In this document: one piece after another, positions 1-64,000 of the stretch | Layout of the letters: every line of letters begins with the position of its first letter | Numbering within the stretch: position 1 is the first letter of the stretch | Assembly: GCA_030390025.1 (NCBI GenBank) | Contig: CM059437.1 | Span: 4,216,001-4,280,000 of the forward strand | Origin: Squalus acanthias | Taxonomy: Eukaryota | DNA length: 64,000 nucleotides | Reading direction: 5' to 3' | Position numbers and translations under genes: made by a program | The notes under the pieces: generated by a model | Databases searched by the model: none | The model's input: the letters and a program-made list of their open reading frames with translations, nothing else | What the model was told of the DNA's origin: nothing

Positions 1-78
1 TGATAATCGCTCCTGTGAAGCGCCTTGGGACGTTTTACTATGTTAAAGCCGCTATATAAGTACAAGTTGTCGTTGTTG
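1..78 (+). mobile_element. L2/SINE 3' tail fragment
   Basis: CCTGTGAAGCGCCTTGGGACGTTTTACTATGTTAAAG..CGCTATATAA...GTTGTT, the reverse complement of the L2 ends at 29657 and 45019. Confidence 0.7.
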
Positions 79-554
79 CATGCTGAGCATGACTGGCTCA
101 GGATAAGTGCAGAAGTACTTTGCTAAATTCTAAACTGTTTCGATAGTGATTTGCTTCGCTTGGATTGGGGGTGGGGAGCACATGATTTGGCCAGTTTGTA
201 CCTCAGTTAATAAACGGGTTCACTTTAATATTTCGAAGCATTATTTTTGCTTTTAATATCATTAGAGTGCAAAATCTATGAAATTGCGTCGACCCTTAAG
301 TGGAATTAAATACCAACAGGGTTGCCATTCTGGGTTCTGGGCGATCACCTGGACAGATAGAACCGGCCTGTCAATTCTGGGAGACTCAGTTTGAAGGATG
401 TATTTGGTGAGAATGACGTGTGATGACCGGGCGCATATTGTTCCAGTGTGCTGTAAACTACCAACTACATTGGAGGAAAATAACTGTCGATATTGTTGAT
501 ACCATGTCTTAATTTACTTGAGTACAAATTCTCTAACTTTCTCGGACTTCAAGG

Positions 555-995
555 GTTAAGTTAGGAGGAGAGATTATACTAATTAGGGTTGTAATCCCTA
601 GAAGTTAGACGGTTAAAGGGTGATCTGATCGAAGTTTTCAGGATATTAAGGGGAACAGATAGGGTAGATAGAGAGAAACTATTTCCGCTGGTTGGGGAGC
701 CTTGGACTAGGGGGCATAGTCTAAAAATTAGAGCCAGGCCTTTCAGGAGTGAAATTAGGAAACACTTCTACACACAAAGGGTGATAGAAGTTTGGAACTC
801 TCTTCTGCAAACAGCAGTTGATGCTAGATCAATTGTTAATTTTAAATCTGAGATTGATAGATTTTTGTTAACCAAAGGTATTAAGGAATATGGACCAAAG
901 GCGGGTATATGGAGTTAGGTCGCAGATCAACCATGATCTTATTGAAGGGCAGAGCAGGTTCGAGGGGCTGAATGGCCTCCTCCTGTTCCTATGTT
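555..995 (+). mobile_element. CR1 LINE 3' fragment
   Basis: Encodes the CR1 ORF2 C-terminus (RRLKGDLIEVFRI...FYTQRVIEVWNSL) and ends in GAATGGCCTCCTCCTGTTCCTATGT. Confidence 0.85.
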
Positions 996-2814
996 CTCGC
1001 CAGTGGCCCACAGCTCCGTGGCGCTTGCTTAACAAAGCGGAGGCAACGCTCCATCGTGAGGCTCGGAACTCGATCTGTACTAAACATTCAAAGCAGTAAA
1101 GATATTCGAGGCTGGGTTCAACCCGAATTCTTACATCGTGTGTACCGGTCCCGGGGCGGCAGCCAGATCCGGGTTCGGTCGGACCACGCCTGGATCACCG
1201 AGTCTAGCCTTTCCTTCACACAAATGAATTAATTTGTGTCTTTTAATCAGATTTCACACCTCCCGATGGCATCCCAAACTCTGGCTGTTTTGTGACGGGT
1301 GTTGTCATCGCCGTTTATTGCGGGGCTGTGATTCTGGTTTCAGTCTGAACTTTATTTTGATTGTTAAGCAATTAAAAAAAACTTTTAAAAAAAAAGCATG
1401 AAACTGCGAAATGGTAAAGGGAAATATTTCTGCTGCAGGGATTTACAGCTAAGAACATGTATTTATCAGGAACGAATATAGTATTGCAAAAATCTGCATG
1501 ATGATTTAATTTAGCTCAATGGATCAGAAACACTCACTGAAACAGCATCAAAGGTTGAGGTATTTTAATTTTTAGTGGAAATATTCCGGCAAGCACATTT
1601 TAGAATATTTAATTCGCAAACATTGTAGATTGAACATGCTAACAAGTTATTGCAGAAAACTTGCAACTGAATAGTTAACAGTATTATACCTGCATTGCTA
1701 ATTATTACATATTATTCCGAAATAAGGGTACTGAAGGCGCCACCGCGCTGAATCCACGAGGCTGTTTTCATAACGGAAATCTATCTTACTAGATAAATAA
1801 TAACAGAAAATAATTCTAAGGCAAAGATTAATAATTAAGAAACTGCTCGCTTGAAATATCTGTTGACAGCGATCTGTGAGACTGTGAATCATTTCAGGTC
1901 CTTGGCTCCCCATCAGTTGGGCCGGGAGGTACTGGCACATTCCTCTTCTTGATATAATAATCTGTTTGTGTCACTCGGTGTACCCGTTGTGCCCTGTTTT
2001 TATGACTGAAACCAAGCATAATAAAGATGTTAATGTGAAAAATGTGATTAAAACGCCAGCAACTCCATGAATGTTTAACCGCAAAGTGCACAAGGAACTT
2101 TATATGACCTTACATGGCTTGTTGCCCGCCTCCATCTTTTAACTAAATGGCCACAGGGCACCATTTCAGCTTAGTAGGGCGAATCATCGACAGGTAGAGA
2201 GAATCGTCTATGTACCCTCAAGAAATTAAAATAATCTTTAAATTAAAAATGTAATACATTGATCCGTGGATTTATAACATTTAAAACAAAACCCTATTAG
2301 GCATCATTTATTACTGAGAGGTTTTGCATGCAGGTAATCCATTTGACTGCCCTGGAGCCGGAACCTGAGCCTTACGTGTTCATTCCTTGATGTACCTTTA
2401 TGTCTAGGTGTAATTAATTAGCACCACCAGATACATTTTTCAACATATGATGCATAAATTGTCAACGATTCCGAGATGTTACATGTACAGCAGACCCCTG
2501 TTTGCTGCATTACGGCGGGATTCAGATATGTTTCTCAGGGCGAGACTGACTTAGCATAACTGAAGATACCATTATTAAGTGTATCATCACTGACTGCGCT
2601 CTTGCTTATAATTTCATTGCTATTAATCGAGTAGGTCGTGATTTGCGTCTCAGGACGTCAATGTGAATTAGATGATATCAGGATTGCCTAATGCATGCAC
2701 ACTTAGTCTATTCTGTTCATTTAAAAAATATATGTGCTTTTGTAACTTGCAGCTTTGATAATGTGTTCCCGCAAGTATTCTTAAAGCTTTATAAGTATTG
2801 TCCTTGAACTAGAA

Positions 2815-4500
2815 TTACATAGAATCTACAGCACAAAAACAAGCCATTTGGCACAAATGGTCTATGTAGGTGGTTACGCTCCATACGAGCCTCCTCCAAC
2901 TCCAACCATCTCTTCCCACCCTGCCCCCACACCTCTCCCCTATTCCCTTCGCCCTCATGTATGCATCTGCCCTTAACTTCATCAATACTACCTGGTTCAA
3001 CCATTCCATGTGGCAGCGAGTTCCACATTCTCACCACTCTCTGTGTAAAGATATTCCTCTTAAGTTCTTTATTTAATCCGTTAATGGCTATCTTGTATTT
3101 ATGCCCCCTTAACTCACTGGTAGAAACGGTTTCTCCACCCTATTGAACCCTTTCATAATTTTCGAGACCTCTATCTGGTCTCCTCTTATATATATATATA
3201 TATATATATATAAATGATTTTGACTCAAAATTTGGAGGTACAGTGTTGACACTCTCAAATGATTGTAAATTGGGGCTACAGCTAATAATGGGTTAAAGCC
3301 ATTCTCTTTTCCAGAGAAAAGAGACCCAGGCTGCTTAATCTTACCTGCTGGTTGCATACCCTCAATTCTAGTAACATCCTTGTAAATCTTTTTTCCACTT
3401 TCTCCAGGGCTTCAATATTATGTTGGTAGTATGCAGGACAGATCTGCACATTCAAAGTTTAGTCTAACCAAGGTTCTAAATAGATGTAATATGATCTCCC
3501 TGCTTTTGTATTTTATTCCTCTACAAATCCACCCCAATACTTTAATTGCAATCTTTATGGTGCTAGCAACTTGTGTTGCTACTTTTAGTGATGTATGTAT
3601 CTATATTCCCAAATCTCTTTGGCATTCTACCCCATGTAGTTCCTTAGCTTCCAAGGAATAGGTGGCCTCCTTATTCCTCCTACAAAAATGAACCACCTCA
3701 CACTTCGCTATATTGAATTTTAATTGCTGTTTATCCACCTACTGTGCAAGCCTGTTTATGTCTTCCTGTATTTTGGTGCAGTCTTGCACATTATTAACAA
3801 TAGCCCCCAATTTGGAATCATCTGAGAGTGTCGACATTGTAACCCCAACTACTGAGTCAAAATCATTTATATATATGGTGAAAAACAGTTGTCCCAGCAC
3901 AGATTGCTATAGGACACCACTTCCTACTTTCTGCTAGTCTGAGAAACTTCCTTTAACTCCTACCCTCTGTTTTCCATTTTGCAGACATCTTTCAATCCAT
4001 TCTGCTGCCTGGCTCCTGATTCCACACAGCCTGACCTTTGTCAAGAGTTTCTTATGTGACACCTTCTCGAAAGCCTTCTGAAGCCCGAGTATACCGCATC
4101 CACTTCATTGCCCTTGTCTATTCTTTCTGTTACTTCTCCAAAGAATTCAATAAGGGTTGATTAAACACGACCCTCCTTCTAGAAATCAATGCTGACTATT
4201 TTTCATTATATTCTCGTATTAGATTCTAGTATTATTCCTACTACTTACGTTAAGCTAACCAGTCTATAGTTCCCTGGATTAGTTCTATCTCCCTTTTTGC
4301 AGATAGGAATTACATTTGTTGCCCGCCATTCTATTGGCACTGTTCCTTTTCTATTGATTTTATATATATATATATGTATATGAATACTAGTAGCTCTGCT
4401 ATCTTCTCCTATCTATCTAGTTTATTTGAGTATCTGTGGGTGCAATCCATCTGGACCCGGGGTCTTGTCCTCCTTAAGTTTGTCTAGTTTGTCTATTATC
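2815..4500 (-). mobile_element. Degraded CR1 LINE with internal (TA)n
   Basis: Minus-strand translation RGDQIEVSKIMKG and VRMWNSLP, a CR1-type 3' tail at 2815-2860, and degraded RT upstream. (TA)n at ~3187-3212. Confidence 0.75.
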
Positions 4501-4743
4501 TCCTTTCTCGCCAATTTAACTGTTGTAATAACATTGACTTTTGTTGAACTGCCATTGCACGATAGACCTGTGCGTTGGAGTATGTTGTAAAATATGTACG
4601 GCCTCTACTCTCAGACAATTGTGTTTGATTATGAATAACACAAAGTGCAACCACTTACAATAGTTGTACAAAACTCGACATGGAGCCACATGGGCAATCG
4701 CTTGCCCATAAAAATATTGCAACTCTCCAAACCCTATAAAGTT

Positions 4744-5172
4744 ACATAGAAACATAGAATCTAGGAGCAGGAGTAGGCCATTCGGCCCGTCGAGCCTGCT
4801 CCACCATTCAATACGATCATGGCTGATCATCCAAATCCAGTACCCTGTCCCTGCTTTAATCCCCACAGTACACATATCCCACCCTACCCCCGTAACCCCA
4901 CGTATTTAATTCCCCCTAACATATCCCATCCTATCCCCATAACCCCACATATTTAATCCCCCCCTAACACTAAGGGTCAATTTATCATAGCCAAATCAAC
5001 CTAACCCGCACATTTTTGGATTGTGGGAGGAAACCGGAGCACCCGGAGGAAACCCACGCAGACACGGGGAGAATGTGCAAACTCCACACAGACAGTCACC
5101 CGAGGTCAGATTCGAACCCGGGTCCCTGGCGCTGTGAGGCACCAGTGCTAACCACTATGCCACCGTGTTGCC
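4744..5172 (-). mobile_element. HE1-like V-SINE (tRNA head, V domain, CR1-derived tail)
   Basis: A box TGGCATAGTGG and B box GGTTCGAATC, V-domain GTGTGGAGTTTGCACATTCTCCCCGTGTCTGCGTGGGTTTCCTCCGGGTGCTCCGGTTTCCTCCC, tail GAATGGCCTACTCCTGCTCC...TTCTATGT. Confidence 0.85.
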
Positions 5173-6633
5173 TAATTTCAGAGAGATTGCGAGATGGCGG
5201 AGCGGGAGTCGGTTTTTATCGATAAGTTCCCAATACTGGTAAAACTTTAGTTGCACCAAATTAGTTTAGAACTTTCCACTGATAACTAAATTTTAAAAAT
5301 GGTAAAAGATGCTATGAAACTGAACAGTTTAAAAGCAAAGTTCTTAACAATTGTTAGTTAGAAATATCTTCAAACCTTCACTTTTATCAAAAGGATGAGG
5401 AACAGATAGAATTGTTCTTACCCAGTGGGTTTATCTTGTGCCGACGCTGTTCATGTTTCCATCATGTCCTGGAACTCAAATGAAAGATTTGTTTATCAAA
5501 CAATTAAGATTTTGAAGTTAACACGTAATTTGGGATGTAATGTAAAGTATTTCTTAGCGCAATAATTTTCCCCTAAGGATTGCATGCAACAATGCATATT
5601 ACTAAATGAAACTTCCTTCATTTTTCAGTGCTCCTATATTTTGAGAGCTACGATATTCAATTCTACAACCCAGCATTCTCACCAAACCCATTTTCTGCTA
5701 ACATTGATGGGTTTTATATTCTTGTTATCCTGTGACAGAACACCGTGCTTAGATTGAAATGAGGATCACATTAATTGGGATGGTTTAAATCTCGATTGAC
5801 AGTGTATTAAGTGACATTTAAACATTGCTGCACACGATTTAATGGAGAAAGCGAGGATCATTGTGTCATGCTGACTTGTTTTAGTCAAATAAATACTGAA
5901 AGGGACCAATGTAATATATGGCGTCCGTTGTAAATATGCAATATCAGGAAGGTGCAGCAATCGTTATAAATGTCTACGCTTCTGTGTATCTTTTCTTTAC
6001 AGTCTAAATGATGTTTAAAGCGCGCCACTGGCATTTAAATCGGTTGTATTGAAAATTAAAGCTTGAAGGTCCTTTCAGTGATAAAGAGAAAATTATAAAC
6101 TCTGCACACTTTCTGCTAAAGGCTGGTGCTGCACTGTGTGTTTGCAAAGCTAGTTCTGGTCTGTAAAACAAATTCACCTACAATATTAATCTTTGAGGGT
6201 CAGTTTATTTATACTGGCGAGTCGTTTCAATGTTATATGCAAGTTTAATGTGGATTTCGAAGAGATGGCGAGTGCCTTCATGCCTCGGATTGTATGTTGC
6301 CCTCAATTTAATGGATTTTAAAACTCGAGTGAATAAGTGCAGTTGGATTTGCAGGGTCAGCGTTTAAAGTTACTAGGAACCAAACGGCCTTCGACATCTG
6401 GTCTCATCTGGAAGCCGAGCTGATTTTTCCAAGTTAAAAACTCAGCTCCACAGGTGAAGAATTTAGCACCAGCATAAATGCTAATGAAAACCCAGTAAAA
6501 TGTGTCCCAGAATAAGAGCTGTGGCCACATTAAGGGGTCGGGTATACAACAGCCCGATTGAGTCGGGATCTGCAGTGGAATGTGTTCGATTCTATTGACA
6601 TTAAGTGAAATGCACCATTTTTTTTTTCAGTCC

Positions 6634-6849
6634 GAAACTGAATTTGTCTACCGCTTTTTTTTCACTCACCAAACAATAAGAATTTCGACCTAACGCGTCA
6701 GATAAACTTCAGATTCCTGGATTAAAAGCTGTTGGCCTTTTCTTTGTTTGTGTGGAGTTGGAAGCTCTCTCTCGCTCTCTAGCACCAAATTTGATGTTTG
6801 TTCCAAGAGGCACCCCTGCCTCTGTCTCTTTTTTTCGTCAGCCAGTTGT
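6634..6849 (-). pseudogene. HoxB11-like pseudogene, homeobox (exon 2) remnant
   Basis: Acceptor TGCTAACAG (AG at 6851-6850). Ordered blocks: KKR, C, NKHQIW (6802-6785), LESE (6782-6771), NKEK (6748-6737), QL, SRNL (6721-6710), SD, R*VEI (6695-6681), VKKK. These match Hox11 [57 protein letters not shown], with several frameshifts and a CAG>TAG stop. Confidence 0.8.
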
Positions 6850-7319
6850 CTGTTAGCACATAAAATTTGCACAGACAGGCAATAAAGTGTCTGGCTGCTG
6901 TGTACGCTCCCTATACAACGCCTTGAAAAAAAACACTGCTTTTAAATGCTGCCACAGCACAACCGTGGGATTGATATTTTAGCTTCTACCCGCATTAGAA
7001 TGTATAGTCTCTATATATTTTTAGAAATGCTGACATTTTTTTTTCGTTGGCGGATAGAGATTTTAGAAGAACTCTAAAAACAAACAACACCACTGTGAAA
7101 ACAAATCTGTAAATTGTACTTGATCGTGGGTGTTTGGTGTGGAGTTCTCAAAGTTTAAAGCACCATTAATTAATTTTAATTGTAAATATTCTGTATGGGT
7201 AAAAATCCAGGGTTTTAAAATATAGGATTGATTGGAAAAAAAATCAGTGTCTTGTTGGAATTTCGTTGCCTCTGCTCGCGCTCTGGGCTCTTTATGACCG
7301 TATCTGGGGCGACTGGCTG

Positions 7320-7834
7320 CAACTGAGTGAACTTCTCTTGTTATTCCTGTCGCGAAATTGTTTTCCCTCCTGCAGTTTCTAACCTTGAAACGGTTCCAGT
7401 CCTAAACTCTATTCCCTGGACGCATTCCCCTGTGGAACTTGTCGCTCATTCTAGAGCGGATGTTTATTCGAGTGATTGTTTAACGTGTTGGATAGTCGAA
7501 TAAGAATCCAATTCTATTGACTGGTTTCTTGTTCGCTGCAGGCATGCTGTTGGCGAACCTTATAGAAAGCAGTTGAATTTTTTTGGGGGTGGGGGTAAAG
7601 TTTAATTAAATAAAGCTGCATCGCCAACATACATAGACAAGCAGCACCTATTAAAAACGGCACCATCTAAAGTCAGAAGGATCAGTCTATTGCAGTGCAG
7701 GCGTCTCAGTACTTCACGAAACCCCAGGTTAGACCCGGCTTTGGGCAAAATTAAAATTCTTAAAATTCACACGCAATTCCTCTTCATATATGTGCCTAAG
7801 GGTAAGTAAATTACCTCCTCTCGTCTTTCAACAT
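7320..7834 (-). pseudogene. HoxB11-like pseudogene, exon 1 remnant
   Basis: caccATG TTG AAA GAC GAG AGG = MLKDER (HoxA11 MDFDER). 7811-7710 reads IYLPLGTYMKRNCV*ILRILILPKAGSNLGFREV (Hox11 MYLPSCTYYV...FLPQ...SNL...VREV, with the YLP-to-LP spacing preserved). Further ordered blocks in shifting frames: AID/DPS..RW, NRCCL (HRDCL), VGD, YPHP...STAFY (YHHP...SSNFY) and a GNNEEK-like block near 7345. Confidence 0.75.
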
Positions 7835-7837
7835 GGT

Positions 7838-7870
7838 GAACCACATGACGTGCGATGTGATCACGTGATC
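7838..7870 (-). promoter_or_regulatory. E-box/CRE-like cluster immediately upstream of the HoxB11-like ATG
   Basis: Minus strand GATCACGTGATCACATCGCACGTCATGTGG: a CACGTGA palindrome followed by GCACGTCA, a motif pair I recall from Hox11 promoters. Confidence 0.5.
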
Positions 7871-10800
7871 GTACCAAGAATGCAACATTACTTGTACCAT
7901 ACACTTCAGAGGCCAACATTGGTTCAAAGGCGGTGGGAAGTCTGCAGCTTTTTAAATGCATCTTTTATTATTGTGTCTGTTGTGGTGTCGATTTGCAGTG
8001 GTAGCCATCAAGCTGCAGAACACAGATATTTCGTGTGAAAATACTGATGATGATTTCGCCGCTCATCTCTTGGAATTAACAAGTTAAAATGTTGAGTTTT
8101 ATTGTAAGGGCCTGTTGTAGGCGACTGTTTATTTTAATAAACACAATCTTGGCCTACTCCTGCTCCCATTTCTCCTGCTCTTATGTCAGAATCCTGTCTA
8201 TTCGCCAAATAGCTATTTTAAAACATCCCATAATTATTTATTTGACTAACTTGTTTCCCAAACTACCACGCATTTTTTTATTGATCGTAATAATTGATTC
8301 AAAATGTCCTTTCAAGGTGACTTGCGCAATATATCCTCCCAAGGTACAGTAGTTAATTAGTACCAGTCTGCCTGTTTTACAATCATTTTAATTGCAATTC
8401 TATTGAGACGTATTAAATCCAACCAAAAATGAACACACCGTGTTCCAGTCAGAGCATGCAAGTATTGCCCTGTGATTGTCACCGTTCTGCCAATCAAGCA
8501 TGTGGAATGTGGCACAAATCTCGTTATTTGTTTTCTTTTGAAATTGAAGTCAAAACTGCAACAAATTCTTTGGAAAAAGGATTAACCCGAGTAACTTATT
8601 TAAACCTTTCACTCTGTACATTGGTTGTGAAATGATTTTTTTTTACTTTAGGGACTCATTTTATTCCCCGCGGTATAAGAATACAAAATATTGGAGGAAA
8701 TATTACATCATGCTGGGCCGGCCCGCACACATTAGCATCGAGGCTTTCACTGACGCCAGCGCTTTCTCTTCAGAGTTCGTTCATCAATCCATGCAGTTCG
8801 TTGGATCCGAGAAAAATAATTGATAGAAGTACAAAAAGAAACAGAGAAGTTGGTCATTCATTCATCTCTATGTTGATGCTGCAGCACAGTTTTTAAACTG
8901 GCTTTGCAGGGTTTATGGGAGGGTTCGTTTTAGGATCGTGGATTAAACCCAAGCATTGTGAAATGAACAAATATGTTCGATGGCAATCAACATAGGAATA
9001 GCAGGGTACTTAGTGCCAATGAAAGTACTGCATCGCTGCAGGACAATCGTCTTGGAACCTGGCTAAGCGGAGCTGTACAGCAGCTTTGAAAAGAATTCCC
9101 TATCGAAAGCAACCAATAGAAATATTAATTCGTTTTCAATAAGAGTGCTGACCAATGCACAAAATGTTCAGCACTCGGCCAAAGTATAAGACTCTCAGAA
9201 GCGCTGTTCATACACAGTAAGTTTTGTGAGCATTTTAAACTTTTAGCCGATGCTCTGTAGAACGACACTCACCAACATCCAAAGAGATTATTTAACTAGC
9301 CAGCAAATAAACTGCTGCTTTCCCGTCTTGTTTCTCCGCGCACTTGTAGTACCCACTCCGCGAAGACTAATGCTTAGCAGTAAACAACATTAGCCCTCAA
9401 ACGGATAGACGTACCGACCACTTCCCCCTATGTTACTGACACGCAGACATGTTCCTCATTCCAACTTTCTGCTCATAAACTCCTGCCCGAAAGGACGTCT
9501 ACAGACATTCTCGAAATTAAATATCTCAAGCATTTTTTCACCGGCTTACTCTTTAAATTTTTACATATATCTTCCTTTTGCAAAAAAAAAATCTGTAACT
9601 ATTTATAAATAATCCCTTTCGGGATGTCTAACAAAACCGGAAAGTTGGTAACTTTTCTACTTTTAGTGAAACTTTTAAAATTTAAAATATGTTGCAGTTA
9701 CGTACGGTTTGACATTGAGATAGCAAACAGAAGTATTCCACATAAATATACAAACATCAGATTAATTCTAAAATGATAGTATTCGTGCACATATCTCAAT
9801 AAAAACCTTTAGCATGTGGCTTTAGGAATACACTGATTTTTTGTTAATCTAACCATAACACAAGGGACAATATCTGTTTTGCAATATTTTTAATAATAGA
9901 AAATATGAAATTCAAGAGCGAGATTAAGGAGACGGTTTGTCTGGGATAAAAACGGAAGATTCCGGAAAGACACAGCGGGTCAGTTTAATACCGGCGGAGA
10001 CAACGGGCAAGTAAACCGTTGGGAAACACCTGAAAGCCTCGCCGGTTTTACTGTTCACAGGTTGAATGATTTGCTAAGCATTTTAGTGCATATTATTTTA
10101 TTTTAAAATTTCTAACGTTGTACGAATTAAATATTTAAAAACTCAGGCTTTGCATAAATAGAAATAAATAACTTTGAATGCACGAGACAAAACAAGTGAG
10201 TTTACAGCGTTATTTCCAAGGCCGGATTAATGTGACAGGCCGATTTTTGCCTGTTTAACCGTTGCCCAAGTGATTGGATATCAGGCTTTACAAACACACA
10301 AGTCACTTAAGTAACCTGACTCCCGCAAATTTTCATCACCTTTACTTTTGTCGTAATATTGTAGCAGGTATAGAGAGGAAATAGGGAGCATTTCACCAGA
10401 TAAGGTTCCCCCCTCCCCTTAAACGGACTGCAAATTGAACATTAATTATTTTTCCTGTTAATGCACCGCATGATCAGCGTTTAAATATCTAGTCCCACTC
10501 TGCGTGTTTCCGATAGGATCGCATTTTTCAAGTGTCGTTTTACAATGAAGTTCCACAAGTTTTGTATAAAATAAAAACATTTTGTCTATAAAACAAATTG
10601 CAGCGAGTTTTTTTCCCCTTTTAACGCCGATTCCTGTTCTGTAGGCACAATTAGCTACCATCTGATTTTTGATCGTTTTACTCGTTCAGAACAAATGAGT
10701 TGCTTCAACCGCAAACAGATCTCGGGTTGGTGCATCAGGGAAACTGAATCAGGAAACAAAATGATTACAGACTAGTTCCACAATTAATGCAAGATGAACT

Positions 10801-11027
10801 GTTTCTGGCCCAGCCCAAGAAGCATGAAGGAATTGGTCTGAATGGTAAACCAATACATACCGTTTTAAATCCAAGTTTGGAGGAACACGCCGTTCGTAAC
10901 GACCGCTTTCCGTTCAATGTCAAAACGGCACACACAAAATTATCAATGATGGAGAATAAAGAAGGCAAAATTGTTTTAACAAAAATGTAAATCGTTATAA
11001 ATGATTTTCTTTTATTTTTTTAACGAG

Positions 11028-11052
11028 AGGTCAAGGTGAAAAGCTAAGGTCC
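11028..11052 (+). promoter_or_regulatory. Nuclear receptor DR0-like element
   Basis: AGGTCAAGGTGA at 11028-11039, followed by AAGCTAAGGTCC. Confidence 0.4.
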
Positions 11053-12439
11053 AGAGTGCACCGCACCACAAAGGCTCCTCCAAACAGTTAAAAAAAAGAG
11101 GAGGAAGTCAATTAGAAAATAATGATTAGGTGACGCTAATATTGCGATTTAAAGTCCTGAAAACGGTAGAAAGGTAAAACTGAGGGAGGTAAGAAGTCGC
11201 ACGGTTCTGGGAAAGAAGGATCCGCAGTGGGAACCTGTGAATGAGTGTTGAGGATGCAGGGAGGGGGAATAGTGTATGGAACCACATACTTGGAGCTTAG
11301 AAGGAACAAGCCCGAGAAGTTCATAGCTGCAATGGTCATAGCAGAGAGACAGACAGATAAAGACCGAACGGGTATGATGAATACATTACTTACTCTTAAT
11401 GGATTTACATACTGGAGGCAACTTAGGAGAAAAGAGCCGATGTGATTCATTTTACACCGTACAGGGTTGAACTTGTACCTGCAATAACAACATCAAGAAG
11501 TGGAAGGCGTCAGCATTCACGCAATGTGTGTGCATAATATTAACTCGTGCAGTGCTCGAGTTTCGAGTTCCCCTTTTTCATTGGTTGCAAAAGTCTCATT
11601 TTACACCTTAAAAGGTTCCTACACTATTTCCGGATTTCAGTTGCAATCGGGACAAAGTCACATAACCATAAATTGTCAATATTTCTGTGTATTTTCGCAA
11701 TGAGTTTGTATCATAGCAACAGCTCTGTAGTTTGTGACACTTTCACTTTTCCTATACACAGAGACATGCACAATATATGTTTCCACACAAATATAATCTC
11801 TCTCTCACATACGTACACCGCAGCCTTTACTACACACGCATTCTCGCTCTCGCACAAAAGCTGCAGAGGGCAAAATAATTACAATATTAAACGGATATTT
11901 GCGAGAAATATTCAATAGGGAATATAACACTGCCCGGCCATCCAATTCTTGTAACATTGCCGATGACAGAGGAGTTTGTAGTTAGTACGGCGGAGCTGCT
12001 TGCCAAGTTAAAGGGACTTTAACACTAACAAATTATTTGGGACTGATGGGATCGAACCTGTGGATTTTGACGCCAACTAGAGAGGAAATTTGCGTCGCAC
12101 TGGCTGTCGTCATGAGCGAATCACTGGGCACTGCTGAGGTTTTGTCGGACTGAAAGCAGCATATCTATTGCCTAGGTTTTAAAAGGAGAACATATCTGAT
12201 CAAGGTAACGACAAACTCATTAGCCTAAAATCAATAATAGCTAAAATCATGGAAACTATTCTAATGGAAAGGCTGGAGGTCTATCTGCATAGAACAGCAG
12301 TAAAAATAAAACCACACTCACGTTTATGTAGCATCTTATCACCTGGAGATGTCTCAAAGCACTTCACACAGTGATTTATATGGAAGTGCAGTGACTTGTT
12401 ATTTACACGAATAATTTAATAACAATGATCGGGGGCATA

Positions 12440-12872
12440 AAGGGTTAACTTAAGGGGACAGGTTGCATATACATAGCTTGTATTCTCTTGAGTTTAGACG
12501 ATTGCGGGGTGTTCTAATCAAGGTATTTAAAATGATTGGGGGATTCGATAGCGTTGATAAATTATCTCCTCCGGTAGGGGACAAGAGGACACAATCCTAA
12601 AATTAGAGCTAGGTCATTTAGCAGTGAAATCAGGAAGCATTTTTTCACACAAAGTGTAGTGGAAATTGGAACTCTCTCCCCCAAAAGGTTGTGGATGCTG
12701 GGGGTCAACCGAAATTTTCAAGACAGGGATCGATAGGTTTTTCTTGGGTAAGGGTATTAGGGGAAATGGAACGAAGGCGGGTAAATTGAGTTAAGGTACA
12801 GATCAGCCATGATCTAATTTGAATGTCGGAACAAGCTCGATGGGCTGAACGGCCTGCTACTGTCGCTATGTA
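12440..12872 (+). mobile_element. CR1 LINE 3' fragment
   Basis: Homologous to 555-995. It lies within older CR1 debris spanning ~12180-14390. Confidence 0.8.
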
Positions 12873-13859
12873 GAAAGAGCCAGCATTGAGTTAGGAGGTG
12901 GAGAATTTTACAAACCCTTTGGAATCATTTGAAGATGTGACAGACAAAATAGTGAGATTCTAGGATATTATTCATTTGGAACGTTCAGAACTTAAACTAA
13001 AAGATACAAGGATCCAGGGTAGAACTGAATAAGATGTTGGTTATGAAATAGGAAACCGGATACTGGGTTGAACTGGGGGAAATTAGAGCTGTCCCACTAG
13101 GGTTAATGCTGAGATCTCTGTGTTTCCCCCGGTCTACACTAATTACCTGGATATCAAAAATGATCAGGTTTGCTGAAATAGATTTGCAGAAATATTAAAA
13201 TCTGTTATACAGCCGAGCAGACAAATGCGAAATTACCTTGATAAATGTAACGTACATATCATAGGTATACAATGTTTGCAACCGAACTATCAGAACGAGA
13301 AATAGGCAATCTTTATACAACCACCTTTGTGTTAATGTGGAAAGGTTTCTGCTGAAATGCAAAATCAATAGTATTGGTGGCCCAAGATCTGAGTCTCCTT
13401 CTAATATGAGGTTTCAGACACATTCTGCTGTGGACTGACTCCAGTATAACTTCATTTTGAATAGGTTCGTGTATAAACCTGCGCATGACGCAATGTACAG
13501 TCTCACAGTGTGTATTGAATCCCCAATACAAAGCCAGAACAGATTAGTTACAACTACAAAGTAAGTAAAACTCTTGTCTTGCACATTTGTATTACACTTC
13601 GTTTTACAATGCGGCTACAGAGCTTCCGAATGCGTAATCTGCGCATGCCTGTGCACAATCTATATGTATATGCCTGTGTCATAACGTGTAATTCCATTTT
13701 CTGTGTATGCGTGGGCTGTCTAAATCAGTTTCATTATAACTTCAGTCTATACAACTGATTCAAACTGAGACATGTACCAGTCTCAGACCATATATGTAGT
13801 GTAATTGCAGCCTTAGAAATTGACCTGAGAGTGATAGTAAATTTATCACTCTCGAAGTC

Positions 13860-14390
13860 TAGACAGTATGGCAAAGCAATGTAATAAAGAGAATGACTGC
13901 TGGGATATATACTCAGAAGAAAGGCTTTAGAAGTTATGCGGAGTCCTTACAATGTACAGGTCAGACCCCACTTGGAGTATAGTGTTCTGATCTGGTCACC
14001 GCGTCACAAAAGCATCTACATGCAATGGAGACGGTGCAGAACAGAGCAACATAAACAACCCGAAGCATAAAGAGGATGAGCTGTGAGAGAAGACTGGAGA
14101 AACTCAAGTTCTATAATCTAGAACGAAGTTAAAGGGAGACCTCATGGAGGTATAAAATATATGAAGTGGTATCGATTAAGTAAACTAGGGACAGTACTTA
14201 CCTTACAATCCAGGAAATGAAACCAGAGGATATGCATTGCAATTTAATTTTTTGAAAAAATTAAAACAGATATTTGGAAGAACAGCTTTACTCAAAGAGT
14301 GATACATGTTTGCATGTATGGAGACTAATCTATTGGCTGCTCTAATGGGAAGGATTAGTTTCGATGTTTTTCTCTCGCCCTTGACTTACA
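13860..14390 (+). mobile_element. Old degraded CR1 fragment
   Basis: GTCAGACCCCACTTGGAGTATAGTGTTCTGATCTGGTCACC (VRPHLEYSVLIWSP) and AGGGAGACCTCATGGAGGT (GDLMEV). Confidence 0.7.
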
Positions 14391-15966
14391 TTGTGCTCTT
14401 ATATCCTCCACTCTGCCTCACACAGAGACATACATGCCTCACACAGAGACATACAAACATCTAGACTCTTCACACACACGTAAACCTAAACCAACAGCGT
14501 TCAAATGTGATCAAATGTTATTTTTACACCGGCAGAGGCTGCTATAAAGATGTTTCCTAAATTAGTACAAACAGCCGATTCTATAAGAGTGTACTCTTGT
14601 CATGGTGTTATTCCTGTAATCAGTTGCGGCACCGCTTTCGCATGAAATGACCTCGAACTGGATCTAACTACAAGCGTTTTCTAAACTGGTGGAGTTATTT
14701 TGAAACTCGTTGGTGTCTGATTGAATCGTTGATTTTGAATGACAATATCCGAGGTATTTCCTATTTCCTTTCCAGCCGTTCTAAGGTCGGGTTTCGCCTC
14801 TCGTGAGCGTTTTGCTGAAACACGGCAGTGATAAACCCAAACGGCAGGAGGCCTGATTCTCTCATACAAATACACCGCACCTTCAAATTCACAGCCGTCC
14901 ACACAAGTCCAAGCTAAGCTCCTCGAGTTTTAATGTTTAAGAAATATTGAACTAAAGTTATCTTTGTACCAGAGAGACTTTGAAGATGCTACAGCCGCAG
15001 TGAAATGGAGTTGGTGTTTTCAGCGTGTATTTTATGTTTAGAGTTCCAGAAGATGAAATATTGGATGAACAGATTGGCCTGCATGCCCTAGTAGTTTAGT
15101 TGTGAAACAGCAACTGCAAAAATACAGAACATTCTCACAGATTTCTGTTAATCTCAAGGTGCGGAATTCCAGCATCACACTTCCCAGGTAGAGAAACCTC
15201 CAAGTGTGAGATTCAGCCTTGACAGGTTAGAAATATTTTATTTTAGTTAAAATTCTCGAACGTCAGTCGTGCTTATATCACAGCACGAATCTTTAAAACT
15301 CCTTAAATTTGAATCCGAATATCGACCTATTCTCCATGGAACTGCAAGTTCGAAACAGGTTGCTGTTTGGGTACAAGTGTAAGTTCATTACCCGTATATA
15401 AAACGTATGATATATGTCTATATGATAAATTTGCAATAAGTGTACTTGTATTACCAGTGCAGAAATGTTGTGAATAATTGTCCTGCTTCCTCTAGAGTTA
15501 ATCGCCTGATTGTTTTTAAACAGTGGATTGTTGAAATATAATTATCAAAGTATTGTTCATTATGGAGCTGCTGAGCCTATTTTCATAAATGCACTAACAT
15601 TAAAATGATGACGAGTGAGGTATGTTTTATTTGCATTGATCTGATTATTGTTCATGTCTACGTGATCTTTGCTTCCGCAGATAAAGCACATAGTGCTCAA
15701 TCAATATAAGCAAACCTGCAGTACCTGCGAATTTGTTTTACGAATTTTCAGAACAGAACCGATAAACAATGATCAATTATGATGTTATCAATTTTGGGGA
15801 TTGGACGAAGGGACGAAGGGAGAAGAGGAGAGGAGAAGAGCAGGGTGCCCCATGACATTAAAATTAACAATTATAATGGCGCTGTGGAAATACTCTGAAT
15901 CTGCACCTCACTCTGATCAATAATGTCATAAAGTAATTGCTGGTCCCATGTTATGAAGTTCATTGA

Positions 15967-16002
15967 ACGGCAGAGGGCGCGCGGGTGTCGCCACCTGCAG
16001 AG
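15967..16002. promoter_or_regulatory. Paired CTCF-like sites in opposite orientations
   Basis: ACGGCAGAGGGCGC (+) immediately followed by TCGCCACCTGCAG (CTGCAGGTGGCGA on the minus strand). Confidence 0.5.
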
Positions 16003-17479
16003 TGCGAGACAGGGGGTATCGGTATGAAACCTACAGTGTTGCTCAGTTGAAAAATTGCTATACATTTCCGACCCTAAAATTCAGATCATATAATATAAAT
16101 GTAATTTAAAATCGAGCAGTTTAATACAACTGTGATAAAAACGTTTCCCTCCATTACAATAGTAATTATAATAGACGCCACTTCAAAAATATATTTCATT
16201 GGGTGTCAAGCGTTTTTGGACCTCCTGAAGTTGTGGAAGGCGCTATATAAATGCAAATTCTTTCTTTCCGTCTTTCCTTAATGAAACTGCACATATTTTC
16301 AGCTACATTTATTCATAATCGCGTCTGTAAATCAAGGCTCGAAGCCTCAAAATAATAGCCCTGGTGTTGAAATATTAACCTGAAATATACTTTTCCTAAA
16401 CAGAACCAATTGTCTACAATTTAAACAGGACGTGGTTTGGGAAATATGTTTGCAACCATTGAGCCGTGCATAAACTTCATCTGTTATTCATAAAACCTAC
16501 GAAAATTGTGTTTTTCTGATAAGGTTTAGAGTTTACAGGTGGCTACCCTTAAAATAATACCCCTTCTCCAATTACATCGACTTTGTATCAGCTGTATGTG
16601 AATCGCTAGCTGAGTACCAGCCTTGGAGGCTGGTTATTCAGGATTTTTGCGCATGCAGATGTATCCAGTGGAGGCCCAGACCTTATTTGGACTCCTCAGT
16701 GGCGGGATCATTAACTTCTTGTAGGGAAAGTGAAGTGGGCCAATTAAGGGGCCAACAATTTTCCTTTCAAAAGCTATCTTTGATGATTACCAAAATTATA
16801 TTCTCACAGGTTAATTTCTCATCGTGTCAGTTGCCTCCTTCTTTCAAATCTCCCCAAGACCTCACCCAGCCCTATCTGGTCTTTGTCCAGCCCGAGACCC
16901 TAGTTTGTTTTCTCCGGTCCTCTCACTCTGGCCTCTTTTGGTTTCTTGTCCTTCTACTCCATCACTGTGACAGGTGTTAGCCCCACACTGAAACTCCCTA
17001 CCTCAATTCCTCCACTTTTCTAATCTTCTCGTCGTCAAAAGCCTCCTCAAGACGTTTTTCAACCATATTTTTTGTCACCTCTTCTGTGACCCCTGGAGGT
17101 CAGTTTCTTCGTTGTCCGGTGCCTTCAGGTATTTACTGCATTAAAACGTTATAGAACCGCCAATTGCTGTTTGGGAGTGGGGGGGGGGGGGGCGGGATTG
17201 GGTCGATTTAATCTGTTCAAATCTAATTATGCACACTTTAATCTGTACAAAATTGCTCCCTATAATTCCGGTAAAGTAGTGAGAAATTCCTTACAAATAT
17301 TTATTTAATTGGGAAGGTCTCCAAGGCAACCCACTGAGCATTTGGATTGCAGGAGAGATTCTAAAAGCACACAACACGTGTGACAAACATTTATACAAAT
17401 GCACTCCCGGAAAGAGCGTCAAATGAAGAGTATAAGTATTTATCTAACTACTCAATGATAACAAACATATCACAGTAAG

Positions 17480-18280
17480 CCCTGTTACAGTAAAACACTG
17501 CTCTGACGAAAACTATCAAATTAAATTCCTGTTATTGTGATTCTAGTTATAATGACCTATGTTACAATTAAACCACGTTGGAGCCAAGCTCTGTAAAAGT
17601 TAGACACTGTTTAATGAGTCGTATCTTAGTGAACCCGATTATAATTAAATGTGTGATAATGAAATCTTATTGTAATTACCACTGTTATAATGAAACCTCG
17701 TAATATTGAACCTGTGGACCCCTGTCCTAATGAAACCATGTTATAATCAACCTTGCTATTGTGAAATATGGCAACGATCACTGTTATATTGAAACACAGT
17801 TTTAGTGAAACTCTGATATAGTGAAGATCTGTTTAATGAAACATTTACAGCAAATTTTTGCTTTCACAAACCTTGTCATTATGAAATAAAAATTATATTC
17901 ACCTCTGTTATAGTGAACACCTTTTATAATCAAAAGTGTTACAGTGAAATGCTGTTATAATGAACAGTCTTATAATGAATGCCTACTTCCACGAGTCCTG
18001 TTAGAGTGAAATTCCGTTATAGAAAAACCATGTTATAATCTAAAACAAAAACAGAAAATGCTGGAAACGCTCAGCAAGCCAGACAGCATCTGCGGGAGAA
18101 CAGAGGAATTTCGAATTTCAAAATCCAGTTTCAGATTTCCAGTATGTGCATTTTTTTTTGCTTTCTGTTACAATCAATTGCGTTTCAGTGAAACTGAATT
18201 ATAATAAAGTTTGTTGTAACAACCTGTTATAATGAGCCTTGTTATCGTGAAATCTTGCCATAATGAAACCTTCATTTGCA
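17480..18280. repeat. Degenerate ~16-bp tandem array (consensus ~TGTTATAATGAAACNC) interrupted by a Penelope-terminus fragment
   Basis: Periodic units such as tgttatattgaaacac/agttttagtgaaactc/tgatatagtgaagatc. The insert at ~18041-18165 begins AAAACAGAAAATGCTGGAAACGCTCAGC. Confidence 0.7.
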
Positions 18281-19177
18281 ATAATAAAATAAAATTTTTA
18301 AGTTTCCCCATGTAACTTTCTCCAAAGAAAAAGTTGTTTGAAAAATATTTTGCTGCATGTACAGTTAATCTGAGAGCCCATTATACAATGGACCGTTTGT
18401 TATAATGTACTACAGTGCTGCCATAAAAACTATCACGGAAGAAGTCTGGCCCGGAGAGCACAGCACAGAGCCACAAAGTGAAAAGGAAAAGAAAAATATC
18501 TTAGGGCCTTTACTATTTATCAGGAGTCCAATCTGAAGTAAGGGATATTATTACATTCTTTACTTGTTGGCATTTGCTTGCAGAAATATATTTTACATCA
18601 AGGGATACGTTTTTGTGTGTTCATGTTTTCAGCAACCCAATTAACGAATAGGGCAAAGGTTATTTTAAATCATTGCGAAGTCGTTTTTTAAAAAGACTCG
18701 GACTGATTGGTAAGAGGCGGTAAACAGAAAGTTATTGTAGAAGAAAATAATGGAAGGGCTCGAACAAAACATGCTCGCTCTTAATCTGTAAAGTTGAATT
18801 TCTCAGGTATCCCAACGCATTAGGGGCCAGCAACCGCCTTTTCCATTCCACCTTGTGGGAGGCTAGCTGCTGTGCCTCTTCCTAAGTGATATAGGAAGAT
18901 AGGAACAGGAGGAGGCCATTCAGCCCCTCGAACTGGATCCGCCATTCATTGATCTGTATCAGATGCAAAGAGACCCTTTAGATAAAACTTCGCCAAGTTA
19001 TGCTTGGCCTTGCACATTTCCCTTTTCCTGCCATTTCAGTACTTGGCATGGTAGTTTGTAATTTTGCAACCTTAGCCCATGTACGAGCCAAATGAAATCC
19101 TTTCGCTTGGCAATTACTTTTCTTTTTTATAATGAAGTGGAGTAAATTGTATATTTAATGAACAGTTATATTTTACT

Positions 19178-19368
19178 AAAAGAAAAACAGAAAATGCTGG
19201 AAACACTCAGCAGGTCAGACAGCATCTATGGAGAGAGAAACAGAGTTAACGTTTCAGGTCGGTGACATTTCATCAGAATTGCACAGATGTTGCCTGACCT
19301 GTTGAGCGCTTCCAGCATCTGCTGTTTTTATTTAAGATTTCCTGCATCCGCAGTATTTTGTTTTCGTT
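19178..19368. mobile_element. Non-autonomous Penelope-terminus hairpin element
   Basis: AAATGCTGGAAACACTCAGCAGGTCAGACAGCATCT...AGATGTTGCCTGACCTGTTGAGCGCTTCCAGCAT: inverted termini homologous to the Penelope ends at 24000 and 24900. Confidence 0.75.
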
Positions 19369-19384
19369 ATATTTTACTCCCTCG

Positions 19385-20300
19385 TCTGATACTGGTAGGA
19401 AGGATGTTTGGGCAATAGAGAGGGTACAGCGCAGATTCACCGGGATGCTGCCTGGTATGAGGGAAAATGAATACGAAGGAAGATTTGAACAATTGGGGCT
19501 GGATTCGTTAGAGGAGAGATAAGGGGAAATTTGATAGATTTTGTTTTATTCATTCAAGCGATGTGGATGTCGCCCGCAAGGCCAGCATTTATTGCCCATC
19601 CCTAATTACCCTCGAGAAGGTGGTGGTGAGCTGTCTTCTTGAATACAACTGAGTGGCTTGCTGGGCCATTTCAGAGGGCAGTTAAGAGCCAACCACATTG
19701 CTGTGGGTCTGGTGTCACATATAGGCCAGACCAGGTAAGGACGGCAGATTTCCTTCCCTAAAGGACATTAGTGAACCAGATGGGTTTTTAACGACAATCC
19801 AGTAGTTTCATGGTCACCATTACTGATACTAGCTTTTTATTCCAGATATAGTTAATTATTTAAATTTAAATTTCCCAGCTGCCGTGGTGGGATTTGAACT
19901 CATGTCTCTGGATCATTAGTCTTTAAAATTAAGAAGGGATTGCACAGCGTATACAGAAAAAGACGGTTTCCAGCGGTTGATAGGTCTAAAACGAGGGGAA
20001 TTAGATATAAGATTAAATGTAAGAGATTTAGGACAGAACGCTGGGGAACATGTTTTACACAGAGGGTTCTGTACCTGTGGAATGCTCTACAGGGGTTACT
20101 GATTTTACTAATTGATTCAAATATCATGTCAACATAGGTTAGGCAGATGGTTGAACGCAGGGAGGTGTGGGCAGTGCGCAAAGGGATGCAAAAACAGGCG
20201 GGCACATGAGATTAGGAGTATACGTCACGTGGAAGATGAACATCAATACAGACTAGTTGGGCCCAATCACCCGTGTCTGTGTGTTCTATGTAATTCAATG
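19385..20300 (+). mobile_element. CR1 fragment interrupted by a SINE (19545-19920, minus strand)
   Basis: CR1 coding remnants flank the insert (ERVQRRFTGMLPG before, FTQRVLYLWNAL after). The insert is homologous to 23425-23700 and 40965-41410. Confidence 0.75.
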
Positions 20301-20649
20301 TAAAAGTAACACGTGGCAAGACCCGAGCTATACTTTGAGCTGCGACTTACACTCTGCTCACTAGACGGAAGCTCTGCACACGGGACGAGGCCATTCGGCC
20401 CATTGAGCCTGCTCCATCGTGTTGTAAACCACCGTCACATTTTATCGTTTCTTAAAACCCCAATTAAGAGGAAGGTACGGCCATCAATGGTGGGCCAAGG
20501 AGACTGGCGATGTACGAGAGGCCAGAATTGAAGGGATGCAGAATGTTTAGAAGGTTGTAGGGCTGGAGGATGTTACAGAGATAGGGAGGGGCAAGGCCAT
20601 CGAGGGATTTGAACATAAGGATGAATATTTTTAATTTGAGGCGTTGCTG

Positions 20650-21995
20650 GACTGGGACTTGGAGAAGGGGCAGAGGAGATTTACCAGAATGATACTAGGG
20701 ATGAGGGACTTCAGTCATGTGAAGACACTAGAGCAGAGAAGGTTAATGAGAGATTTAATAAAGGTGTTCAACATTATGAAGATTTATGACAGAGTGAATA
20801 ATACGAAATTGTGTCAATTGATGGTGGGTCGGTAATCAGAGAATACAGATTTAAGATAATTGGCAAAAGAACCAGAGGGGAGATGAGGAGAATACTTTTT
20901 ACACAGCGAGTTATGATGATCTGGAATACGCTGCCTGAAAGAGCAGTGGAAGCAGATTCAATCATAACTTTCAGAAGGGAATTGGATAAATACTTGAAAA
21001 GGAAAGAAAAGAAAAGAAAGAACTTCCATTCATACAGCACTTTTCATGACCTTAGGACATCCCAAAGTGCTTCACAGCCAATGAAATATTTTGAAGTGTA
21101 GACGTTGTTGTTATGTAGGAAACGCAGCAGTTCATTTGCGCACAGCAAGCTCCCACATCCAAAATACAACACCTCGGACAGTGCAGCACTTCCTCAGTAC
21201 TGCCCCTCCGACAGTGCAGCACTTCCTCAGTACTGCCCCTCCGACAGTGCAGCACTCCCTCAGTACTGCCCCTCCGACAGTGCAGTGCGCCCTCAGTACT
21301 GTCCCTCCAACAGTGCAGCGCTCCCTCAGTACTGCCCCTCCGACAGTGCAGCGCTCCCTCAGTACTGCCCTTCCGACAGTGCAGCGCTTCCTCAGTACTG
21401 CCCCTCCGACAGTGCAGCACTCCCTCAGTACTGCCCCTCCGACAGTGCAGCACTCCCTCAGTACTGCCCCTCCGACAGTGCAGTGCGCCCTCAGTACTGT
21501 CCCTCCAACAGTGCAGCGCTCCCTCAGTACTGCCCCTCCGACAGTGCAGCGCTCCCTCAGTACTGCCCCTCCGACAGTGCAGCGCTCCCTCAGTACTGCC
21601 CCTTCAACAGTGCAGCGCTCCCTCAGTACTGCCCCTCCAACAGTGCAGCGCTCCCTCAGTACTGGCCCTCCGACAGTGCAGCGCTTCCTCAGTACTGCCC
21701 CTCCGACAGTGCAGCACTCCCTCAGTACTGCCCCTCCGGCAGTGCAGCGCTCCCTCAGTACTGCCCCTCCGACAGTGCAGCGCTCCCTCAGTACTGCACA
21801 AGAGTGTCAGCCGAGATTTTGTGCTCAAGTCTCTGGCGTGGAACCTGAATCTACAACCTTCTGGCCCAGAGGTGAAACTTGCTGGGCTATGGGGAAAGGA
21901 GATGCGGTAAGACTAAGTTGATAGGTGTTTCAAAGAGTGGCCTCAAGCACCTGTTCTGAATGGCCTCCTTCTGTGATGTAAGATTCTATGATGCT
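20650..21995 (+). mobile_element. CR1 3' fragment interrupted by a Deu-SINE (~21005-21870, minus strand)
   Basis: ORFs QRRFTRMILGMR and FTQRVMMIWNTLPERAVEADSI. The CR1 tail resumes at ~21880 and ends in GAATGGCCTCCTTCTGTG...TTCTATGA. Confidence 0.8.
21172..21798. repeat. 33-bp minisatellite, 19 copies, derived from a SINE segment
   Basis: Unit CCTCCGACAGTGCAGCACTCCCTCAGTACTGCC. The same segment occurs once in SINE copies at ~47398-47430 and ~36848-36880. Confidence 0.95.
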
Positions 21996-22019
21996 ATGAG
22001 TGGACTACCTGAGTACTTA

Positions 22020-22350
22020 TTGACACGTTGGCTCAGTGATAGTTCTCTCGCCTCTGAGGAAGAATGTGGGTTCAAGGACGTGAACGCATATACTAGGTGG
22101 ATATTACATTGCAGTACAAAGGGATGTTGTCTTGTAGAGGAGACTGAGGCCCGCTCTGCGCGCTCAAGTGGAGCTAAAAGATCCTATGGTACTATTTGAA
22201 GACGAACAAGGAGCCCTCTCAACGTCTTGACCAAACTGGTCGTTTATCGCATTTGCTGTTTGTATACAAAGCAACAGTGACTCCTCTTCATAGTTCATTG
22301 GTCGTGAAGCGGTTTGGGAGGTCCGGAAGTCGCTTCGCATAGGCACTACA
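22020..22350 (+). mobile_element. Degraded Deu-SINE
   Basis: TGGCTCAGTG head, CTGAGGCCCGCTCTGC...TCAAGTGGA body and GTGAAGCGGTTTGGGA tail. Confidence 0.65.
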
Positions 22351-22916
22351 TCGATTTCAGTTCTTTCTTTTTAAACACCGTTTTGCACTCGATTGCAGTT
22401 ATACTCAAACCAGTGAAAAGAAAATTAGGACGGTACCTTAAGGAGGTCTCGCACTTTTTGGTTTAGTGAATTCCTGGACATGAGTCCTAAGTTAAATATC
22501 TACGTCGGTGCAAATCTACTTTCTATTGATGCCAAAGTGGCGCCAATCTAACCTTGAGATGTTGGTTTTCTGCATTGCATGTGTCTTATGGAACTCCATG
22601 CTTATGAGTGAAAAATCTCTAAACTCCAGATATTAGCTAATTGTGGCTAACCCCACCCCCAATTCTGAAAGATACATTAAAAATAATTGCCACATAACCA
22701 TAAACATTAAAGTAGACATGTCTGCATAATTATGAGTTTCCCTCAGTCATCTCTGGTCACTGTGTTGTTGTGTCTTACACCTGCTACTTAGTGGCAGATT
22801 GAGAGAATGTGGAATACGGTTATGTGGAACCTTCCCTGCGAATCCATCTTGAAATTCCGTTCTATTTATTATAGATGGAATTGTTGCTCATGATTCACCA
22901 TTCTCAGCAGGAAATT

Positions 22917-22930
22917 CCAACAGGGGGCGC
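22917..22930 (+). promoter_or_regulatory. CTCF-like site
   Basis: CCAACAGGGGGCGC closely matches the CTCF core. A second site, CCACCAGAAGGCAC, lies at 23037-23050. Confidence 0.6.
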
Positions 22931-23702
22931 TCTAACCAAAACTGTCCGTTCCCAGCCTGCCTCTAACAGGTGACCTGGCAGAGGCATCAGCAATATGCTG
23001 ATATTTCCTTTGAAACGTTTAGCAAATTATTACAGTCCACCAGAAGGCACCTCACCTTTAATCATTTATTACTGATGAAGTGCTGGAGCTGAACTACCAA
23101 AAACATAATCTAGCTGTGTCGTGATAGATTTTGGCGTGAAGTTAGGAGGAAGTAAAATAATTCTAAAATCAATTCTAAAATAAAGTGACATCTTTATTAA
23201 TATTTATTGTTTTTCCTGTTCAAACTTTTACCCGAAAAACTAATCAAAGACATGAGGACCACTTTCTTTTATCTCTATTAATTGTTGCTATCGAGAAAAA
23301 GTGAATTACACCAGTCCTACACCACCCCTAAAGGCACAACATAAAAGTTAAGTTATTAATTACTTATAGGAATAATCTTTAATTATTTGTTTATAAAGTA
23401 CCCACAAAATATTTCCTCATATTTTTTTATTCACTCGCAGGATGTGGGCATCGCTGGCAAGGTCAGCATTTATTGCCCATTCCTAATTACCATTTTAGAG
23501 GGCAGCTAAGAGTCAACCACATTGCTGGGGTCTGGAGTCACATATAGGCCCAGACAGGGTAAGGACGGCAGATTACCTTCCCTAAAGGATATTGGTGAAC
23601 CAGATGGGTCGTTTCATGGTCACCATGACTGATACTAGCTTTTTTTTAAATTCCAGAACTGAATTTAAATATCCCACTGCCCTGGTGGGATTTGAACTCA
23701 TA

Positions 23703-25098
23703 GTGTCAGCTGTGGCTCAGTTGGTAGCACCCTTGCCTCTGAGTCAGAAGGTTGTGGGTTCATAGTCCCACTCCAGGGACTTCAGCACATAAATTCTATG
23801 CTGACACTCTAGTGCAATGCTGAGGGAGTGCTGCACTGTCAGAGGTGCTGTCTTTAGAATGAGACATTAAACTGAGGCCCTGTCTGCTTTCTCAGGTGGA
23901 TGTAAAAGATCTTGTGGCACTATTTCGAAGAAGAGCTGGGAAGTTATCTCTGGTGTCCTGGTCAATGTTTATCCCTCAATCAACATAACAAAAACAGATA
24001 ACAACAGAAAACGCTGGAAAAACTCAGCAGGTGAGGCAGCATCCGTGGCGAGAGAAACAGAGTTAACGTTTCAGGTCGAAGACCTTTCATCAGAACTGGA
24101 GACAGCAGGAAATCAAATAGATTTAAAGCAAGGATAAAGCTCCCCTCTTCCCACTGTCCAGGGCCCCAAACACCCCTTCCAGGTGAAACAGCGATTTACT
24201 TGTACTTCCTGCAATTTAGTATACTGTATTCGCTGCTCACGATGTGGTCTCCTCTACATTGGAGAGACCAAACGCAGATTGGGTGACCGCTTTATGGAAC
24301 ACCTCCGTTCAGTCCGTAAGGGGGACCCCGAGCTCCCGGTCGCCTGTCACTTTAATTCACCGCTTCACTCCCACTCTGTCCTCACCGTCCTCGGCCTATT
24401 ACACTGTTCCATGGAAGCGCAGCGTAAGCTCGAAGAACAGCACCTCATCTTTTGTTTAGGCACGCTACAGCCTTCTGGACTCAATATCGAGTTCAACAAT
24501 TTTAGATCATAACCTTAGCCCCATCACATTTATATTTTATTTTCTCATCCACCCTTTTATTTGCCCCCCCCCCTTTTTCTTCCTCCTAGAAGCTGGCAGC
24601 TGTCCTTCATTCTGCCAGTGCATTTCATACTTCTTTCAGCCTTAACCTGTCACATCAACACCACCTCTTGCCTTGAATATCTCTTAATGTTTCTTAATGT
24701 CTCTTAATGTCTCTTAATCTCTCCTTTTGTTCTTTTATCCCCTCCCCCTTTTCCCAGCTTTATCCTTGCTTTAAATCTATTTGATTTCCTGCTGTCTCCA
24801 GTTCTGATGAAAGGTGTTCGACCTGAAACGTTAACTCTGTTTCTCTCTCCACGGATGCTGCCTCGCCTGCTGAGTTTTTCCAGCGTTTTCTGTTGTTATT
24901 TCGGATTTCTAGCATCTGCAGTATTTTGCTATCGTAACAAAAACAGATTATCTGGTCATTATCACATTGCTGTTTGTGGCTGCTGCGTTTCCCACATTAC
25001 AACAGTGACTACACTCCAAAAGTACTTCATTGCCTGTAAGTGCTTTGAGACCTCCGGCGGTCGTGAAAGGCACTATATAAATGCAAGTCTTTCTTTCT
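23703..25098 (+). mobile_element. Deu-domain tRNA SINE (SacSINE1-like), split by Penelope
   Basis: GTGTCAGCTGTGGCTCAGTTGG A box, GGTTCATAGTCC B-box-like sequence, Deu core, tail ...CACTATATAAATGCAAGTCTTTCTTTC. Confidence 0.85.
24000..24934 (+). mobile_element. 5'-truncated Penelope-like element with GIY-YIG endonuclease and inverted terminal repeat
   Basis: ORF 24183-24512 FTCTSCNLVYCIRCSRCGLLYIGETKRRLGDRFMEH...HFN...EQHLIFCLGTLQPSGLN. A ~140-bp inverted repeat pairs 24000-24140 with 24757-24898. The 14-bp TSD TAACAAAAACAGAT is at 23986-23999 and 24935-24948. Confidence 0.92.
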
Positions 25099-26184
25099 TG
25101 TGTCTCACGGGATCATTAGGTCCAGGCCTCTGCACTAGTCCAGTAACATAACACCGTGCAACCGTCCCCCGTATTTGGCTCCAGCCTTGTAATGGCCCCC
25201 ATAGGTTATGTGTGGTAGAATGCGAATGAACAGGATTAATTTCCCTGCTCCTAGCCATTAGCAGCAGCCAAAACATTGCAAGACTTTCACATTTATGCCA
25301 GAAAATTGTGCGCAACATTTCGCTAAATGGTAGAGTCTGACTTATTAGAGAAATATAAAATATCACACTTTTTCAATTTGGTCGTACGACGATTAAACCA
25401 CAGCTAGTATTTATGACTTCCATTAATGGCAATAATGGAATCCAGCCAGTTTATGTAGTCGAAGTAATAAATCATTATAGCTATAATATTCAGTCCTTAC
25501 TGATCTTAAGCCATTTCATGCAAATACACCCTTGCCAGTGGAGGGAAGAATCCCAAAGTTATGAATTAATGAGCTTTTCCGTGGATGGCGCATTAAATGT
25601 TTAATAACATCAAACCCAATGCCACATGCTGCACACGTGTAATTAATGCATCCTGGTTTATTAGGATCATCTCGAAATATTAAAATTTCTTTTAAATACT
25701 TGGAAACCCATAAATAAAGTCATGTTAAATGGAAGCATGAATTATTTATATGCGGTTGATATATTTTAGCAATCGCCATTTCCAAAATAATGCCTCCTGT
25801 CATCTAATTCCTGCAAAACGCTCCTGATCTTCACATACCAGTGCACGATGACGGGTTATTTTTAAAGTTGCAAACGGCAGAGTTTCGCAAAGTCCAAATT
25901 AAAAGGAAACCGCAAAGACTGGGAATCTGAAATAAAAGAGAGCAAATGTTGGAAATTCACAGCGGGGTGATTAGGTTACAGTACAGAGGTTAACCCTTCT
26001 CTACCAGATGCTGTGTTCTCGCTGTGTATTTCCAGCACGTTCTGTTGTTTATTACAGTGTTGCAAAATTAGACTTTTTATTGCAACAAACGACTAGATGA
26101 ACGAGGTTAAAAATAACTATTTAACGTGTTCGAATTGAAGGGATCGTTACTTGCTGCAAGATGCAAAGTAATTGGCGGAAGGGT

Positions 26185-26487
26185 GGAGAACCAGAGGACA
26201 CACAGATTTAAGGTGATTGGCAAAAGATCCAAAGGCGACATGAGGAAAAACTTTTTTACGCAGTGAGTGGTTAGGATCTGGAATGCACTGCCTGAAAGGG
26301 TGGTGGAGGCAGATTCAATCGTGGCTTTCAAAAGGGAATTGGATAAGTACCTGAAGGAAAAAACATTGCAGGGCTACTGGGAAAGGGCGGGGCAGTGGGC
26401 CTAGCTGATGTGCTCTTGCAGAGAGCCGGCACGGGCTCGACGGACGAATGGCCTCCTTCTGTGCTGTAACCATTCTATGATTCTATA
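26185..26487 (+). mobile_element. CR1 3' fragment
   Basis: TTTTTACGCAGTGAGTGGTTAGGATCTGGAATGCACTGCCTG...GAATGGCCTCCTTCTGTGCTG...(TTCTATGA) tail. Confidence 0.85.
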
Positions 26488-27019
26488 ATAGACTCTCATA
26501 AAGAAAAGATCGCTTTAAAAATGTAATGAAATATGGTTTTACAGGAAGGCCCAGCATGAAGAAACACGTGAACGTGCTGGAGAACCCATCACTTTAATTA
26601 AAGTCTTCAATTAATTGAAAATTTATTTGAGAAAAGATACAATCGTAACTTGGCCTTGAAATTACGATGTGGGATGATAGGTCAATGCTGCGGAGAAAGT
26701 GCTCTTCATTCCTTATGTAACGGAGGTATTGGTCTGTTTGAAATGTTGGTCAACGCCCAACGGAGAGAAGGATTTCAGCTGTAGGCTAACCTATTATCCT
26801 CCAGCAGAATTACAAGGTCCTTGCCTTAAAGGAGGCATTATTCCTAGAATATATCGCTCTTCTTATTCTTCAACTGTTTCTTCATATTTCCTATAATTCC
26901 TATTTGCAGCTAAATTGTAAACGCCTTCTTTTTCTGTGTGCAGTAACATGTTTTTGAACGGAATTAACATTTCGCTGACAATGCAGATCAGAGAAAATCC
27001 ACGTGAATTATTTACCATT

Positions 27020-28690
27020 ATACTGCACCCAGCGACCAGAGCAATTATTCCTCCTGAGGTCCCCACCATCACAGAAGCCAGTCTTCAGCCAATTTGATTC
27101 ACTCCACGTGATATCAAGAAACGGCTGAGCGCACTGGACACAGCAAAGGTCATGGTCCCCGACAACATCCCGGCTGTCCTGCTGAAGACTTGTGCTCCAG
27201 AACTAGCTGCGCCTCTAGCCAAGCTGTTCCAGTACAGCTATAACACTGGCATCTATCCGACAATGTGGAAAACTGCCCAGGTATGTCCTGTCCACAAAAA
27301 GCAGGATAAATCCAATCCAGCCAATTACCGCCCCATCAGTCTACTCTCAATCATCAGCAAAGTGAAGGAAGGTGCCATCGAAGGTGCTATCAAGCGGCAC
27401 TTACTCAGCAATAACTTACTCACTGATGCCCAGTTTGGGTTCCACCAGGAGCAGTCGGCTCCAGACCTCATTACAGCCTTGGTCCAAACATGGACAAAAA
27501 AGCTGAATTCCAGAGGTGAGGTGAGAGTGACTGCCCTTGACATCAAGGCAGCATTTGACTGAGTGTGGCATCAAGGAGCCCTAGTAAAACTGAAGTCAAT
27601 GGGAATCGGGGAGAAAACTCTCCACTGGCTGGAGTCATACCTAGCACAAAGGAAGATGGTTGTGGTGGTTGAAGGTCAATCATCACAGCTCCAGGACATC
27701 GCTGCAGGAGTTTCTCAGGGCAGTGTCCTAGGCCCAACCATCTTCAGCTGCTTCATCAATGACCTTCCCTCCAACATAAGGTCAGAAGTGGGGATGTTCG
27801 CTGATGACTGCACAGTGTTCAGTGCCATTCGCAACTCCTCAGATAATGAAGCAGTCTATGCCTGCATGCAGCAAGACCTGGACGACATTCAGGCTTGGGC
27901 TGATAAGTGGCAGGCAACATTCGCACCACACAAGTGCCAGGTAATGACTATCTCCAACAAGAGAGCATCTAAACACCACCCCTTGACATTCAATGGCATT
28001 ACCATCGCCGAATCCCCCACCATCAACATCCTGGGGGTCACCATTGACCAGAAACTTAATTGGACCAGCCACATAAATACTGCGGCAACAAGAGCAGGTC
28101 AGAGGCTGGGTATTCTGCGGCGAGTGTCTCACCTCCTGACTCCCCAAAGCCTTTCCACCATCTACAAGGCACAAGTCAGGAAATAATCTCCACTTGCCTG
28201 GATGAGTGTAGCTCCAACAACACTCAAGCAGCTCGACACCATCCAAGACAAAGCAGCCCGCTTGATTGGCACCCCATCCACCACCTTAAACATTAATTCC
28301 CTCCACCACTGGCGCACCGTGGCTGCAGTGTGTACCATCTACAAGATGCACTGCAACAACTCACCAAGGCTTCTTCGGCAGCACCTCCCAAACCCGCAAC
28401 CTCTACCCCCTAGAAGGACAAGGGCAGCAGGTGCATGGGAACACCACCACCTCCAAGTTCCCCTCCAAGTCACACACCATCCTGACTTGGAAGTATATCA
28501 CTGTTCCTTCATCGTCGCTGGGTCAAAATCCTGGAACTACTCCCTAACAGCACTGTGGGAGTACCTTCACCACACAGACTGCAGCGGTTCAAGAAGGTGG
28601 CTCACCAGCACCTTCTCAAGGGCAATTAGGGATGGGCAATAAATGCTGGCCTTGCCAGTGATGCCCACATACCAATTAATAAAAAAAAGA
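27020..28690 (+). mobile_element. 5'-truncated CR1-clade LINE, RT domain to 3' end
   Basis: NYRPISLLS, DIKAAFD*VWH (TGA at 27560-27562), GVSQGSVLGP, FADD and LGVTID motifs. A frameshift/deletion falls near 28180. The 3' end is GGGATGGGCAATAAATGCTGGCCTTGCCAGTGATGCCCACAT plus an A-rich tail. Confidence 0.93.
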
Positions 28691-28894
28691 AAGCAAGACA
28701 ATCCAACCACAGGAATCGCTTTTTTTTAGACTTGGAGAGAGGCGAGGTTTCATAACGCATCATTTTCTTTTGATGGGAAGTGTACTAATCTGCTGAGTTT
28801 TTCTGGTGGATTCACTGAGTAAACTTACCCACTGGACCCGCCCCACGCCCTCCCCTTAACCAGGAAGAACCAAAATCATTGTTTGTTTTCATAA

Positions 28895-29220
28895 AGTAAA
28901 TAAGGAGAAACTGTTTCCACTGGTAGAGGGTTGATAACCAAAGGACACAGATTTAAGATAATTGGCACAAGAACCAGAGGTGAGATGAGGATTTTATTGT
29001 TATGATCTGGAACGCACTGCCTGAAAAGATGGTGGAAGTAAATTCAACAGTAACTTTCAAAAGGGAATTGGATAAATACTTGAAAGGGAGAAAGTTACAG
29101 GGCTATGGGGAAAGAGCAGGGAGATGGGACTAATTGGAGAGCTCTTTCAAAGAGCCGGCACAGGCACGATGGGTCGAATGGCCTCCTTCTATGCTGTATG
29201 ATTCTATGATTCTATGATTT
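28895..29220 (+). mobile_element. CR1 3' fragment
   Basis: Same family as 20780-21000 and 26185-26487. Ends in (ATTCTATG)n. Confidence 0.85.
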
Positions 29221-29615
29221 CATAGGGCTTTTCTTGCTGTTTCTGTGAAACCATTAACCATAGCTGTCTTGAACCAGAACTTCTGGAACGTACTAACAAT
29301 TATAGAATAGAACAATCTAAACATTGATATCAGCTTCAGATAACGCAGGTCTCTCTTCGAAGAAACACAGAGAAGCGTTCTATATATTCTCGTAATGTAT
29401 TCGAGTTTTCAATGTCTGATTTAGGGACGACAGTTCCTCTTTGTAACATTCAAAATTAGAACTTTGCACTTCAAGACCACATGGAGGGAAAAGCAGAGGT
29501 CACTGGGGTATGGAACTTGCCATGTGATGCTAAGATTGGCCAGAAACCCAATTCACCATCTGTGATCTACAATACAAGTAGAGGCGTGTTCTCTTCTTCC
29601 CTGTCTCTCTGGATA

Positions 29616-29932
29616 AAGATAGATAGATGGGTAGATGGATAGATAGATAGATAGACAACAACAATAACAACAACTTGCATTTAGAAAGCGTCTTTAACGT
29701 AGTAAAACGTCCCACGGTGCTTCACAGGAGCGTTATCAGACACAATTTGACACCGAACTGCATAAGGAGATATTAGGACAGGTGTCCAAAAGCTTGGTCA
29801 AAGAGATAAGTTTTAAGGAGTGTCTTAAAGCGGAGAGGTAGAGAGGCGGAGAGGTTTAGGGAGTGAATTCCAGACCTTAAGGCCTAGGCAGCTGAAGGCA
29901 CGGCCACTAATGGTGGAGCGATGAAAATCTGG
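29616..29932 (-). mobile_element. L2 3' end preceded by (GATA)n
   Basis: (CAA)n-CTTGCATTTA...GGAGAGGTTTAGGGAGTGAATTCCAGA...GGCAGCTGAAGGCACGGC, homologous to 45019-45300. Confidence 0.75.
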
Positions 29933-30182
29933 AGACAGACAAAGAAACACACTAACACACGGAAGGGAAATAAATAAGGCATAGCAAGATGCAAAATACA
30001 ATCATTTCAAATCATGCATGATAAGCTAATGTTTCTCACAGAGGAACCTCCAGATCAGAATATGTCGGTGTGTATGTGCAGTTATATGTTTCAATATGTT
30101 AGAATGCTATCGATGTATAACGTTTACATTAGGGTAAATCTATATTATCTCATATATTATGTTGTGAAATGTTATCTTATTT

Positions 30183-30415
30183 CAGTTATCCCTGGTGTCC
30201 TGGGGCCATTATTCATCCTTCAATAAACATCACTAAAACAGAATATCTAGTCATTATCACATTGCTGTTTGTGGGAGCTTGCTGTGCGCAAATTGGCTGC
30301 CGCGTTTCCCACATTGCAACAGTGACCACACTTCAAAAGTACTTAATTGGCTGTAAAGCACTTTGAGACGTCCGGTGGTCGTGAAAGGCGCTATAGAAAT
30401 GCAAGTCTTTCTTTC
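30183..30415 (+). mobile_element. Deu-SINE 3' half
   Basis: CATTGCTGTTTGTGGGAGCTTGCTGTGCGCAAATTGGCTGCCGCGTTTCCC...GCGCTATAGAAATGCAAGTCTTTC. Confidence 0.85.
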
Positions 30416-33400
30416 ATGAAATACTTTTGACAATTAAGCGTACATATCTTAGCATGTTCTGTGGACATGCCCTGACCTGTTAATATGTGTCAATCAATGT
30501 TATAAAATAGTTGTCTACGTAAAATATGTCATATGATGTGAAAGTTAACAAGCTGTGCGAAAAATGGGGATACTCGTTTTTATCCAAATGCTTTTGATTT
30601 TTATATCTTGTAGTTAAGTTTTGCTTTATAAAAATAATTGTCATTCTTTATTATAAATTACCTAGATAAATATTGTTCTTAAAGTTGAATGTCACCTGCA
30701 CATGATCTTTTTTATGCTAAAATGACACAATTGCTTCTTAGAATGAATTATACTTGCCGAATTCGCTTCTATCCGGTCTTCACACTGCGCCCATTATATA
30801 CCGTCTACTCTCACTCTAGTTTAGAAATGAAACCCTCAGTATGTAAATAAATTAGCCAAGCTAGGTATCACTTTTAAAAACAATTTAAAAAAAACTAAGT
30901 GAAGCAATTGAACAAGTTGAAACGTGGTACAATTATTACGATGTATTTCTGGATTCTAACACAGAAGCAGTAAATAATTCCACAACTTAATTCAGAAATC
31001 ATGATACAAAATTGAAAGTAAAAACAACACGTTTTTCTCTTTCTTATTATTCTGAAATAAGTTAACAAAATGTCATTAAAATGGCAGCTTTGGGCATTGG
31101 GAAATAACAGGACAGATACTCTGCTCATGAAACAGTATCACCTATTTTCCGCAAGTCGAGCTCGGTGAAACAGATCAGAATGGATCTATTCAATCCTCCT
31201 TGAATGGGTTGGAGTAAACTTAATTTGTTATATTTGTTGATACGGAACGCCTACTGTACGTCATTTTGAGAAGCTGCATTTTGAATCTGTACTCATAAAA
31301 TTGGAAGAAAGAAAGAAAGATAGAAACGACCTCCTGGCCAGTTGAATGTATTTGGAGGAATGAGTTGCAATGGGGCGAATATATTTTTCTCACTGAACAT
31401 TGGTGTGCTGTACTAGTACGGTGAATTATTAATTATAAGTTATAAACGCTGAAATTAATACAACATTTATTAATCGGAAACTATAGCTGATCCTGAAAAT
31501 TGCTATTTATTTGTTCAATGTATTTGTTCAGCTGATATATAGAATAGTTGAAATTGTATTTGTTATATCTGATATTTCTAACTTCTTCATTGCTGATTTT
31601 TAGCTTTTTGTTGTAAGAACTTTATTACTTTATTTTTGGACTTTGGTGAACAGCTGCGAGCTGGACTATATTAAAAGTATAAATAATCATAGCTTTATGG
31701 TCATTATTATAAAGTATAACCCGGCATGGAAAGCAATTTAGATATAAAATTAATGTCAAAGTGAAAACCAGGCTGAACATGATTCTATTACTTACTTACA
31801 CACAGAGAAATATACCACACAAATGTGCACTTACATACCAGAGGCGCACCATAGGTACATGGATGCACATAAAGGACCATATTCACGGAAACTGAAATGT
31901 GCATAGAATAGTGATCACAATTGTTGAGCACGGATAGATTATATTCCAACATTAACATCAAATTATCAAATGATACTGCGTTTTAGTATATGTGCGCTGC
32001 TTAGTAAGACATCAGATTTCATAGTCACCTGTTGGAAGTCAAGTAATAGCACCATGAACCGTGGTAGGATTGATAGCTATTCTAGAGAAAAAGAGAAGAA
32101 AAACTAACAATGTCACTCGGAAATATGGACTTGAGCGGAAAGTCTGTGAGAAAAATATATTCGCCCCATTGCAACTCATTCCTCCAATTACATTCAACTG
32201 GCCACGAGGTCGTTTCTTTTTTTTAACTTTTCTTTCTTTCTTTCTTCCAATGTATTTCCCTTTTTATAGCTGTTCTTATTATTTACTATTTGACAGCCTC
32301 TGGTGTTTCTGTAAAGTATCAATTTATATATATTTTATCTTTTATTTCCCGAATAGATTCACTGATCCACACATATTACGATTGAAAACAAGGCGCAATG
32401 AAATACACACAGTCCCACAAACACAGCCAGTGAAAGGGTGCTCCTGTGCAGATACCGTGCAAGTGAGTCTGTGTAAGAAGGCATGGTCGTTTTATTGACA
32501 AATATATATTTAAGTTGCAAATTGCTTCATCTTGGATCTTTACTGATATTTCTAAAAAACGGACTCGTTCTATCGGCTGATTAATCCAATTACCTTAAGT
32601 TTCAATTATTACCCTGAACCGGGAAGGGCGGGGTTGGGGGGGGGGGGGGCAGATTGTGCTGCACCGGCCCCAAATCCAAATTAGCGACTGTATAGAAGGT
32701 ATGCTTGATTAACTCAGAAACGAAATAAATGTCTTATCAATTCAAAGTAGATTACTGAAAGAAATCATATCTTCTAGCTTTGGTCTGCAAATGACACTGG
32801 TTACATGTTTCAGTTCTAATCGCATATACCAATACATTTCAAACAGCTGTAAGCTTGTCGCTTAGATATTCCAGACAAGTGCCTCGTGGGGGAGGGGCAC
32901 TACCGCAAACACGGCTGTTTATTTTCCTCATGCCACATTCAGATTTAAGACATGGGTCAACATCTATTGCTAACCAAAGGAGATCTTGCCCATCATTTCC
33001 CTTAATCCTGATAAATACGGAGCTGTATCATCAATCGATTTGGATGTCCACAGACTGCTTATAAATTAATGTGTGATACATTTGGTCTCCGGCTCATTGA
33101 TTCTGCCTTGCTGCAGCTAAATCTAAATTGAACCACTTTGTCTTATCATTTATTTTTACAAGACGTTGTTAGTGGAACAGACATGGCCGACATGTGTTGC
33201 TTGTGATCATTAATGTGCTGAGCAATTCATAATTGAGGGATTATTTTATGCTTGGTTTAAGATTAAAAAAACAAGCTGTTTTTTTCTGGATCGGGATTTA
33301 TATGTATCTGGAGTCAATAGGACGCGATTAAGTACATTCAGTGCAATGGGAACAGGAGAGGACCTGAGACGTTAAAATTCTATATCTATTTGTAGGTAAT

Positions 33401-35769
33401 ATCTGTAACAAAATTTACCCAATACACGTCTTAGATGCTTCCAAAATTAACTTGATGGCATATTAGAACGGAATCACCAAGTGATAAATAAATTGTGCAG
33501 TTGGAGCATAACACTGAAAATCACTAGTAGAACTATTCAGGAAGGGCATCTTTTTAAAAGTCATCGGATAAGTATTCGAAAGGGAAAGATAAAAAGATAC
33601 CAGGAAAGGGCATGGGAGTGAAATTATAGTGAAGGGTACCAGTCAATGGGTAGAACATTACCGGCTGTAATTCCTAGGATTGTATGAAATCTACCACCCG
33701 CAGCACTAGCTTCTAGTGTTATGGAAATATTTCCCCAATAAATTGTTCATGAATATCCGTATGACGTTCATATAAAATATTCCAAAATTATTATGTTCTG
33801 TCAAAGTTCTAATAGTCTTTTGGACTTTGCAAAATTAGATTTAGTCGATTGATTACATTGGAAGAATTTCTCTTCATTGAAATTAATTCTTTATTTTCAA
33901 ATATAAAACTTTGAATTATCCTTTGTTTCACATGTAGCCCTGGGAATGCGAACATATAACATTTGTTGAATATGTACTTTTTTTCAAAAGTCTTCACATC
34001 TGGAGAGTACTAAAGCAGAATAAAGTTCTTTGTAAATTAAAGTCTACTTAAATAACTTGGATGAATCTCTCTCATTTACAGACTATTTGTACATAGGGAT
34101 TTGTTGCATATTTGTATATGTGAGTGTTTATTCGTGTATGTGAGTGTATGAGTCTATCTGTATCGGTGAAAATTAGTGCCTGAATACATGAGTGAGGAAT
34201 AGATACGTGTGAATAGGCGTGTTAAAGTGTGTCAATGCGCGTGTGAGCATATGCTCCCTATTTCCTCCTTCTCTTCAAATTATCTGCGTATAACGTATAT
34301 ACTTGACATTTCTGGAACTAAAATCTCTTTTTATTTATCCTATAACTCTTATATCCTGTACATTATTATTCTCCACATCACCTGTTATATAAGGTGGAAT
34401 AGCTAAGATTGTTTCCGTATCGTTCCTGAAGCTACCAATGAATTTACTACCGTACACATTGTCCGGTTATCAATGTTATTTTAATCTACAGAGATGACTC
34501 TCTAACAATCTCTTGGTAAGATTTTATTATTGTTATAATTGCTCTCAGATGTGTCTCTTACACAGTGCTTATATATTTGAATCTCTTTGTTGTGGTCCAG
34601 TGGCATTGCCTACAACAGGATGCTTCTGGCTGTGAATAAATATTGATTTCTGTTGCAAATAACATCCGGTTGACGACACTCAAGTTATGATGTAATATCC
34701 GGTCTGTGTTAATTTAGTTTCCTACTGCGATGGCAATTTATTTCACAGATTTGTAATTTTCCTCAATATCCTGATATTTCTCTTGGCTTTTGCTTTGTGT
34801 TCTACCAATTTAAATATACAATTCGGTGCGTTTCTCAGACACTGTCTGGAATCTAGCAACAAGCCTTTCACTCTTCGGCCTTACTCGCTTTAGCAAGTGA
34901 CATGCATAATATTTTGTTTTCTATCATGTGTGACCAAGTTTACAACCGTCGGCATGTACTGTGCATAAACTAGAATAAAAACACATTCTAACAGAAGGCT
35001 ACGTTCAACTTATTATTGATAAATTCTTTCCCTGTTTTCATAGTCTGATTACAGAATCCCAAGGCAATATTTTGGCAAGATTTTATATGAATCAAGTTGT
35101 ACTGGAGTAAGCTGTTGTTTGAAATGTAAAGAATATGGGTCCTTGTGTGCTTCTCTTGTATAATCAATCTCTCTCTCTCGGGAGGTTTTTAGAGTTAGGC
35201 AGATATACAATGTTTGTACTTCTTTTTACAAAATTACAAAGTGGAACAATAACATTCAAACCAACAAAAACATTACCAATCATTAAAAACGTTCGCAAAA
35301 TGCACAAATACATATGTATACATTTTAATTATAGATGATTAAAATGGATCTAAAGAATTCGCTTTGGTTCCCTATGTGTCACATCTTGTTCTCTTAATCA
35401 GGCTCAAGATTGTTTTCATAGTGTAACATCTCAGATATATCACAGATAGCTATATGAAATATAAATGTATGCAAATTGTATGTAAAATTCTATCTGTATG
35501 CATGTGCAGTGTAAGTAAAATACTAGAAAAATATTGTTAGAGAAATAGACTAAAAAACTACAGCATTCTGAGCCAACCGAAAGACTGATCGTATTACAGT
35601 CCATCAGTGAAGGGCAATGGTACCCCGGTAGTCGTTAATTAAATATTTATTGATTTGTTTCCCTCATTTTGAGCAGAAAATAACTATGGCAGATTAAGAG
35701 GGGCTATATGTAAAAACTGCACGAATGCAGCGCCGGACTAGACTATTTCACTTCTTGCATTATCACTCA

Positions 35770-35934
35770 TGCATTGAGCCAGTAATCAATGCACCGAATC
35801 ATTAATTAATGCACGAGTCACTAATAAATTCACCAAGTCACTAATTAATGCACTGGGTTACTAATTAATGCATCGAGTTACTAATCAATGAAAAGAGTCA
35901 CTAAATCAGTGCATCGAGTCATTAATCAATGCAT
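35770..35934. repeat. Degenerate 20-bp tandem repeat, about 8 copies
   Basis: Consensus ~TGCACCGAGTCACTAATTAA. Confidence 0.8.
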
Positions 35935-36083
35935 TTTTAAAAGTGTTCTCTAAATGTGTGCGACGCTTGCAAGAGTTGAGGCAACTAGTTAAAAATTGCA
36001 GCATTCTGCAATATATATTGCTTTTGTTACTAACGTTACGAAAGGGCAGGAAACCATTTGTACGTTTTGTTTTTTGGCTGCAT

Positions 36084-36515
36084 CTTGGCTCAGTGGTTGC
36101 ACTCTCATTCCAGAGTCAGAGAATCGTGGTCTCTCGCCCCACTTCAGGGATTTGAGCACATCATCTAGCTGACACGTCACAACAGTACTGAAGGAAAGCT
36201 GCACTGTCCGAGGTGCAGTCTTTGGGTTGAGACATCTGGCTCGGTCTGCTTGTTCAGAGGAATGCAAAATATTTCATGGCTCTATTCAAAGAAGAGCAAG
36301 GGCCGATGTGCTGCCTAAACAACATCCCTCAACCAACATCACTAAAACACAGTAACCGCTCATTTATTTCATAACTGTTTGTGGGACCTTGCTATGTGCA
36401 AACTTGCTGCAGCGTTTGTCTACATGGCATCAATGGCTATACTTCAGAATAATGAATTGATTCTGGTGCTTTGGAATGTCCGGAGGACGTGAATGGCGCT
36501 CTATAAATGCAATTT
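36084..36515 (+). mobile_element. Older Deu-SINE
   Basis: TGGCTCAGTGG head, Deu core and GGCGCTCTATAAATGCAA tail. Confidence 0.75.
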
Positions 36516-36524
36516 ATTTATTTA

Positions 36525-36987
36525 ATAGAAAGACTTGCATTTGTATAGCGCTTTTTCACGTGACGTCCCAAAGCGCTTTACAGCCAATGAAGTACTTTTT
36601 TGAAGTATGATCACTGTTGTAATGTAGGAAACCGGACAACATATTTGCACACAGCAAGCTCCCACAAACAGCAATGTGATAATGGCCAGATAATCTGTTT
36701 TAATGATGTTGGTTGAGGGATAAATATTGGCCAGGACACTGGGGATAACTCCCCTGCTCTTCTTCGAAATAGTGCCATGGGATCGTTTACGTCCATCTGA
36801 GAGAGCAGACGGTGCCTCGGTTTAACATCTCATCCGAAAGACCACACCTCCAACAGTTCAGCACTCCCTCAGCACTGAACTGGAGTGTCAGCCTCGATTT
36901 TGGTGCTTAAGTCTCTGGAGTGAGATTTGAACTCAGAACTATTCATGACTCAGAGGCGAGGGTGCTATCAACTGAGCCACGACTGAA
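36525..36987 (-). mobile_element. Deu-SINE, near full length
   Basis: Closely similar to 47066-47537. Confidence 0.85.
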
Positions 36988-39814
36988 GCTGAAATAACAA
37001 TATTGAGTAATCACTTCAACTCTGAAGTGATGAATAGAGTTATCATCAACAGCCTTTTTGGTGATCACAAAAGATTTTGGAACCCACAAAACGAAGCGCA
37101 GAATCCCTTTCTTCAATGAGTACTTGCCGATTTCTAAAATCAGAATCAACAACGAACAATCACTGTGCAATCAGTTTCATGGAGAAACAAAATTGTAATT
37201 AATTAGTTCTCAAGACCACCAGAAAGAATTTAACAATGCACTTTGATGTATTAAGCAACCAATGCAACGTTCTCAGTGCTATGTTTCATGCTAAAACATA
37301 TATTTAAATCCATTGCTCTAATGATATGTTATTCTCCTCACGATTTTGTCACAGTAAATTAAAATATTTTTACTGCCTAGTACCACTCATACAGAGGAAT
37401 GTGTGCTGATTGTCAATAGCTGCTGGGACCAACCATTTAACTATCGATTCCAGATTAGTTTATTATCTTCAATAAAGAAAACTCTAATCCAATGAGATGC
37501 TAGACCTCACTGAATAAAAACGGCTATTGAAACAAACTCCACTAACCTTTACAGCAAAAAGATTGGATCAGATAATTACAGATAGCCAGATAATAGCAGG
37601 CATACTTTAATCTGCTCTAGATGTTAATATTTGTAATTGGAAACGGGTAAACGGAGCACTCGTCTGTAACAAGCTTCATTACTTGAAAATATCACCCACT
37701 TAAGGAAGGAAACTTTCATCTTTTCTTCCAGTGAGGTTTTTTTTGGACCGTTTAGAGCATATCCTTCAGGCCCATTACTTGGTATCCACTAGCTTGTTGA
37801 TCAGTAACAACAGGGAACATGGACCTGGATGCTCATCGTATGGTGAGTGGCACAAAAGTAGCACTTGGTGCCAAAGTTTGAGATCTTCATGGAAACTCCC
37901 CACCCCAACCTGGTAACAGCCAAACTCTCAAAGCAATATGGCGCCTGTTGTCATTCCACTAGTAAAAGTATTTGATCCGCGTTACGGTGTTTGTATGTTA
38001 AACTGGTGAAATACCCAGGACTTTACTGACAGTAAATTTATAAAAGCAACATCTGGAAATCCTTGTAAGCTTGGATTAATTGCCCATGCCTACTTGAATT
38101 GTAATGACATTCTGTATGCGTTTTGTATTCCATTGAGAGATGATAATACAGGGGAAGGAATTATTTCTAGGTCGGGCATCTGACGTCAGCATCAAGCACT
38201 TTCTGCTTAGATAGATGATTGTTAGATGCTGCAACAATGTTAGATCCCCCAACCTCTAAAGTGCCTCGCTACTGAACCAGTGTGACATGCCCCACACCAA
38301 TCATCGAGTGGACATTTTAAGTAATGCGAATTTATATATAGTGCAATAAAAATAGTACAAATACGAGCATTTAGAACCGCATCCAGTACCTACAAATTCA
38401 TATTTTGTCATAAGTTGCTACACTGCCACTTTCATGCCGTTTCGGATAGGCATCCGTGTGAAAATATCAATATAGTTGGTGTCAAATCGTAATCCAACCA
38501 TCGCAATAAGAATGCATTTACATTGCTGTGGGAGGCAATTTCCGCTGTGCACTGGCTAAAACAGGGTAAAGCTGGAGTCAGGGTCAAAGCAACTGTTGGG
38601 AACAAGCTCTACACGTCCGTATATCCTGAGCAGGAGGATTCGCGTTCCAGTCATTCAGGAGCCGAATAATGTAAGTGTGGGCGTAACCCAAACTGCAGCA
38701 ACCACCCTCAAACTGTAGCTGCAGTAAACCCAACATAAAGCCAAGCAGCCTGAGATTTCCAGGAGCAAGCCCACGTCATTTAAGTTTACAGTGGCTACAG
38801 CATAACTCTATCCTAGTACAAAGCCCCATTTGAAAAGTGTCCAGGCGCTCCATTGGTCTAGTAGGAGCTTTAAAACATAGGATTCCTTTCAATGCTAAGA
38901 GAGAATGTTACCCTCATCTTTCCTAATGTTAAAAATTAAGTGCCCAGGTAACTAAGCTCCACACTTGCGCTCAAGCGCACACATGCAGATTTCCTTTGTG
39001 TCAAACCTTCCTGTGGCCTGAAGGAATCCGCAGTTAGCAGCGTATCTGTAGTTTGCTGTTTTTGGATCATGCATCACACATACTGATCTGGATGCAAAGA
39101 TTAGTTATAACTGTGAACTACATTCTGTTCTCAGGTGGAAATATCTGCATTCTCGAGCAAAATAAAGGATTACAAGTTTACGCAGAAGGTCTAAAAATGC
39201 ACTTGAGCAGTTTCATCCCTCCAATGACACTGTCCCGGAGTTAGATGGCCTCCCCAAGGAGGATCCTGCACCACTTGGCCTCAGTGCATTCCAGACTTGA
39301 CTCCAGGGTTATGCTACCACTTTTGGGTCAATGAGTAACCAAAACCAACGCACAATAAGTAGCAAAATAAAACCAGCCTTACACGGCTGCTACCTAGCAA
39401 TACGTGATTGTGACTCTAATTTAAACTCTGGTAGCCAGGAGAGAGATCTAAGCATGGTAGCTGATAATCATTCATGGAGCTTCGCTGCAGGTCTATACGT
39501 TGGAATCTTTTCAGAGCAGAGACCAGGGATCTGCTTTCCCGAAACATTGCAATTTATAAGATGTCCAAGTGGCCCAGAAAACCCCGTGGACATTTTTTAA
39601 CCCCAGTTTGAAACTGTGTTTGAGCTACAATCCATAAAGCCGCCATTCCGTGGTCTTTAAATAAGATGAGATTTCAAATGGAGTGCAGTTTCTGCTGTGG
39701 GACCATGCCCACTAGCAACTGGATTGAGATTGCTTGAACTTATTTTGATCCAATAAAGAATTATAAATCCCACGAAGGATTACACATCCAATAAATAATT
39801 AGAAATCCAATAAT

Positions 39815-40070
39815 GATTTCAGGAGAAACTTATTTACCTAGAGAGTGGTGAGATTATGAAACCTGCTACCACGTGGAGTAGTTGAGACGACTAGCATAGA
39901 TGAATTTAAGGGGCAGCTAGATAAGTACATGAGAGAGAAAGGAATAGAAGGATATGTTGATGGGGTGAGATGAAGAGGGGTGGGAGGAGGCTCGTGTGGA
40001 GCATAAACACCGGCACGAACCAAGTGGGCCGAATGGCCTGTTTCCGTGCTGTAAATTCTATGTAATTTTA
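39815..40070 (+). mobile_element. CR1 3' fragment
   Basis: Same family as 2815-3060. Ends in GGGCCGAATGGCCTGTTTCCGTGCTGTAAATTCTATGT. Confidence 0.8.
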
Positions 40071-40435
40071 TGTATAGTGTTAAAGTCAAGCAATGCGAAA
40101 GGCACTTCCAAGGAATGTCACAGCACCCATTCTGAAGTCAGATGAGGACCTGACACTGAGCTATACTGCCACAATAGAAATACTGTGAAGCAGAAATCAC
40201 TTCACAGGCAACGCAAACTTGACAGTATAATCCTGCCCTTAGACGCCTGAGGACAAGGTTCCGTCAAACCAATCAACTAATAAACTGTCCTGCAAAGAAA
40301 TTGCTTGTGAAACCGCATTAAAATATGTCTGTAGTTGATTTTATCTAAGTTAGAGGAATAAATTAGAGTCCCCAGCAATGATTGCAATCCTTGCTAGCCA
40401 CAAGTATAAAATAATTTACATTGGAATAAGAAAAG

Positions 40436-40705
40436 CCTTTTCTCTCTCGTCATTCTCTCTTAACTTTTCTTCCCATCCTTTGTGTATTTTCTTTTCTCCC
40501 TTTCTCTAGCCCTTTACCTGTTTTCTCACCATATCCCCTGGCATTCTCCTTTTCCCCTAATCTTTCTCGGTATCTCTCTTTATTCTTAATCCCTACATCC
40601 CTTCTCTTCTAACTCTGTCCACGTCTCTTCTATAGGCTCGGCGCTTTCCCCCCTCCCCACACTGTTCTGCACTCTCTCCTTGTGTCTTGTTCCTTCTCGC
40701 TCTCC
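40436..40705 (+). repeat. Low-complexity polypyrimidine tract
   Basis: About 270 bp strongly C/T-biased on the plus strand. Confidence 0.7.
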
Positions 40706-40964
40706 AAGGTAGCATGAAATTTCAAACGTTTCTATTGTTCCATGTGTCTGCAAAATATCCGTGCACTCGGCTATAAACGCACGCCAACTATGAGGCTTGT
40801 AGAGGTAGCTTGAGAATAGTAACAGGACTATCGTAACTGATCGTGATTTTTAGATGTGTAACTTTTACAGTTTAGTTTTTATAATTTTATTCCACATGAA
40901 TCATCCTGTTATTTAACATGTTTTGGTCATCGTATTATGTGATATTTTATCTGATTTTAAAAAA

Positions 40965-41410
40965 TGCATTCACAGGATGTGGGCGTCGCTGACAAGGCCA
41001 GCATTTATCACCCATCCTTAATTGCCCTTGGGAAGGTGGTGGTGAGCCACCTTCTTGAACCACTGCAGTCCGTGTTGTGAAGGTACTCCCACAGTGACTT
41101 CGTCATAGTGGCTTGGTACAACGGAGTGGCTTACGAGGCCATTTCAGAGGACAGTTAAGAGTCAACCACATTGCTGTGAGTCTGGAGTCACATATAGGCC
41201 AGACCGGGTAAGGACGGCAGATTTCCTTCCCTAAAGGACATTAGTGAACCAGATGGGCTTTTACGACAATCCAGTAGTTTCATGTTCACCATTACTGATG
41301 CTAGCTTTTATATTCCAGATTGATTTCATTAACTGAATTTAAATTCCCCACCTACTGTTAGTCCAGGCCTCTGGATTACTTGTCCAGTAAAATAACCACT
41401 ATGCTACCGT
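40965..41410 (-). mobile_element. SINE with a CR1-type tail
   Basis: Homologous to 19545-19920 and 23425-23700. Its 3' end matches the LINE end at ~28560-28670. Confidence 0.85.
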
Positions 41411-41454
41411 TTACCGTTATAATGTTACTTGCGTTTATATAACGCCTTATCAAT

Positions 41455-42740
41455 ACAATGACGAATTTATATAGCGCCTTTATTACTTCCCAAGACGCTT
41501 CACAGAGGTGTAACTCAAATAAAACGTACGCAGAACCAAAGAAGAAAAGATTAGGAGCGGTGTTCAAAAGCGTGGTCAAAGGAGTGGGTTTTATGGAGGG
41601 TCTTAAAGGAGGAGAGGGAGTTGAAGAGGTGGAAAGGTTTAGGGAGGGAATTCTAGAGTGCGGAGCCTAGGCAGCTGAAGGCACAGCTCTCAGTGGCGGG
41701 AGGGATACACAAGAGGCCAGAGTTAGAGGAACGGAGCGTTGGGGGAGTGGGGTTGTAGGGCTGGAGGAGAATACAGAGATAGGAAGGGCGTAGCTATGAA
41801 GGGATTGAAACACTCGATTGAGAATTTAGAATCTGAGGCATTGGAGGACGAAAGACACTGAAGGCAGAGGTGATGGGTTAGTTGGACTTGCTGTCGGATA
41901 GCATAGGGGTAACAGAGTTTTGGAGGAGCATGAGAGACCAACCAGGAGAGCAATGGAATTGTCGTTTGGAGGTGGCAAAGGCATGTGGGAGAGTTTTAGA
42001 GGCAGATAGACTGAGGAAGGGATAGAGCCGGACGATGTTATGGAATTGGGTAGGCATTGTTGTGGAGAGCGTATCAGGTTGGAAGCACAGCTCAGTGTAA
42101 AATAGGACGCCAGGATTTCGAGACAGTGGCCAGGGAGAGGGATGGAATGGTGGCAAGGATATGAAGTTCTTGACAGATTGATGAGAGCAATGGCTTCAGT
42201 TTTCCCAAAGTTCAACTGGAGGATATTATAGTTCATCCAAGATTCCACGTTGGACAAACAGTCTGACAACACAAAGGCAGTGGAGGGGTCGAGAGAAGTA
42301 ATGGAGAAGTAATGCTGGGTGTTCTCAGTGTACAGGTGGACGCTGAACCCATGTCTGCAGATGATGTCGCCAAGGGATAGCCAGCAGATGCGGAAGAGAG
42401 GGGGCAAGGATAGATACTTGAGGCAATCGTGCGGGGCTGGGAAGACAAGTCATTGCTAGAGATGCTCTGGCTTTCGTCAGGTAGGTAAGAGTGGAACCAA
42501 AGGAAGGTACTCCTATTGAGCGAGACAACAGAGGAACGGCTTTAAAGGAGGATGGTGTGGTAAACCATGTCAAAGGCTGCAGAGTTTGAGGAGGATGAAG
42601 AAGGATAGTGCACCACAGTCACAGGGGTGCCGTTTGTGACTTTGGATAGGGCCGTTTCAGTACTATGGCAGGGCAGAAACCTGATTGAAGAGATTGAAAG
42701 TGGGAGTTACATGAAAGATGGCACGGATTTGGGAGGCGAC
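41455..42740 (-). mobile_element. Degraded L2 LINE
   Basis: Minus ORF LGDIICRHGFSVHLYTENTQHYFS...LSDCLSNVESWMNYNILQLNFGKTEAI, plus an L2 3' tail. Confidence 0.8.
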
Positions 42741-44509
42741 ATCAAAATGTTACAAAGAGCTTCCCGCAATGGTTTACTTTTGGAGGGTAGCGCCTTGTGG
42801 ATGCTTGCGGTTGTTGCATTTTACTCTGTGGTGCTCATGTTTGCACTCAACGCATTTCAGTTCCCTTTGAATGCCAGCCAGCCATTTCACCAGATTTTAA
42901 AACAGGAGGGTTACAGAAAACAATCATAGCGAGATCAGATGAAATGCCACGCCCAGGTTCGAGAATGTTTCATTTTGATTATTATACACCTCATATTATA
43001 ACCGTTACATCTCCGTTGTTCAGCTCACTGGAACTGCCCTGTCTTGGGTTGACTCGTACCTACCCGACCCGACCGCAGTAAACTGTTGAGAGTCTATAAT
43101 ATTATAAATTACAGAGGGTCATTGGGAAGGAGTGGGCTGGATGGGGTGAACAGTCTCTTATTCCACAATGTTTTTATCGACACCACCCACGTTATTTCAA
43201 ATTGACTGTCATCATTTATATAACAACATTCTTGTTACACTAATTTAATTCATCCGTGTGAATACTTCAATTTTTATAAAAAAATACAACGAGTCTACTT
43301 AACGCATTTCTGACTATATAATTACATTATGGCCATCTCAGTTGTAACTAGATTGGAGCCCGAACTGTTGTTATTTCGCTGGGTCGAGACGTTCGTCAAA
43401 TGAAATATCAACGATTTAAGATATGAGGCTCTTAAGGTCGGGATTTGAAGAGGAGATTTCGCCCAAAAATAAGACAATTTTTCTCATCAACTTAGTCAGC
43501 GTGAAGGATGCAATAACTGATTAGCATGCACGGTGGATACCACAATACTAAGTAATGAGACAGCTTGTATCACGTAGCTGTCAGTTCTGTTGGGTTGTTA
43601 TAAACGGCACTGGCGCACATTACACCGCACTGGGTGACTGCATTAATTTAGTCCATGCTGTAATTTATTTGAACAAGATTAAAAGCTGCAGTACTCTCCC
43701 TGCCAACATTTTGAGCATTCAAGGTCGAGGTGACGGTTCTGCTCAGGCATTGCGCCAAATCCAACAACAGTAAGAATAACTGACTAGAAAGTGAATACAA
43801 ATTGTAAAGTATACATCAGATGACAAACATCTCTCTACCTTTGTACTGAAATAGATTTCGGCATAAGTGAGACATAAAAAAGAAACCTGGTCAAGTTGGA
43901 AATCTGAAATAAAACAAAAACAGAGTTGTGCATTTAAACCATCTAATGTTCCATTCTCGTGCAAGCCCTTGCAGGAATGTGTAGCCTCAATGATGTAAGG
44001 AACCAAATCCAATGCAGAAAATGGGCACGTAAACAGAAATTTACAGATCACTTCGTTTCTAAAGCGACCTTGCAGCTCCTGCAGCATCTGTACAGGCGGC
44101 GCTTTTAGTGGTCACCACTTGGCTAATGAAGGCTATATTGCCGTGTATTTCCATAATGCATGCGTGATGTTAAAAAAAATTCACAAATATAACAGAACTA
44201 TGACAAAGTGGCAATTCGAAACAGCTCCATTTGATTTTTTTAAATACAAAATTCATAAAAATGCTACTTGAAATTATTTTCCCCAACTAATAAAATGCCA
44301 TCTGAGTTTTAAACGGTTACAACTAGGCAGCCGTGTAAGATGTTAAATATCTCCATTTGCGAGGAGTGGTCACTCACTTGTGAGGTATTTGGTCTGATGA
44401 ACGCGTTGCACCCCGACATGTCATCCTGTCCCCCCCCCCCTCTCTTTTCTGGTGCTGGTAGACTTGCTGTGTATTCCCAACGTTTTCTATTTCAATTTGG
44501 TCAGCCCTT

Positions 44510-44840
44510 TTAGTGGATCATCTCCTGGCCCCCAAAGCCTTGCCACCATCTACAAGGCACAATAGGAGCGTGGAATACTCGCCATTTGCCTGGATGGGGG
44601 AAGCCACAAAAACGTTCAAGAAGCTTGACACCTTCCAGGGAAGAGCAGTGATTGGGTATCGTTGCCGCTCGGCTCAATACCCATCACCCTCCCGGTGTAT
44701 GTATTATCTATACTGCATTAACTCATCAAGTTTACTTAGACAGCCCCTCTCAGCCTCGACACCATCAAGAAGGGCAAGAAGAGAAACTTGATGGTAACAC
44801 CATCACCTGTAAGTCACACATCATCCTGACCTGCACACTC
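44510..44840 (+). mobile_element. Old copy of the LINE family at 27-28.7 kb
   Basis: CCCAAAGCCTTGCCACCATCTACAAGGCACAA...AAGCTTGACACC, homologous to 28130-28500. Confidence 0.7.
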
Positions 44841-45018
44841 ACTGTTCTGGACCGCAAAATGTTCATTGCCTCTTGAGAATTGTAGAGGCAAAAAATGAAA
44901 ACGTATTTCCCACCCTCAGGATAAGTGAGCTATATGATGGCCTGCAACTCAATATAATCGATATCTTCATACTGCAAGGATGGATCGAATGGCCTTTTCT
45001 TACTTTCTGGATGAGATT

Positions 45019-46070
45019 AACAACAACAACAACTTGCATTTATATAGCACCGTTAACATAGTAAAACGACCCAAGATGCTTCACAAAAGAGTTATCAAAC
45101 AAAATTTGACACCGAGCCCCATAGGGGATATTAAGGCAGATGACCAAAAGCTTGGTCAAAGATGTAGGTTTTAAGGAGCGTCTTAAAGGAGGAAAGAGAG
45201 GTAGAGAGGTGGAGAGGTTTAGGGAGGGAATTCCAGAGCTTAGGGCCCAGGCAGCTGAAGGCACGGCTGCCAATGGTGGAGCGGTTAAAATCGGGGATGC
45301 GCAAGAGGCCAGGATTGGAGGAGTGCAGGTATCTCAGGGGGTTGTGGGGTTGGAGGAAATTACAAAGATAGGGAGGAGTGAGGCCATGGAGGGATTTGAA
45401 AACAACGATGAGAATTTTTAAATCGAGGCTTAACCGGGAGCCAATGTACCTCAGCGAGTACAGGGGGTGATGGGTGAACGGGACTTGGTGCGAGTTAGGA
45501 TACGGGCAGTAGAGTTTTGGATGAGCTTAAGTTTACATAGGGTGGAAGATGGGAGGCCGGCCAGGAGTGCATTGAATTAGTCAAGTCTAGAGGTAACAAA
45601 GACACGGATGAGGGTTTCAGCAGCAGATGAGCTGAGGCAGGGGCCGAGTCAGGTGATGTTACGCAGGTGGAAATAGTGATGGCATGGATATGTGGTCAGA
45701 AGCTCATGTCGGTATCAAATACAACACCAAGTTGCAAACAGTCTGGCTGAGCCTCAGACAGTTGACAGAGAGAGGGATGGAGTCAATGGTTATGGAATGG
45801 AGTTTGTGGCGGGGATCGAAGACAATGGCTTTGGTCTTCCCAATATTTAGTTGGAGGAAATTTCTGCGCATCCAGTACTGAAAGTCGGACAAGCGATCTG
45901 ACAACTTAGAGATGGTGGAGGGGTCGAGGGAGGTTGTGGTGAGGTAGAGCTGGGTGTTGTCAGCGTACATGTGGAACCTGATGCTGTGTTTTTGGATGAT
46001 GTCACCGAGATGCAGCAGTGAGATGAAAAATAGGAGGTGGCCGAGGATACATCCTTAGGGGATACCACAC
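45019..46070 (-). mobile_element. L2 LINE 3' portion
   Basis: MYADNTQLYL...LSDRLSDFQYWMRRNFLQLNIGKTKAIVF, with a (GTT)n tail. Confidence 0.85.
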
Positions 46071-46289
46071 CCACGAGAAAGTGGGTTGCAATCCTCTCCC
46101 TAATCGACATTTATCATAATACGTCTCCTGCCTGTGTTGTAATCTATTTATACGATTGTAATGTAATTATATAAATCACCAACATCTGAAACTAAGTATT
46201 GCATAATAGGTTAATTGTGTTATGTGCGGATTGCAAAAGTTGGGCAGCACTGTCAACAGTTTAATGCTCGTAATTATTTTATATATAAG

Positions 46290-47045
46290 AACATACGAAC
46301 AATGACGGACTGGAAAAGACCCTTTGGTCCATCCAGCCTGTCCCGCATAATTGCGTTGCCTTGTGTATCACAACATATACACTCTCCACTGCCTCCCCGC
46401 CTCCCCCCCCCCCCCGCCCCCCCCAACCATGTGATCACCTGGGAGAGGCAAAAAACAAATAAAAACCCAGGTCAATTTGAGGGTGGGAAATCTGGGAACT
46501 TCCTCTCCATCCCTCTTAGACAATTGAAATTAGTCCTGGAGATCACTCTGGTCCTTTAATTCTATACACTACCTACGTTTTATAAGAGGTGATCTCCGCC
46601 CTAGCCAGAAACAGGTCCAGGACTCCCATGAAGGAATTCAGTAAATCGGGTGCACCGCATGAGCTGGTTGCCTATTTCAAAGGTCCTCTACTCACTGAGA
46701 AAGGATCACCTCCTGACATCTAACCTAGGTCTGGCATTATGCCACTTAAAATTCCGACCCCTGGTCCTCCCTAACCTATTGAAACAATCTGCCGACTGGA
46801 ACACAATCTATTCCCTTCATCATCTTAGAAACCTCGATCAGATCACCTCTAAGTCTATGATTCTCTAGTGCAGAGACCGAGCTCTTTTAGCCTCTATTGA
46901 TAACTAAGATGTTTTAAACTGGGAATTAGTCTAATGGCCCTCCTCTGCGCCCTCAATATCACCCACCATGTGAGGGGACCAAAACTGGACACAGTATTCA
47001 AACTGAGGCTTGACCAAGGTATTGTACAAGGACAAAATGGTATGT
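46290..47045 (-). mobile_element. CR1 3' fragment
   Basis: LYNTLVKPQFEYCVQFWSP and QRRAIRLIPSLKHLSY. Confidence 0.8.
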
Positions 47046-47065
47046 TTATATATATACATACATAT

Positions 47066-47537
47066 AAAGAAAGGAAGACTTGCATTTATATAGTGCCTTT
47101 CACGACCACCGGACATCCCAAAGCACTTTACAGCCAATGAAGTACTTTTTGAAGTGTTGTCACTGTTGTAATGTAGGAAACGCGGCAGCCAATTTGTGCA
47201 CAGCAAGCTCCCACAAACAGCAATGTGATAATGGCCAGATAATCTGTTTTAGTGATTTTGATTGAGGGATAAAATATTGGCCAGGACACCACGGATAACT
47301 CCCCTGCTCTTCCTCAAAATAGTGCCATGGGATCTTTCACGTCCACCTGAGAGAGCAGATGGGGCCCTCAGTTTAACGTCTCATCCAAAAGACGGCACCT
47401 CCGATAGTGCAGCACTCCCTCAGCACTGCACTGGAGTGTCAGCCTAGATTTTGGTGCTCAAGTCTCTGGAGTGGGACTTGAACCCACAACCTTCTAATTC
47501 AGAGGTGAGAGTGCTACCAACTGAGCCATGGCTGACA
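47066..47537 (-). mobile_element. Full-length Deu-domain tRNA SINE (SacSINE1-like)
   Basis: A box TGGCTCAGTTGG, B box GGTTCAAGTCC, Deu core and an L2-like tail. Flanked by TA-rich target sequence on both sides. Confidence 0.9.
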
Positions 47538-47880
47538 CTATATATATAACACATATATATAGAAAAAATCTATGTTGTTTCCCTTCTTTAGATATATGTG
47601 CAAGGCATAGTGCAAAATGGAAAAACATGGAATAAAAATGGTATATTGCCTTACAGGTCTTGATACATCGCCTCTAAAAGAGACGCCTCCCCACCTCGAC
47701 TGGAATTGGGGAGCTACACTTCCCTTTCGCATTCCAAAGTTAAAATCGCTTAAGGCAACGTCACGGTCGCAACACTCTAATATGTTAAATGCAGGGTCTG
47801 GAATGCCACTTGCCGCAATTTCATTACAAAGGCATCCAATGCGCACAGGAAATGCCTTTCGTGAAACTGTTCGACGAAAG

Positions 47881-48555
47881 AACATAGCATAAGATATAGG
47901 AGCAGGAGTCGGCCATTCGGCCCCTCGAGCCTGCTCCGCCATTCAATAAGATCATTGCTGATCTTCTACCTCATCTCCACCCTCCTGCACTATCCCCCTA
48001 TCCCTTGATTCCCTTAATATCCAAAAATCTATCAATCTCTGTCTTGAATATACTCAAGGACTGAGCCTCCACAGCCCTCTGGGGTAGAGAATTCCAAAGA
48101 TTCACCACCCTCTGAGTGAAGAAATTCCTCCTCATCTTGGTCCTAAATGGCCGACCCCTTATTCTGAGACTATGACCCCTGGTTCTAGACTCCCCAGCCA
48201 GGGGAAACATCCTCCCTGCATCTACCCTGTCAAGCCCTGTAAGAATGTTGTATGTTTCAATGAGATCACCTCTCATTCTTCTAAACTCTAGAGAATATAG
48301 GCCTAGTCTACTCAATCTCTCCTCATAGGACAATCCCCCCCCCTCCCCCCCATCCCAGGAATCAGTCTGGCGAACCTTCGTTGCACTCCCTCTATGGCAA
48401 GTATATCCTTCCTTAGGTAAGGAGACCAAAATTGTACACAATACTCCAGGTGTGGTCTCACCAGGGCCCTATATAATTGCAGTAAGATGTCTTTACTTTT
48501 ATCTTCAAATCCTCTTGTAATAAAGGCCAACATACCATTTGCTTTCTCAATAAGG
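47881..48555 (-). mobile_element. Relatively young CR1 3' fragment
   Basis: ORFs LYRALVRPHLEYCVQFWSP and LSYEERLSRLGLYSLEFRRMRGDLIETY...FFTQRVVNLWNSLP, with the CR1 tail. Confidence 0.92.
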
Positions 48556-50496
48556 AAACTGTACATGTTAAAAAAAACAAGCCATACTTAGAAAGATAGA
48601 TAGACAGTATAGATGGATAGGTTGATTGATGATAGACAGACAGTCAGCTAGATAGATAGGTATGGAGCATTTTAACACAGAAGTTCTTACATTTAACACG
48701 AGTTAACTCTGCCGAATTTTCCATACTTTTAGAAAATGGGCTTTGTTAAAATCTTTGAAGAAATACGCTTCTCTTCAATCGTTAGTAAAAGCAGAAGTTT
48801 TCTATTTGCATTCAACCGGATTGATATTTATTAACGATCCCGTTTCTAAATTCGACCATTTAGTTCAGTAATGAAATTTGCCCTAGATTTGGCGTTACGG
48901 AGTCACTGCGTCTTAATTTCCCTGGTGTTCTTCTGCGCTTTTTAACCTGCGGTTACATCAATGGCCCTCAGACCTTCACCTACATTCCCTATAATAATTC
49001 GATTTTAAATTTAAAAAGAGAACTAATCGTTTCATGTTTAGAAAAATGTTCTTCAGAAGTGCTCATCTTTCAGGAACTTGTAATTGCGCCTTTTCTTTGC
49101 AAGTTTTAATTTGGGCTGGTTTATCTGAAATGGGAGCTGAATTCCAATGTTATCTTGCTAAGATTGAGAGAGTGCGAAAACAGCATTGACCAAATATAAA
49201 GTGGCATTGCGTGTAAATTGGGCGCCAACACCTCACACTTCCAAAATTGTGTAAATATGCTTTCTGTTCAGGCTTTCAGTCTAGCTAGCTAATCTTTATA
49301 TATGTAAGCATGAACCTAGCCATCTATAGTCTTAACAGAAAACTAAGTTTAAAATAATTTAGCTAAACTTTCGCTGCAGTCTATATTATATATTCCGAAT
49401 ATTTATTTTATAATATTGACTTATCATCAACATGCACTGACCAGTTGAAAGTGTGATATATGATTTTTGAGATCCATGCATCAATCACAGAATGTGAGAT
49501 CTACCCACCGCCCCCCCCCCCATTCTACACTGCTTATATCAAAATAGTTTCGATTTTGTAACATTATCTCGCATCCATTGTTTTCACAGCGGTTTGATTT
49601 TTCTTCTCAGAATATATTTGCACCGCAATAATTAGTTCTTATTGTTGCTGAAACTGATATCGTATTCGCTCCATTAAAATATATTTTCTGTTTATGTCTT
49701 ATGCCTAGGAGAAGTGTCATATGTTTCATGTGAGCAATGAATGATTACTCGGCTTTTATATCTTACCCTTATCAAACATCACATCGAAATGTATATGTAC
49801 AGTGGATAACGCTGCTTATAATACTACGATTAGATAAGTGTTCCATTTATCTCATGAACTCACGCTTTATTTCAATCGAGATTGAATATGTTGCTCACAA
49901 ATCGTTTTCCAACGAGTTAGTCATTGTCAAGACAGTGTATACATTTTAGCCTTTCTTTGACTTGCACGCACATTCACAGAAAACGAATACGCAAAATATT
50001 AAATTGCATCAGAACTGAAATATAGTGCTGATAATTTGATATTTTGTATTTTCAGTGCAGTCACATAAACTAGTTAGAAATATCAGACTGAATTATATTA
50101 ATATGTGTTAGCCGTTTGATTAATATAGCATTAATACAGCACAATATACAACAATAATAAGCCAGTAACAAAATCGGAGCAATCTGTAAACGTTGAATCA
50201 GAAAAATACAAAATTCAGGATATAAGAACTACTGAAATTGGCAGAACATTTCTAAATATTATATCGACATTAACCGATATAAAAAGCCGGCTCACAGATC
50301 AACTGTTAGACATGGAAAGGCGTATGCTATTTTGCGTTATATTCAATGACTAAAATATAAATTTTAATCAGAATACAGAATTGCCTTTTCAGAAAGTTAA
50401 CCAAACGTTCTTTATTCTAATTGTTTTTTTTAAGCAAAAGGTACATCTAACAAACAAGGACTTCGTATCATATTTAAAAAATGTTCTGCCCAAGCT

Positions 50497-50662
50497 CATT
50501 TAAAATATATTTTCAAAGATAGGGAATCTGAAATTAAAGTATTGATTTATTTTGCCTTTGGTAATCGCAACGCTTAAACATGTGAATAAACTAATGCACT
50601 AATTGTAACTGAGCGTCTGACACCAAGATCAGCTGCTGGGTATATATTGTTCTGTATCAAAC
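50497..50662 (-). pseudogene. HoxB12-like pseudogene, homeobox (exon 2) remnant
   Basis: Acceptor TTTGACAG|GTTTG (AG at 50664-50663). 50644-50570 reads YTQQLILVSDAQLQLVH*FIHMFKR versus Hox12 [24 protein letters not shown], with an in-frame TAG at 50593-50591 (from GAG). Weaker traces of helices 2-3 follow, including TTT GAA AAT (FEN for FQN) at 50517-50509. Confidence 0.6.
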
Positions 50663-51187
50663 CTGTCAAACTAGGCGAAAGTGCTAAGTTACATTTACAA
50701 TTAACCCGTGATCCACTGATCTTATTGACCTACACGTTTAAGTGGTTCCAATCAAAATACAATATAGTTACTGGATGTGTTTAGGTTATATTCATTGTGT
50801 TGGTGAAACTTTACTTTTGTTTTATTCCCTGTGGGCGAAGAGCAGAAACAGGCAATTTTGAACGAGTGAAGAATATGTGGGGATAATTTTCTGAAATTCA
50901 AATGGGAGGGAGACAATCGCCGATACGAACTGTATAATCAATTAATGAAATAAAAACACCGTTTGAATCAGTTTCCGGTCAAGATACATTTCCCATTCGT
51001 GTTAGTATGGTGAATATAGTTAAGAATTTAATTAAACCGCACTTACACACGATACCGTTTGTATTTGTTTTAAAACCAACCAACTTAAATTAAACTGAAT
51101 TAAGGGCGGATTTTGTCCTCGGTGTATCTTCGTGAACTAATAGCGTCTTTCTTTGCAATTTCTTATCAATTATGTTTCTTTTTGTCC

Positions 51188-51310
51188 TGGGGGTGAATCC
51201 AGAAGTACCCGGCCAGAAGGCTGTGAGATAGAAAAGCTAAAAGTGCTACAGCCATTTGTGAAAACAACAGGGACAAAGAAATCTCTGAAAGCCAAGACTT
51301 GCTTTTGGAC
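51188..51310 (-). pseudogene. HoxB12-like pseudogene, exon 1 remnant
   Basis: 51283-51188 reads DFFVPVVFTNGCSTFSFSISQPSGRVLLDSPP. It aligns without gaps to the Hox12 N-terminus (HoxC12 [32 protein letters not shown]; HoxD12 [32 protein letters not shown]; recalled). Many mismatches are single-base codon changes. No start codon is retained at the expected position. Confidence 0.65.
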
Positions 51311-51909
51311 TTTTAAGGTACAGCTCGCGCGCGAGAGCTGAAAATGCCCGCGGGAAATTACATTCGTAATTGCAAACTTACACATTCTCTCTATCAAAAC
51401 TGCCAAACGGTGACTAGCCCATTCCATTAGATTGCATTTTAGCAAGGTCCCTTAGATTAAAAACATCCGAAGTCCTTGTCGCGCTTGTTTTTGCACCAGA
51501 ATGTTGCTTTGGCCCACAGAATCCAATCAAAACATTTTTTTTTTTAAAAAGGTCAGACCCTCAGCTTGCCTGAAGCTTCTTATCGATTACAGAGCAGGCG
51601 GTCAATTGCAACAGGCTACAATGCGCCCGTTACTGACCTGTTTGTACCCAAAGGAATGGGCAGAAACTGCAAAGTCTCCTAAAGCCTCTCCCTGTCCTTT
51701 ATTCATTCAGATACAGCAAAGCAAGTTATGACCTTATGAGTTGAAAGTTTTGTTTTATCCTCCCCCTCATTAATTTCAGAACTTATCTTAAAACGTGCAT
51801 CTTATCATCCCATCGCCTTGGCAGCGAGCACTTACTGTATTAACCGGGGAACTTTATGTTCTTTTCTGAGACCAGACCGTTGTCGGGGCCGCGGCGCTCC
51901 GTCTGATTT

Positions 51910-51948
51910 TGACCTTGCCTTTCAAGTTCAACTGCAAGGTCAGGGCTA
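51910..51948. promoter_or_regulatory. Dense nuclear-receptor half-site cluster upstream of the HoxB12-like remnant
   Basis: TGACCTTGCCTT, TCAAGTTCA and AGGTCAGGGCTA within 40 bp, in TE-free, CpG-retaining sequence. Confidence 0.45.
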
Positions 51949-54616
51949 GACACAAAGGAACGGCTAGCCTGAACTGCAAGCAGTCCTTAACTTAATTACA
52001 TTCAATGCAATCGAACTTGGTTCCCCCCCCCCCATCCCCCCCAAAAGAAAAATTACAAATAAGAAGCAGCACTTCGCCGTTTTGCCTTTTCCCTCTTCGA
52101 ATTATTTCTTTATTTCTGACTAATGGGAAATTTTACGTTTGGTTACGCGCAGAAAACCGAGAGACAGAAAAAAAAAACCTCAATTCGCCGCTGGCGCACT
52201 TGAACTTGAATCGCGCCTGATGTTTCCGAACGCTCACCAGGAAAATCATTATTTTTGCGCCGAGGATTAGAACTAATCCTTTTGAGTATGTGTTAATCGC
52301 CTGGATGCAGTTTTGACTTCCTTAATGTTTTAATAAAATGTGCACAGTCTAAACGGCGAACTCAGAAAGCTATTATTTGGTTGGCTGTTTGGCGTCATGT
52401 GACGGTTACAAAGATTTGAAATTGCTTTGGTGATTTTAAGTTCATTATTTTCATGCTTCAGTTAGATTCCTTCACACACCTACATTTTTTAAATAAATGA
52501 ACTTTTTTATAATCCCACTGAATTCGGGGCGACCTATTAAAATTGCAAAAAGTCACATGGAAGTGAGCTATGGTTAACTGGCCGGGTACATTATAAATAA
52601 CATATTTGTGTTTATTGTGCGATTTTTTTTACTAAAGGACAGCTGCTACATTTATTAAATATGAATTGTGTGATTGTTTTGACGGGCCCTCAATCCCAAT
52701 CCCTCTCTAATACTTGTCTGTTGCTTCCGATTTGTTTTCCGGGCGTAAATCAAAGATAAGGCGTTGTAGAATATTAACGTCCCATTGTGCAGCTTTATGT
52801 TAAATTCCTAATTCTTAGCTTCAATGGGATAACTTTATTGATTTTCATTCTATCCCTGTCTCTATCTACCTATCTATACATCCACACATATTGTCAAACA
52901 TTCTGCAAAGTACGCTGTCCACTTTCACAGAGCAGGACGATACACAGGAATCTCACACAAATGGACAGCATTGCTAAAGGGATCTAGTCAAAAGAACTAT
53001 AAAAACAACACACAGGCGCACCATAGTGTGTGTATTTACCTGAGATTTATGTATATAAGAGCCTAAATCAGAATTCAATAAGTAGTTACATATATTGCTT
53101 GGAATCTGTTTTTATCATAAACATCTGTGGATTACAATACCTGTGTGAGGCATGTGTGCACAAATAACAGGTATATACAGTAGAATATATTTATACTGTG
53201 TGTGTATATATATATGTATATCCTACTATATATATAATAGCAATATATATTGCATGTGTAAGTGTTTGAAAGATTGATCCATAGATTAAAAAGACAGTTT
53301 CTGAAACAGAATTAAATAAGAAGTATTAGTATGTATGAGATTACTTTTAGCATTTAATGGGACAATTTGAAACCTTTTAGGGCGGAAAAGCTACTTTCGC
53401 ATATTTAAAAATAGTATTGTACTCCCTCTGACTGATTTGTGCATCTAGTAGATTGTAATATATAAAACTTACAGTGTATGAATAAAGGTTATCGATATCT
53501 ATTTATCTGGCAATACAGTATATTCAGTTCTACTGACCGCTATGAATGAACTAAAATGCTAAACGGTAGCAAACTTACCATTTCAAGTTCTATACCAACC
53601 AATAGTTCCAGATTAGTATTTGTATTTATATAAAGACTGATCTAAATTGGCCAAGTTAAATATAATTAGGATTCTACTCGGTTCTTAATATTGCTGTGCG
53701 TGCACATGCACAAATACACTTAATAAACTCTAATGTGAACACATTCTTGGAAATGTCCTGATAAAAACAAATTGTTTTCAAGTACAGATTGTGTTCTGTG
53801 CAAGCTCGGTAATCTTGTTATCACAATAATTGTATAATCACGCCTAGTTTATACACAGCCAGTAATGGGGCAGTCACTTCTGCTCGTGACACAGTTAATG
53901 CTGTAATATAATAGTCAACCTTGGCATATATACATTCTGTAATGGTACAGTCACTCCGGTTACAGTGAGACAGCCATTGCTGTTTATAGACATAGTCAGT
54001 ACGGATCAATCAATTCTGTTGTATGTCGGCTTGCTTTTGTGCAGTTTCTTTAGACTGCCCTGACCTATTGGTTAAACATACCCCATTGTATTTATGATGA
54101 TTATTAACTCAATTGGAAACGTCTCTGCTGTTAGATAAGCTCCAAAAATACCTTTTGCCTTCAACGTTTTGCATTCATTTCATCTTGCTGCATTGTGCTA
54201 AACTTCCATTGAATTTACTGCAGCAGCCATGAGCCCGTGTGTGAGCAGGGTTTCAATGCTGGTAAAAGTATAATTCAAATTCAAGCGCAAAATAATCAGG
54301 ACTTTACGTCTCAGTGTTTCGATTGGCACGAATTAAATGCAATGACCACAAATACTCCCTGCAGTTTCCGGCCTCTCAATTGATTATTCATTTATCTACC
54401 AAGATGCTTTAGCTTAAAGGTTTCGCAGTAGCTCTAAATTGCTTCCGATACGCAAAGTGATTTTTCTGATTTTTTAAAATTTCTGATGTGCTAAAATTTG
54501 AACTATCTGCAATAATTTTGCAACGTAAGCATTTGATATAATAGTGTTGCCGGCTCCACGTGCAGCAGGCGATGCGAATAATCGTACCGATTTGTCTAAT
54601 GTAACGCACAATGATA

Positions 54617-54681
54617 TATGTGTGTGTGTGTGTGTCTGTCTGTGTGTGTCTGTCCGTACATGTGTGTGTGTGTGTGTGTGT
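54617..54681. repeat. (TG)n microsatellite, interrupted
   Basis: Visible dinucleotide run. Confidence 0.85.
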
Positions 54682-54946
54682 ATACAGGGCGCGTGTTTGT
54701 GTGTGGGGAGGGGAAATTACCGTAGCAATGGTTCTTCAGTCAATTGGCTGGGCAATATTTTCAAATATCAAAAGAGAACATAAGGCGGAAAGCGCTGCAG
54801 CCAAACAATTATTTGTTTAATGAATCGGGATTAAATTTTTCCTTCATTTTGGACTATTTCTGTGCGAGCTCGGTACAAACTCAGCCTACATGTTTAAACA
54901 AAGGCTGGCCGTCCAAGCGGCAGTGCTTGTGTTATGGAACCATTAG

Positions 54947-54960
54947 CCAGAAGATGGCGC
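54947..54960 (+). promoter_or_regulatory. CTCF/YY1-like site 3' of HoxB13
   Basis: CCAGAAGATGGCGC is a CTCF core with one mismatch and contains the YY1 motif AAGATGGCG. Confidence 0.5.
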
Positions 54961-55033
54961 ACTTGCTCTACTCATGCTGGCCCTGCCCAGATCAGAGCAC
55001 CAAAAAAGCGTTCGATTATTCATGAGCTGCTAG

Positions 55034-55082
55034 AAGTCAAGATCACTGACGAAGTCGCACGTGACTGCCAAGGTCAAGGTCA
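55034..55082 (+). promoter_or_regulatory. Perfect DR0 (NR6A1/GCNF-type), second DR0-like site and E-box
   Basis: AAGTCAAGATCA (55034-55045), CACGTGAC (55058-55065), AGGTCAAGGTCA (55071-55082). Confidence 0.55.
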
Positions 55083-55402
55083 AAGGCTTATCAATGCGAT
55101 TGGATTTGAGTATGCAAAGGTGGGAGCTGCTTGTTACTTGCTCACAAAGTCACCCACTCACCCCCACCCGATTCATACACCCCAAGGAACACACCCCAAC
55201 ATAAACAAATCCACACCCTATTGCCAGCAGGGTTGCACAAACATATATCCTTACACCAACAGGCACATATGCACCCCTATATCAATAAAAGTACATACGT
55301 GATCCTCTAACCTGCGTTTTGCATTTACCTTATGCCATTAAACCCATAGTCCGCGGTGAAGTAGTTAAGTGCCAGTTATTTTGTAGAAGGCGACAGAAAA
55401 AC

Positions 55403-55408
55403 TTTATT
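55403..55408 (-). other. Candidate HoxB13 polyadenylation signal
   Basis: AATAAA on the minus strand about 1.4 kb after the stop codon, followed by a GT/T-rich stretch. Another AATAAA at ~55598-55603 is an alternative. Confidence 0.35.
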
Positions 55409-56796
55409 TAACCAAAAATATTTTTTGATTGAATGTCAATTTCAGTACATAATTCACGTGTTCGTGTTTTAAATACTAATAGTCAATGATATGGAAATGC
55501 GAATGAAGTGAGCGGCCGCGTTCTCCTCTGTAAATTGATGTAATGCTAGATTATGTTAACATGGAGCCAAAAGGGGGGGAAAGTCTGTAGCAGAGTGTTT
55601 ATTGGTCTTAAATTGTTGCATTAACCAGACACTATTAAAGGTGTGAAATATAGAAGGGATCAGCTCAATTGTGTGATAGTGCCCGGCTTCAATGAGAAGT
55701 TTCCCAAACTTTGTCCATTCGTTCATTTCCTTCTTTTCACAAAAACAACAAATTAGCTCGGAATACGTGCAGCAATTATTTCACATAATTTTGTTTATCA
55801 TATTTAAATAAATGTATGAATTTACTATTAAAGTCGAAGCAAATCATTCACTGATTTTAAACACAATTAAAATAGTTGCAGCTAAATCCTTCCAGAGACT
55901 ACTTTGTATCGAGGTTAGGCTTTGCCCAGCTGCCAATTTTTCAAAGCTTATTTTCTGATGAAATCACAATATTAAATACAAAATTAAATCATTGTTTGTA
56001 AACACAAATGGCTAGGAGTACCTGTTTATCTTTTTTAAATCAACCTTGCATAGTTTAAAGCAATTATACTTTTTGAAAAGATAAACCAGCAAATATTTCG
56101 TACATGTTCACGTTTACTCAAGAACTGGTCGCCATCCCTTTCCAGTAAAATTTAAAACCAGATCAGTAACATCGCCGCTTCATGTGTTTCTCTCTCTATA
56201 TATATTCCAAATATTATCTTATGAGATATGTTATTTGCCGAAACTTCCATGGTTAATATCATTAAATGGATATGGAATGTATGAACATTCCTCGCAAAAA
56301 TATGGTTCAACAAAATTAGTGTAGTCATTAAAACTTTTAATCCTTTTTTTTATTATTAATATTTTCCCTCAACCGGTTTTGCTTAAAAACAGCGTTTAGG
56401 CGGTTTTACTGCTGCCGTGCCGATAATCAACGGTTTTAATGCATAACCCAAACAAAACATTAAAAAATAGCATCTACACCAATAGGACATACGTTGCATA
56501 CCTCCACAAACACAAAACTGATAATAAACAGTGATGTCGGTATGGTTACAGCATCGTTATAATTATATTTACATTCTGACCATGTATCTTAGTCCATTTT
56601 TAATGGTATTCCATAACAAATCCTCCATTACAGTACTACAAAAAGAGGAGAGGACATGTTAGCATTCTGCAGGCAAGACTCCATGAAAGAAGTGTGCACT
56701 TAAACCCCGGTCGGTCACAATCGTCTCTCGCTTGGTTGTGATAAATTTCCCCGATTGAACAGTTTCATTTATCTTTTTTTTTTAAAATAATAATAA

Positions 56797-57044
56797 TTAA
56801 GGTGTGTTGGTTTTTACTTTCGCAATGACTTTCTTTTCCTTGACTCTCCTGTTTTGAAACCAGATGGTGATCTGCCGTTCGCTCAGGTTCGTAGCCGCCG
56901 AGATCTTCCTTCTCTTGTCTTTCGTGATGAATTTATTTGTTGCATATTCCCTCTCCAGTTCTTTGAGTTGGACTTTGGTATAAGGGATCCTCTTCTTCCT
57001 TCCGCGCCGAAAGGAACTACCATCCTGTTGGTGCGCTGCAACAT
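56797..57044 (-). CDS. hoxb13: HoxB13 exon 2 (homeodomain)
   Basis: [81 protein letters not shown] and AKVK point to B13 rather than A13/C13/D13. Acceptor CAGCAG|AT follows a pyrimidine-rich tract. The joined CDS is 676+248=924 nt, in frame. Confidence 0.95.
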
Positions 57045-57478
57045 CTGCTGTGTGTAGCCAGACACACCCCGCCAAAAAAAACACAAGACAAGCACATCAG
57101 AAAAATGTAACATTGGAAAATAATGTTGAAAAACGAATTAAACAACACGCTCATAATCAATAATTTTCAGTATCCAAAAGGAATACATTTAAATTAACTG
57201 ATGTATCAGACACTACTGGTTAATGCTGTATAATATTCCAAGGATTATAACTAAATCACAACACTAAATTTCGAATGATATTCCAACTGAGCTCCTTGCA
57301 TCGGGAGCATAAAATAAAATTGTACAATTTTCAATCCTGTTCTAAATTTCGGCATATTGTCAGAAATAAATCATTATCTTTCAGTTCCATAAGGCCATAA
57401 TGTTTCCAATATAATTAAACATGCAATTATTTTTAGATGCTTATCCTTCTAGGAAGGAATGCAAAGGTCACTTGTTAC

Positions 57479-58154
57479 CTGCAAGTGTGGATTTCCAGAG
57501 GTGTCCCGGCTGTGCTTGTTCCTTAGAACAGTACATCTGGCTGTTCCAGCCATTGAGGGCCCAGGGCTGGTAGCCGTCCATAGGTAACAAGGCTTCGTGC
57601 CTCGGCTCTCCCGCGCCACTGATAGTTTGCACTACAGAAACATCTAGATAACTTGGCATTGGTTGGTAGGGACTCGCATAGCCGTGGTAAAAGGCGAATT
57701 CCTTCGGCCGCCCTGGGTATTCATCGGTGGGGACAGGACTGTCCATGTACTTGTCTCCTGGGTAACTAGATAGGGCGGCAGGCTGGGTGCAAGGCTTGAT
57801 GGAACTTCGCCCCATTCGACAGGAATAGTAGCCGCTGCCGAAATATCCGTATGGTAAAGGGGCGGCGGTGGAGGCCTGGGGCACCGGGCATGGGGTGCAT
57901 TGCTTGCCGGGCTCCACCACCCCAGAGCCGGAGACGTCGACTGTTGAGTAGCCAGAGCCGTGAACCAAAGGTGAAGGATGAGCCCCGAGCGCAGAGTGAG
58001 CCATCAAATTCCTGCACTGATTCGCAGAGAAATTCCCAGCACCAACAAATCCTTCCATTGCCCCGCTATTCTTATTAATCTCATCCGAGTTGTTTTCATA
58101 CAGGAACATTACAGTGTCGACCCAGCGCGGTTTGAGAAGCAGTGACACTGTCAT
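57479..58154 (-). CDS. hoxb13: HoxB13 exon 1 (676 nt coding, phase-1 intron follows)
   Basis: [24 protein letters not shown]...[14 protein letters not shown]...KEFAFY...YLDVSVV...EPRHE...[19 protein letters not shown]...LWKS contains the Hox13 N-terminal motifs. Donor GCAG|GTAACA, with GT at 57478-57477. Confidence 0.96.
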
Positions 58155-58269
58155 ATCACGTTCAGCATTGGGTCTATAGTTTCTTTTAAGAGACGCAGCA
58201 CTGAGAGCGATAGAGAATTTCTCCCAGCTTACTGCACTGACGCACTAACCCGGGTTAAAAAAACACGCA

Positions 58270-58300
58270 CGCCCATTGGCTGCCCACGGATCACGTGCTA
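58270..58300 (-). promoter_or_regulatory. HoxB13 proximal promoter: E-box plus CCAAT box
   Basis: Minus strand GCACGTGATCCGTGGGCAGCCAATGGG about 120-145 nt upstream of the ATG (CACGTG 58292-58297; CCAAT 58279-58275). Confidence 0.7.
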
Positions 58301-61300
58301 TGCAAACACAGATAATAAACCTTCTTGCAGAATTGGCAGGAAAGAAAAAAGATTCATTGCGAAATAGAAAATATGAAAGGCACGCGTTCAAAGGGTCTTT
58401 AATTTTTGCATGCTTAATAGAAAGCGAGGGAGTTGCATTGAACAAAAGTCAAACTACACATTAAACAAACTACACACTTGTATACTAGAGCAAAACAATA
58501 TAAAATTTGAACACATGCACTAAATAAAGGTATTTTCACCATCTGGATACTATCTGTTGCATAATTGATGATTTATCTGATTAAATTTACAGGGATGGAT
58601 TTTCCTGTTTCAACATTTCAGCATAAATCCATCCGGCGTTCACATTCCCTTTCAGTGTGCAAGAGCTCTTGAGATTATGATCGGCCTGCCCATCAGTATT
58701 TGGTGTGCGTTGATCGTTCAAGGCTTTTCTTTGGCAAGTCATTTGCGTTAGAACTAAATCCGCGAGCAGACTTGTGCGTGGAATTTTTTTTTGCTTCAAA
58801 TTAAGCAACTTTATAACCTGAAATTCCCCCAAGTGAAGTGTGGAGGGAAGTGAGTTGCTGGTGTCAGCATTTCTTGCTTTTACTAATCTCTTGGCTGACA
58901 TTATTTCACTGCCAAGTACTCGAGTTGTATTTTGCAACTGCTGTGAGAGTGTTTGGTTGGTTACAATCTGGTCAGGTCACCAAATCTTAACAACTATTTG
59001 AAAAATTATAGTTATTAAAAGTTAAAATCCCAATGACCAATTATCCTTTCTATACTTAGAACCTATACTTTCAGATGAAATGTGAGTGTGTGTGGAACCA
59101 TTTAAATTTCAGCAAACAATCTCCTCCCATTTAAATGTACAACGTGTTAATAAAACGCACACACACACACTCATAGGTAGATAAGCACCCGCTCAAAAAC
59201 ACAGCAGTGTCCCATTCTCACACATCCTTGGATATGTAATGTCCAAATAAAATAAATCATAATAATACAAAATTAATTCGATATAAAAGGCTCCCAAACG
59301 ACTTTACGTTAACCGTACGCTATCGGCCATATAAACCAAATCTAATAGTATAAATTGAAATGGCATTGCCACATTGCTCTCCTAGCATGGGGATTCACTT
59401 TTCATATGCGAACTGCCATTTATGATATATTACAGTCAGAGGGGAAAAAAGTGCATTCTACACCCTGGAACTTCATTGTCAGCACCGTGTGTTCTTTATA
59501 CCTCCGGTTACACCATGCAGTTTTCCATATAATTGTCCGCAAATCAGTCTCACTCATTAAAGTCTTAGTAATTGACAGAGATTTATATCCCGTTTTGATA
59601 TTGTACTGCAATAGAAAATCGCATTAAGTTTGCGGTAGCTCTTATTGTGAATTTTTAAAAATAGGATCTTACTAGTAATTATTCACCCAAATATAATAAA
59701 GATTAATTTCGATTTTAAGCTCCGGTTTAATGTTCAAATTGGGCGTTTTTATTTCATAATGGAATTAATCACAATTCCAACCGTATGCTCCTTCCTCACT
59801 TAACCTCGGGAGTCCAGACTTTCCCCGTCCGGCTGAATCTTTTTTCTTAGATTCATTTTTATTTGGCTCAGTATTGATTGGAAACTCGCATGTTTTGGAG
59901 TTATTGAAGTTTTAAAATATCTGAAATGCAGATTGCAAGTTCACCACGATTAAAGTCTAGACTTAGATGCCCCTGCCTGCCTGCATCAGGCTGCAGTATA
60001 GTTCAACGGCACGTGTGAGGCGGGTTGGGGGGGGGGGGGGACGTTTTCCTGCGTTAAAGGCGCTATATAAATTCAAGTTGTTGTTGTTGTTTGTCAATTA
60101 TGGCCAACGCTGTCAATTAAGAGTGGTTTGATACTGGCTGATTTTAAGGCCGCATGAACGTACAGGTTCATATTAATAAAACACCAGACTATCCGCTCGC
60201 CATTCACGCACACAAATATCCCCATGATTTAAAAAAAACCTCCAACGCCGTGTTATGTACAGAGTCGATTCAAACGCAGAGACAAGAGCGAAAAGTTTTT
60301 TTTTAAATTCCTGTCTGAATGGTCACTGTGGAAGTAACATGATTGAGAATGATGTGGCAATATTAGAAACTGCAGCAAAACTGTATTATTCATCTGTAAA
60401 TCATTACCGGCATTGAAAATATATCAGATCGAACATGCTCGTTTTTCTTTTTTTTTAAAAAGCAGGTTTAAAGCAATGTTTAAATTGTGACGTAATTTGC
60501 AAACTAACTTCTGAAAATAAAAATAGCGGCTTTATCAACGGCCGTTTGTTACATTTTAAGGTATTTACACTGTTAACAGAACGAATAAAAACTCCTAATA
60601 CAGGATGATGGTCAGAAAGTCAGTGTTAATTTATACTTGTGAGCGAAGCTGGCTTTGTTCAATAGAGTAATTCATTGTAAAATGTTATTTTTCTGTCAAT
60701 TAAATGCGAACAAACAGACGGGCCAATAAATGTTAGATCACCAAGAGATAAGATTTTAAATTTAAAATGTCTATTCACTGAAATAGAATCCAAAGGTCTG
60801 TGGGACGTCCTGAGACGTGATAAGGCGCCAGATATGCAAATTCTTCCTTTTTTTATCTAAAGCCGTCAGAAGACAAAAAACTTAAAAAAATATTATATTT
60901 CCAATTTGTTTGAACAACGTTTAACTACGACTATGAGGTTCTACTATTCATCCCGATCATTGTCGGTCTGCCAAATGAGCTTTCCATTAAGACAATTCAA
61001 ATAAAGTTAACTGTGTGCAGAGAAACTTATAGCACTATAAATTAGAAATGGGAAGAAAGTAGCACAATACTTCAAATATATTTACAAATAAATAATGCAT
61101 ACCGGAAACATAACACGAAGCCTACAGCAAGTTATATTTCATGCAGTATTTTTCAATTGCTACATCTGTCTGTTTTAAGATAACTTCTGTAGATGGTGAG
61201 TTATCTTCTACCCTTCTCTCTTTTTGTTTATTAAAAATCAAAGCAAGAGAAAACATTTTACTGCCGACTTGATTGTACAACCAATGTTTTAAAATATTAA

Positions 61301-61871
61301 ACAACACACAAGTGATGTGTTAAAGTTTTTATATGTGACCAATCGCAGAGGTCTTCGTCTATTTTCTAACATTGCACCAAACTTCACAATAGATTGGAAA
61401 GGGCGGGGTGATATGAAGTTTGGAAACTACACCAAAGCATTCCTGTTATTCACCGCAATTAAATCTTTGTCAGACTTCAAAATATAACAGCATAATATTA
61501 ATATTTGAAAATTCAAGGTCATTTTGAAAGTCCGATTTGACTGAGGCGGAATATCTTTTAAAAATAAAAATAAATGTTTGCCCACACGCTTTCTATCATT
61601 TTGAAATGCTATGTTTCTTTTGTACTACTTTTTTCTTGTTCAATTATCTATCAACATAAGACACTTATTTACATTGTAATGCCTCTGCCGATGTGTAAAG
61701 GGCAGCATTTCCATTTTTTTTTAAATCGCAGTCTTGAGTCTGTGTTGCGAGTAAAGGTTCAGTGTAAACAGAGATGGGTCGGGGCTGGAGGGAGGGAAAG
61801 TTAGACCGAAGACGAGACACAAGCAATTAAAGGAGACTGGGCTTTTTTACATACGGGTTAGACACGGCTGA

Positions 61872-61889
61872 AGGCCAAGGTCAAGGTGA
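61872..61889 (+). promoter_or_regulatory. Triple half-site DR0-like element upstream of HoxB13
   Basis: AGGCCA-AGGTCA-AGGTGA with no spacers. TCAAGGTCA also occurs at ~61513. Confidence 0.45.
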
Positions 61890-64000
61890 AAGTTAAGAGT
61901 CTAGCCGCTCCGAGAGCTTGTCATTCAAGGGCTTTTCCTTCCCGTCTGAGTCCCATCAAAACAAAACCCCTGATCGCTTCACTGCTTCTTTTATTCGTTG
62001 GGAACAACATTCGGAAGCCAATATTCCTCAGGCAGCGGGGTTCACAAGACGGTGTGAGACCCATTAATTTAAAGAAAAACTGGTTTCGAAGAGGTTCCAA
62101 GTAATTTCATAGAACGTCCTTTTGTACTTTGTACTGGGCTTTCGCAGTTCAACATCTGCTTCCTAAACAATCTGACATTAGGCAAATAAAACCTCCATTT
62201 GCACATGTTTTCTTAAGAAAATGCAAAAAAAAAACAACTGGTTTGTTCACGTATATAATATTATGGCTTTAGCATATTACAATTCTAGTTTTGTTTCAAA
62301 CCGCGTTAACCTAACAAAATATCAGAACCGCGGTAAAGCTAGTAGTCTGAAATGTAATTCAGTGTAGATTTCAGGTATCCCGACCCAATGCTAACACAAT
62401 GTATAAAAAACATTGGTCAATCACTACTTGAGATCATATTCTTGGATAATAAAGACGTTTTAAATAAACCTTTATTTTTTTTTAACTTTCTGTTGTGTGT
62501 GCAGGTTTGGTTTTGTGTACACATCCAGTTTTTGAAAGCTTCAGTCACATACAAAGACTACAGCCCAAGTATGAGCACCGTGTTAACCGTTCACTGGACC
62601 TTGATTTGTTTAGAGGTGCGGGGTCTCGTGCTGTGCCCCATACTAAAGTTGCACAATGCTTAGTTTATTTCTCCCCAAAGCATGTAGATATTGCAAATTG
62701 TAAGGGGGAGTCGAGGTAATCCGCTTTGCGATTTAGGTTGAGAAAGAGTAACAGTGTAAATGATTAAAATGTCAATACAATCACTGGCAAAATCTCCCTG
62801 ATTATCCATTAGTTGATTTGTTTTTAAATATTTTATTTGCACAGCAATCCCAGTTAAACTTCAATATGTGTTATTTATATGAAATAATTTGCTCACTAAG
62901 GGACGGCCCACAGACCCAACATTGTACATGAACCAAAGAAGCGACAACACAGATCGGCTTGGAGCAAGAGTTATTTCGAGTAACTTGATTGTTTTTATAA
63001 TTTTAAACAATTTAAGGTCTGTTTTTAAATTCACACATGCACACTTGTCACATGTCGACGGACGCCCAGTTGTATAATATTACAGTCTTTACATGAAAGG
63101 GGTTTTTATATTTTTTTCTCCAAGTTTGTTTTCTGTTGCGAGACATACATATTGCTTTGACTGGTGCCTTTAGCGGGGATTGGTGGAGGGAGGGTGTGAA
63201 AGTGTTGAGTGAAGGTCACATAAACGCTCCATACCTGATGGTGGCGAAATGCGTCGTTTTAAGAAATTAAGATCAAGAAGAGCGAGTTACTTAGTGTCCG
63301 AGAAAAAGTACCAGCAAGGGAAGCACAGCTGGGAAGAGCCATTCTGACCAGACTGCGGCACGTTTGCTTTAACAGGATTCGCCCTTGCTCGTCTCCGCTT
63401 TATTCACTGATCGCGGTTTATGACTTATGTGTGTTTGCGGTGTAGTTGCGGTCCCCCCCCCCCCCTATATATTTAATTTTACACTGGCAAACGTGCGTTA
63501 TTTGAGGTGCTTTGATAAAAACGCTTGAATCTTTTTTTTAAAGCGAGAAATTGACGTGAAATTATGAAATGGGTATTTTGGAAACGGGGAGATAGCCTTC
63601 ATTGACATTCCCTGTGTTTGCAAAGAATGTGGCGCATGTTTTCCCATCTAAACCATCTGTAGGTATGGGAATGGCTACATGCCAAGTCTTTGAGGTAGAG
63701 GTATTCCTCCTCAGTATGGCTAGTTACCACATTCTACTGTTATCAACATGACAAATTAACCCGACTCGTTGTGTGAAGCACTTCCCAGACCTTTCCACGC
63801 GATCAGCTGCTTATGAACATGCAATAATTAATTTTGGACATTATACTGCAAAAGTGCCATTTTAAAGTTATAATAATCTGCCATATAGTTCCCAAAACAA
63901 TGTTAACAGCCCCTGTATTTATTTATCCAGTACATTGTGCTGTGTGTGTTTTCTATGCAGTTCCAATGATTGTGTCCTTATTAATACAATTAATCACCTT

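Follow-up and report, generated by a model that had tools for sequence, protein, structure and literature searches.

A decayed homeobox with a Hox10-type arm and a Hox11-type core in the apparent HoxB11 position of Squalus acanthias

In-place Hox pseudogenes are already known. The elephant shark is described as having 45 Hox genes together with Hox14 pseudogenes in the A and B clusters, psiHoxA14 and psiHoxB14 (PMC3707753), and 34 Hox genes are given for the catshark (PMC11979771). In the part of PMC7269910 available to us, hoxb14 is counted as lost in bony vertebrates and the Hox14 pseudogenes enlarge the inferred ancestral inventory. HoxB11 and HoxB12 are absent from the jawed-vertebrate inventories as set out in the available parts of three accounts (10.1101/2024.07.20.604409, PMC3707753, PMC11979771). 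The first of these describes the mouse HoxB cluster as having no b10-b12, and the long gene-free spacer between B9/B10 and B13 as insulating Hoxb13 in mice.

The stretch of Squalus acanthias DNA analysed here, the window, is 64,000 nt long (C13:4216001-4280000, in an assembly of 3.7 Gb). It holds a decayed homeobox that a preliminary description took for part of a two-exon HoxB11 pseudogene. What is new relative to the known pseudogenes is the B11 slot and the mosaic of two paralogy groups. The remnant is apparently undescribed; its novelty is likely, not secured. There was no report of a HoxB11 remnant in the literature searched, including the available parts of PMC4166920, PMC1845163, PMC5054437 and 10.1101/2025.06.08.657570, where a pseudogene mark in a figure or supplement could still hide. 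Among the matches listed for 'HoxB11' no title concerned a shark pseudogene, and 'hox' is absent from the main text of PMC3964593.

The HoxB cluster and the slot of the remnant

Judged from its sequence the cluster is HoxB. The intact homeoboxes on C13 near the window are those of a Hox9, a Hox10 and, at 56800-58154, a Hox13 gene. HoxB13 is the best solved-structure match of the Hox13 gene, which is HoxB13-like at the residues that differ from HoxA13. The gap between Hox10 and Hox13 is long and the A and D clusters lie elsewhere, with the genome's own HoxA11 on contig C4 (97% identity to chimaera HoxA11) and its own HoxD11 on contig C3 (96% identity to sawshark HoxD11). The names B9 and B10 are assumed by us from linkage to B13; protein atlas look-ups gave no name to the cluster. 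A third Hox11 gene was not found in the assembly by family search or with a sawfish HoxC11 query, and among the 77 matches from the whole assembly HoxC11 was missing and a fourth Hox cluster was not apparent. The missing HoxC11 would agree with a cluster that is really HoxC, or with a misplaced copy of A11, D11 or C11. These two readings and a HoxB12 origin are largely refuted and, taken as a set, very improbable; HoxC is contradicted by the Hox13 gene, which matches HoxB13 where HoxA13 differs.

The remnant and the Hox13 gene are both on the minus strand, which agrees with the orientation given in the preliminary description. HoxB10 had been expected just outside coordinate 1; the Hox10 start codon is in fact at C13:4201461, 14.5 kb past it. 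Hox10 and Hox9, both intact, lie downstream of the remnant, B10 at a distance of 21 kb.

Several other features were seen in this and the related clusters. A mir-196 precursor between HoxB10 and HoxB9 (L006:5496-5569, minus) was the sole Rfam match. The genome's own HoxB10 exon 1 (C13:4200730-4201461) appears from alignments to have diverged more than A10 and D10 have from each other. HoxD14 at C3:22655681-22657407 seems intact, with a split homeobox, and adjoins an Evx-like gene; contig C1741:11724-11909, with a HoxD12-like score, is perhaps a duplicate haplotype. An 87-nt element at window 61841-61927 has 86% identity to a stretch 3 kb above HoxA13, and its 20-nt exact core is also found above HoxD13. 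The window further contains a tandem array of ~24-nt units with several frames open (21050-21920), the end of a high-copy repeat (8149-8190) and broken retroelement-like frames in the spacer (24138-24512, 27098-28642, 45131-45526 and 47998-48468), which we take to be reverse-transcriptase- and endonuclease-like.

A conserved element on the minus strand (C13:4213351-4213501; L004:7351-7501) is common to the stretches 3' of HoxA11 and HoxD11. Going 3' from the remnant it is reached after 9 kb, with B10 a further 12 kb on. The A copy, which follows A11 by 2.4 kb, scored 3306, and no more than 2295 was reached in 12 shuffled strands of 124 kb; the D copy, 1.7 kb 3' of D11, shares a core of 33/39 nt, which is not significant alone (2/12 shuffles were higher). 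Tandem AGGTCA-type half-sites, presumably a nuclear-receptor site, are carried by the B copy. Regulatory regions RVIII/RIX and RX are placed between Hoxd11 and Hoxd10 in the available part of PMC3091776, and the element could, at a guess, be one of RVIII, RIX or RX. The remnant thus lies 5' both of Hox10 and of an element that trails Hox11 genes; it is the first gene-like feature 5' of that element and therefore fits the 3' end of a Hox11 gene.

A profile of the A11/D11 5' regions gave a match 2.6 kb past coordinate 1 (32.7 bits, at most 28.6 in 25 shuffled strands). As a Hox11 promoter 9 kb downstream this match would set the remnant in the Hox12 slot, a point in favour of HoxB12. It was rejected as a second fossil, a "HoxB11 promoter", on three counts: the bases align better to the 3' element of A11, no coding trace follows, and the core is also in the D copy. 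A duplicated B11-B10 spacer was sought upstream and left no trace, the shared matches being short or multi-copy and repeat-like. No significant similarity to the introns or 3'UTRs of A11 and D11 was found.

Table 1. Features of the HoxB remnant, the RNA that crosses it and the HoxB13 landmark (window coordinates)
Feature	Position	Strand	Remark
Start of next RNA exon	5441..5468	minus	AG at 5470-5469
Decayed exon 2 of a posterior Hox gene, N-terminal arm and homeobox	6634..6849	minus	Stops, 8-10 indels
Hox11-diagnostic core (F..H-T-NKEK)	6737..6763	minus	
Hox10-type arm and start of helix 1	6788..6847	minus	NWLT, K, R, KHQI in ungapped Hox10 register
AG, likely former splice acceptor	6850..6851	minus	Phase 1 as in the own intact Hox9-13 genes; role inferred
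Probable former intron, ~400 bp	6852..7249	minus	Inferred from spacing
Probable former exon 1 region	7250..7845	minus	Weak generic posterior-Hox signal
Exon of spliced, apparently non-coding sense-strand RNA	7815..8012	minus	AG before 8012, GT at 7814
E-box/CRE-like 8-mer cluster	7846..7868	minus	TCACGTGA, GATCACAT, GCACGTCA
Intact HoxB13, two exons	56800..58154	minus	5' landmark

A Hox10-type arm joined to a Hox11-type core

The homeobox remnant is real. A codon-aware, frameshift-tolerant Hox11 profile built from 26 HoxA/C/D11 proteins scored 29.5 bits on it, against -0.6±2.8 for shuffled sequence, and none of 300 shuffles scored as high; the preliminary description had proposed just such a frameshift-aware alignment with shuffled controls. 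The remnant is the only such outlier among the 282 tiles between HoxB10 and HoxB13. As proposed earlier, an AG, here placed at 6851-6850, is followed by a decayed homeobox, which runs from 6847 to ~6640. DNA alignment with 13 exon-2 and 14 exon-1 sequences from the same genome locates it at 6825-6650, with D11 (3335) and A11 (2636) at the top and background bests of ~1,700-2,400. The D11 alignment has 104/155 identical positions and 8 gaps, and elsewhere in the window the next score of this query is at most 1835. At the sensitivity of the search used, the assembly has one copy of the stretch. Its disabling stops and frameshifts are mostly shared with one other species, as in a unitary pseudogene within its cluster.

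That the homeobox is a chance pattern in A-rich intergenic DNA is hardly credible. The default frameshift protein alignment reached only 38 points, without signal, and Pfam assigned none of the six read-through frames to a Hox family; both are too insensitive, and together with an exon 1 that is not significant they are what a chance origin has in its favour. It is refuted for exon 2 by the shuffles (0/300, z ~10-20) and by the tile scan, in which a mosaic model scored 44.0 at the remnant and never above 9.9 in the 281 remaining tiles. The same method also recovers, as a positive control, the Hox14 pseudogene above HoxA13. Remnants of B12, B14 or A12 were not found in the stretches searched, which for B14 extended only to 26 kb above B13 (C13:4274154-4300000); psiHoxB14 is the form reported for the elephant shark (PMC3707753).

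The first codons after the AG are NWLT, with 12/12 nt identical to the own HoxB10. By sequence N-W-L-T is a Hox9/10 motif, overlooked in the preliminary description; we take the Hox10-type tryptophan arm to be a Pbx-contact motif absent from groups 11-13. Read without gaps from 6847, codons 1-7 agree with A10 at 16/21 nt and codons 29-37 with D11 at 21/27 nt, arm and core each at the proper homeodomain position in one register. Extended through (H/Y)Q, the arm matches A10 at 16/21 and 22/39 nt with no gaps (z ~10.5); it does not single out B10 over A10. In the core A11 agrees at 18/27 nt and Hox9/10 at 8-11/27, and the Hox10 core MYLTRERRLEI is not matched (8-11/27 nt, ~-1 bit).

Groups 10 and 11 tie over the whole of exon 2 owing to the Hox10-type N-terminal arm: A11 scores 33.4, B10 31.4 and D11 31.1 bits above null. 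Arm and helix 1 score 27.9 on B10, 27.5 on A10 and 15.3 on A11, the middle segment 10.2 on D11, 8.8 on A11 and about -1 on the Hox10s. Between homeodomain position 12 and the stop, D11 (20.1 bits above null) and A11 (19.8) are followed by B10 at 8.9. The positions from 39 onward do not discriminate (D12 7.5, B10 6.1, A11 5.7), so that the Hox11 evidence is carried by ~20 codons. Of the Hox11 homeobox originally described, then, the NKEK core stands; Hox11 is the best match from position 12 and shares first place with Hox10 over the whole exon, so that a best match to another paralogy group, named in the preliminary description as a refuting outcome, is partly seen. The last third, weakly best on D12, is the other point for HoxB12; a pure Hox12 model reached 14.7 bits against 31.9 for Hox11, D12 being the only Hox12 model used.

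The initial paralogy test put group 11 ahead by 9-11 bits with queries that began 4 residues before the homeodomain and omitted NWL; this pure group-11 result is superseded by the tests on the whole exon with NWL included. The phylogenetic trees, like the decay estimate below, used a 66-codon set lacking NWL, and on those codons the homeobox groups with A11 (68-77% support, three alignments, one of them built without Hox11).

With both strands of 124 kb scanned, the codon pattern NWL[T/H] occurs at three sites, namely B9, B10 and the remnant. Of 409 homeodomains checked 308 have a Hox11 core, and NWL is found in none of these; only three have a tryptophan within 10 residues before the homeodomain, none as NWL. 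The motif is also absent from lamprey Hox11-alpha-type and hagfish Hox11-I. A Hox10-to-Hox11 mosaic with a break between -3 and +24 gained 14.1 bits over the best pure model, a gain reached in 0/1,500 simulated decays of pure genes. When cyclostome and teleost sequences were added, the gain was 17.4 over pure Hox10 (0/1,820 simulated decays, half of them under A-biased mutation); over pure Hox11 it was 13.2 (0/1,300), that is 0/3,120 over both pure models. With breakpoints up to +36 the reverse mosaic, 11 to 10, did worse than either pure model. The Hox10-to-Hox11 structure came to light only on inspection of the data, and the simulations include the breakpoint search. The sequence comparisons show the remnant to be a mosaic of a Hox10-type arm and a Hox11-type core, and they support descent of the core in the HoxB11 slot from a Hox11 homeobox.

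Two other origins have to be weighed against this structure. One is an ancient B10 copy, arisen by tandem duplication of Hox10, whose central homeobox was overwritten by Hox11 conversion or drifted towards a Hox11-like sequence. It would account for the Hox10-type arm and helix 1, for KHQI, which is also in teleost B10a, and for the undiagnostic 3' third with LSD as in the own B10; the Hox10-like blocks of exon 1 considered below can be counted with these. Drift is contradicted by the simulated decayed Hox10s, none of 1,820 reaching the observed gain of 17.4 (maximum 10.7), and conversion needs both events, a duplication and a conversion. A place 5' of the Hox11-downstream element is, moreover, the one expected of a Hox11 3' end. 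We regard the duplicate as unlikely. The donor of the conversion would most likely be a now-lost HoxB11; drift would imply no B11.

The other is an ordinary two-exon HoxB11 pseudogene, in which NWLT is an ancestral arm kept only by B11 or arose by chance during decay. The Hox11 core and the grouping with A11 (NWL codons omitted) agree with it, as do upstream a Hox11-like 8-mer pair at 7846-7862, the C-terminal third of exon 1 (1-4/300 shuffles) and the faintness of exon 1, which is compatible with heavy decay. A chance arm is opposed by the 0/1,300 decayed Hox11s that reach the gain. A kept arm would require repeated independent loss in A11, C11, D11 and the cyclostome Hox11s, and NWL is in 0/308 Hox11-core proteins. 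Such a plain HoxB11 is quite unlikely.

Former exon 1, a spliced RNA and the age of the remnant

By sequence the region upstream of the intron is probably the old exon 1. The end of the exon-1 profile peaks at 7251-7274, and the gap from the last exon-1-like block (~7250) to the AG is ~400 bp, not the ~470 bp first estimated. With the Hox11 exon-1 profile (26 sequences) 10-15 of 300 shuffles scored as high as the whole exon, 64-204 as high as the N-terminal third and 1-4 as high as the C-terminal third, which ends near 7254. Hox9, Hox10 and Hox11 exon-1 profiles were each equalled by 8-14/500 shuffles and exceeded by 69-106/290 ordinary genomic tiles. An assignment of exon 1 to Hox11 is not supported, the profiles being no better than those of Hox9 and Hox10 and the N-terminal third at chance level. 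Nor is one to Hox10: a three-sequence profile had given 2-5/300 shuffles, the group separation was lost in the larger test, and the Hox10 5' profile gave 46/400. In decay simulated from D11 at t=0.5-0.6, the exon-1 z was at most 2 in 3-35% of runs; by simulation a true exon 1 can be faint at heavy decay and usually is not.

The strings listed in the preliminary description (CACGTG, caccATG-MLKDERR*, YLP..TY, LP, SNL, REV, DPS..W and RGNE) all occur, in the stated order. They are not supported as Hox11 exon-1 blocks, with 64-204/300 shuffles N-terminally, groups 9, 10 and 11 equal and Pfam blank; Hox10-like blocks can be read by eye as easily. The ATG at 7834, proposed as start codon, opens a frame of only 7-8 codons. 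Exon 2 of the proposed two-exon Hox11 anatomy has been found, and that anatomy is unproven because exon 1, which matches Hox9, Hox10 and Hox11 equally weakly, fits no single group.

Further upstream the 8-mer cluster of Table 1 is suggestive only, as sequence, of a Hox11-like promoter trace. Two of its 8-mers, at 7846-7862, are in common with the D11 promoter, and the pair TCACAT+CACGTCA is found in the 300 nt that precede A11 and D11, and in those that precede 0/12 other Hox genes checked. The promoter profile was not significant (7-8/200 shuffles as high), nor was a combined promoter and exon-1 model that puts the Hox11 5' element at ~7800-7750 (10/60). A match to the A10 5'UTR at 8055-7978 (0/100 shuffles; one of 13 promoters tried) was not reproduced by the Hox10 5' profile (46/400). 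CpG over the remnant is unremarkable, with no enrichment.

The locus may be crossed by a spliced sense-strand RNA that skips the homeobox, the evidence for which is weak and comes from one contig in one run. In run X5, which is RNA by the guess of the tool and is not recorded as such, a 198-nt contig at 7815-8012 has a depth of 132 against 13-14 on the flanks. One contig has a loose end at 7814 whose only and exact match is at 5441-5467; the junction is GT-AG, and the resulting 2.3-kb intron spans the whole remnant. A GT donor is present near 5421, after the second RNA exon. The ATG of the preliminary description falls inside the first of the two exons.

The codon positions indicate that the remnant is an old paralogue and not a recent copy. 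Compared with A11 it is identical at 83/111 sites of codon positions 1+2 and at 27/58 of position 3 (p=0.00035), and A11 and D11 agree at position 3 to a similar degree (25/58). Simulated direct copies reach this pattern in 0-3% of runs. A recent misplaced copy of A11, D11 or C11 is excluded because of the third-position divergence. Identity at invariant sites (0.78) and the score are both consistent with 0.25-0.45 substitutions per site since death. Between the paralogues 106/163 four-fold sites differ, ~0.75 per lineage by Jukes-Cantor; since the decay is smaller than this, the gene probably lived well past the cluster duplication, rates having changed over time so that no date follows.

Four of the 23 listed runs were compared with the locus; X12 and X13 yielded no long pieces, which does not speak for absence. 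One other species (run X15) is represented by a single contig that covers 6001-6567 and 6656-8600 and differs by 137 substitutions over 2,512 nt, ~94.5% identity. Its homeobox has 3 small indels among the differences listed, beyond which there are 84 further substitution and 9 further indel entries. The lesions therefore mostly predate the split of the two species. There was no sign of constraint on the remnant.

The psiHoxA14 of this genome (C4:68920235-68920547, minus; L010) has both homeobox exons gap-free against the own HoxD14, at 62/96 and 47/67 nt. It has in-frame stops and is far better preserved than the HoxB remnant, with 0 indels in 163 nt against 8-10 in ~155 aligned nt. It was rejected as a clock and shows only the greater decay of the remnant.

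Origin of the remnant and comparison with known Hox pseudogenes

The reading we favour, and consider probable with real room for doubt, is that the remnant is the fossil of a HoxB11 homeobox recombined with a Hox10 gene, most simply the neighbouring HoxB10. That HoxB11 existed just after the duplication follows from 2R logic; it would then have outlived the vertebrate genome duplications for some time. A crossover between the misaligned, near-identical homeoboxes of B10 and B11, with the break at about -3 to +24, would have produced a 5'-Hox10/3'-Hox11 gene that kept the B11 3' flank just upstream of the intact B10, and the displaced full B11, if any, would since have vanished. Exon 2 would look no different after a conversion tract. 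The hybrid would have lost function and decayed by ~0.25-0.45 substitutions per site and many indels, and would now encode nothing, lying within an intron of the non-coding RNA spliced from the sense strand. The remnant, its position and its mosaic nature are observed, and B10 as donor, the crossover mechanism, the order of events and the timing are what we infer from them. A single crossover predicts a Hox10 exon 1, and the exon-1 test did not separate groups 9, 10 and 11.

The recombined gene, a plain HoxB11 and the conversion form of the B10 duplicate all lead to a HoxB11 that outlived the duplications. A changed inventory of the ancestral jawed vertebrate requires a gene alive at that node. 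It is possible, and in our view doubtful, that early jawed-vertebrate HoxB had a working hybrid that persisted beyond the divergence of bony fishes and was lost on the cartilaginous-fish lineage. If so, the hybrid adds a gene to the ancestral inventory and directly documents that Hox paralogy groups exchanged sequence after the duplications. With a physical trace, when and how HoxB11 was lost becomes testable. The Hox10/11 mosaic suggests recombination with a neighbour as one way, and a loss of this kind is relevant to how the long gene-free B9/B10-B13 spacer arose.

Among intact genes the remnant resembles HoxA11, HoxC11 and HoxD11 (Pfam PF12045 DUF3528 and PF00046) in the NKEK, QL, SR core and in its place upstream of the 3' element; unlike them it has a Hox10-type NWLT arm, an undetectable DUF3528 and no open frame. 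With HoxA10, B10, C10 and D10 it shares the NWLT..K..R...KHQ arm in exact register, whereas its core is of Hox11 type. Among the pseudogenes, psiHoxA14 and psiHoxB14 of the elephant shark, as far as they are described in PMC3707753, are likewise decayed posterior Hox genes in chondrichthyan clusters; they belong to another paralogy group and slot, and the shark HoxB remnant is a two-group mosaic and far more eroded. The bowfin hoxd14 pseudogene, reported as transcribed in the available part of PMC8423624, is also a dead Hox locus that still makes spliced RNA; the shark RNA differs in that it skips the homeobox and is known from a single contig, in a run that is not recorded as RNA. The psiHoxD12 of caecilians and the psiHoxD13 of the coelacanth are described, in the available parts of PMC3091776 and PMC4470032, as in-cluster pseudogenes in an expanded, repeat-rich interval, as here. 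Both of these have living orthologues, whereas the inventories compared contain no living HoxB11.

Follow-up and report, generated by a model that had tools for sequence, protein, structure and literature searches.

The spacer between HoxB13 and HoxB10 of Squalus acanthias holds a decayed, group-11-like homeobox. On balance, we favour reading it as a HoxB11 pseudogene in its original place, with insertions having been purged near it and near HoxB13. To our knowledge, HoxB11 is absent from all jawed vertebrates examined. A recent study states that the mouse cluster lacks it (10.1101/2024.07.20.604409), and our literature search, which covered the shark Hox literature in part, turned up no mention of a HoxB11 remnant.

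The window (the whole 64-kb stretch of DNA that was analysed) covers HoxB13 and the spacer towards HoxB10, at the 5′ end of an elasmobranch HoxB cluster; HoxB10 itself lies outside. HoxB13 has a spliced two-exon frame that is open throughout and encodes 307 amino acids plus a stop (Table 1). Named shark HoxB13 proteins are the best named matches to exon 1 (93% identity vs. 64% to a ray HoxA13-like protein), and the best PDB match of exon 2 is likewise HoxB13. Rfam and tRNA scans of the window returned no matches. A candidate for psiHoxB14, a protein-level match at 60922–60728, was rejected, as it overlaps a repeat remnant and is at background at the DNA level (scored with no group-14 profile).

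Table 1. Features of the 64-kb window, ordered by position
Feature	Position	Strand	Evidence
Repeat-dense stretch, HoxB10 side of psiHoxB11	1..5175		51.7% masked; Pfam RVT_1 E 9.8e-9 in 3280-4518
Repeat-depleted, CpG-retaining island around psiHoxB11	5176..12312		2.6% masked; a single old remnant (9930-10113)
Decayed group-11-like homeobox (psiHoxB11 exon 2 remnant)	6654..6853	-	Nucleotide profile, 52.6 bits
Candidate psiHoxB11 exon 1 with promoter-like E-boxes	7250..7870	-	Exon-1 profiles at background; CACGTG-type boxes 7842-7868
Repeat-invaded spacer	12313..48570		44.4% masked, 34 blocks
CTCF-like motif, candidate	15967..15980	+	One mismatch
Two CTCF-like motifs, candidate (22917, 23037)	22917..23050	+	One mismatch each
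Penelope-like element, nested in SINE-like copy	23998..24935	+	GIY-YIG frame; 144-nt inverted termini
5′-truncated LINE with reverse transcriptase	27060..28690	+	Pfam RVT_1 E 1e-8 and 1.2e-20
AT-rich, nearly repeat-free island in spacer	30427..36081		CpG o/e 0.68; holds no gene trace
Repeat-free run (11.4 kb) with HoxB13 and its 3′ flank	48571..59997		Longest in window
Proposed psiHoxB12, candidate	51050..52400	-	Profiles of groups 9, 10, 11, 13 and mixed: background
CTCF-like motif 3′ of HoxB13, candidate	54947..54960	+	Exact match to consensus
HoxB13 exon 2 (homeobox and stop)	56797..57044	-	Pfam Homeodomain E 1.4e-19
HoxB13 exon 1, intact	57479..58154	-	Pfam HoxA13_N E 3.9e-46; GT donor at 57478

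A decayed homeobox 3′ of HoxB13

The decayed homeobox at 6853–6654 is real. Its score with the Hox11 nucleotide profile was reached by none of 60 shuffles (at most 33.9 bits) and none of 25 decoy profiles (at most 31.5 bits). With group-9, -10, -11 and mixed profiles it was the top non-HoxB13 match in 128 kb of both strands, a place it kept, at rank 3–4, when group 11 was left out of the profiles. The remnant lies 3′ of HoxB13, on the same strand and about 50 kb away. Its coding sequence is not constrained: 61 of 75 fixed sites are identical (19% changed), and 11 indels within about 177 nt are accompanied by stops in all frames.

Power of detection lay only in nucleotide-level profiles, nhmmer giving E 7.7e-4 and missing the homeobox at a lower-entropy setting. 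A frameshift-aware scan with a group-11 protein profile scored it at 53.6, within the shuffle range (42.4–54.5), and the corresponding group-13 scan recovered neither psiHoxB11 nor the proposed psiHoxB12. Read-through frames of both proposed pseudogenes matched a Hox family in Pfam in 0 of 15 cases, a PDB search with their homeobox candidates returned no homeodomain, and MAFFT produced no in-register alignment of the remnants to HoxB13. Upstream, the putative exon 1 (about 7.25–7.85 kb) ranked 22–105 among 142 tiles with a group-11 profile, i.e. at background for references that are mostly teleost and reptile paralogues. Promoter-region similarity among HoxB13, psiHoxB12 and psiHoxB11 was at background as well (ranks 203–232 of 364).

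The original prediction placed a second dead gene, psiHoxB12, close to HoxB13, and both pseudogenes might survive colinearly, each in a neighbourhood constrained in its own right. In favour of this model, psiHoxB11 is real, and the region at 51–52.4 kb is on the expected side of HoxB13, at a gene-like distance from it, repeat-free and CpG-rich (o/e 0.91). With the full-length profile of group 11, one candidate there ranked 10–11 of 424, and cross-group profiles have limited power, the group-13 profile alone placing psiHoxB11 itself only at 137 and 47 of 426. Nevertheless, psiHoxB12 appears unsupported by group-9, -10, -11, -13 or mixed profiles. The two candidate spots (51.05–51.33 and 51.85–51.92 kb) ranked 9–366 of 426 tiles in local and 10–262 of 424 in full-length alignments, both with cross-group profiles; without group 11, where psiHoxB11 held its rank, they fell at 9–310. 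The best score in 48.6–56.7 kb was equalled in 32 of 200 local shuffles, the register of the candidate differed between profiles, and neither Pfam, which returned nothing on 51400–52500, nor PDB gave a homeodomain match. Finally, the clean zone at 48.6–56.7 kb is continuous with HoxB13 and may be just its 3′ domain. Survival of both pseudogenes is thus conceivable but on the unlikely side.

Hence, the predicted colinear order of HoxB13, psiHoxB12 and psiHoxB11 is retained for HoxB13 and the psiHoxB11 homeobox, but not for psiHoxB12 or psiHoxB11 exon 1, which are at background. Cluster expansion had been placed mostly between the two dead genes; repeats are indeed concentrated at about 12.3–48.6 kb, but this interval has one proven end because psiHoxB12 is not shown, and the proposed spacing of about 43 kb is valid only if psiHoxB12 lies at 51 kb.

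Repeats and clean zones along the window

Three masks, all derived from the window, such that a single-copy non-coding element would escape them anywhere in it, were evaluated over positions 1–5200, 5201–12200, 12201–48600 and 48601–64000. Self-blastn covered 20.5, 0, 27.7 and 0.4% of these intervals, its combination with a translated self-search 49.3, 0, 37.7 and 0.4%, and hand-picked family members with nhmmer 51.7, 2.6, 44.4 and 1.0%. All three bear out the dense insertions predicted for 12.2–48.6 kb (up to 44.4%). The contrast between the gap and its flanks (44.4% vs. 2.6 and 1.0%) holds for these window-derived masks. The flanks, predicted to be almost free of repeats, do contain small remnants (9930–10113, 59998–60091 and 60786–60849), and beyond psiHoxB11, on the HoxB10 side, 1–5.2 kb is the densest repeat part of the window (52%). 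As for the claim that the gap grew by transposon invasion, repeats recognised with the window-only library amount to 16.3 of 43.2 kb, so that invasion is a shown minimum rather than a demonstrated cause of the whole spacer expansion. The 11–10 side is equally invaded (52%), its far end lying outside the window with HoxB10.

The Pfam domains shown in the repeats are RVT_1 and GIY-YIG only, the latter slightly below its cut-off (E 2.2e-4; 21.9 vs. 22.6 bits). Names such as CR1, L2, RTE-type LINE and SINE we take to be resemblances. One nested insertion is shown, that of the Penelope-like element, whose termini are 98% complementary and whose ends carry a 14-nt duplication. Repeat copies in the spacer have pairwise identities of 69–93%, with most copies of the youngest families being 83–93% identical. 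As these copies are less decayed than the remnant with its 19% of changed fixed sites and 11 indels, the youngest families most likely postdate the death of the gene.

We propose an ancient, in-place death of HoxB11, with its homeobox lingering as a decayed trace that would survive because shark DNA changes slowly. At the rate of the epaulette shark (7e-10 per site per generation; PMC10587355), 0.2 changes per site amount to about 3e8 generations; since so many would be needed, this rate cannot date the loss of HoxB11 and shows only why a trace can last. After the death of the gene, retrotransposons would have built up in the interval over a long period, some within earlier copies, while being excluded from the HoxB13 domain and from a 7-kb island at the old HoxB11. 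The most likely cause would be selection against insertions disrupting residual cis-regulatory or boundary DNA, with the dead coding sequence free to decay; the clean zones may thus have a regulatory function.

Alternatively, insertion bias or chance might have produced the clean zones, for instance if Polycomb-bound, unmethylated germ-line chromatin is a poor target. In line with this, the CpG o/e ratio is high in both flanks, at 0.78 in the psiHoxB11 island (CI 0.70–0.85) and 0.81 in 48.6–56.7 kb (0.91 in 48.6–52.5 kb), compared with 0.64 for the part of the gap that is not repeat and 0.45 for repeats. The heavy decay of the homeobox speaks against base-level constraint there, and the gap contains further clean islands (the largest at 30.4–36.1, 37.0–39.8 and 14.3–16.1 kb). 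The 7 kb around psiHoxB11 hold one repeat block vs. 6.5 expected, which by itself gives only P = 0.011, with boundaries set post hoc; the latter also applies to the Poisson P values for repeat depletion of the two flanks (0.011 and 5e-4). However, the non-repeat part of 1–5.2 kb is equally CpG-rich (0.78). CpG-rich DNA is thus open to insertion here, as this stretch is 52% repeat, and CpG content alone is no marker of protected zones. Moreover, the 11.4-kb run is unlikely by chance (P = 0.0026 for random placement of 32 repeat clusters). Bias or chance in place of regulatory selection therefore seems to us rather improbable.

CTCF-like motifs were searched with a consensus, not a matrix. Eight were found vs. 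5.9 expected, and four vs. 1.0 after the pattern had been changed on seeing the first result; none of these four falls in the psiHoxB11 island.

Group identity of the remnant

Database matches to fused gene models included named references for groups 9, 10 and 11 and no named group-12 protein; 150 unnamed representatives, some of them possibly human, were set aside. With extended profiles, the remnant scored 53.7 for group 11, 41.8 for group 9 and 38.3 for group 10, and the group-13 profile gave 16.4. Judged by these profiles, it fits group 11 better than the other three, with the N-terminal arm alone favouring group 10. A neutral alignment gave the group-11 state at seven of nine diagnostic sites, while five of the nine favoured group 10 in an alignment by the group-10 profile. 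Over the core, group 11 outscores group 10 by 15 bits, and log-odds range from –14.2 in the group-10-like arm (about 6853–6825) to +27.0 in helix 2. We infer that the remnant is orthologous to the lost HoxB11.

The arm raises the alternative of a HoxB10/HoxB11 mosaic, group 10 in its 5′ part and group 11 in its core, arising either from a patch converted from the neighbouring HoxB10 or as an unequal-crossing-over hybrid. A CTAACAG acceptor-like site is immediately followed by Asn-Trp-Leu-Thr in the remnant, and a Trp in the arm is typical of group 10 (9/9 references vs. 1/66 in group 11). A profile joining a group-10 arm to a group-11 core scored 63.7 vs. 53.7 for group 11, and the group-10-like arm score was reached at 5 of 20,000 random sites. 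Yet the pattern was noticed post hoc and rests on about 12 nt, and the group-10 references are few (eight) and all teleost. Upstream sequence ranked at background with a group-10 exon-1 profile (52–98 of 142 tiles), giving no group-10 exon 1 there, and HoxB11 itself may have had such an arm. We regard a mosaic as fairly unlikely.

That the remnant instead stems from a duplication of HoxB10 followed by decay, or is a homeobox copied from another cluster, would accord with the arm, with exon 1 going undetected, with HoxB10 and hence the order relative to it being out of view, and with HoxD11 references scoring highest (54.2, vs. 46.1 for HoxA11 and 44.5 for HoxC11), but is very improbable given the core, a strand and position as expected of HoxB11, and the fact that some other cluster must score best as no HoxB11 reference can exist.

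Relation to other Hox spacers

The repeat pattern by itself is expected, and earlier publications describe repeats invading both the B10–B13 gap and the surroundings of dead Hox genes. In a caecilian, repeats pile up adjoining psiHoxD12, as they do adjoining psiHoxD13 in the coelacanth (PMC3091776). Like psiHoxB11, both are posterior pseudogenes in place, with frameshifts and stops and with repeats in an enlarged adjoining interval (PMC3091776, PMC4470032). Unlike psiHoxB11, for which only the homeobox is detectable, HoxD12 and HoxD13 are alive in related lineages. The clean parts of the present window (1–2.6% repeats) match published Hox clusters with 1.1–2.3%; those clusters, however, are clean throughout, whereas the spacer here is 44% repeat.

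Two further Hox pseudogenes, psiHoxA14 and psiHoxB14, stand at the 5′ end of their clusters and not inside the B13–B10 gap. In the elephant shark, they are likewise old Hox pseudogenes of a slowly evolving cartilaginous fish, one of them in the B cluster, and the relevant passages of that work name no B11 or B12 remnant (PMC3707753). In lungfish and newt, posterior Hox intervals resemble the present one in their uneven, repeat-driven growth (PMC7875771, PMC12506533), with 11 Mb separating hoxb10 and hoxb13 in the lungfish (PMC7875771), but they are far larger, belong to giant genomes and were described with no dead-gene landmark.

The mouse Hoxb9–Hoxb13 spacer is, as here, long, repeat-enriched, gene-free and 3′ of HoxB13 (10.1101/2024.07.20.604409). 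Its CTCF sites, as the authors note, lie at distances that would fit a loss of genes with retention of their sites, and the spacer times Hoxb13 and sets tail length. Excerpts of that study report no gene remnant, and its authors could only suppose that genes formerly stood in the gap. In the mouse, CTCF binding and insulation are experimental, in contrast to the four motif matches here.

A full fossil record, with psiHoxB12 and psiHoxB11 colinear, psiHoxB11 a HoxB10/HoxB11 hybrid, and the islands with their CTCF sites ancestral to the mouse Hoxb13 insulator, strikes us as improbable. If true, it would mean that the spacer arose via in-place decay and not deletion, and it would provide landmarks to pair each surviving site with a dead gene.

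Among the Hox clusters, only HoxB has its last gene set apart from the others by a large gap. A physical trace of HoxB11 would mean that at least one gene died in place, at a position that is now fixed. With such a landmark, the timing of the loss and the identity of the non-coding elements that persist after a Hox gene dies would become questions that the shark, skate and chimaera genomes already available can address.

HoxB13 and a HoxB11-like homeobox remnant

Pfam matched HoxA13_N and a homeodomain in the window's intact gene, whose exon 1 came closest to zebra shark and basking shark HoxB13 (93%), compared with 88% for stingray HoxB13, 86% for elephant shark HoxB13 and 64% for a ray HoxA13-like protein, among the best 120 of 430 relatives. 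As these closest relatives are HoxB13, sequence similarity identifies the window as the 5′ end of an elasmobranch HoxB cluster, bearing out the first member of the HoxB13–psiHoxB12–psiHoxB11 layout in the original prediction. The window holds no intact group-10 homeobox (paralogue groups are numbered throughout), so HoxB10 lies beyond position 1.

References for groups 9, 10 and 11 were named proteins from 6 and 76 matches (2 and 5 unnamed rows left out), and those for group 13 the 95 named among 120 matches listed; 150 further unnamed matches were left out, as human proteins may be among them, and the sets included no group-12 protein. A nucleotide profile from 32 group-11 homeodomains, run through a deterministic aligner, scored 52.6 bits at 6830–6654, against 26.3 bits at the next non-HoxB13 site and maxima of 33.9 bits in 60 shuffled strands and 31.5 bits with 25 codon-shuffled decoy profiles; 61 of 75 fixed sites were identical, with 11 indels. 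The predicted dead psiHoxB11 homeobox is upheld by this profile, which indicates that a HoxB11-like fossil homeobox is present in the window. The site was also the top non-HoxB13 match with group-9, group-10 and mixed profiles omitting group 11, and not with the group-13 profile alone. Group 11 fitted it best (53.7), ahead of group 9 (41.8, from a loosely assigned set) and group 10 (38.3). Using nhmmer, 6817–6682 was matched at E 7.7e-4 (14.2 bits; 30 shuffled windows gave at most 6.2) and missed at a lower-entropy setting.

The coding trace of psiHoxB11 is unconstrained. At the protein level it was undetected by Pfam, PDB and a group-13 frameshift-aware scan, and a group-11 frameshift-aware scan gave 53.6, within shuffle maxima of 42.4–54.5. 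Its proposed exon 1 (~7.25–7.85 kb) stayed at background with group-11 blocks (ranks 22–105 of 142) and group-10 blocks (ranks 52–98 of 142).

Proposed psiHoxB12 and the arm of the remnant

Two spots, near 51.05–51.33 kb and 51.85–51.92 kb, look homeobox-like by eye. With profiles of other groups, they ranked 9–366 of 426 tiles (12 local settings) and 10–262 of 424 tiles (10 full-length settings), the best setting being equalled by 32 of 200 local shuffles; registers differed from profile to profile, and neither Pfam nor PDB detected a homeodomain there. The middle gene of the predicted layout thus appears unsupported, at background with cross-group profiles, which does not imply its absence, as profiles lacking group 12 have limited power. 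We regard the full two-pseudogene model as possible, if doubtful.

Directly after an acceptor-like CTAACAG, the N-terminal arm of the psiHoxB11 remnant (6853–6825, minus strand) reads Asn-Trp-Leu-Thr; a Trp in the arm occurs in 9 of 9 group-10 and 1 of 66 group-11 references. Alignment with a 50:50 profile gave log-odds that point to group 10 in the arm (−14.2), stay near zero in helix 1 (−2.8), and turn to group 11 at +27.0 in helix 2 and +4.9 in helix 3. The arm score was equalled at 5 of 20000 random sites; the likeness was noticed after the fact and depends on ~12 nt. When the group-10 profile guides the alignment, group 10 is preferred at 5 of 9 diagnostic sites, making the remnant's identity partly alignment-dependent. 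The arm may reflect chance, gene conversion by HoxB10, a hybrid gene, or a HoxB11 that bore such an arm; that the remnant is a B10/B11 mosaic seems unlikely.

Repeat cover and candidate signs of function

Across 1–5200, 5201–12200, 12201–48600 and 48601–64000, repeat cover was 20.5, 0, 27.7 and 0.4% by self-blastn, 49.3, 0, 37.7 and 0.4% with a translated self-search added, and 51.7, 2.6, 44.4 and 1.0% when members chosen by hand were combined with nhmmer (one false match on five shuffled windows, eight families). The predicted contrast between the gap (12201–48600) and its flanks is confirmed by all three masks; the predicted clean psiHoxB11 neighbourhood holds for 5201–12200, and the adjoining HoxB10 side is the densest repeat part of the window. 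Of the 43.2 kb from 7850 to 51040, repeats make up 16.3 kb, and the idea that most of the expansion separates one dead gene from the other can be assessed only in part within this window.

Pfam detected reverse transcriptase at 27.1–28.2, 45.5–46.1 and 3.3–4.5 kb and, near threshold, GIY-YIG at 24.1–24.5 kb, together 5 of 22 frames tested; one further frame gave a weak unrelated match. Finer repeat family names are tentative, given by resemblance. The SINE-like copy holding a Penelope-like element abuts a LINE 3′ fragment, and this nesting indicates layered insertion; other copies show 69–93% identity. Repeat tails at 59998–60091 and 60786–60849 lie 1.8–2.7 kb upstream of HoxB13; homeobox likeness of the latter in protein-level scans was rejected as mimicry by the tail.

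Features of the window and their positions
Feature	Position	Strand	Remarks
HoxB13 exon 1	58154–57479	−	intact two-exon gene, 307 aa
HoxB13 exon 2	57044–56797	−	
AATAAA signals	56354, 55603, 55408	−	0.4–1.4 kb past HoxB13 stop; candidate transcript ends
Young Penelope-like element	23998–24935		termini 98% complementary; 14-nt end duplication; nested in SINE-like copy
Short copies of Penelope-like termini	18037, 19176, 25906		
Much decayed copy of such termini	9930–10113		
Mid-gap island	30427–36081		5.6 kb; AT-rich; nearly repeat-free; CpG o/e 0.68; no homeobox trace
Inverted pair	31300–31399, 32143–32251		~100 nt; 85–89% complementary; 750 nt apart; sole copies in window; perhaps a non-autonomous transposon
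Minisatellite grown from repeat	21172–21797		33-nt unit ×19, 93% alike; resembles part of SINE-like family
Degenerate tandem arrays in gap	17500–18280, 35769–35934		16-nt and 20-nt units
CTCF-like motifs	15967, 22917, 23037, 54947	+	outside repeat mask
TGACCTTG boxes	51910–51942, 55082, 61521, 61883		5 of 6 within repeat-free zones around HoxB13
CACGTG or CACATGAC boxes	7842–7868, 52401–52394, 58297–58291, 55058–55065		

A clean run of 11.4 kb has P = 0.0026. At the gap rate of 0.93 blocks per kb, the psiHoxB11 surroundings hold 1 block vs 6.5 expected (P 0.011) and 48.6–56.7 kb 0 vs 7.6 (P 5e-4), both with post hoc boundaries; the gap has clean islands of its own, the largest at 30.4–36.1 kb (P 0.03). 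CpG o/e is 0.78 (0.70–0.85) around psiHoxB11 and 0.81 (0.70–0.93) at 48.6–56.7 kb. By comparison, gap DNA outside repeats gives 0.64 (0.59–0.70) and repeats 0.45, but the non-repeat fraction of the invaded 1–5.2 kb likewise reaches 0.78. An insertion bias without selection is, in our estimate, improbable.

An approximate CTCF consensus matched 8 sites vs 5.9 expected, and a pattern altered after that first result 4 vs 1.0, a count reached by 1 of 100 shuffles. Of these four candidate sites, which are leads only, three fall in the gap and the fourth lies 3′ of HoxB13; the psiHoxB11 island has none. Two TGACCTTG boxes, which we take to resemble nuclear-receptor half sites, face one another at 51.9 kb. 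CACGTG or CACATGAC boxes stand directly upstream of HoxB13 and of the proposed psiHoxB11 and psiHoxB12 starts, with no wider promoter similarity around them.

Decay in place and published comparisons

In the joint reading, which we consider fairly probable, HoxB11 would have decayed in place, the relaxed spacer would then have been filled by repeats, and selection would have barred repeats from the HoxB13 domain and the island around old HoxB11; this island may still hold regulatory or boundary sequence. The two-pseudogene, mosaic and insertion-bias alternatives are compatible with parts of it. An identity of the remnant other than HoxB11 is highly improbable, its strand and position being as expected of HoxB11.

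In-place Hox pseudogenes and the repeat pattern are already known: in the parts of the sources consulted, repeats cluster next to the psiHoxD12 of a caecilian and the coelacanth psiHoxD13 (PMC3091776; PMC4470032), and elephant shark carries psiHoxA14 and psiHoxB14 (PMC3707753). Lungfish hoxb10 to hoxb13 spans 11 Mb (PMC7875771) and newt Hoxd11–d13 1.5 Mb (PMC12506533); HoxA repeat content is 2.3% in skate and 1.1% in horn shark (PMC2746220), a ray genome preprint measured HoxB repeats only from Hox10 onward in its accessible part (10.1101/2025.06.08.657570), and CTCF patterns are common to jawed vertebrates (PMC5504073). The consulted portion of PMC5054437 contained no pseudogene passage, and literature consisting mostly of titles and abstract starts yielded no description of a HoxB11 or HoxB12 remnant, so an earlier mention is possible.

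The boldest reading, in which both genes left fossils in colinear order, the remnant is a B10/B11 hybrid and boundary sites persist, is quite unlikely.

Follow-up and report, generated by a model that had tools for sequence, protein, structure and literature searches.

A candidate 5′ relic of a lost HoxB12 gene in the HoxB13 spacer of Squalus acanthias

To our knowledge, no HoxB12 or HoxA12 gene is known in jawed vertebrates, group 12 being confined to the C and D clusters. The named Hox12 proteins used as comparators in this study are consistent with such a distribution. In a profile search with two Hox12 N-termini (36 representatives, 23 of them read), the 10 entries looked up included no Hox12 from a jawless fish or from a B or A cluster, and the 7 that were named were all HoxC12 or HoxD12. 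For the clusters that they discuss, the accessible portions of PMC3707753 and bioRxiv 2024.07.20.604409 agree on the absence of both B12 and A12.

The closest described systems are relics of lost Hox genes that stayed in place in slowly evolving genomes. Pseudogenes of A14 and B14 are reported for the elephant shark and a remnant of D12 for a caecilian, in the parts of PMC3707753 and PMC4470032 that were available; the groups or clusters concerned have living orthologues in other jawed vertebrates. The mouse HoxB spacer, which is devoid of b10-b12, keeps its CTCF sites, and the authors describe it as if the genes had been deleted and the sites left behind; the available part of that account (bioRxiv 10.1101/2024.07.20.604409) contains no coding relics. 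Relics of B11 or B12 are not mentioned in the accessible text of PMC3038165, PMC6307173, PMC8713815 and PMC2746220. Among the literature matches listed, there was no published report of either (supplements and subscription papers could contain one), and the terms “HoxB12” and “pseudogene” occurred together only in PMC13740313 which, as far as its available text goes, deals with mouse NODAL signalling. The locus described here is possibly a fresh case of the known type, a lost Hox gene left in place. It is far weaker than the elephant shark and caecilian pseudogenes and has no homeobox.

The window, i.e. the whole stretch of 64,000 nucleotides of Squalus acanthias DNA that was analysed, is the 5′ end of the HoxB cluster and covers the same HoxB9/10-B13 spacer as in the mouse. 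HoxB13 is intact and spans 58154-56797 on the minus strand, the strand on which the candidate also lies. Its exon 1 (57479..58154) has an open frame, with 64% and 50% identity to exon 1 of A13 and D13 from the same genome, and exon 2 with the homeobox is found at 56797..57044. The name HoxB13 rests on cluster context; among the 120 homeodomain relatives listed, those with names are Hox13 proteins and the rest are unnamed homeobox proteins. Searched against its own genome, the homeodomain gives 42 matches, which include clusters on contigs C3, C4 and C13. Two repeat features of the window were seen in passing: a tandem array of ~30-base units at 21050-21900, which is a repeat and not a gene and has long open frames in every direction, and two near-duplicate stretches of a few hundred bases each at ~31300-32200, noticed in translation.

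Comparators from the same genome, taken from 16 stretches, were D10-D14, A10, A11, A13, B10 and HoxC12 (contig C1741), and 160 Hox12 proteins were added to these. Exon 1 of the dogfish's own D12 has 93-98% identity to named shark proteins. HoxC12 is apparently intact and GC-rich (5542-6940 of stretch L010) and is located on a small, repeat-filled contig of 22.8 kb; its exon 1 is 50-57% identical to C12 of other sharks. Older papers regarded the C cluster as lost in elasmobranchs; contrary to this view, C12 of other sharks is present in the database. A HoxD14-like gene with a split homeobox lies between Evx2 and D13 (L004 9419-7654, minus strand).

The candidate is found at 51310-51188 on the minus strand and corresponds to the first 41 codons of Hox12 exon 1. 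The sequence-only reading, made from the letters of the window, had reported an ungapped likeness of 32 codons to the Hox12 N-terminus on the gene strand. The likeness is indeed present, and it runs without gaps over 39-41 codons from the start-codon position, 51310. Codon 1 is GTC and not ATG. The segment is identical to the C12 consensus at 11 of 41 residues and to the D12 consensus at 6 of 41, and 17 further residues are one base away from C12. At the DNA level, 47 of 123 bases are shared with the dogfish's own C12; third codon positions match both C12 and D12 at chance level (9/41 for C12). The frame of the candidate is open for 93 codons. GTC at codon 1, a stop after codon 45 and the absence of a homeobox distinguish it from a functional HoxB12. 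The match ends just before the most conserved motif of exon 1, with z falling to -4.1 when 56 codons are compared, and there is none beyond ~codon 41-46. The 123 bases hold no indel, which is unusual for a relic of such age; the homeobox remnant at 6.7 kb (see below) has several.

BLAST and HMM tools expect conservative change, and two decay-aware tests were therefore built. The first applies a neutral substitution matrix to a codon profile, permits frameshifts and scores in bits; the second simply counts the minimum number of base changes that lead to a consensus peptide. By this count, the candidate needs 43 changes to reach the C12 consensus over 41 codons. It ranks first of 48,717 windows (z -5.8), of which the next best needs 50 and the mean is 68.5. 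None of 600 shuffles at fixed length matched the candidate; 5 of 400 did when length and paralogue were left free, and 14 of 1500 order-shuffled decoy peptides equalled it on real DNA. Across 431,166 windows of real DNA, only the two true Hox12 starts besides the candidate fell below 48 changes. Under a C12-only decay model, the candidate scores 25.0 bits, a value reached by 2 of 337 shuffles, or 4 of 337 after correction for the best of three models. Apart from the two real Hox12 genes, nothing in ~435 kb of real shark DNA, taken on both strands, scores higher than the candidate. For nine other Hox N-termini, the best z across the interval was no better than -3.9 to -5.0, and they were at chance level at the candidate.

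The likeness is specific to C12. Each of 14 individual C12 proteins lies 41-47 minimal changes away, against 52-61 for 12 D12 proteins; with the D12 consensus the candidate ranks 79th, which is not significant, and the D12-only model gives 13.0 bits, reached by all 337 shuffles. The better match to C12 might be due to its N-terminus having changed less, as pairwise likeness over the first 45 columns is 89% among C12 proteins and 78% among D12 proteins. A mixed C12/D12 profile was not significant over the 49-kb interval between B13 and the B11 remnant (43/320, 35/313, 57/407 and 50/337 shuffles). Within the nearly repeat-free 8.3 kb that adjoin B13, 16 of 1486 shuffles reached the candidate with the mixed profile. 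At distances of 0.5 and 0.8, this profile gave the candidate the best score in the window, both strands included; at 0.3 it came third on its own strand. A two-sequence model made from the dogfish's own C12 and D12 gave 15.8 bits and did not rank the candidate at the top. The likeness thus appears to exceed chance to a modest degree, with P ~0.01-0.02 over the 49-kb interval and against C12 only; this value corrects for length and choice of paralogue, not for every setting tried or for a reader's freedom to seek other missing genes, and the C12-only test was picked after the data had been seen.

The place of the candidate, on the gene strand between B13 and the B11 remnant, had been called colinear, and this description holds: it lies behind a conserved non-coding element (54942..55086) that has paralogues in the HoxD13-HoxD12 interval and downstream of HoxA13. 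In local DNA alignment, the element at 55086-54942 scores 2435 against the D cluster (null maximum 1959) and 3101 against the A cluster (null maximum 2401), with 12 shuffles each. Its counterparts are at 5325-5219 of L001 and 5974-5870 of L006, so that an element of this kind is found just 3′ of Hox13 in A, B and D; it contains repeated TGACCT-type motifs and a CTCF-like site (54947-54960 in the window) in the same orientation. The start of the candidate is 3637 bp past the element, that of D12 2869 bp. From the B13 stop to candidate codon 1 there are 5487 bp and from the D13 stop to the D12 start 5538 bp, a near-equality that is partly luck given sub-intervals of 1850+3637 and 2669+2869. HoxD12 (L001) is thus like the candidate in the order Hox13, conserved element, Hox12 start, and in similar spacing; its sequence match is not significant. 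HoxC12 of jawed vertebrates resembles the candidate in the codon pattern of N-terminal residues 1-41 and in its place behind Hox13 on the gene strand, and differs in that the candidate lacks an ATG, a homeobox, promoter likeness and any sign of selection, and sits in the B cluster. The candidate is bracketed on the upstream side only, no downstream anchor having been found near it. A search of the A13-A11 interval for an A12 relic found none.

Four CTCF-like sites in one orientation are found in the window (15967, 22917, 23037 and 54947, plus strand), where 0.49 are expected and none of 100 shuffles reaches 4; the pattern used is what we take to be that of CTCF. The mouse HoxB spacer has been reported to show such an arrangement. 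All four sites lie outside the candidate.

On the downstream side, the interval is bounded by a homeobox remnant at 6650..6856 (minus strand), which also served as a positive control. It had been named as a B11 remnant before, and the remnant is real. Aligned to exon 2 of D11 it scores 2717 against 1192±163 for shuffled sequence (0/100), and to exon 2 of A11, A10 and D10 it scores 2008, 2671 and 2350, in each case with 0 of 100 shuffles. It is probably a pseudo-HoxB11, but a Hox10 model gives 31.0 bits (0/40 shuffles), against 21.8 bits under Hox11, and the remnant opens with Hox9/10-type NWLT codons that are absent from living A11 and D11. At 7813-7460 on the minus strand, there is a match to the D11 promoter (7813-7747; 2/100) and a weak trace of exon 1 at the expected offset (13.8 bits). 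The 6856-6650 remnant is a much clearer relic than the HoxB12 candidate. Elsewhere, a homeobox remnant of 43 bits is found upstream of HoxA13 (L009, near 5899, minus strand) and is probably a HoxA14 pseudogene, as in the elephant shark. Upstream of HoxB13, where a B14 relic would lie, the peak near 6150 of L015 (minus strand) has 19.8 bits, which is chance level.

The candidate is a single-copy sequence. Its only match in the genome is itself (in a search that skips very common words), and the 50-52 kb part of the window matched neither other parts of the window nor the comparison loci. Repeats make up 3% of the stretch at 48.5-56.8 kb, compared with 21% of the whole interval. Parts of the region are present in fourteen sequencing runs from six studies, with no RNA run among those listed. 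Four runs were compared: X6 and X9, from two related sharks, cover the region from end to end, and X13 and X14 do not reach the exon-1 segment. Across the region, X6 differs from the window at 49 positions and X9 at 71 (4-6% divergence). In X6, 6 of 123 positions differ in the exon-1 segment and 49 of 1101 overall, and 9 of the 10 listed changes in the open frame of the candidate alter the residue in this one relative; the 40 differences listed, out of 93, all carry X6 letters and so exclude the private changes of X9. Given background divergence and a predominance of residue-altering changes, the exon-1 segment is not under selection.

A check whether a consensus of relatives converges on Hox12 had also been suggested. 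For the two relatives, at 4-6% divergence and with 40 of 93 differences listed, the two differences common to X6 and X9 in exon 1 leave its score where it was (21.1 to 21.0), and the proposed exon 2 moves away. X9 has 16 extra bases that extend the match toward the next Hox12 motif by 2.2 bits; these were discarded as support, since same-letter shuffles do as well in 342 of 1000 cases (random letters in 64 of 1000).

On balance, we lean toward reading 51310-51188 as a neutrally decaying 5′ relic of a lost HoxB12 gene that has no function now. The earlier claim of a decayed HoxB12 is in this way retained for its exon-1 half, at moderate strength, and given up for its exon-2 half, which is absent.

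The main competitor is chance: the segment might be no more than unique intergenic sequence in the HoxB13 spacer, where a reader in search of missing Hox genes took the best among many registers. We consider this a substantial possibility, somewhat below an even chance. Every standard search was negative at the locus. With 19 Hox exons of the same genome as queries, neither tblastn at E<=2 nor blastn at E<=0.5 found a C12 or D12 match there; exon 1 of D13 and of D14 matched it at E 1.4-1.5, which therefore indicates the chance level. Profile HMMs, which had been suggested as a check on both segments, gave non-significant scores for exon 1 and exon 2 alike. Protein HMMs built on a selection of 26 Hox12 proteins and on the full set of 160 placed the best pieces of the locus at 477/1388 and 116/1800, with negative scores. 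In DNA alignment of promoter plus exon 1, 28 and 61 of 100 shuffles reached the observed values, Rfam gave 0 matches over the window, and the ESM Atlas returned no usable match for the 46-residue peptide, an uninformative outcome.

Nor was a promoter, a downstream motif or a homeobox seen, which also fits a chance origin. The candidate promoter did not align to those of C12 and D12 (289/500 and 227/500 shuffles reach the score), while the latter two align to each other with 0 of 500 shuffles. This test is limited in power, as the promoter of the 6.7-kb remnant aligns to that of D11 (2/100) and not to that of A11 (56/100). Around the candidate start, CpG density is not out of the ordinary for the neighbourhood. 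The remainder of C12 exon 1 has a weak match at 49644-49405 (3/100, one of eight tests), which was discounted as too distant. Chance is further favoured by the dependence of significance on the C12-only model, the mixed and D12 models being non-significant over the interval, by the 19.7-23.7 bits that real Hox-cluster DNA yields in chance matches, and by the failure of the relatives' letters to shift the candidate toward Hox12. Against it stand three different nulls, which agree on ~0.01-0.02 after correction, and the fact that the best window of the entire interval begins at codon 1-3, a few kb behind the 13-12 element, where a Hox12 gene belongs.

The sequence-only reading had gone further and joined to exon 1 at 51310-51188 an exon 2 from 50662 (50570..50662, minus strand). 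A two-exon fossil of this kind is improbable, and the model is largely refuted. Order and strand are right, the letters of the proposed exon 2 are present 526 bp past the exon-1 segment, and the D12 homeodomain is matched by two short blocks, at 10.4 and 10.2 bits. The likeness does not exceed chance: in the register first described, the blocks and a part worth 0.9 bits, less 9.7 bits for a one-codon insertion, sum to 11.8 bits, below the local chance maxima of 14-15 bits, and 58 of 100 shuffles do as well once gaps are penalised less. The opening G-L codons and the YTQQ codons, which had been taken as a single Hox12 exon-2 start, are in different frames, since 18 bases separate acceptor and Tyr here and 50 in the dogfish's own D12, a deficit of 32 bases. 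Group-12 genes have two exons, with the intron directly ahead of the PW motif; from start to acceptor there are 1159 bp in C12 and 1323 in D12 of the same genome, and 648 bp here. The model would thus need ~500-700 bp to have been lost between start and acceptor and 32 more after it, an extra codon, and a missing helix 3; of the homeobox, the conserved second half is absent. In both X6 and X9, the Tyr codon (50642) is a stop and the base at 50662, after the acceptor, is another one; both of these sites, at which the two relatives agree, are further from Hox12.

A homeobox was not found by any approach. In 51187-48600, the best score was reached by 30 to 86 of 100 shuffles, and by 88 and 89 of 100 at the DNA level, and over the 49-kb interval by 33 and 36 of 60. 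The methods have power, as they find the remnant at 6856-6650 and the one of 43 bits upstream of A13. A joint score for exon 1 and exon 2 was at chance (225/320 and 131/313 shuffles). In simulations of decay at d 0.3 and 0.5, a homeobox of <=15 bits was seen in 0 of 60 runs under each of four settings, and an exon 1 of 18-35 bits left a homeobox with a median above 40 bits. A homeobox as eroded as this never accompanied such an exon 1, and exon 2 would therefore, if exon 1 is real, have been deleted rather than worn away. The segment at 50570-50662 is judged to be a chance likeness.

A real likeness with another origin, either a copied HoxC12 fragment or a short gene or element under constraint with a fortuitous likeness to HoxC12, would account for a C12-specific match in a 93-codon open frame, but is very unlikely given that only 47 of 123 bases are identical to the dogfish's own C12 with third positions at chance (9/41), that insertion at exactly this place and in this orientation would be a further coincidence, that background divergence and 9 of 10 changes non-synonymous speak against constraint, that the window has no Rfam match, and that the CTCF-like sites lie elsewhere.

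If the relic of HoxB12 is genuine, we infer the following course of events. HoxB12 would have been switched off once the B cluster existed, or shortly before that. Everything past ~codon 41-46, with the remainder of exon 1 and the homeobox, may then have disappeared through one deletion or several, and the surviving piece would have taken ~0.4-0.5 substitutions per site. The score of exon 1 peaks at d 0.4-0.5, and a D12 gene decayed in simulation to d 0.5 has a median of 44 changes.

The relation of the four clusters bears on how the C12 likeness is read. They are grouped as A/B versus C/D in the available text of PMC10972751, and as A,D versus B,C in that of its preprint on the hagfish, PMC10153176, a grouping under which a C12-like relic would be expected. 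The published A/B versus C/D grouping replaces that of the preprint, and likeness to C12 is therefore not counted as support by way of the latter. With A/B versus C/D, there is no reason for a relic in B to be nearer to C, and one earlier loss is the simpler history.

What the Hox cluster contained before the first vertebrate genome doubling, and between the first and the second, is deduced from the surviving genes alone. With Hox12 known in C and D only and A/B grouped against C/D, two readings are simple: the A/B ancestor lost the gene once, or the gene originated on the C/D branch. We see about even chances for a different history, in which the shark genome still carries legible remains of HoxB12. 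A group-12 gene would then have been present on the A/B side of the first doubling and would probably have persisted past the split of A from B, the present absence of Hox12 from the two clusters being due to two losses. B11 and B12 would have decayed in place to give the HoxB13 spacer, leaving two relics that can still be seen. A HoxB12 relic would have no bearing on present function. If real, it would directly attest Hox12 in the A/B line, allow the loss of the gene to be dated against that of B11, and explain the origin of the long insulating spacer in front of HoxB13. Coding traces ~450-500 million years old would then also be readable in sharks by decay-aware methods, beyond the reach of BLAST and HMMER.
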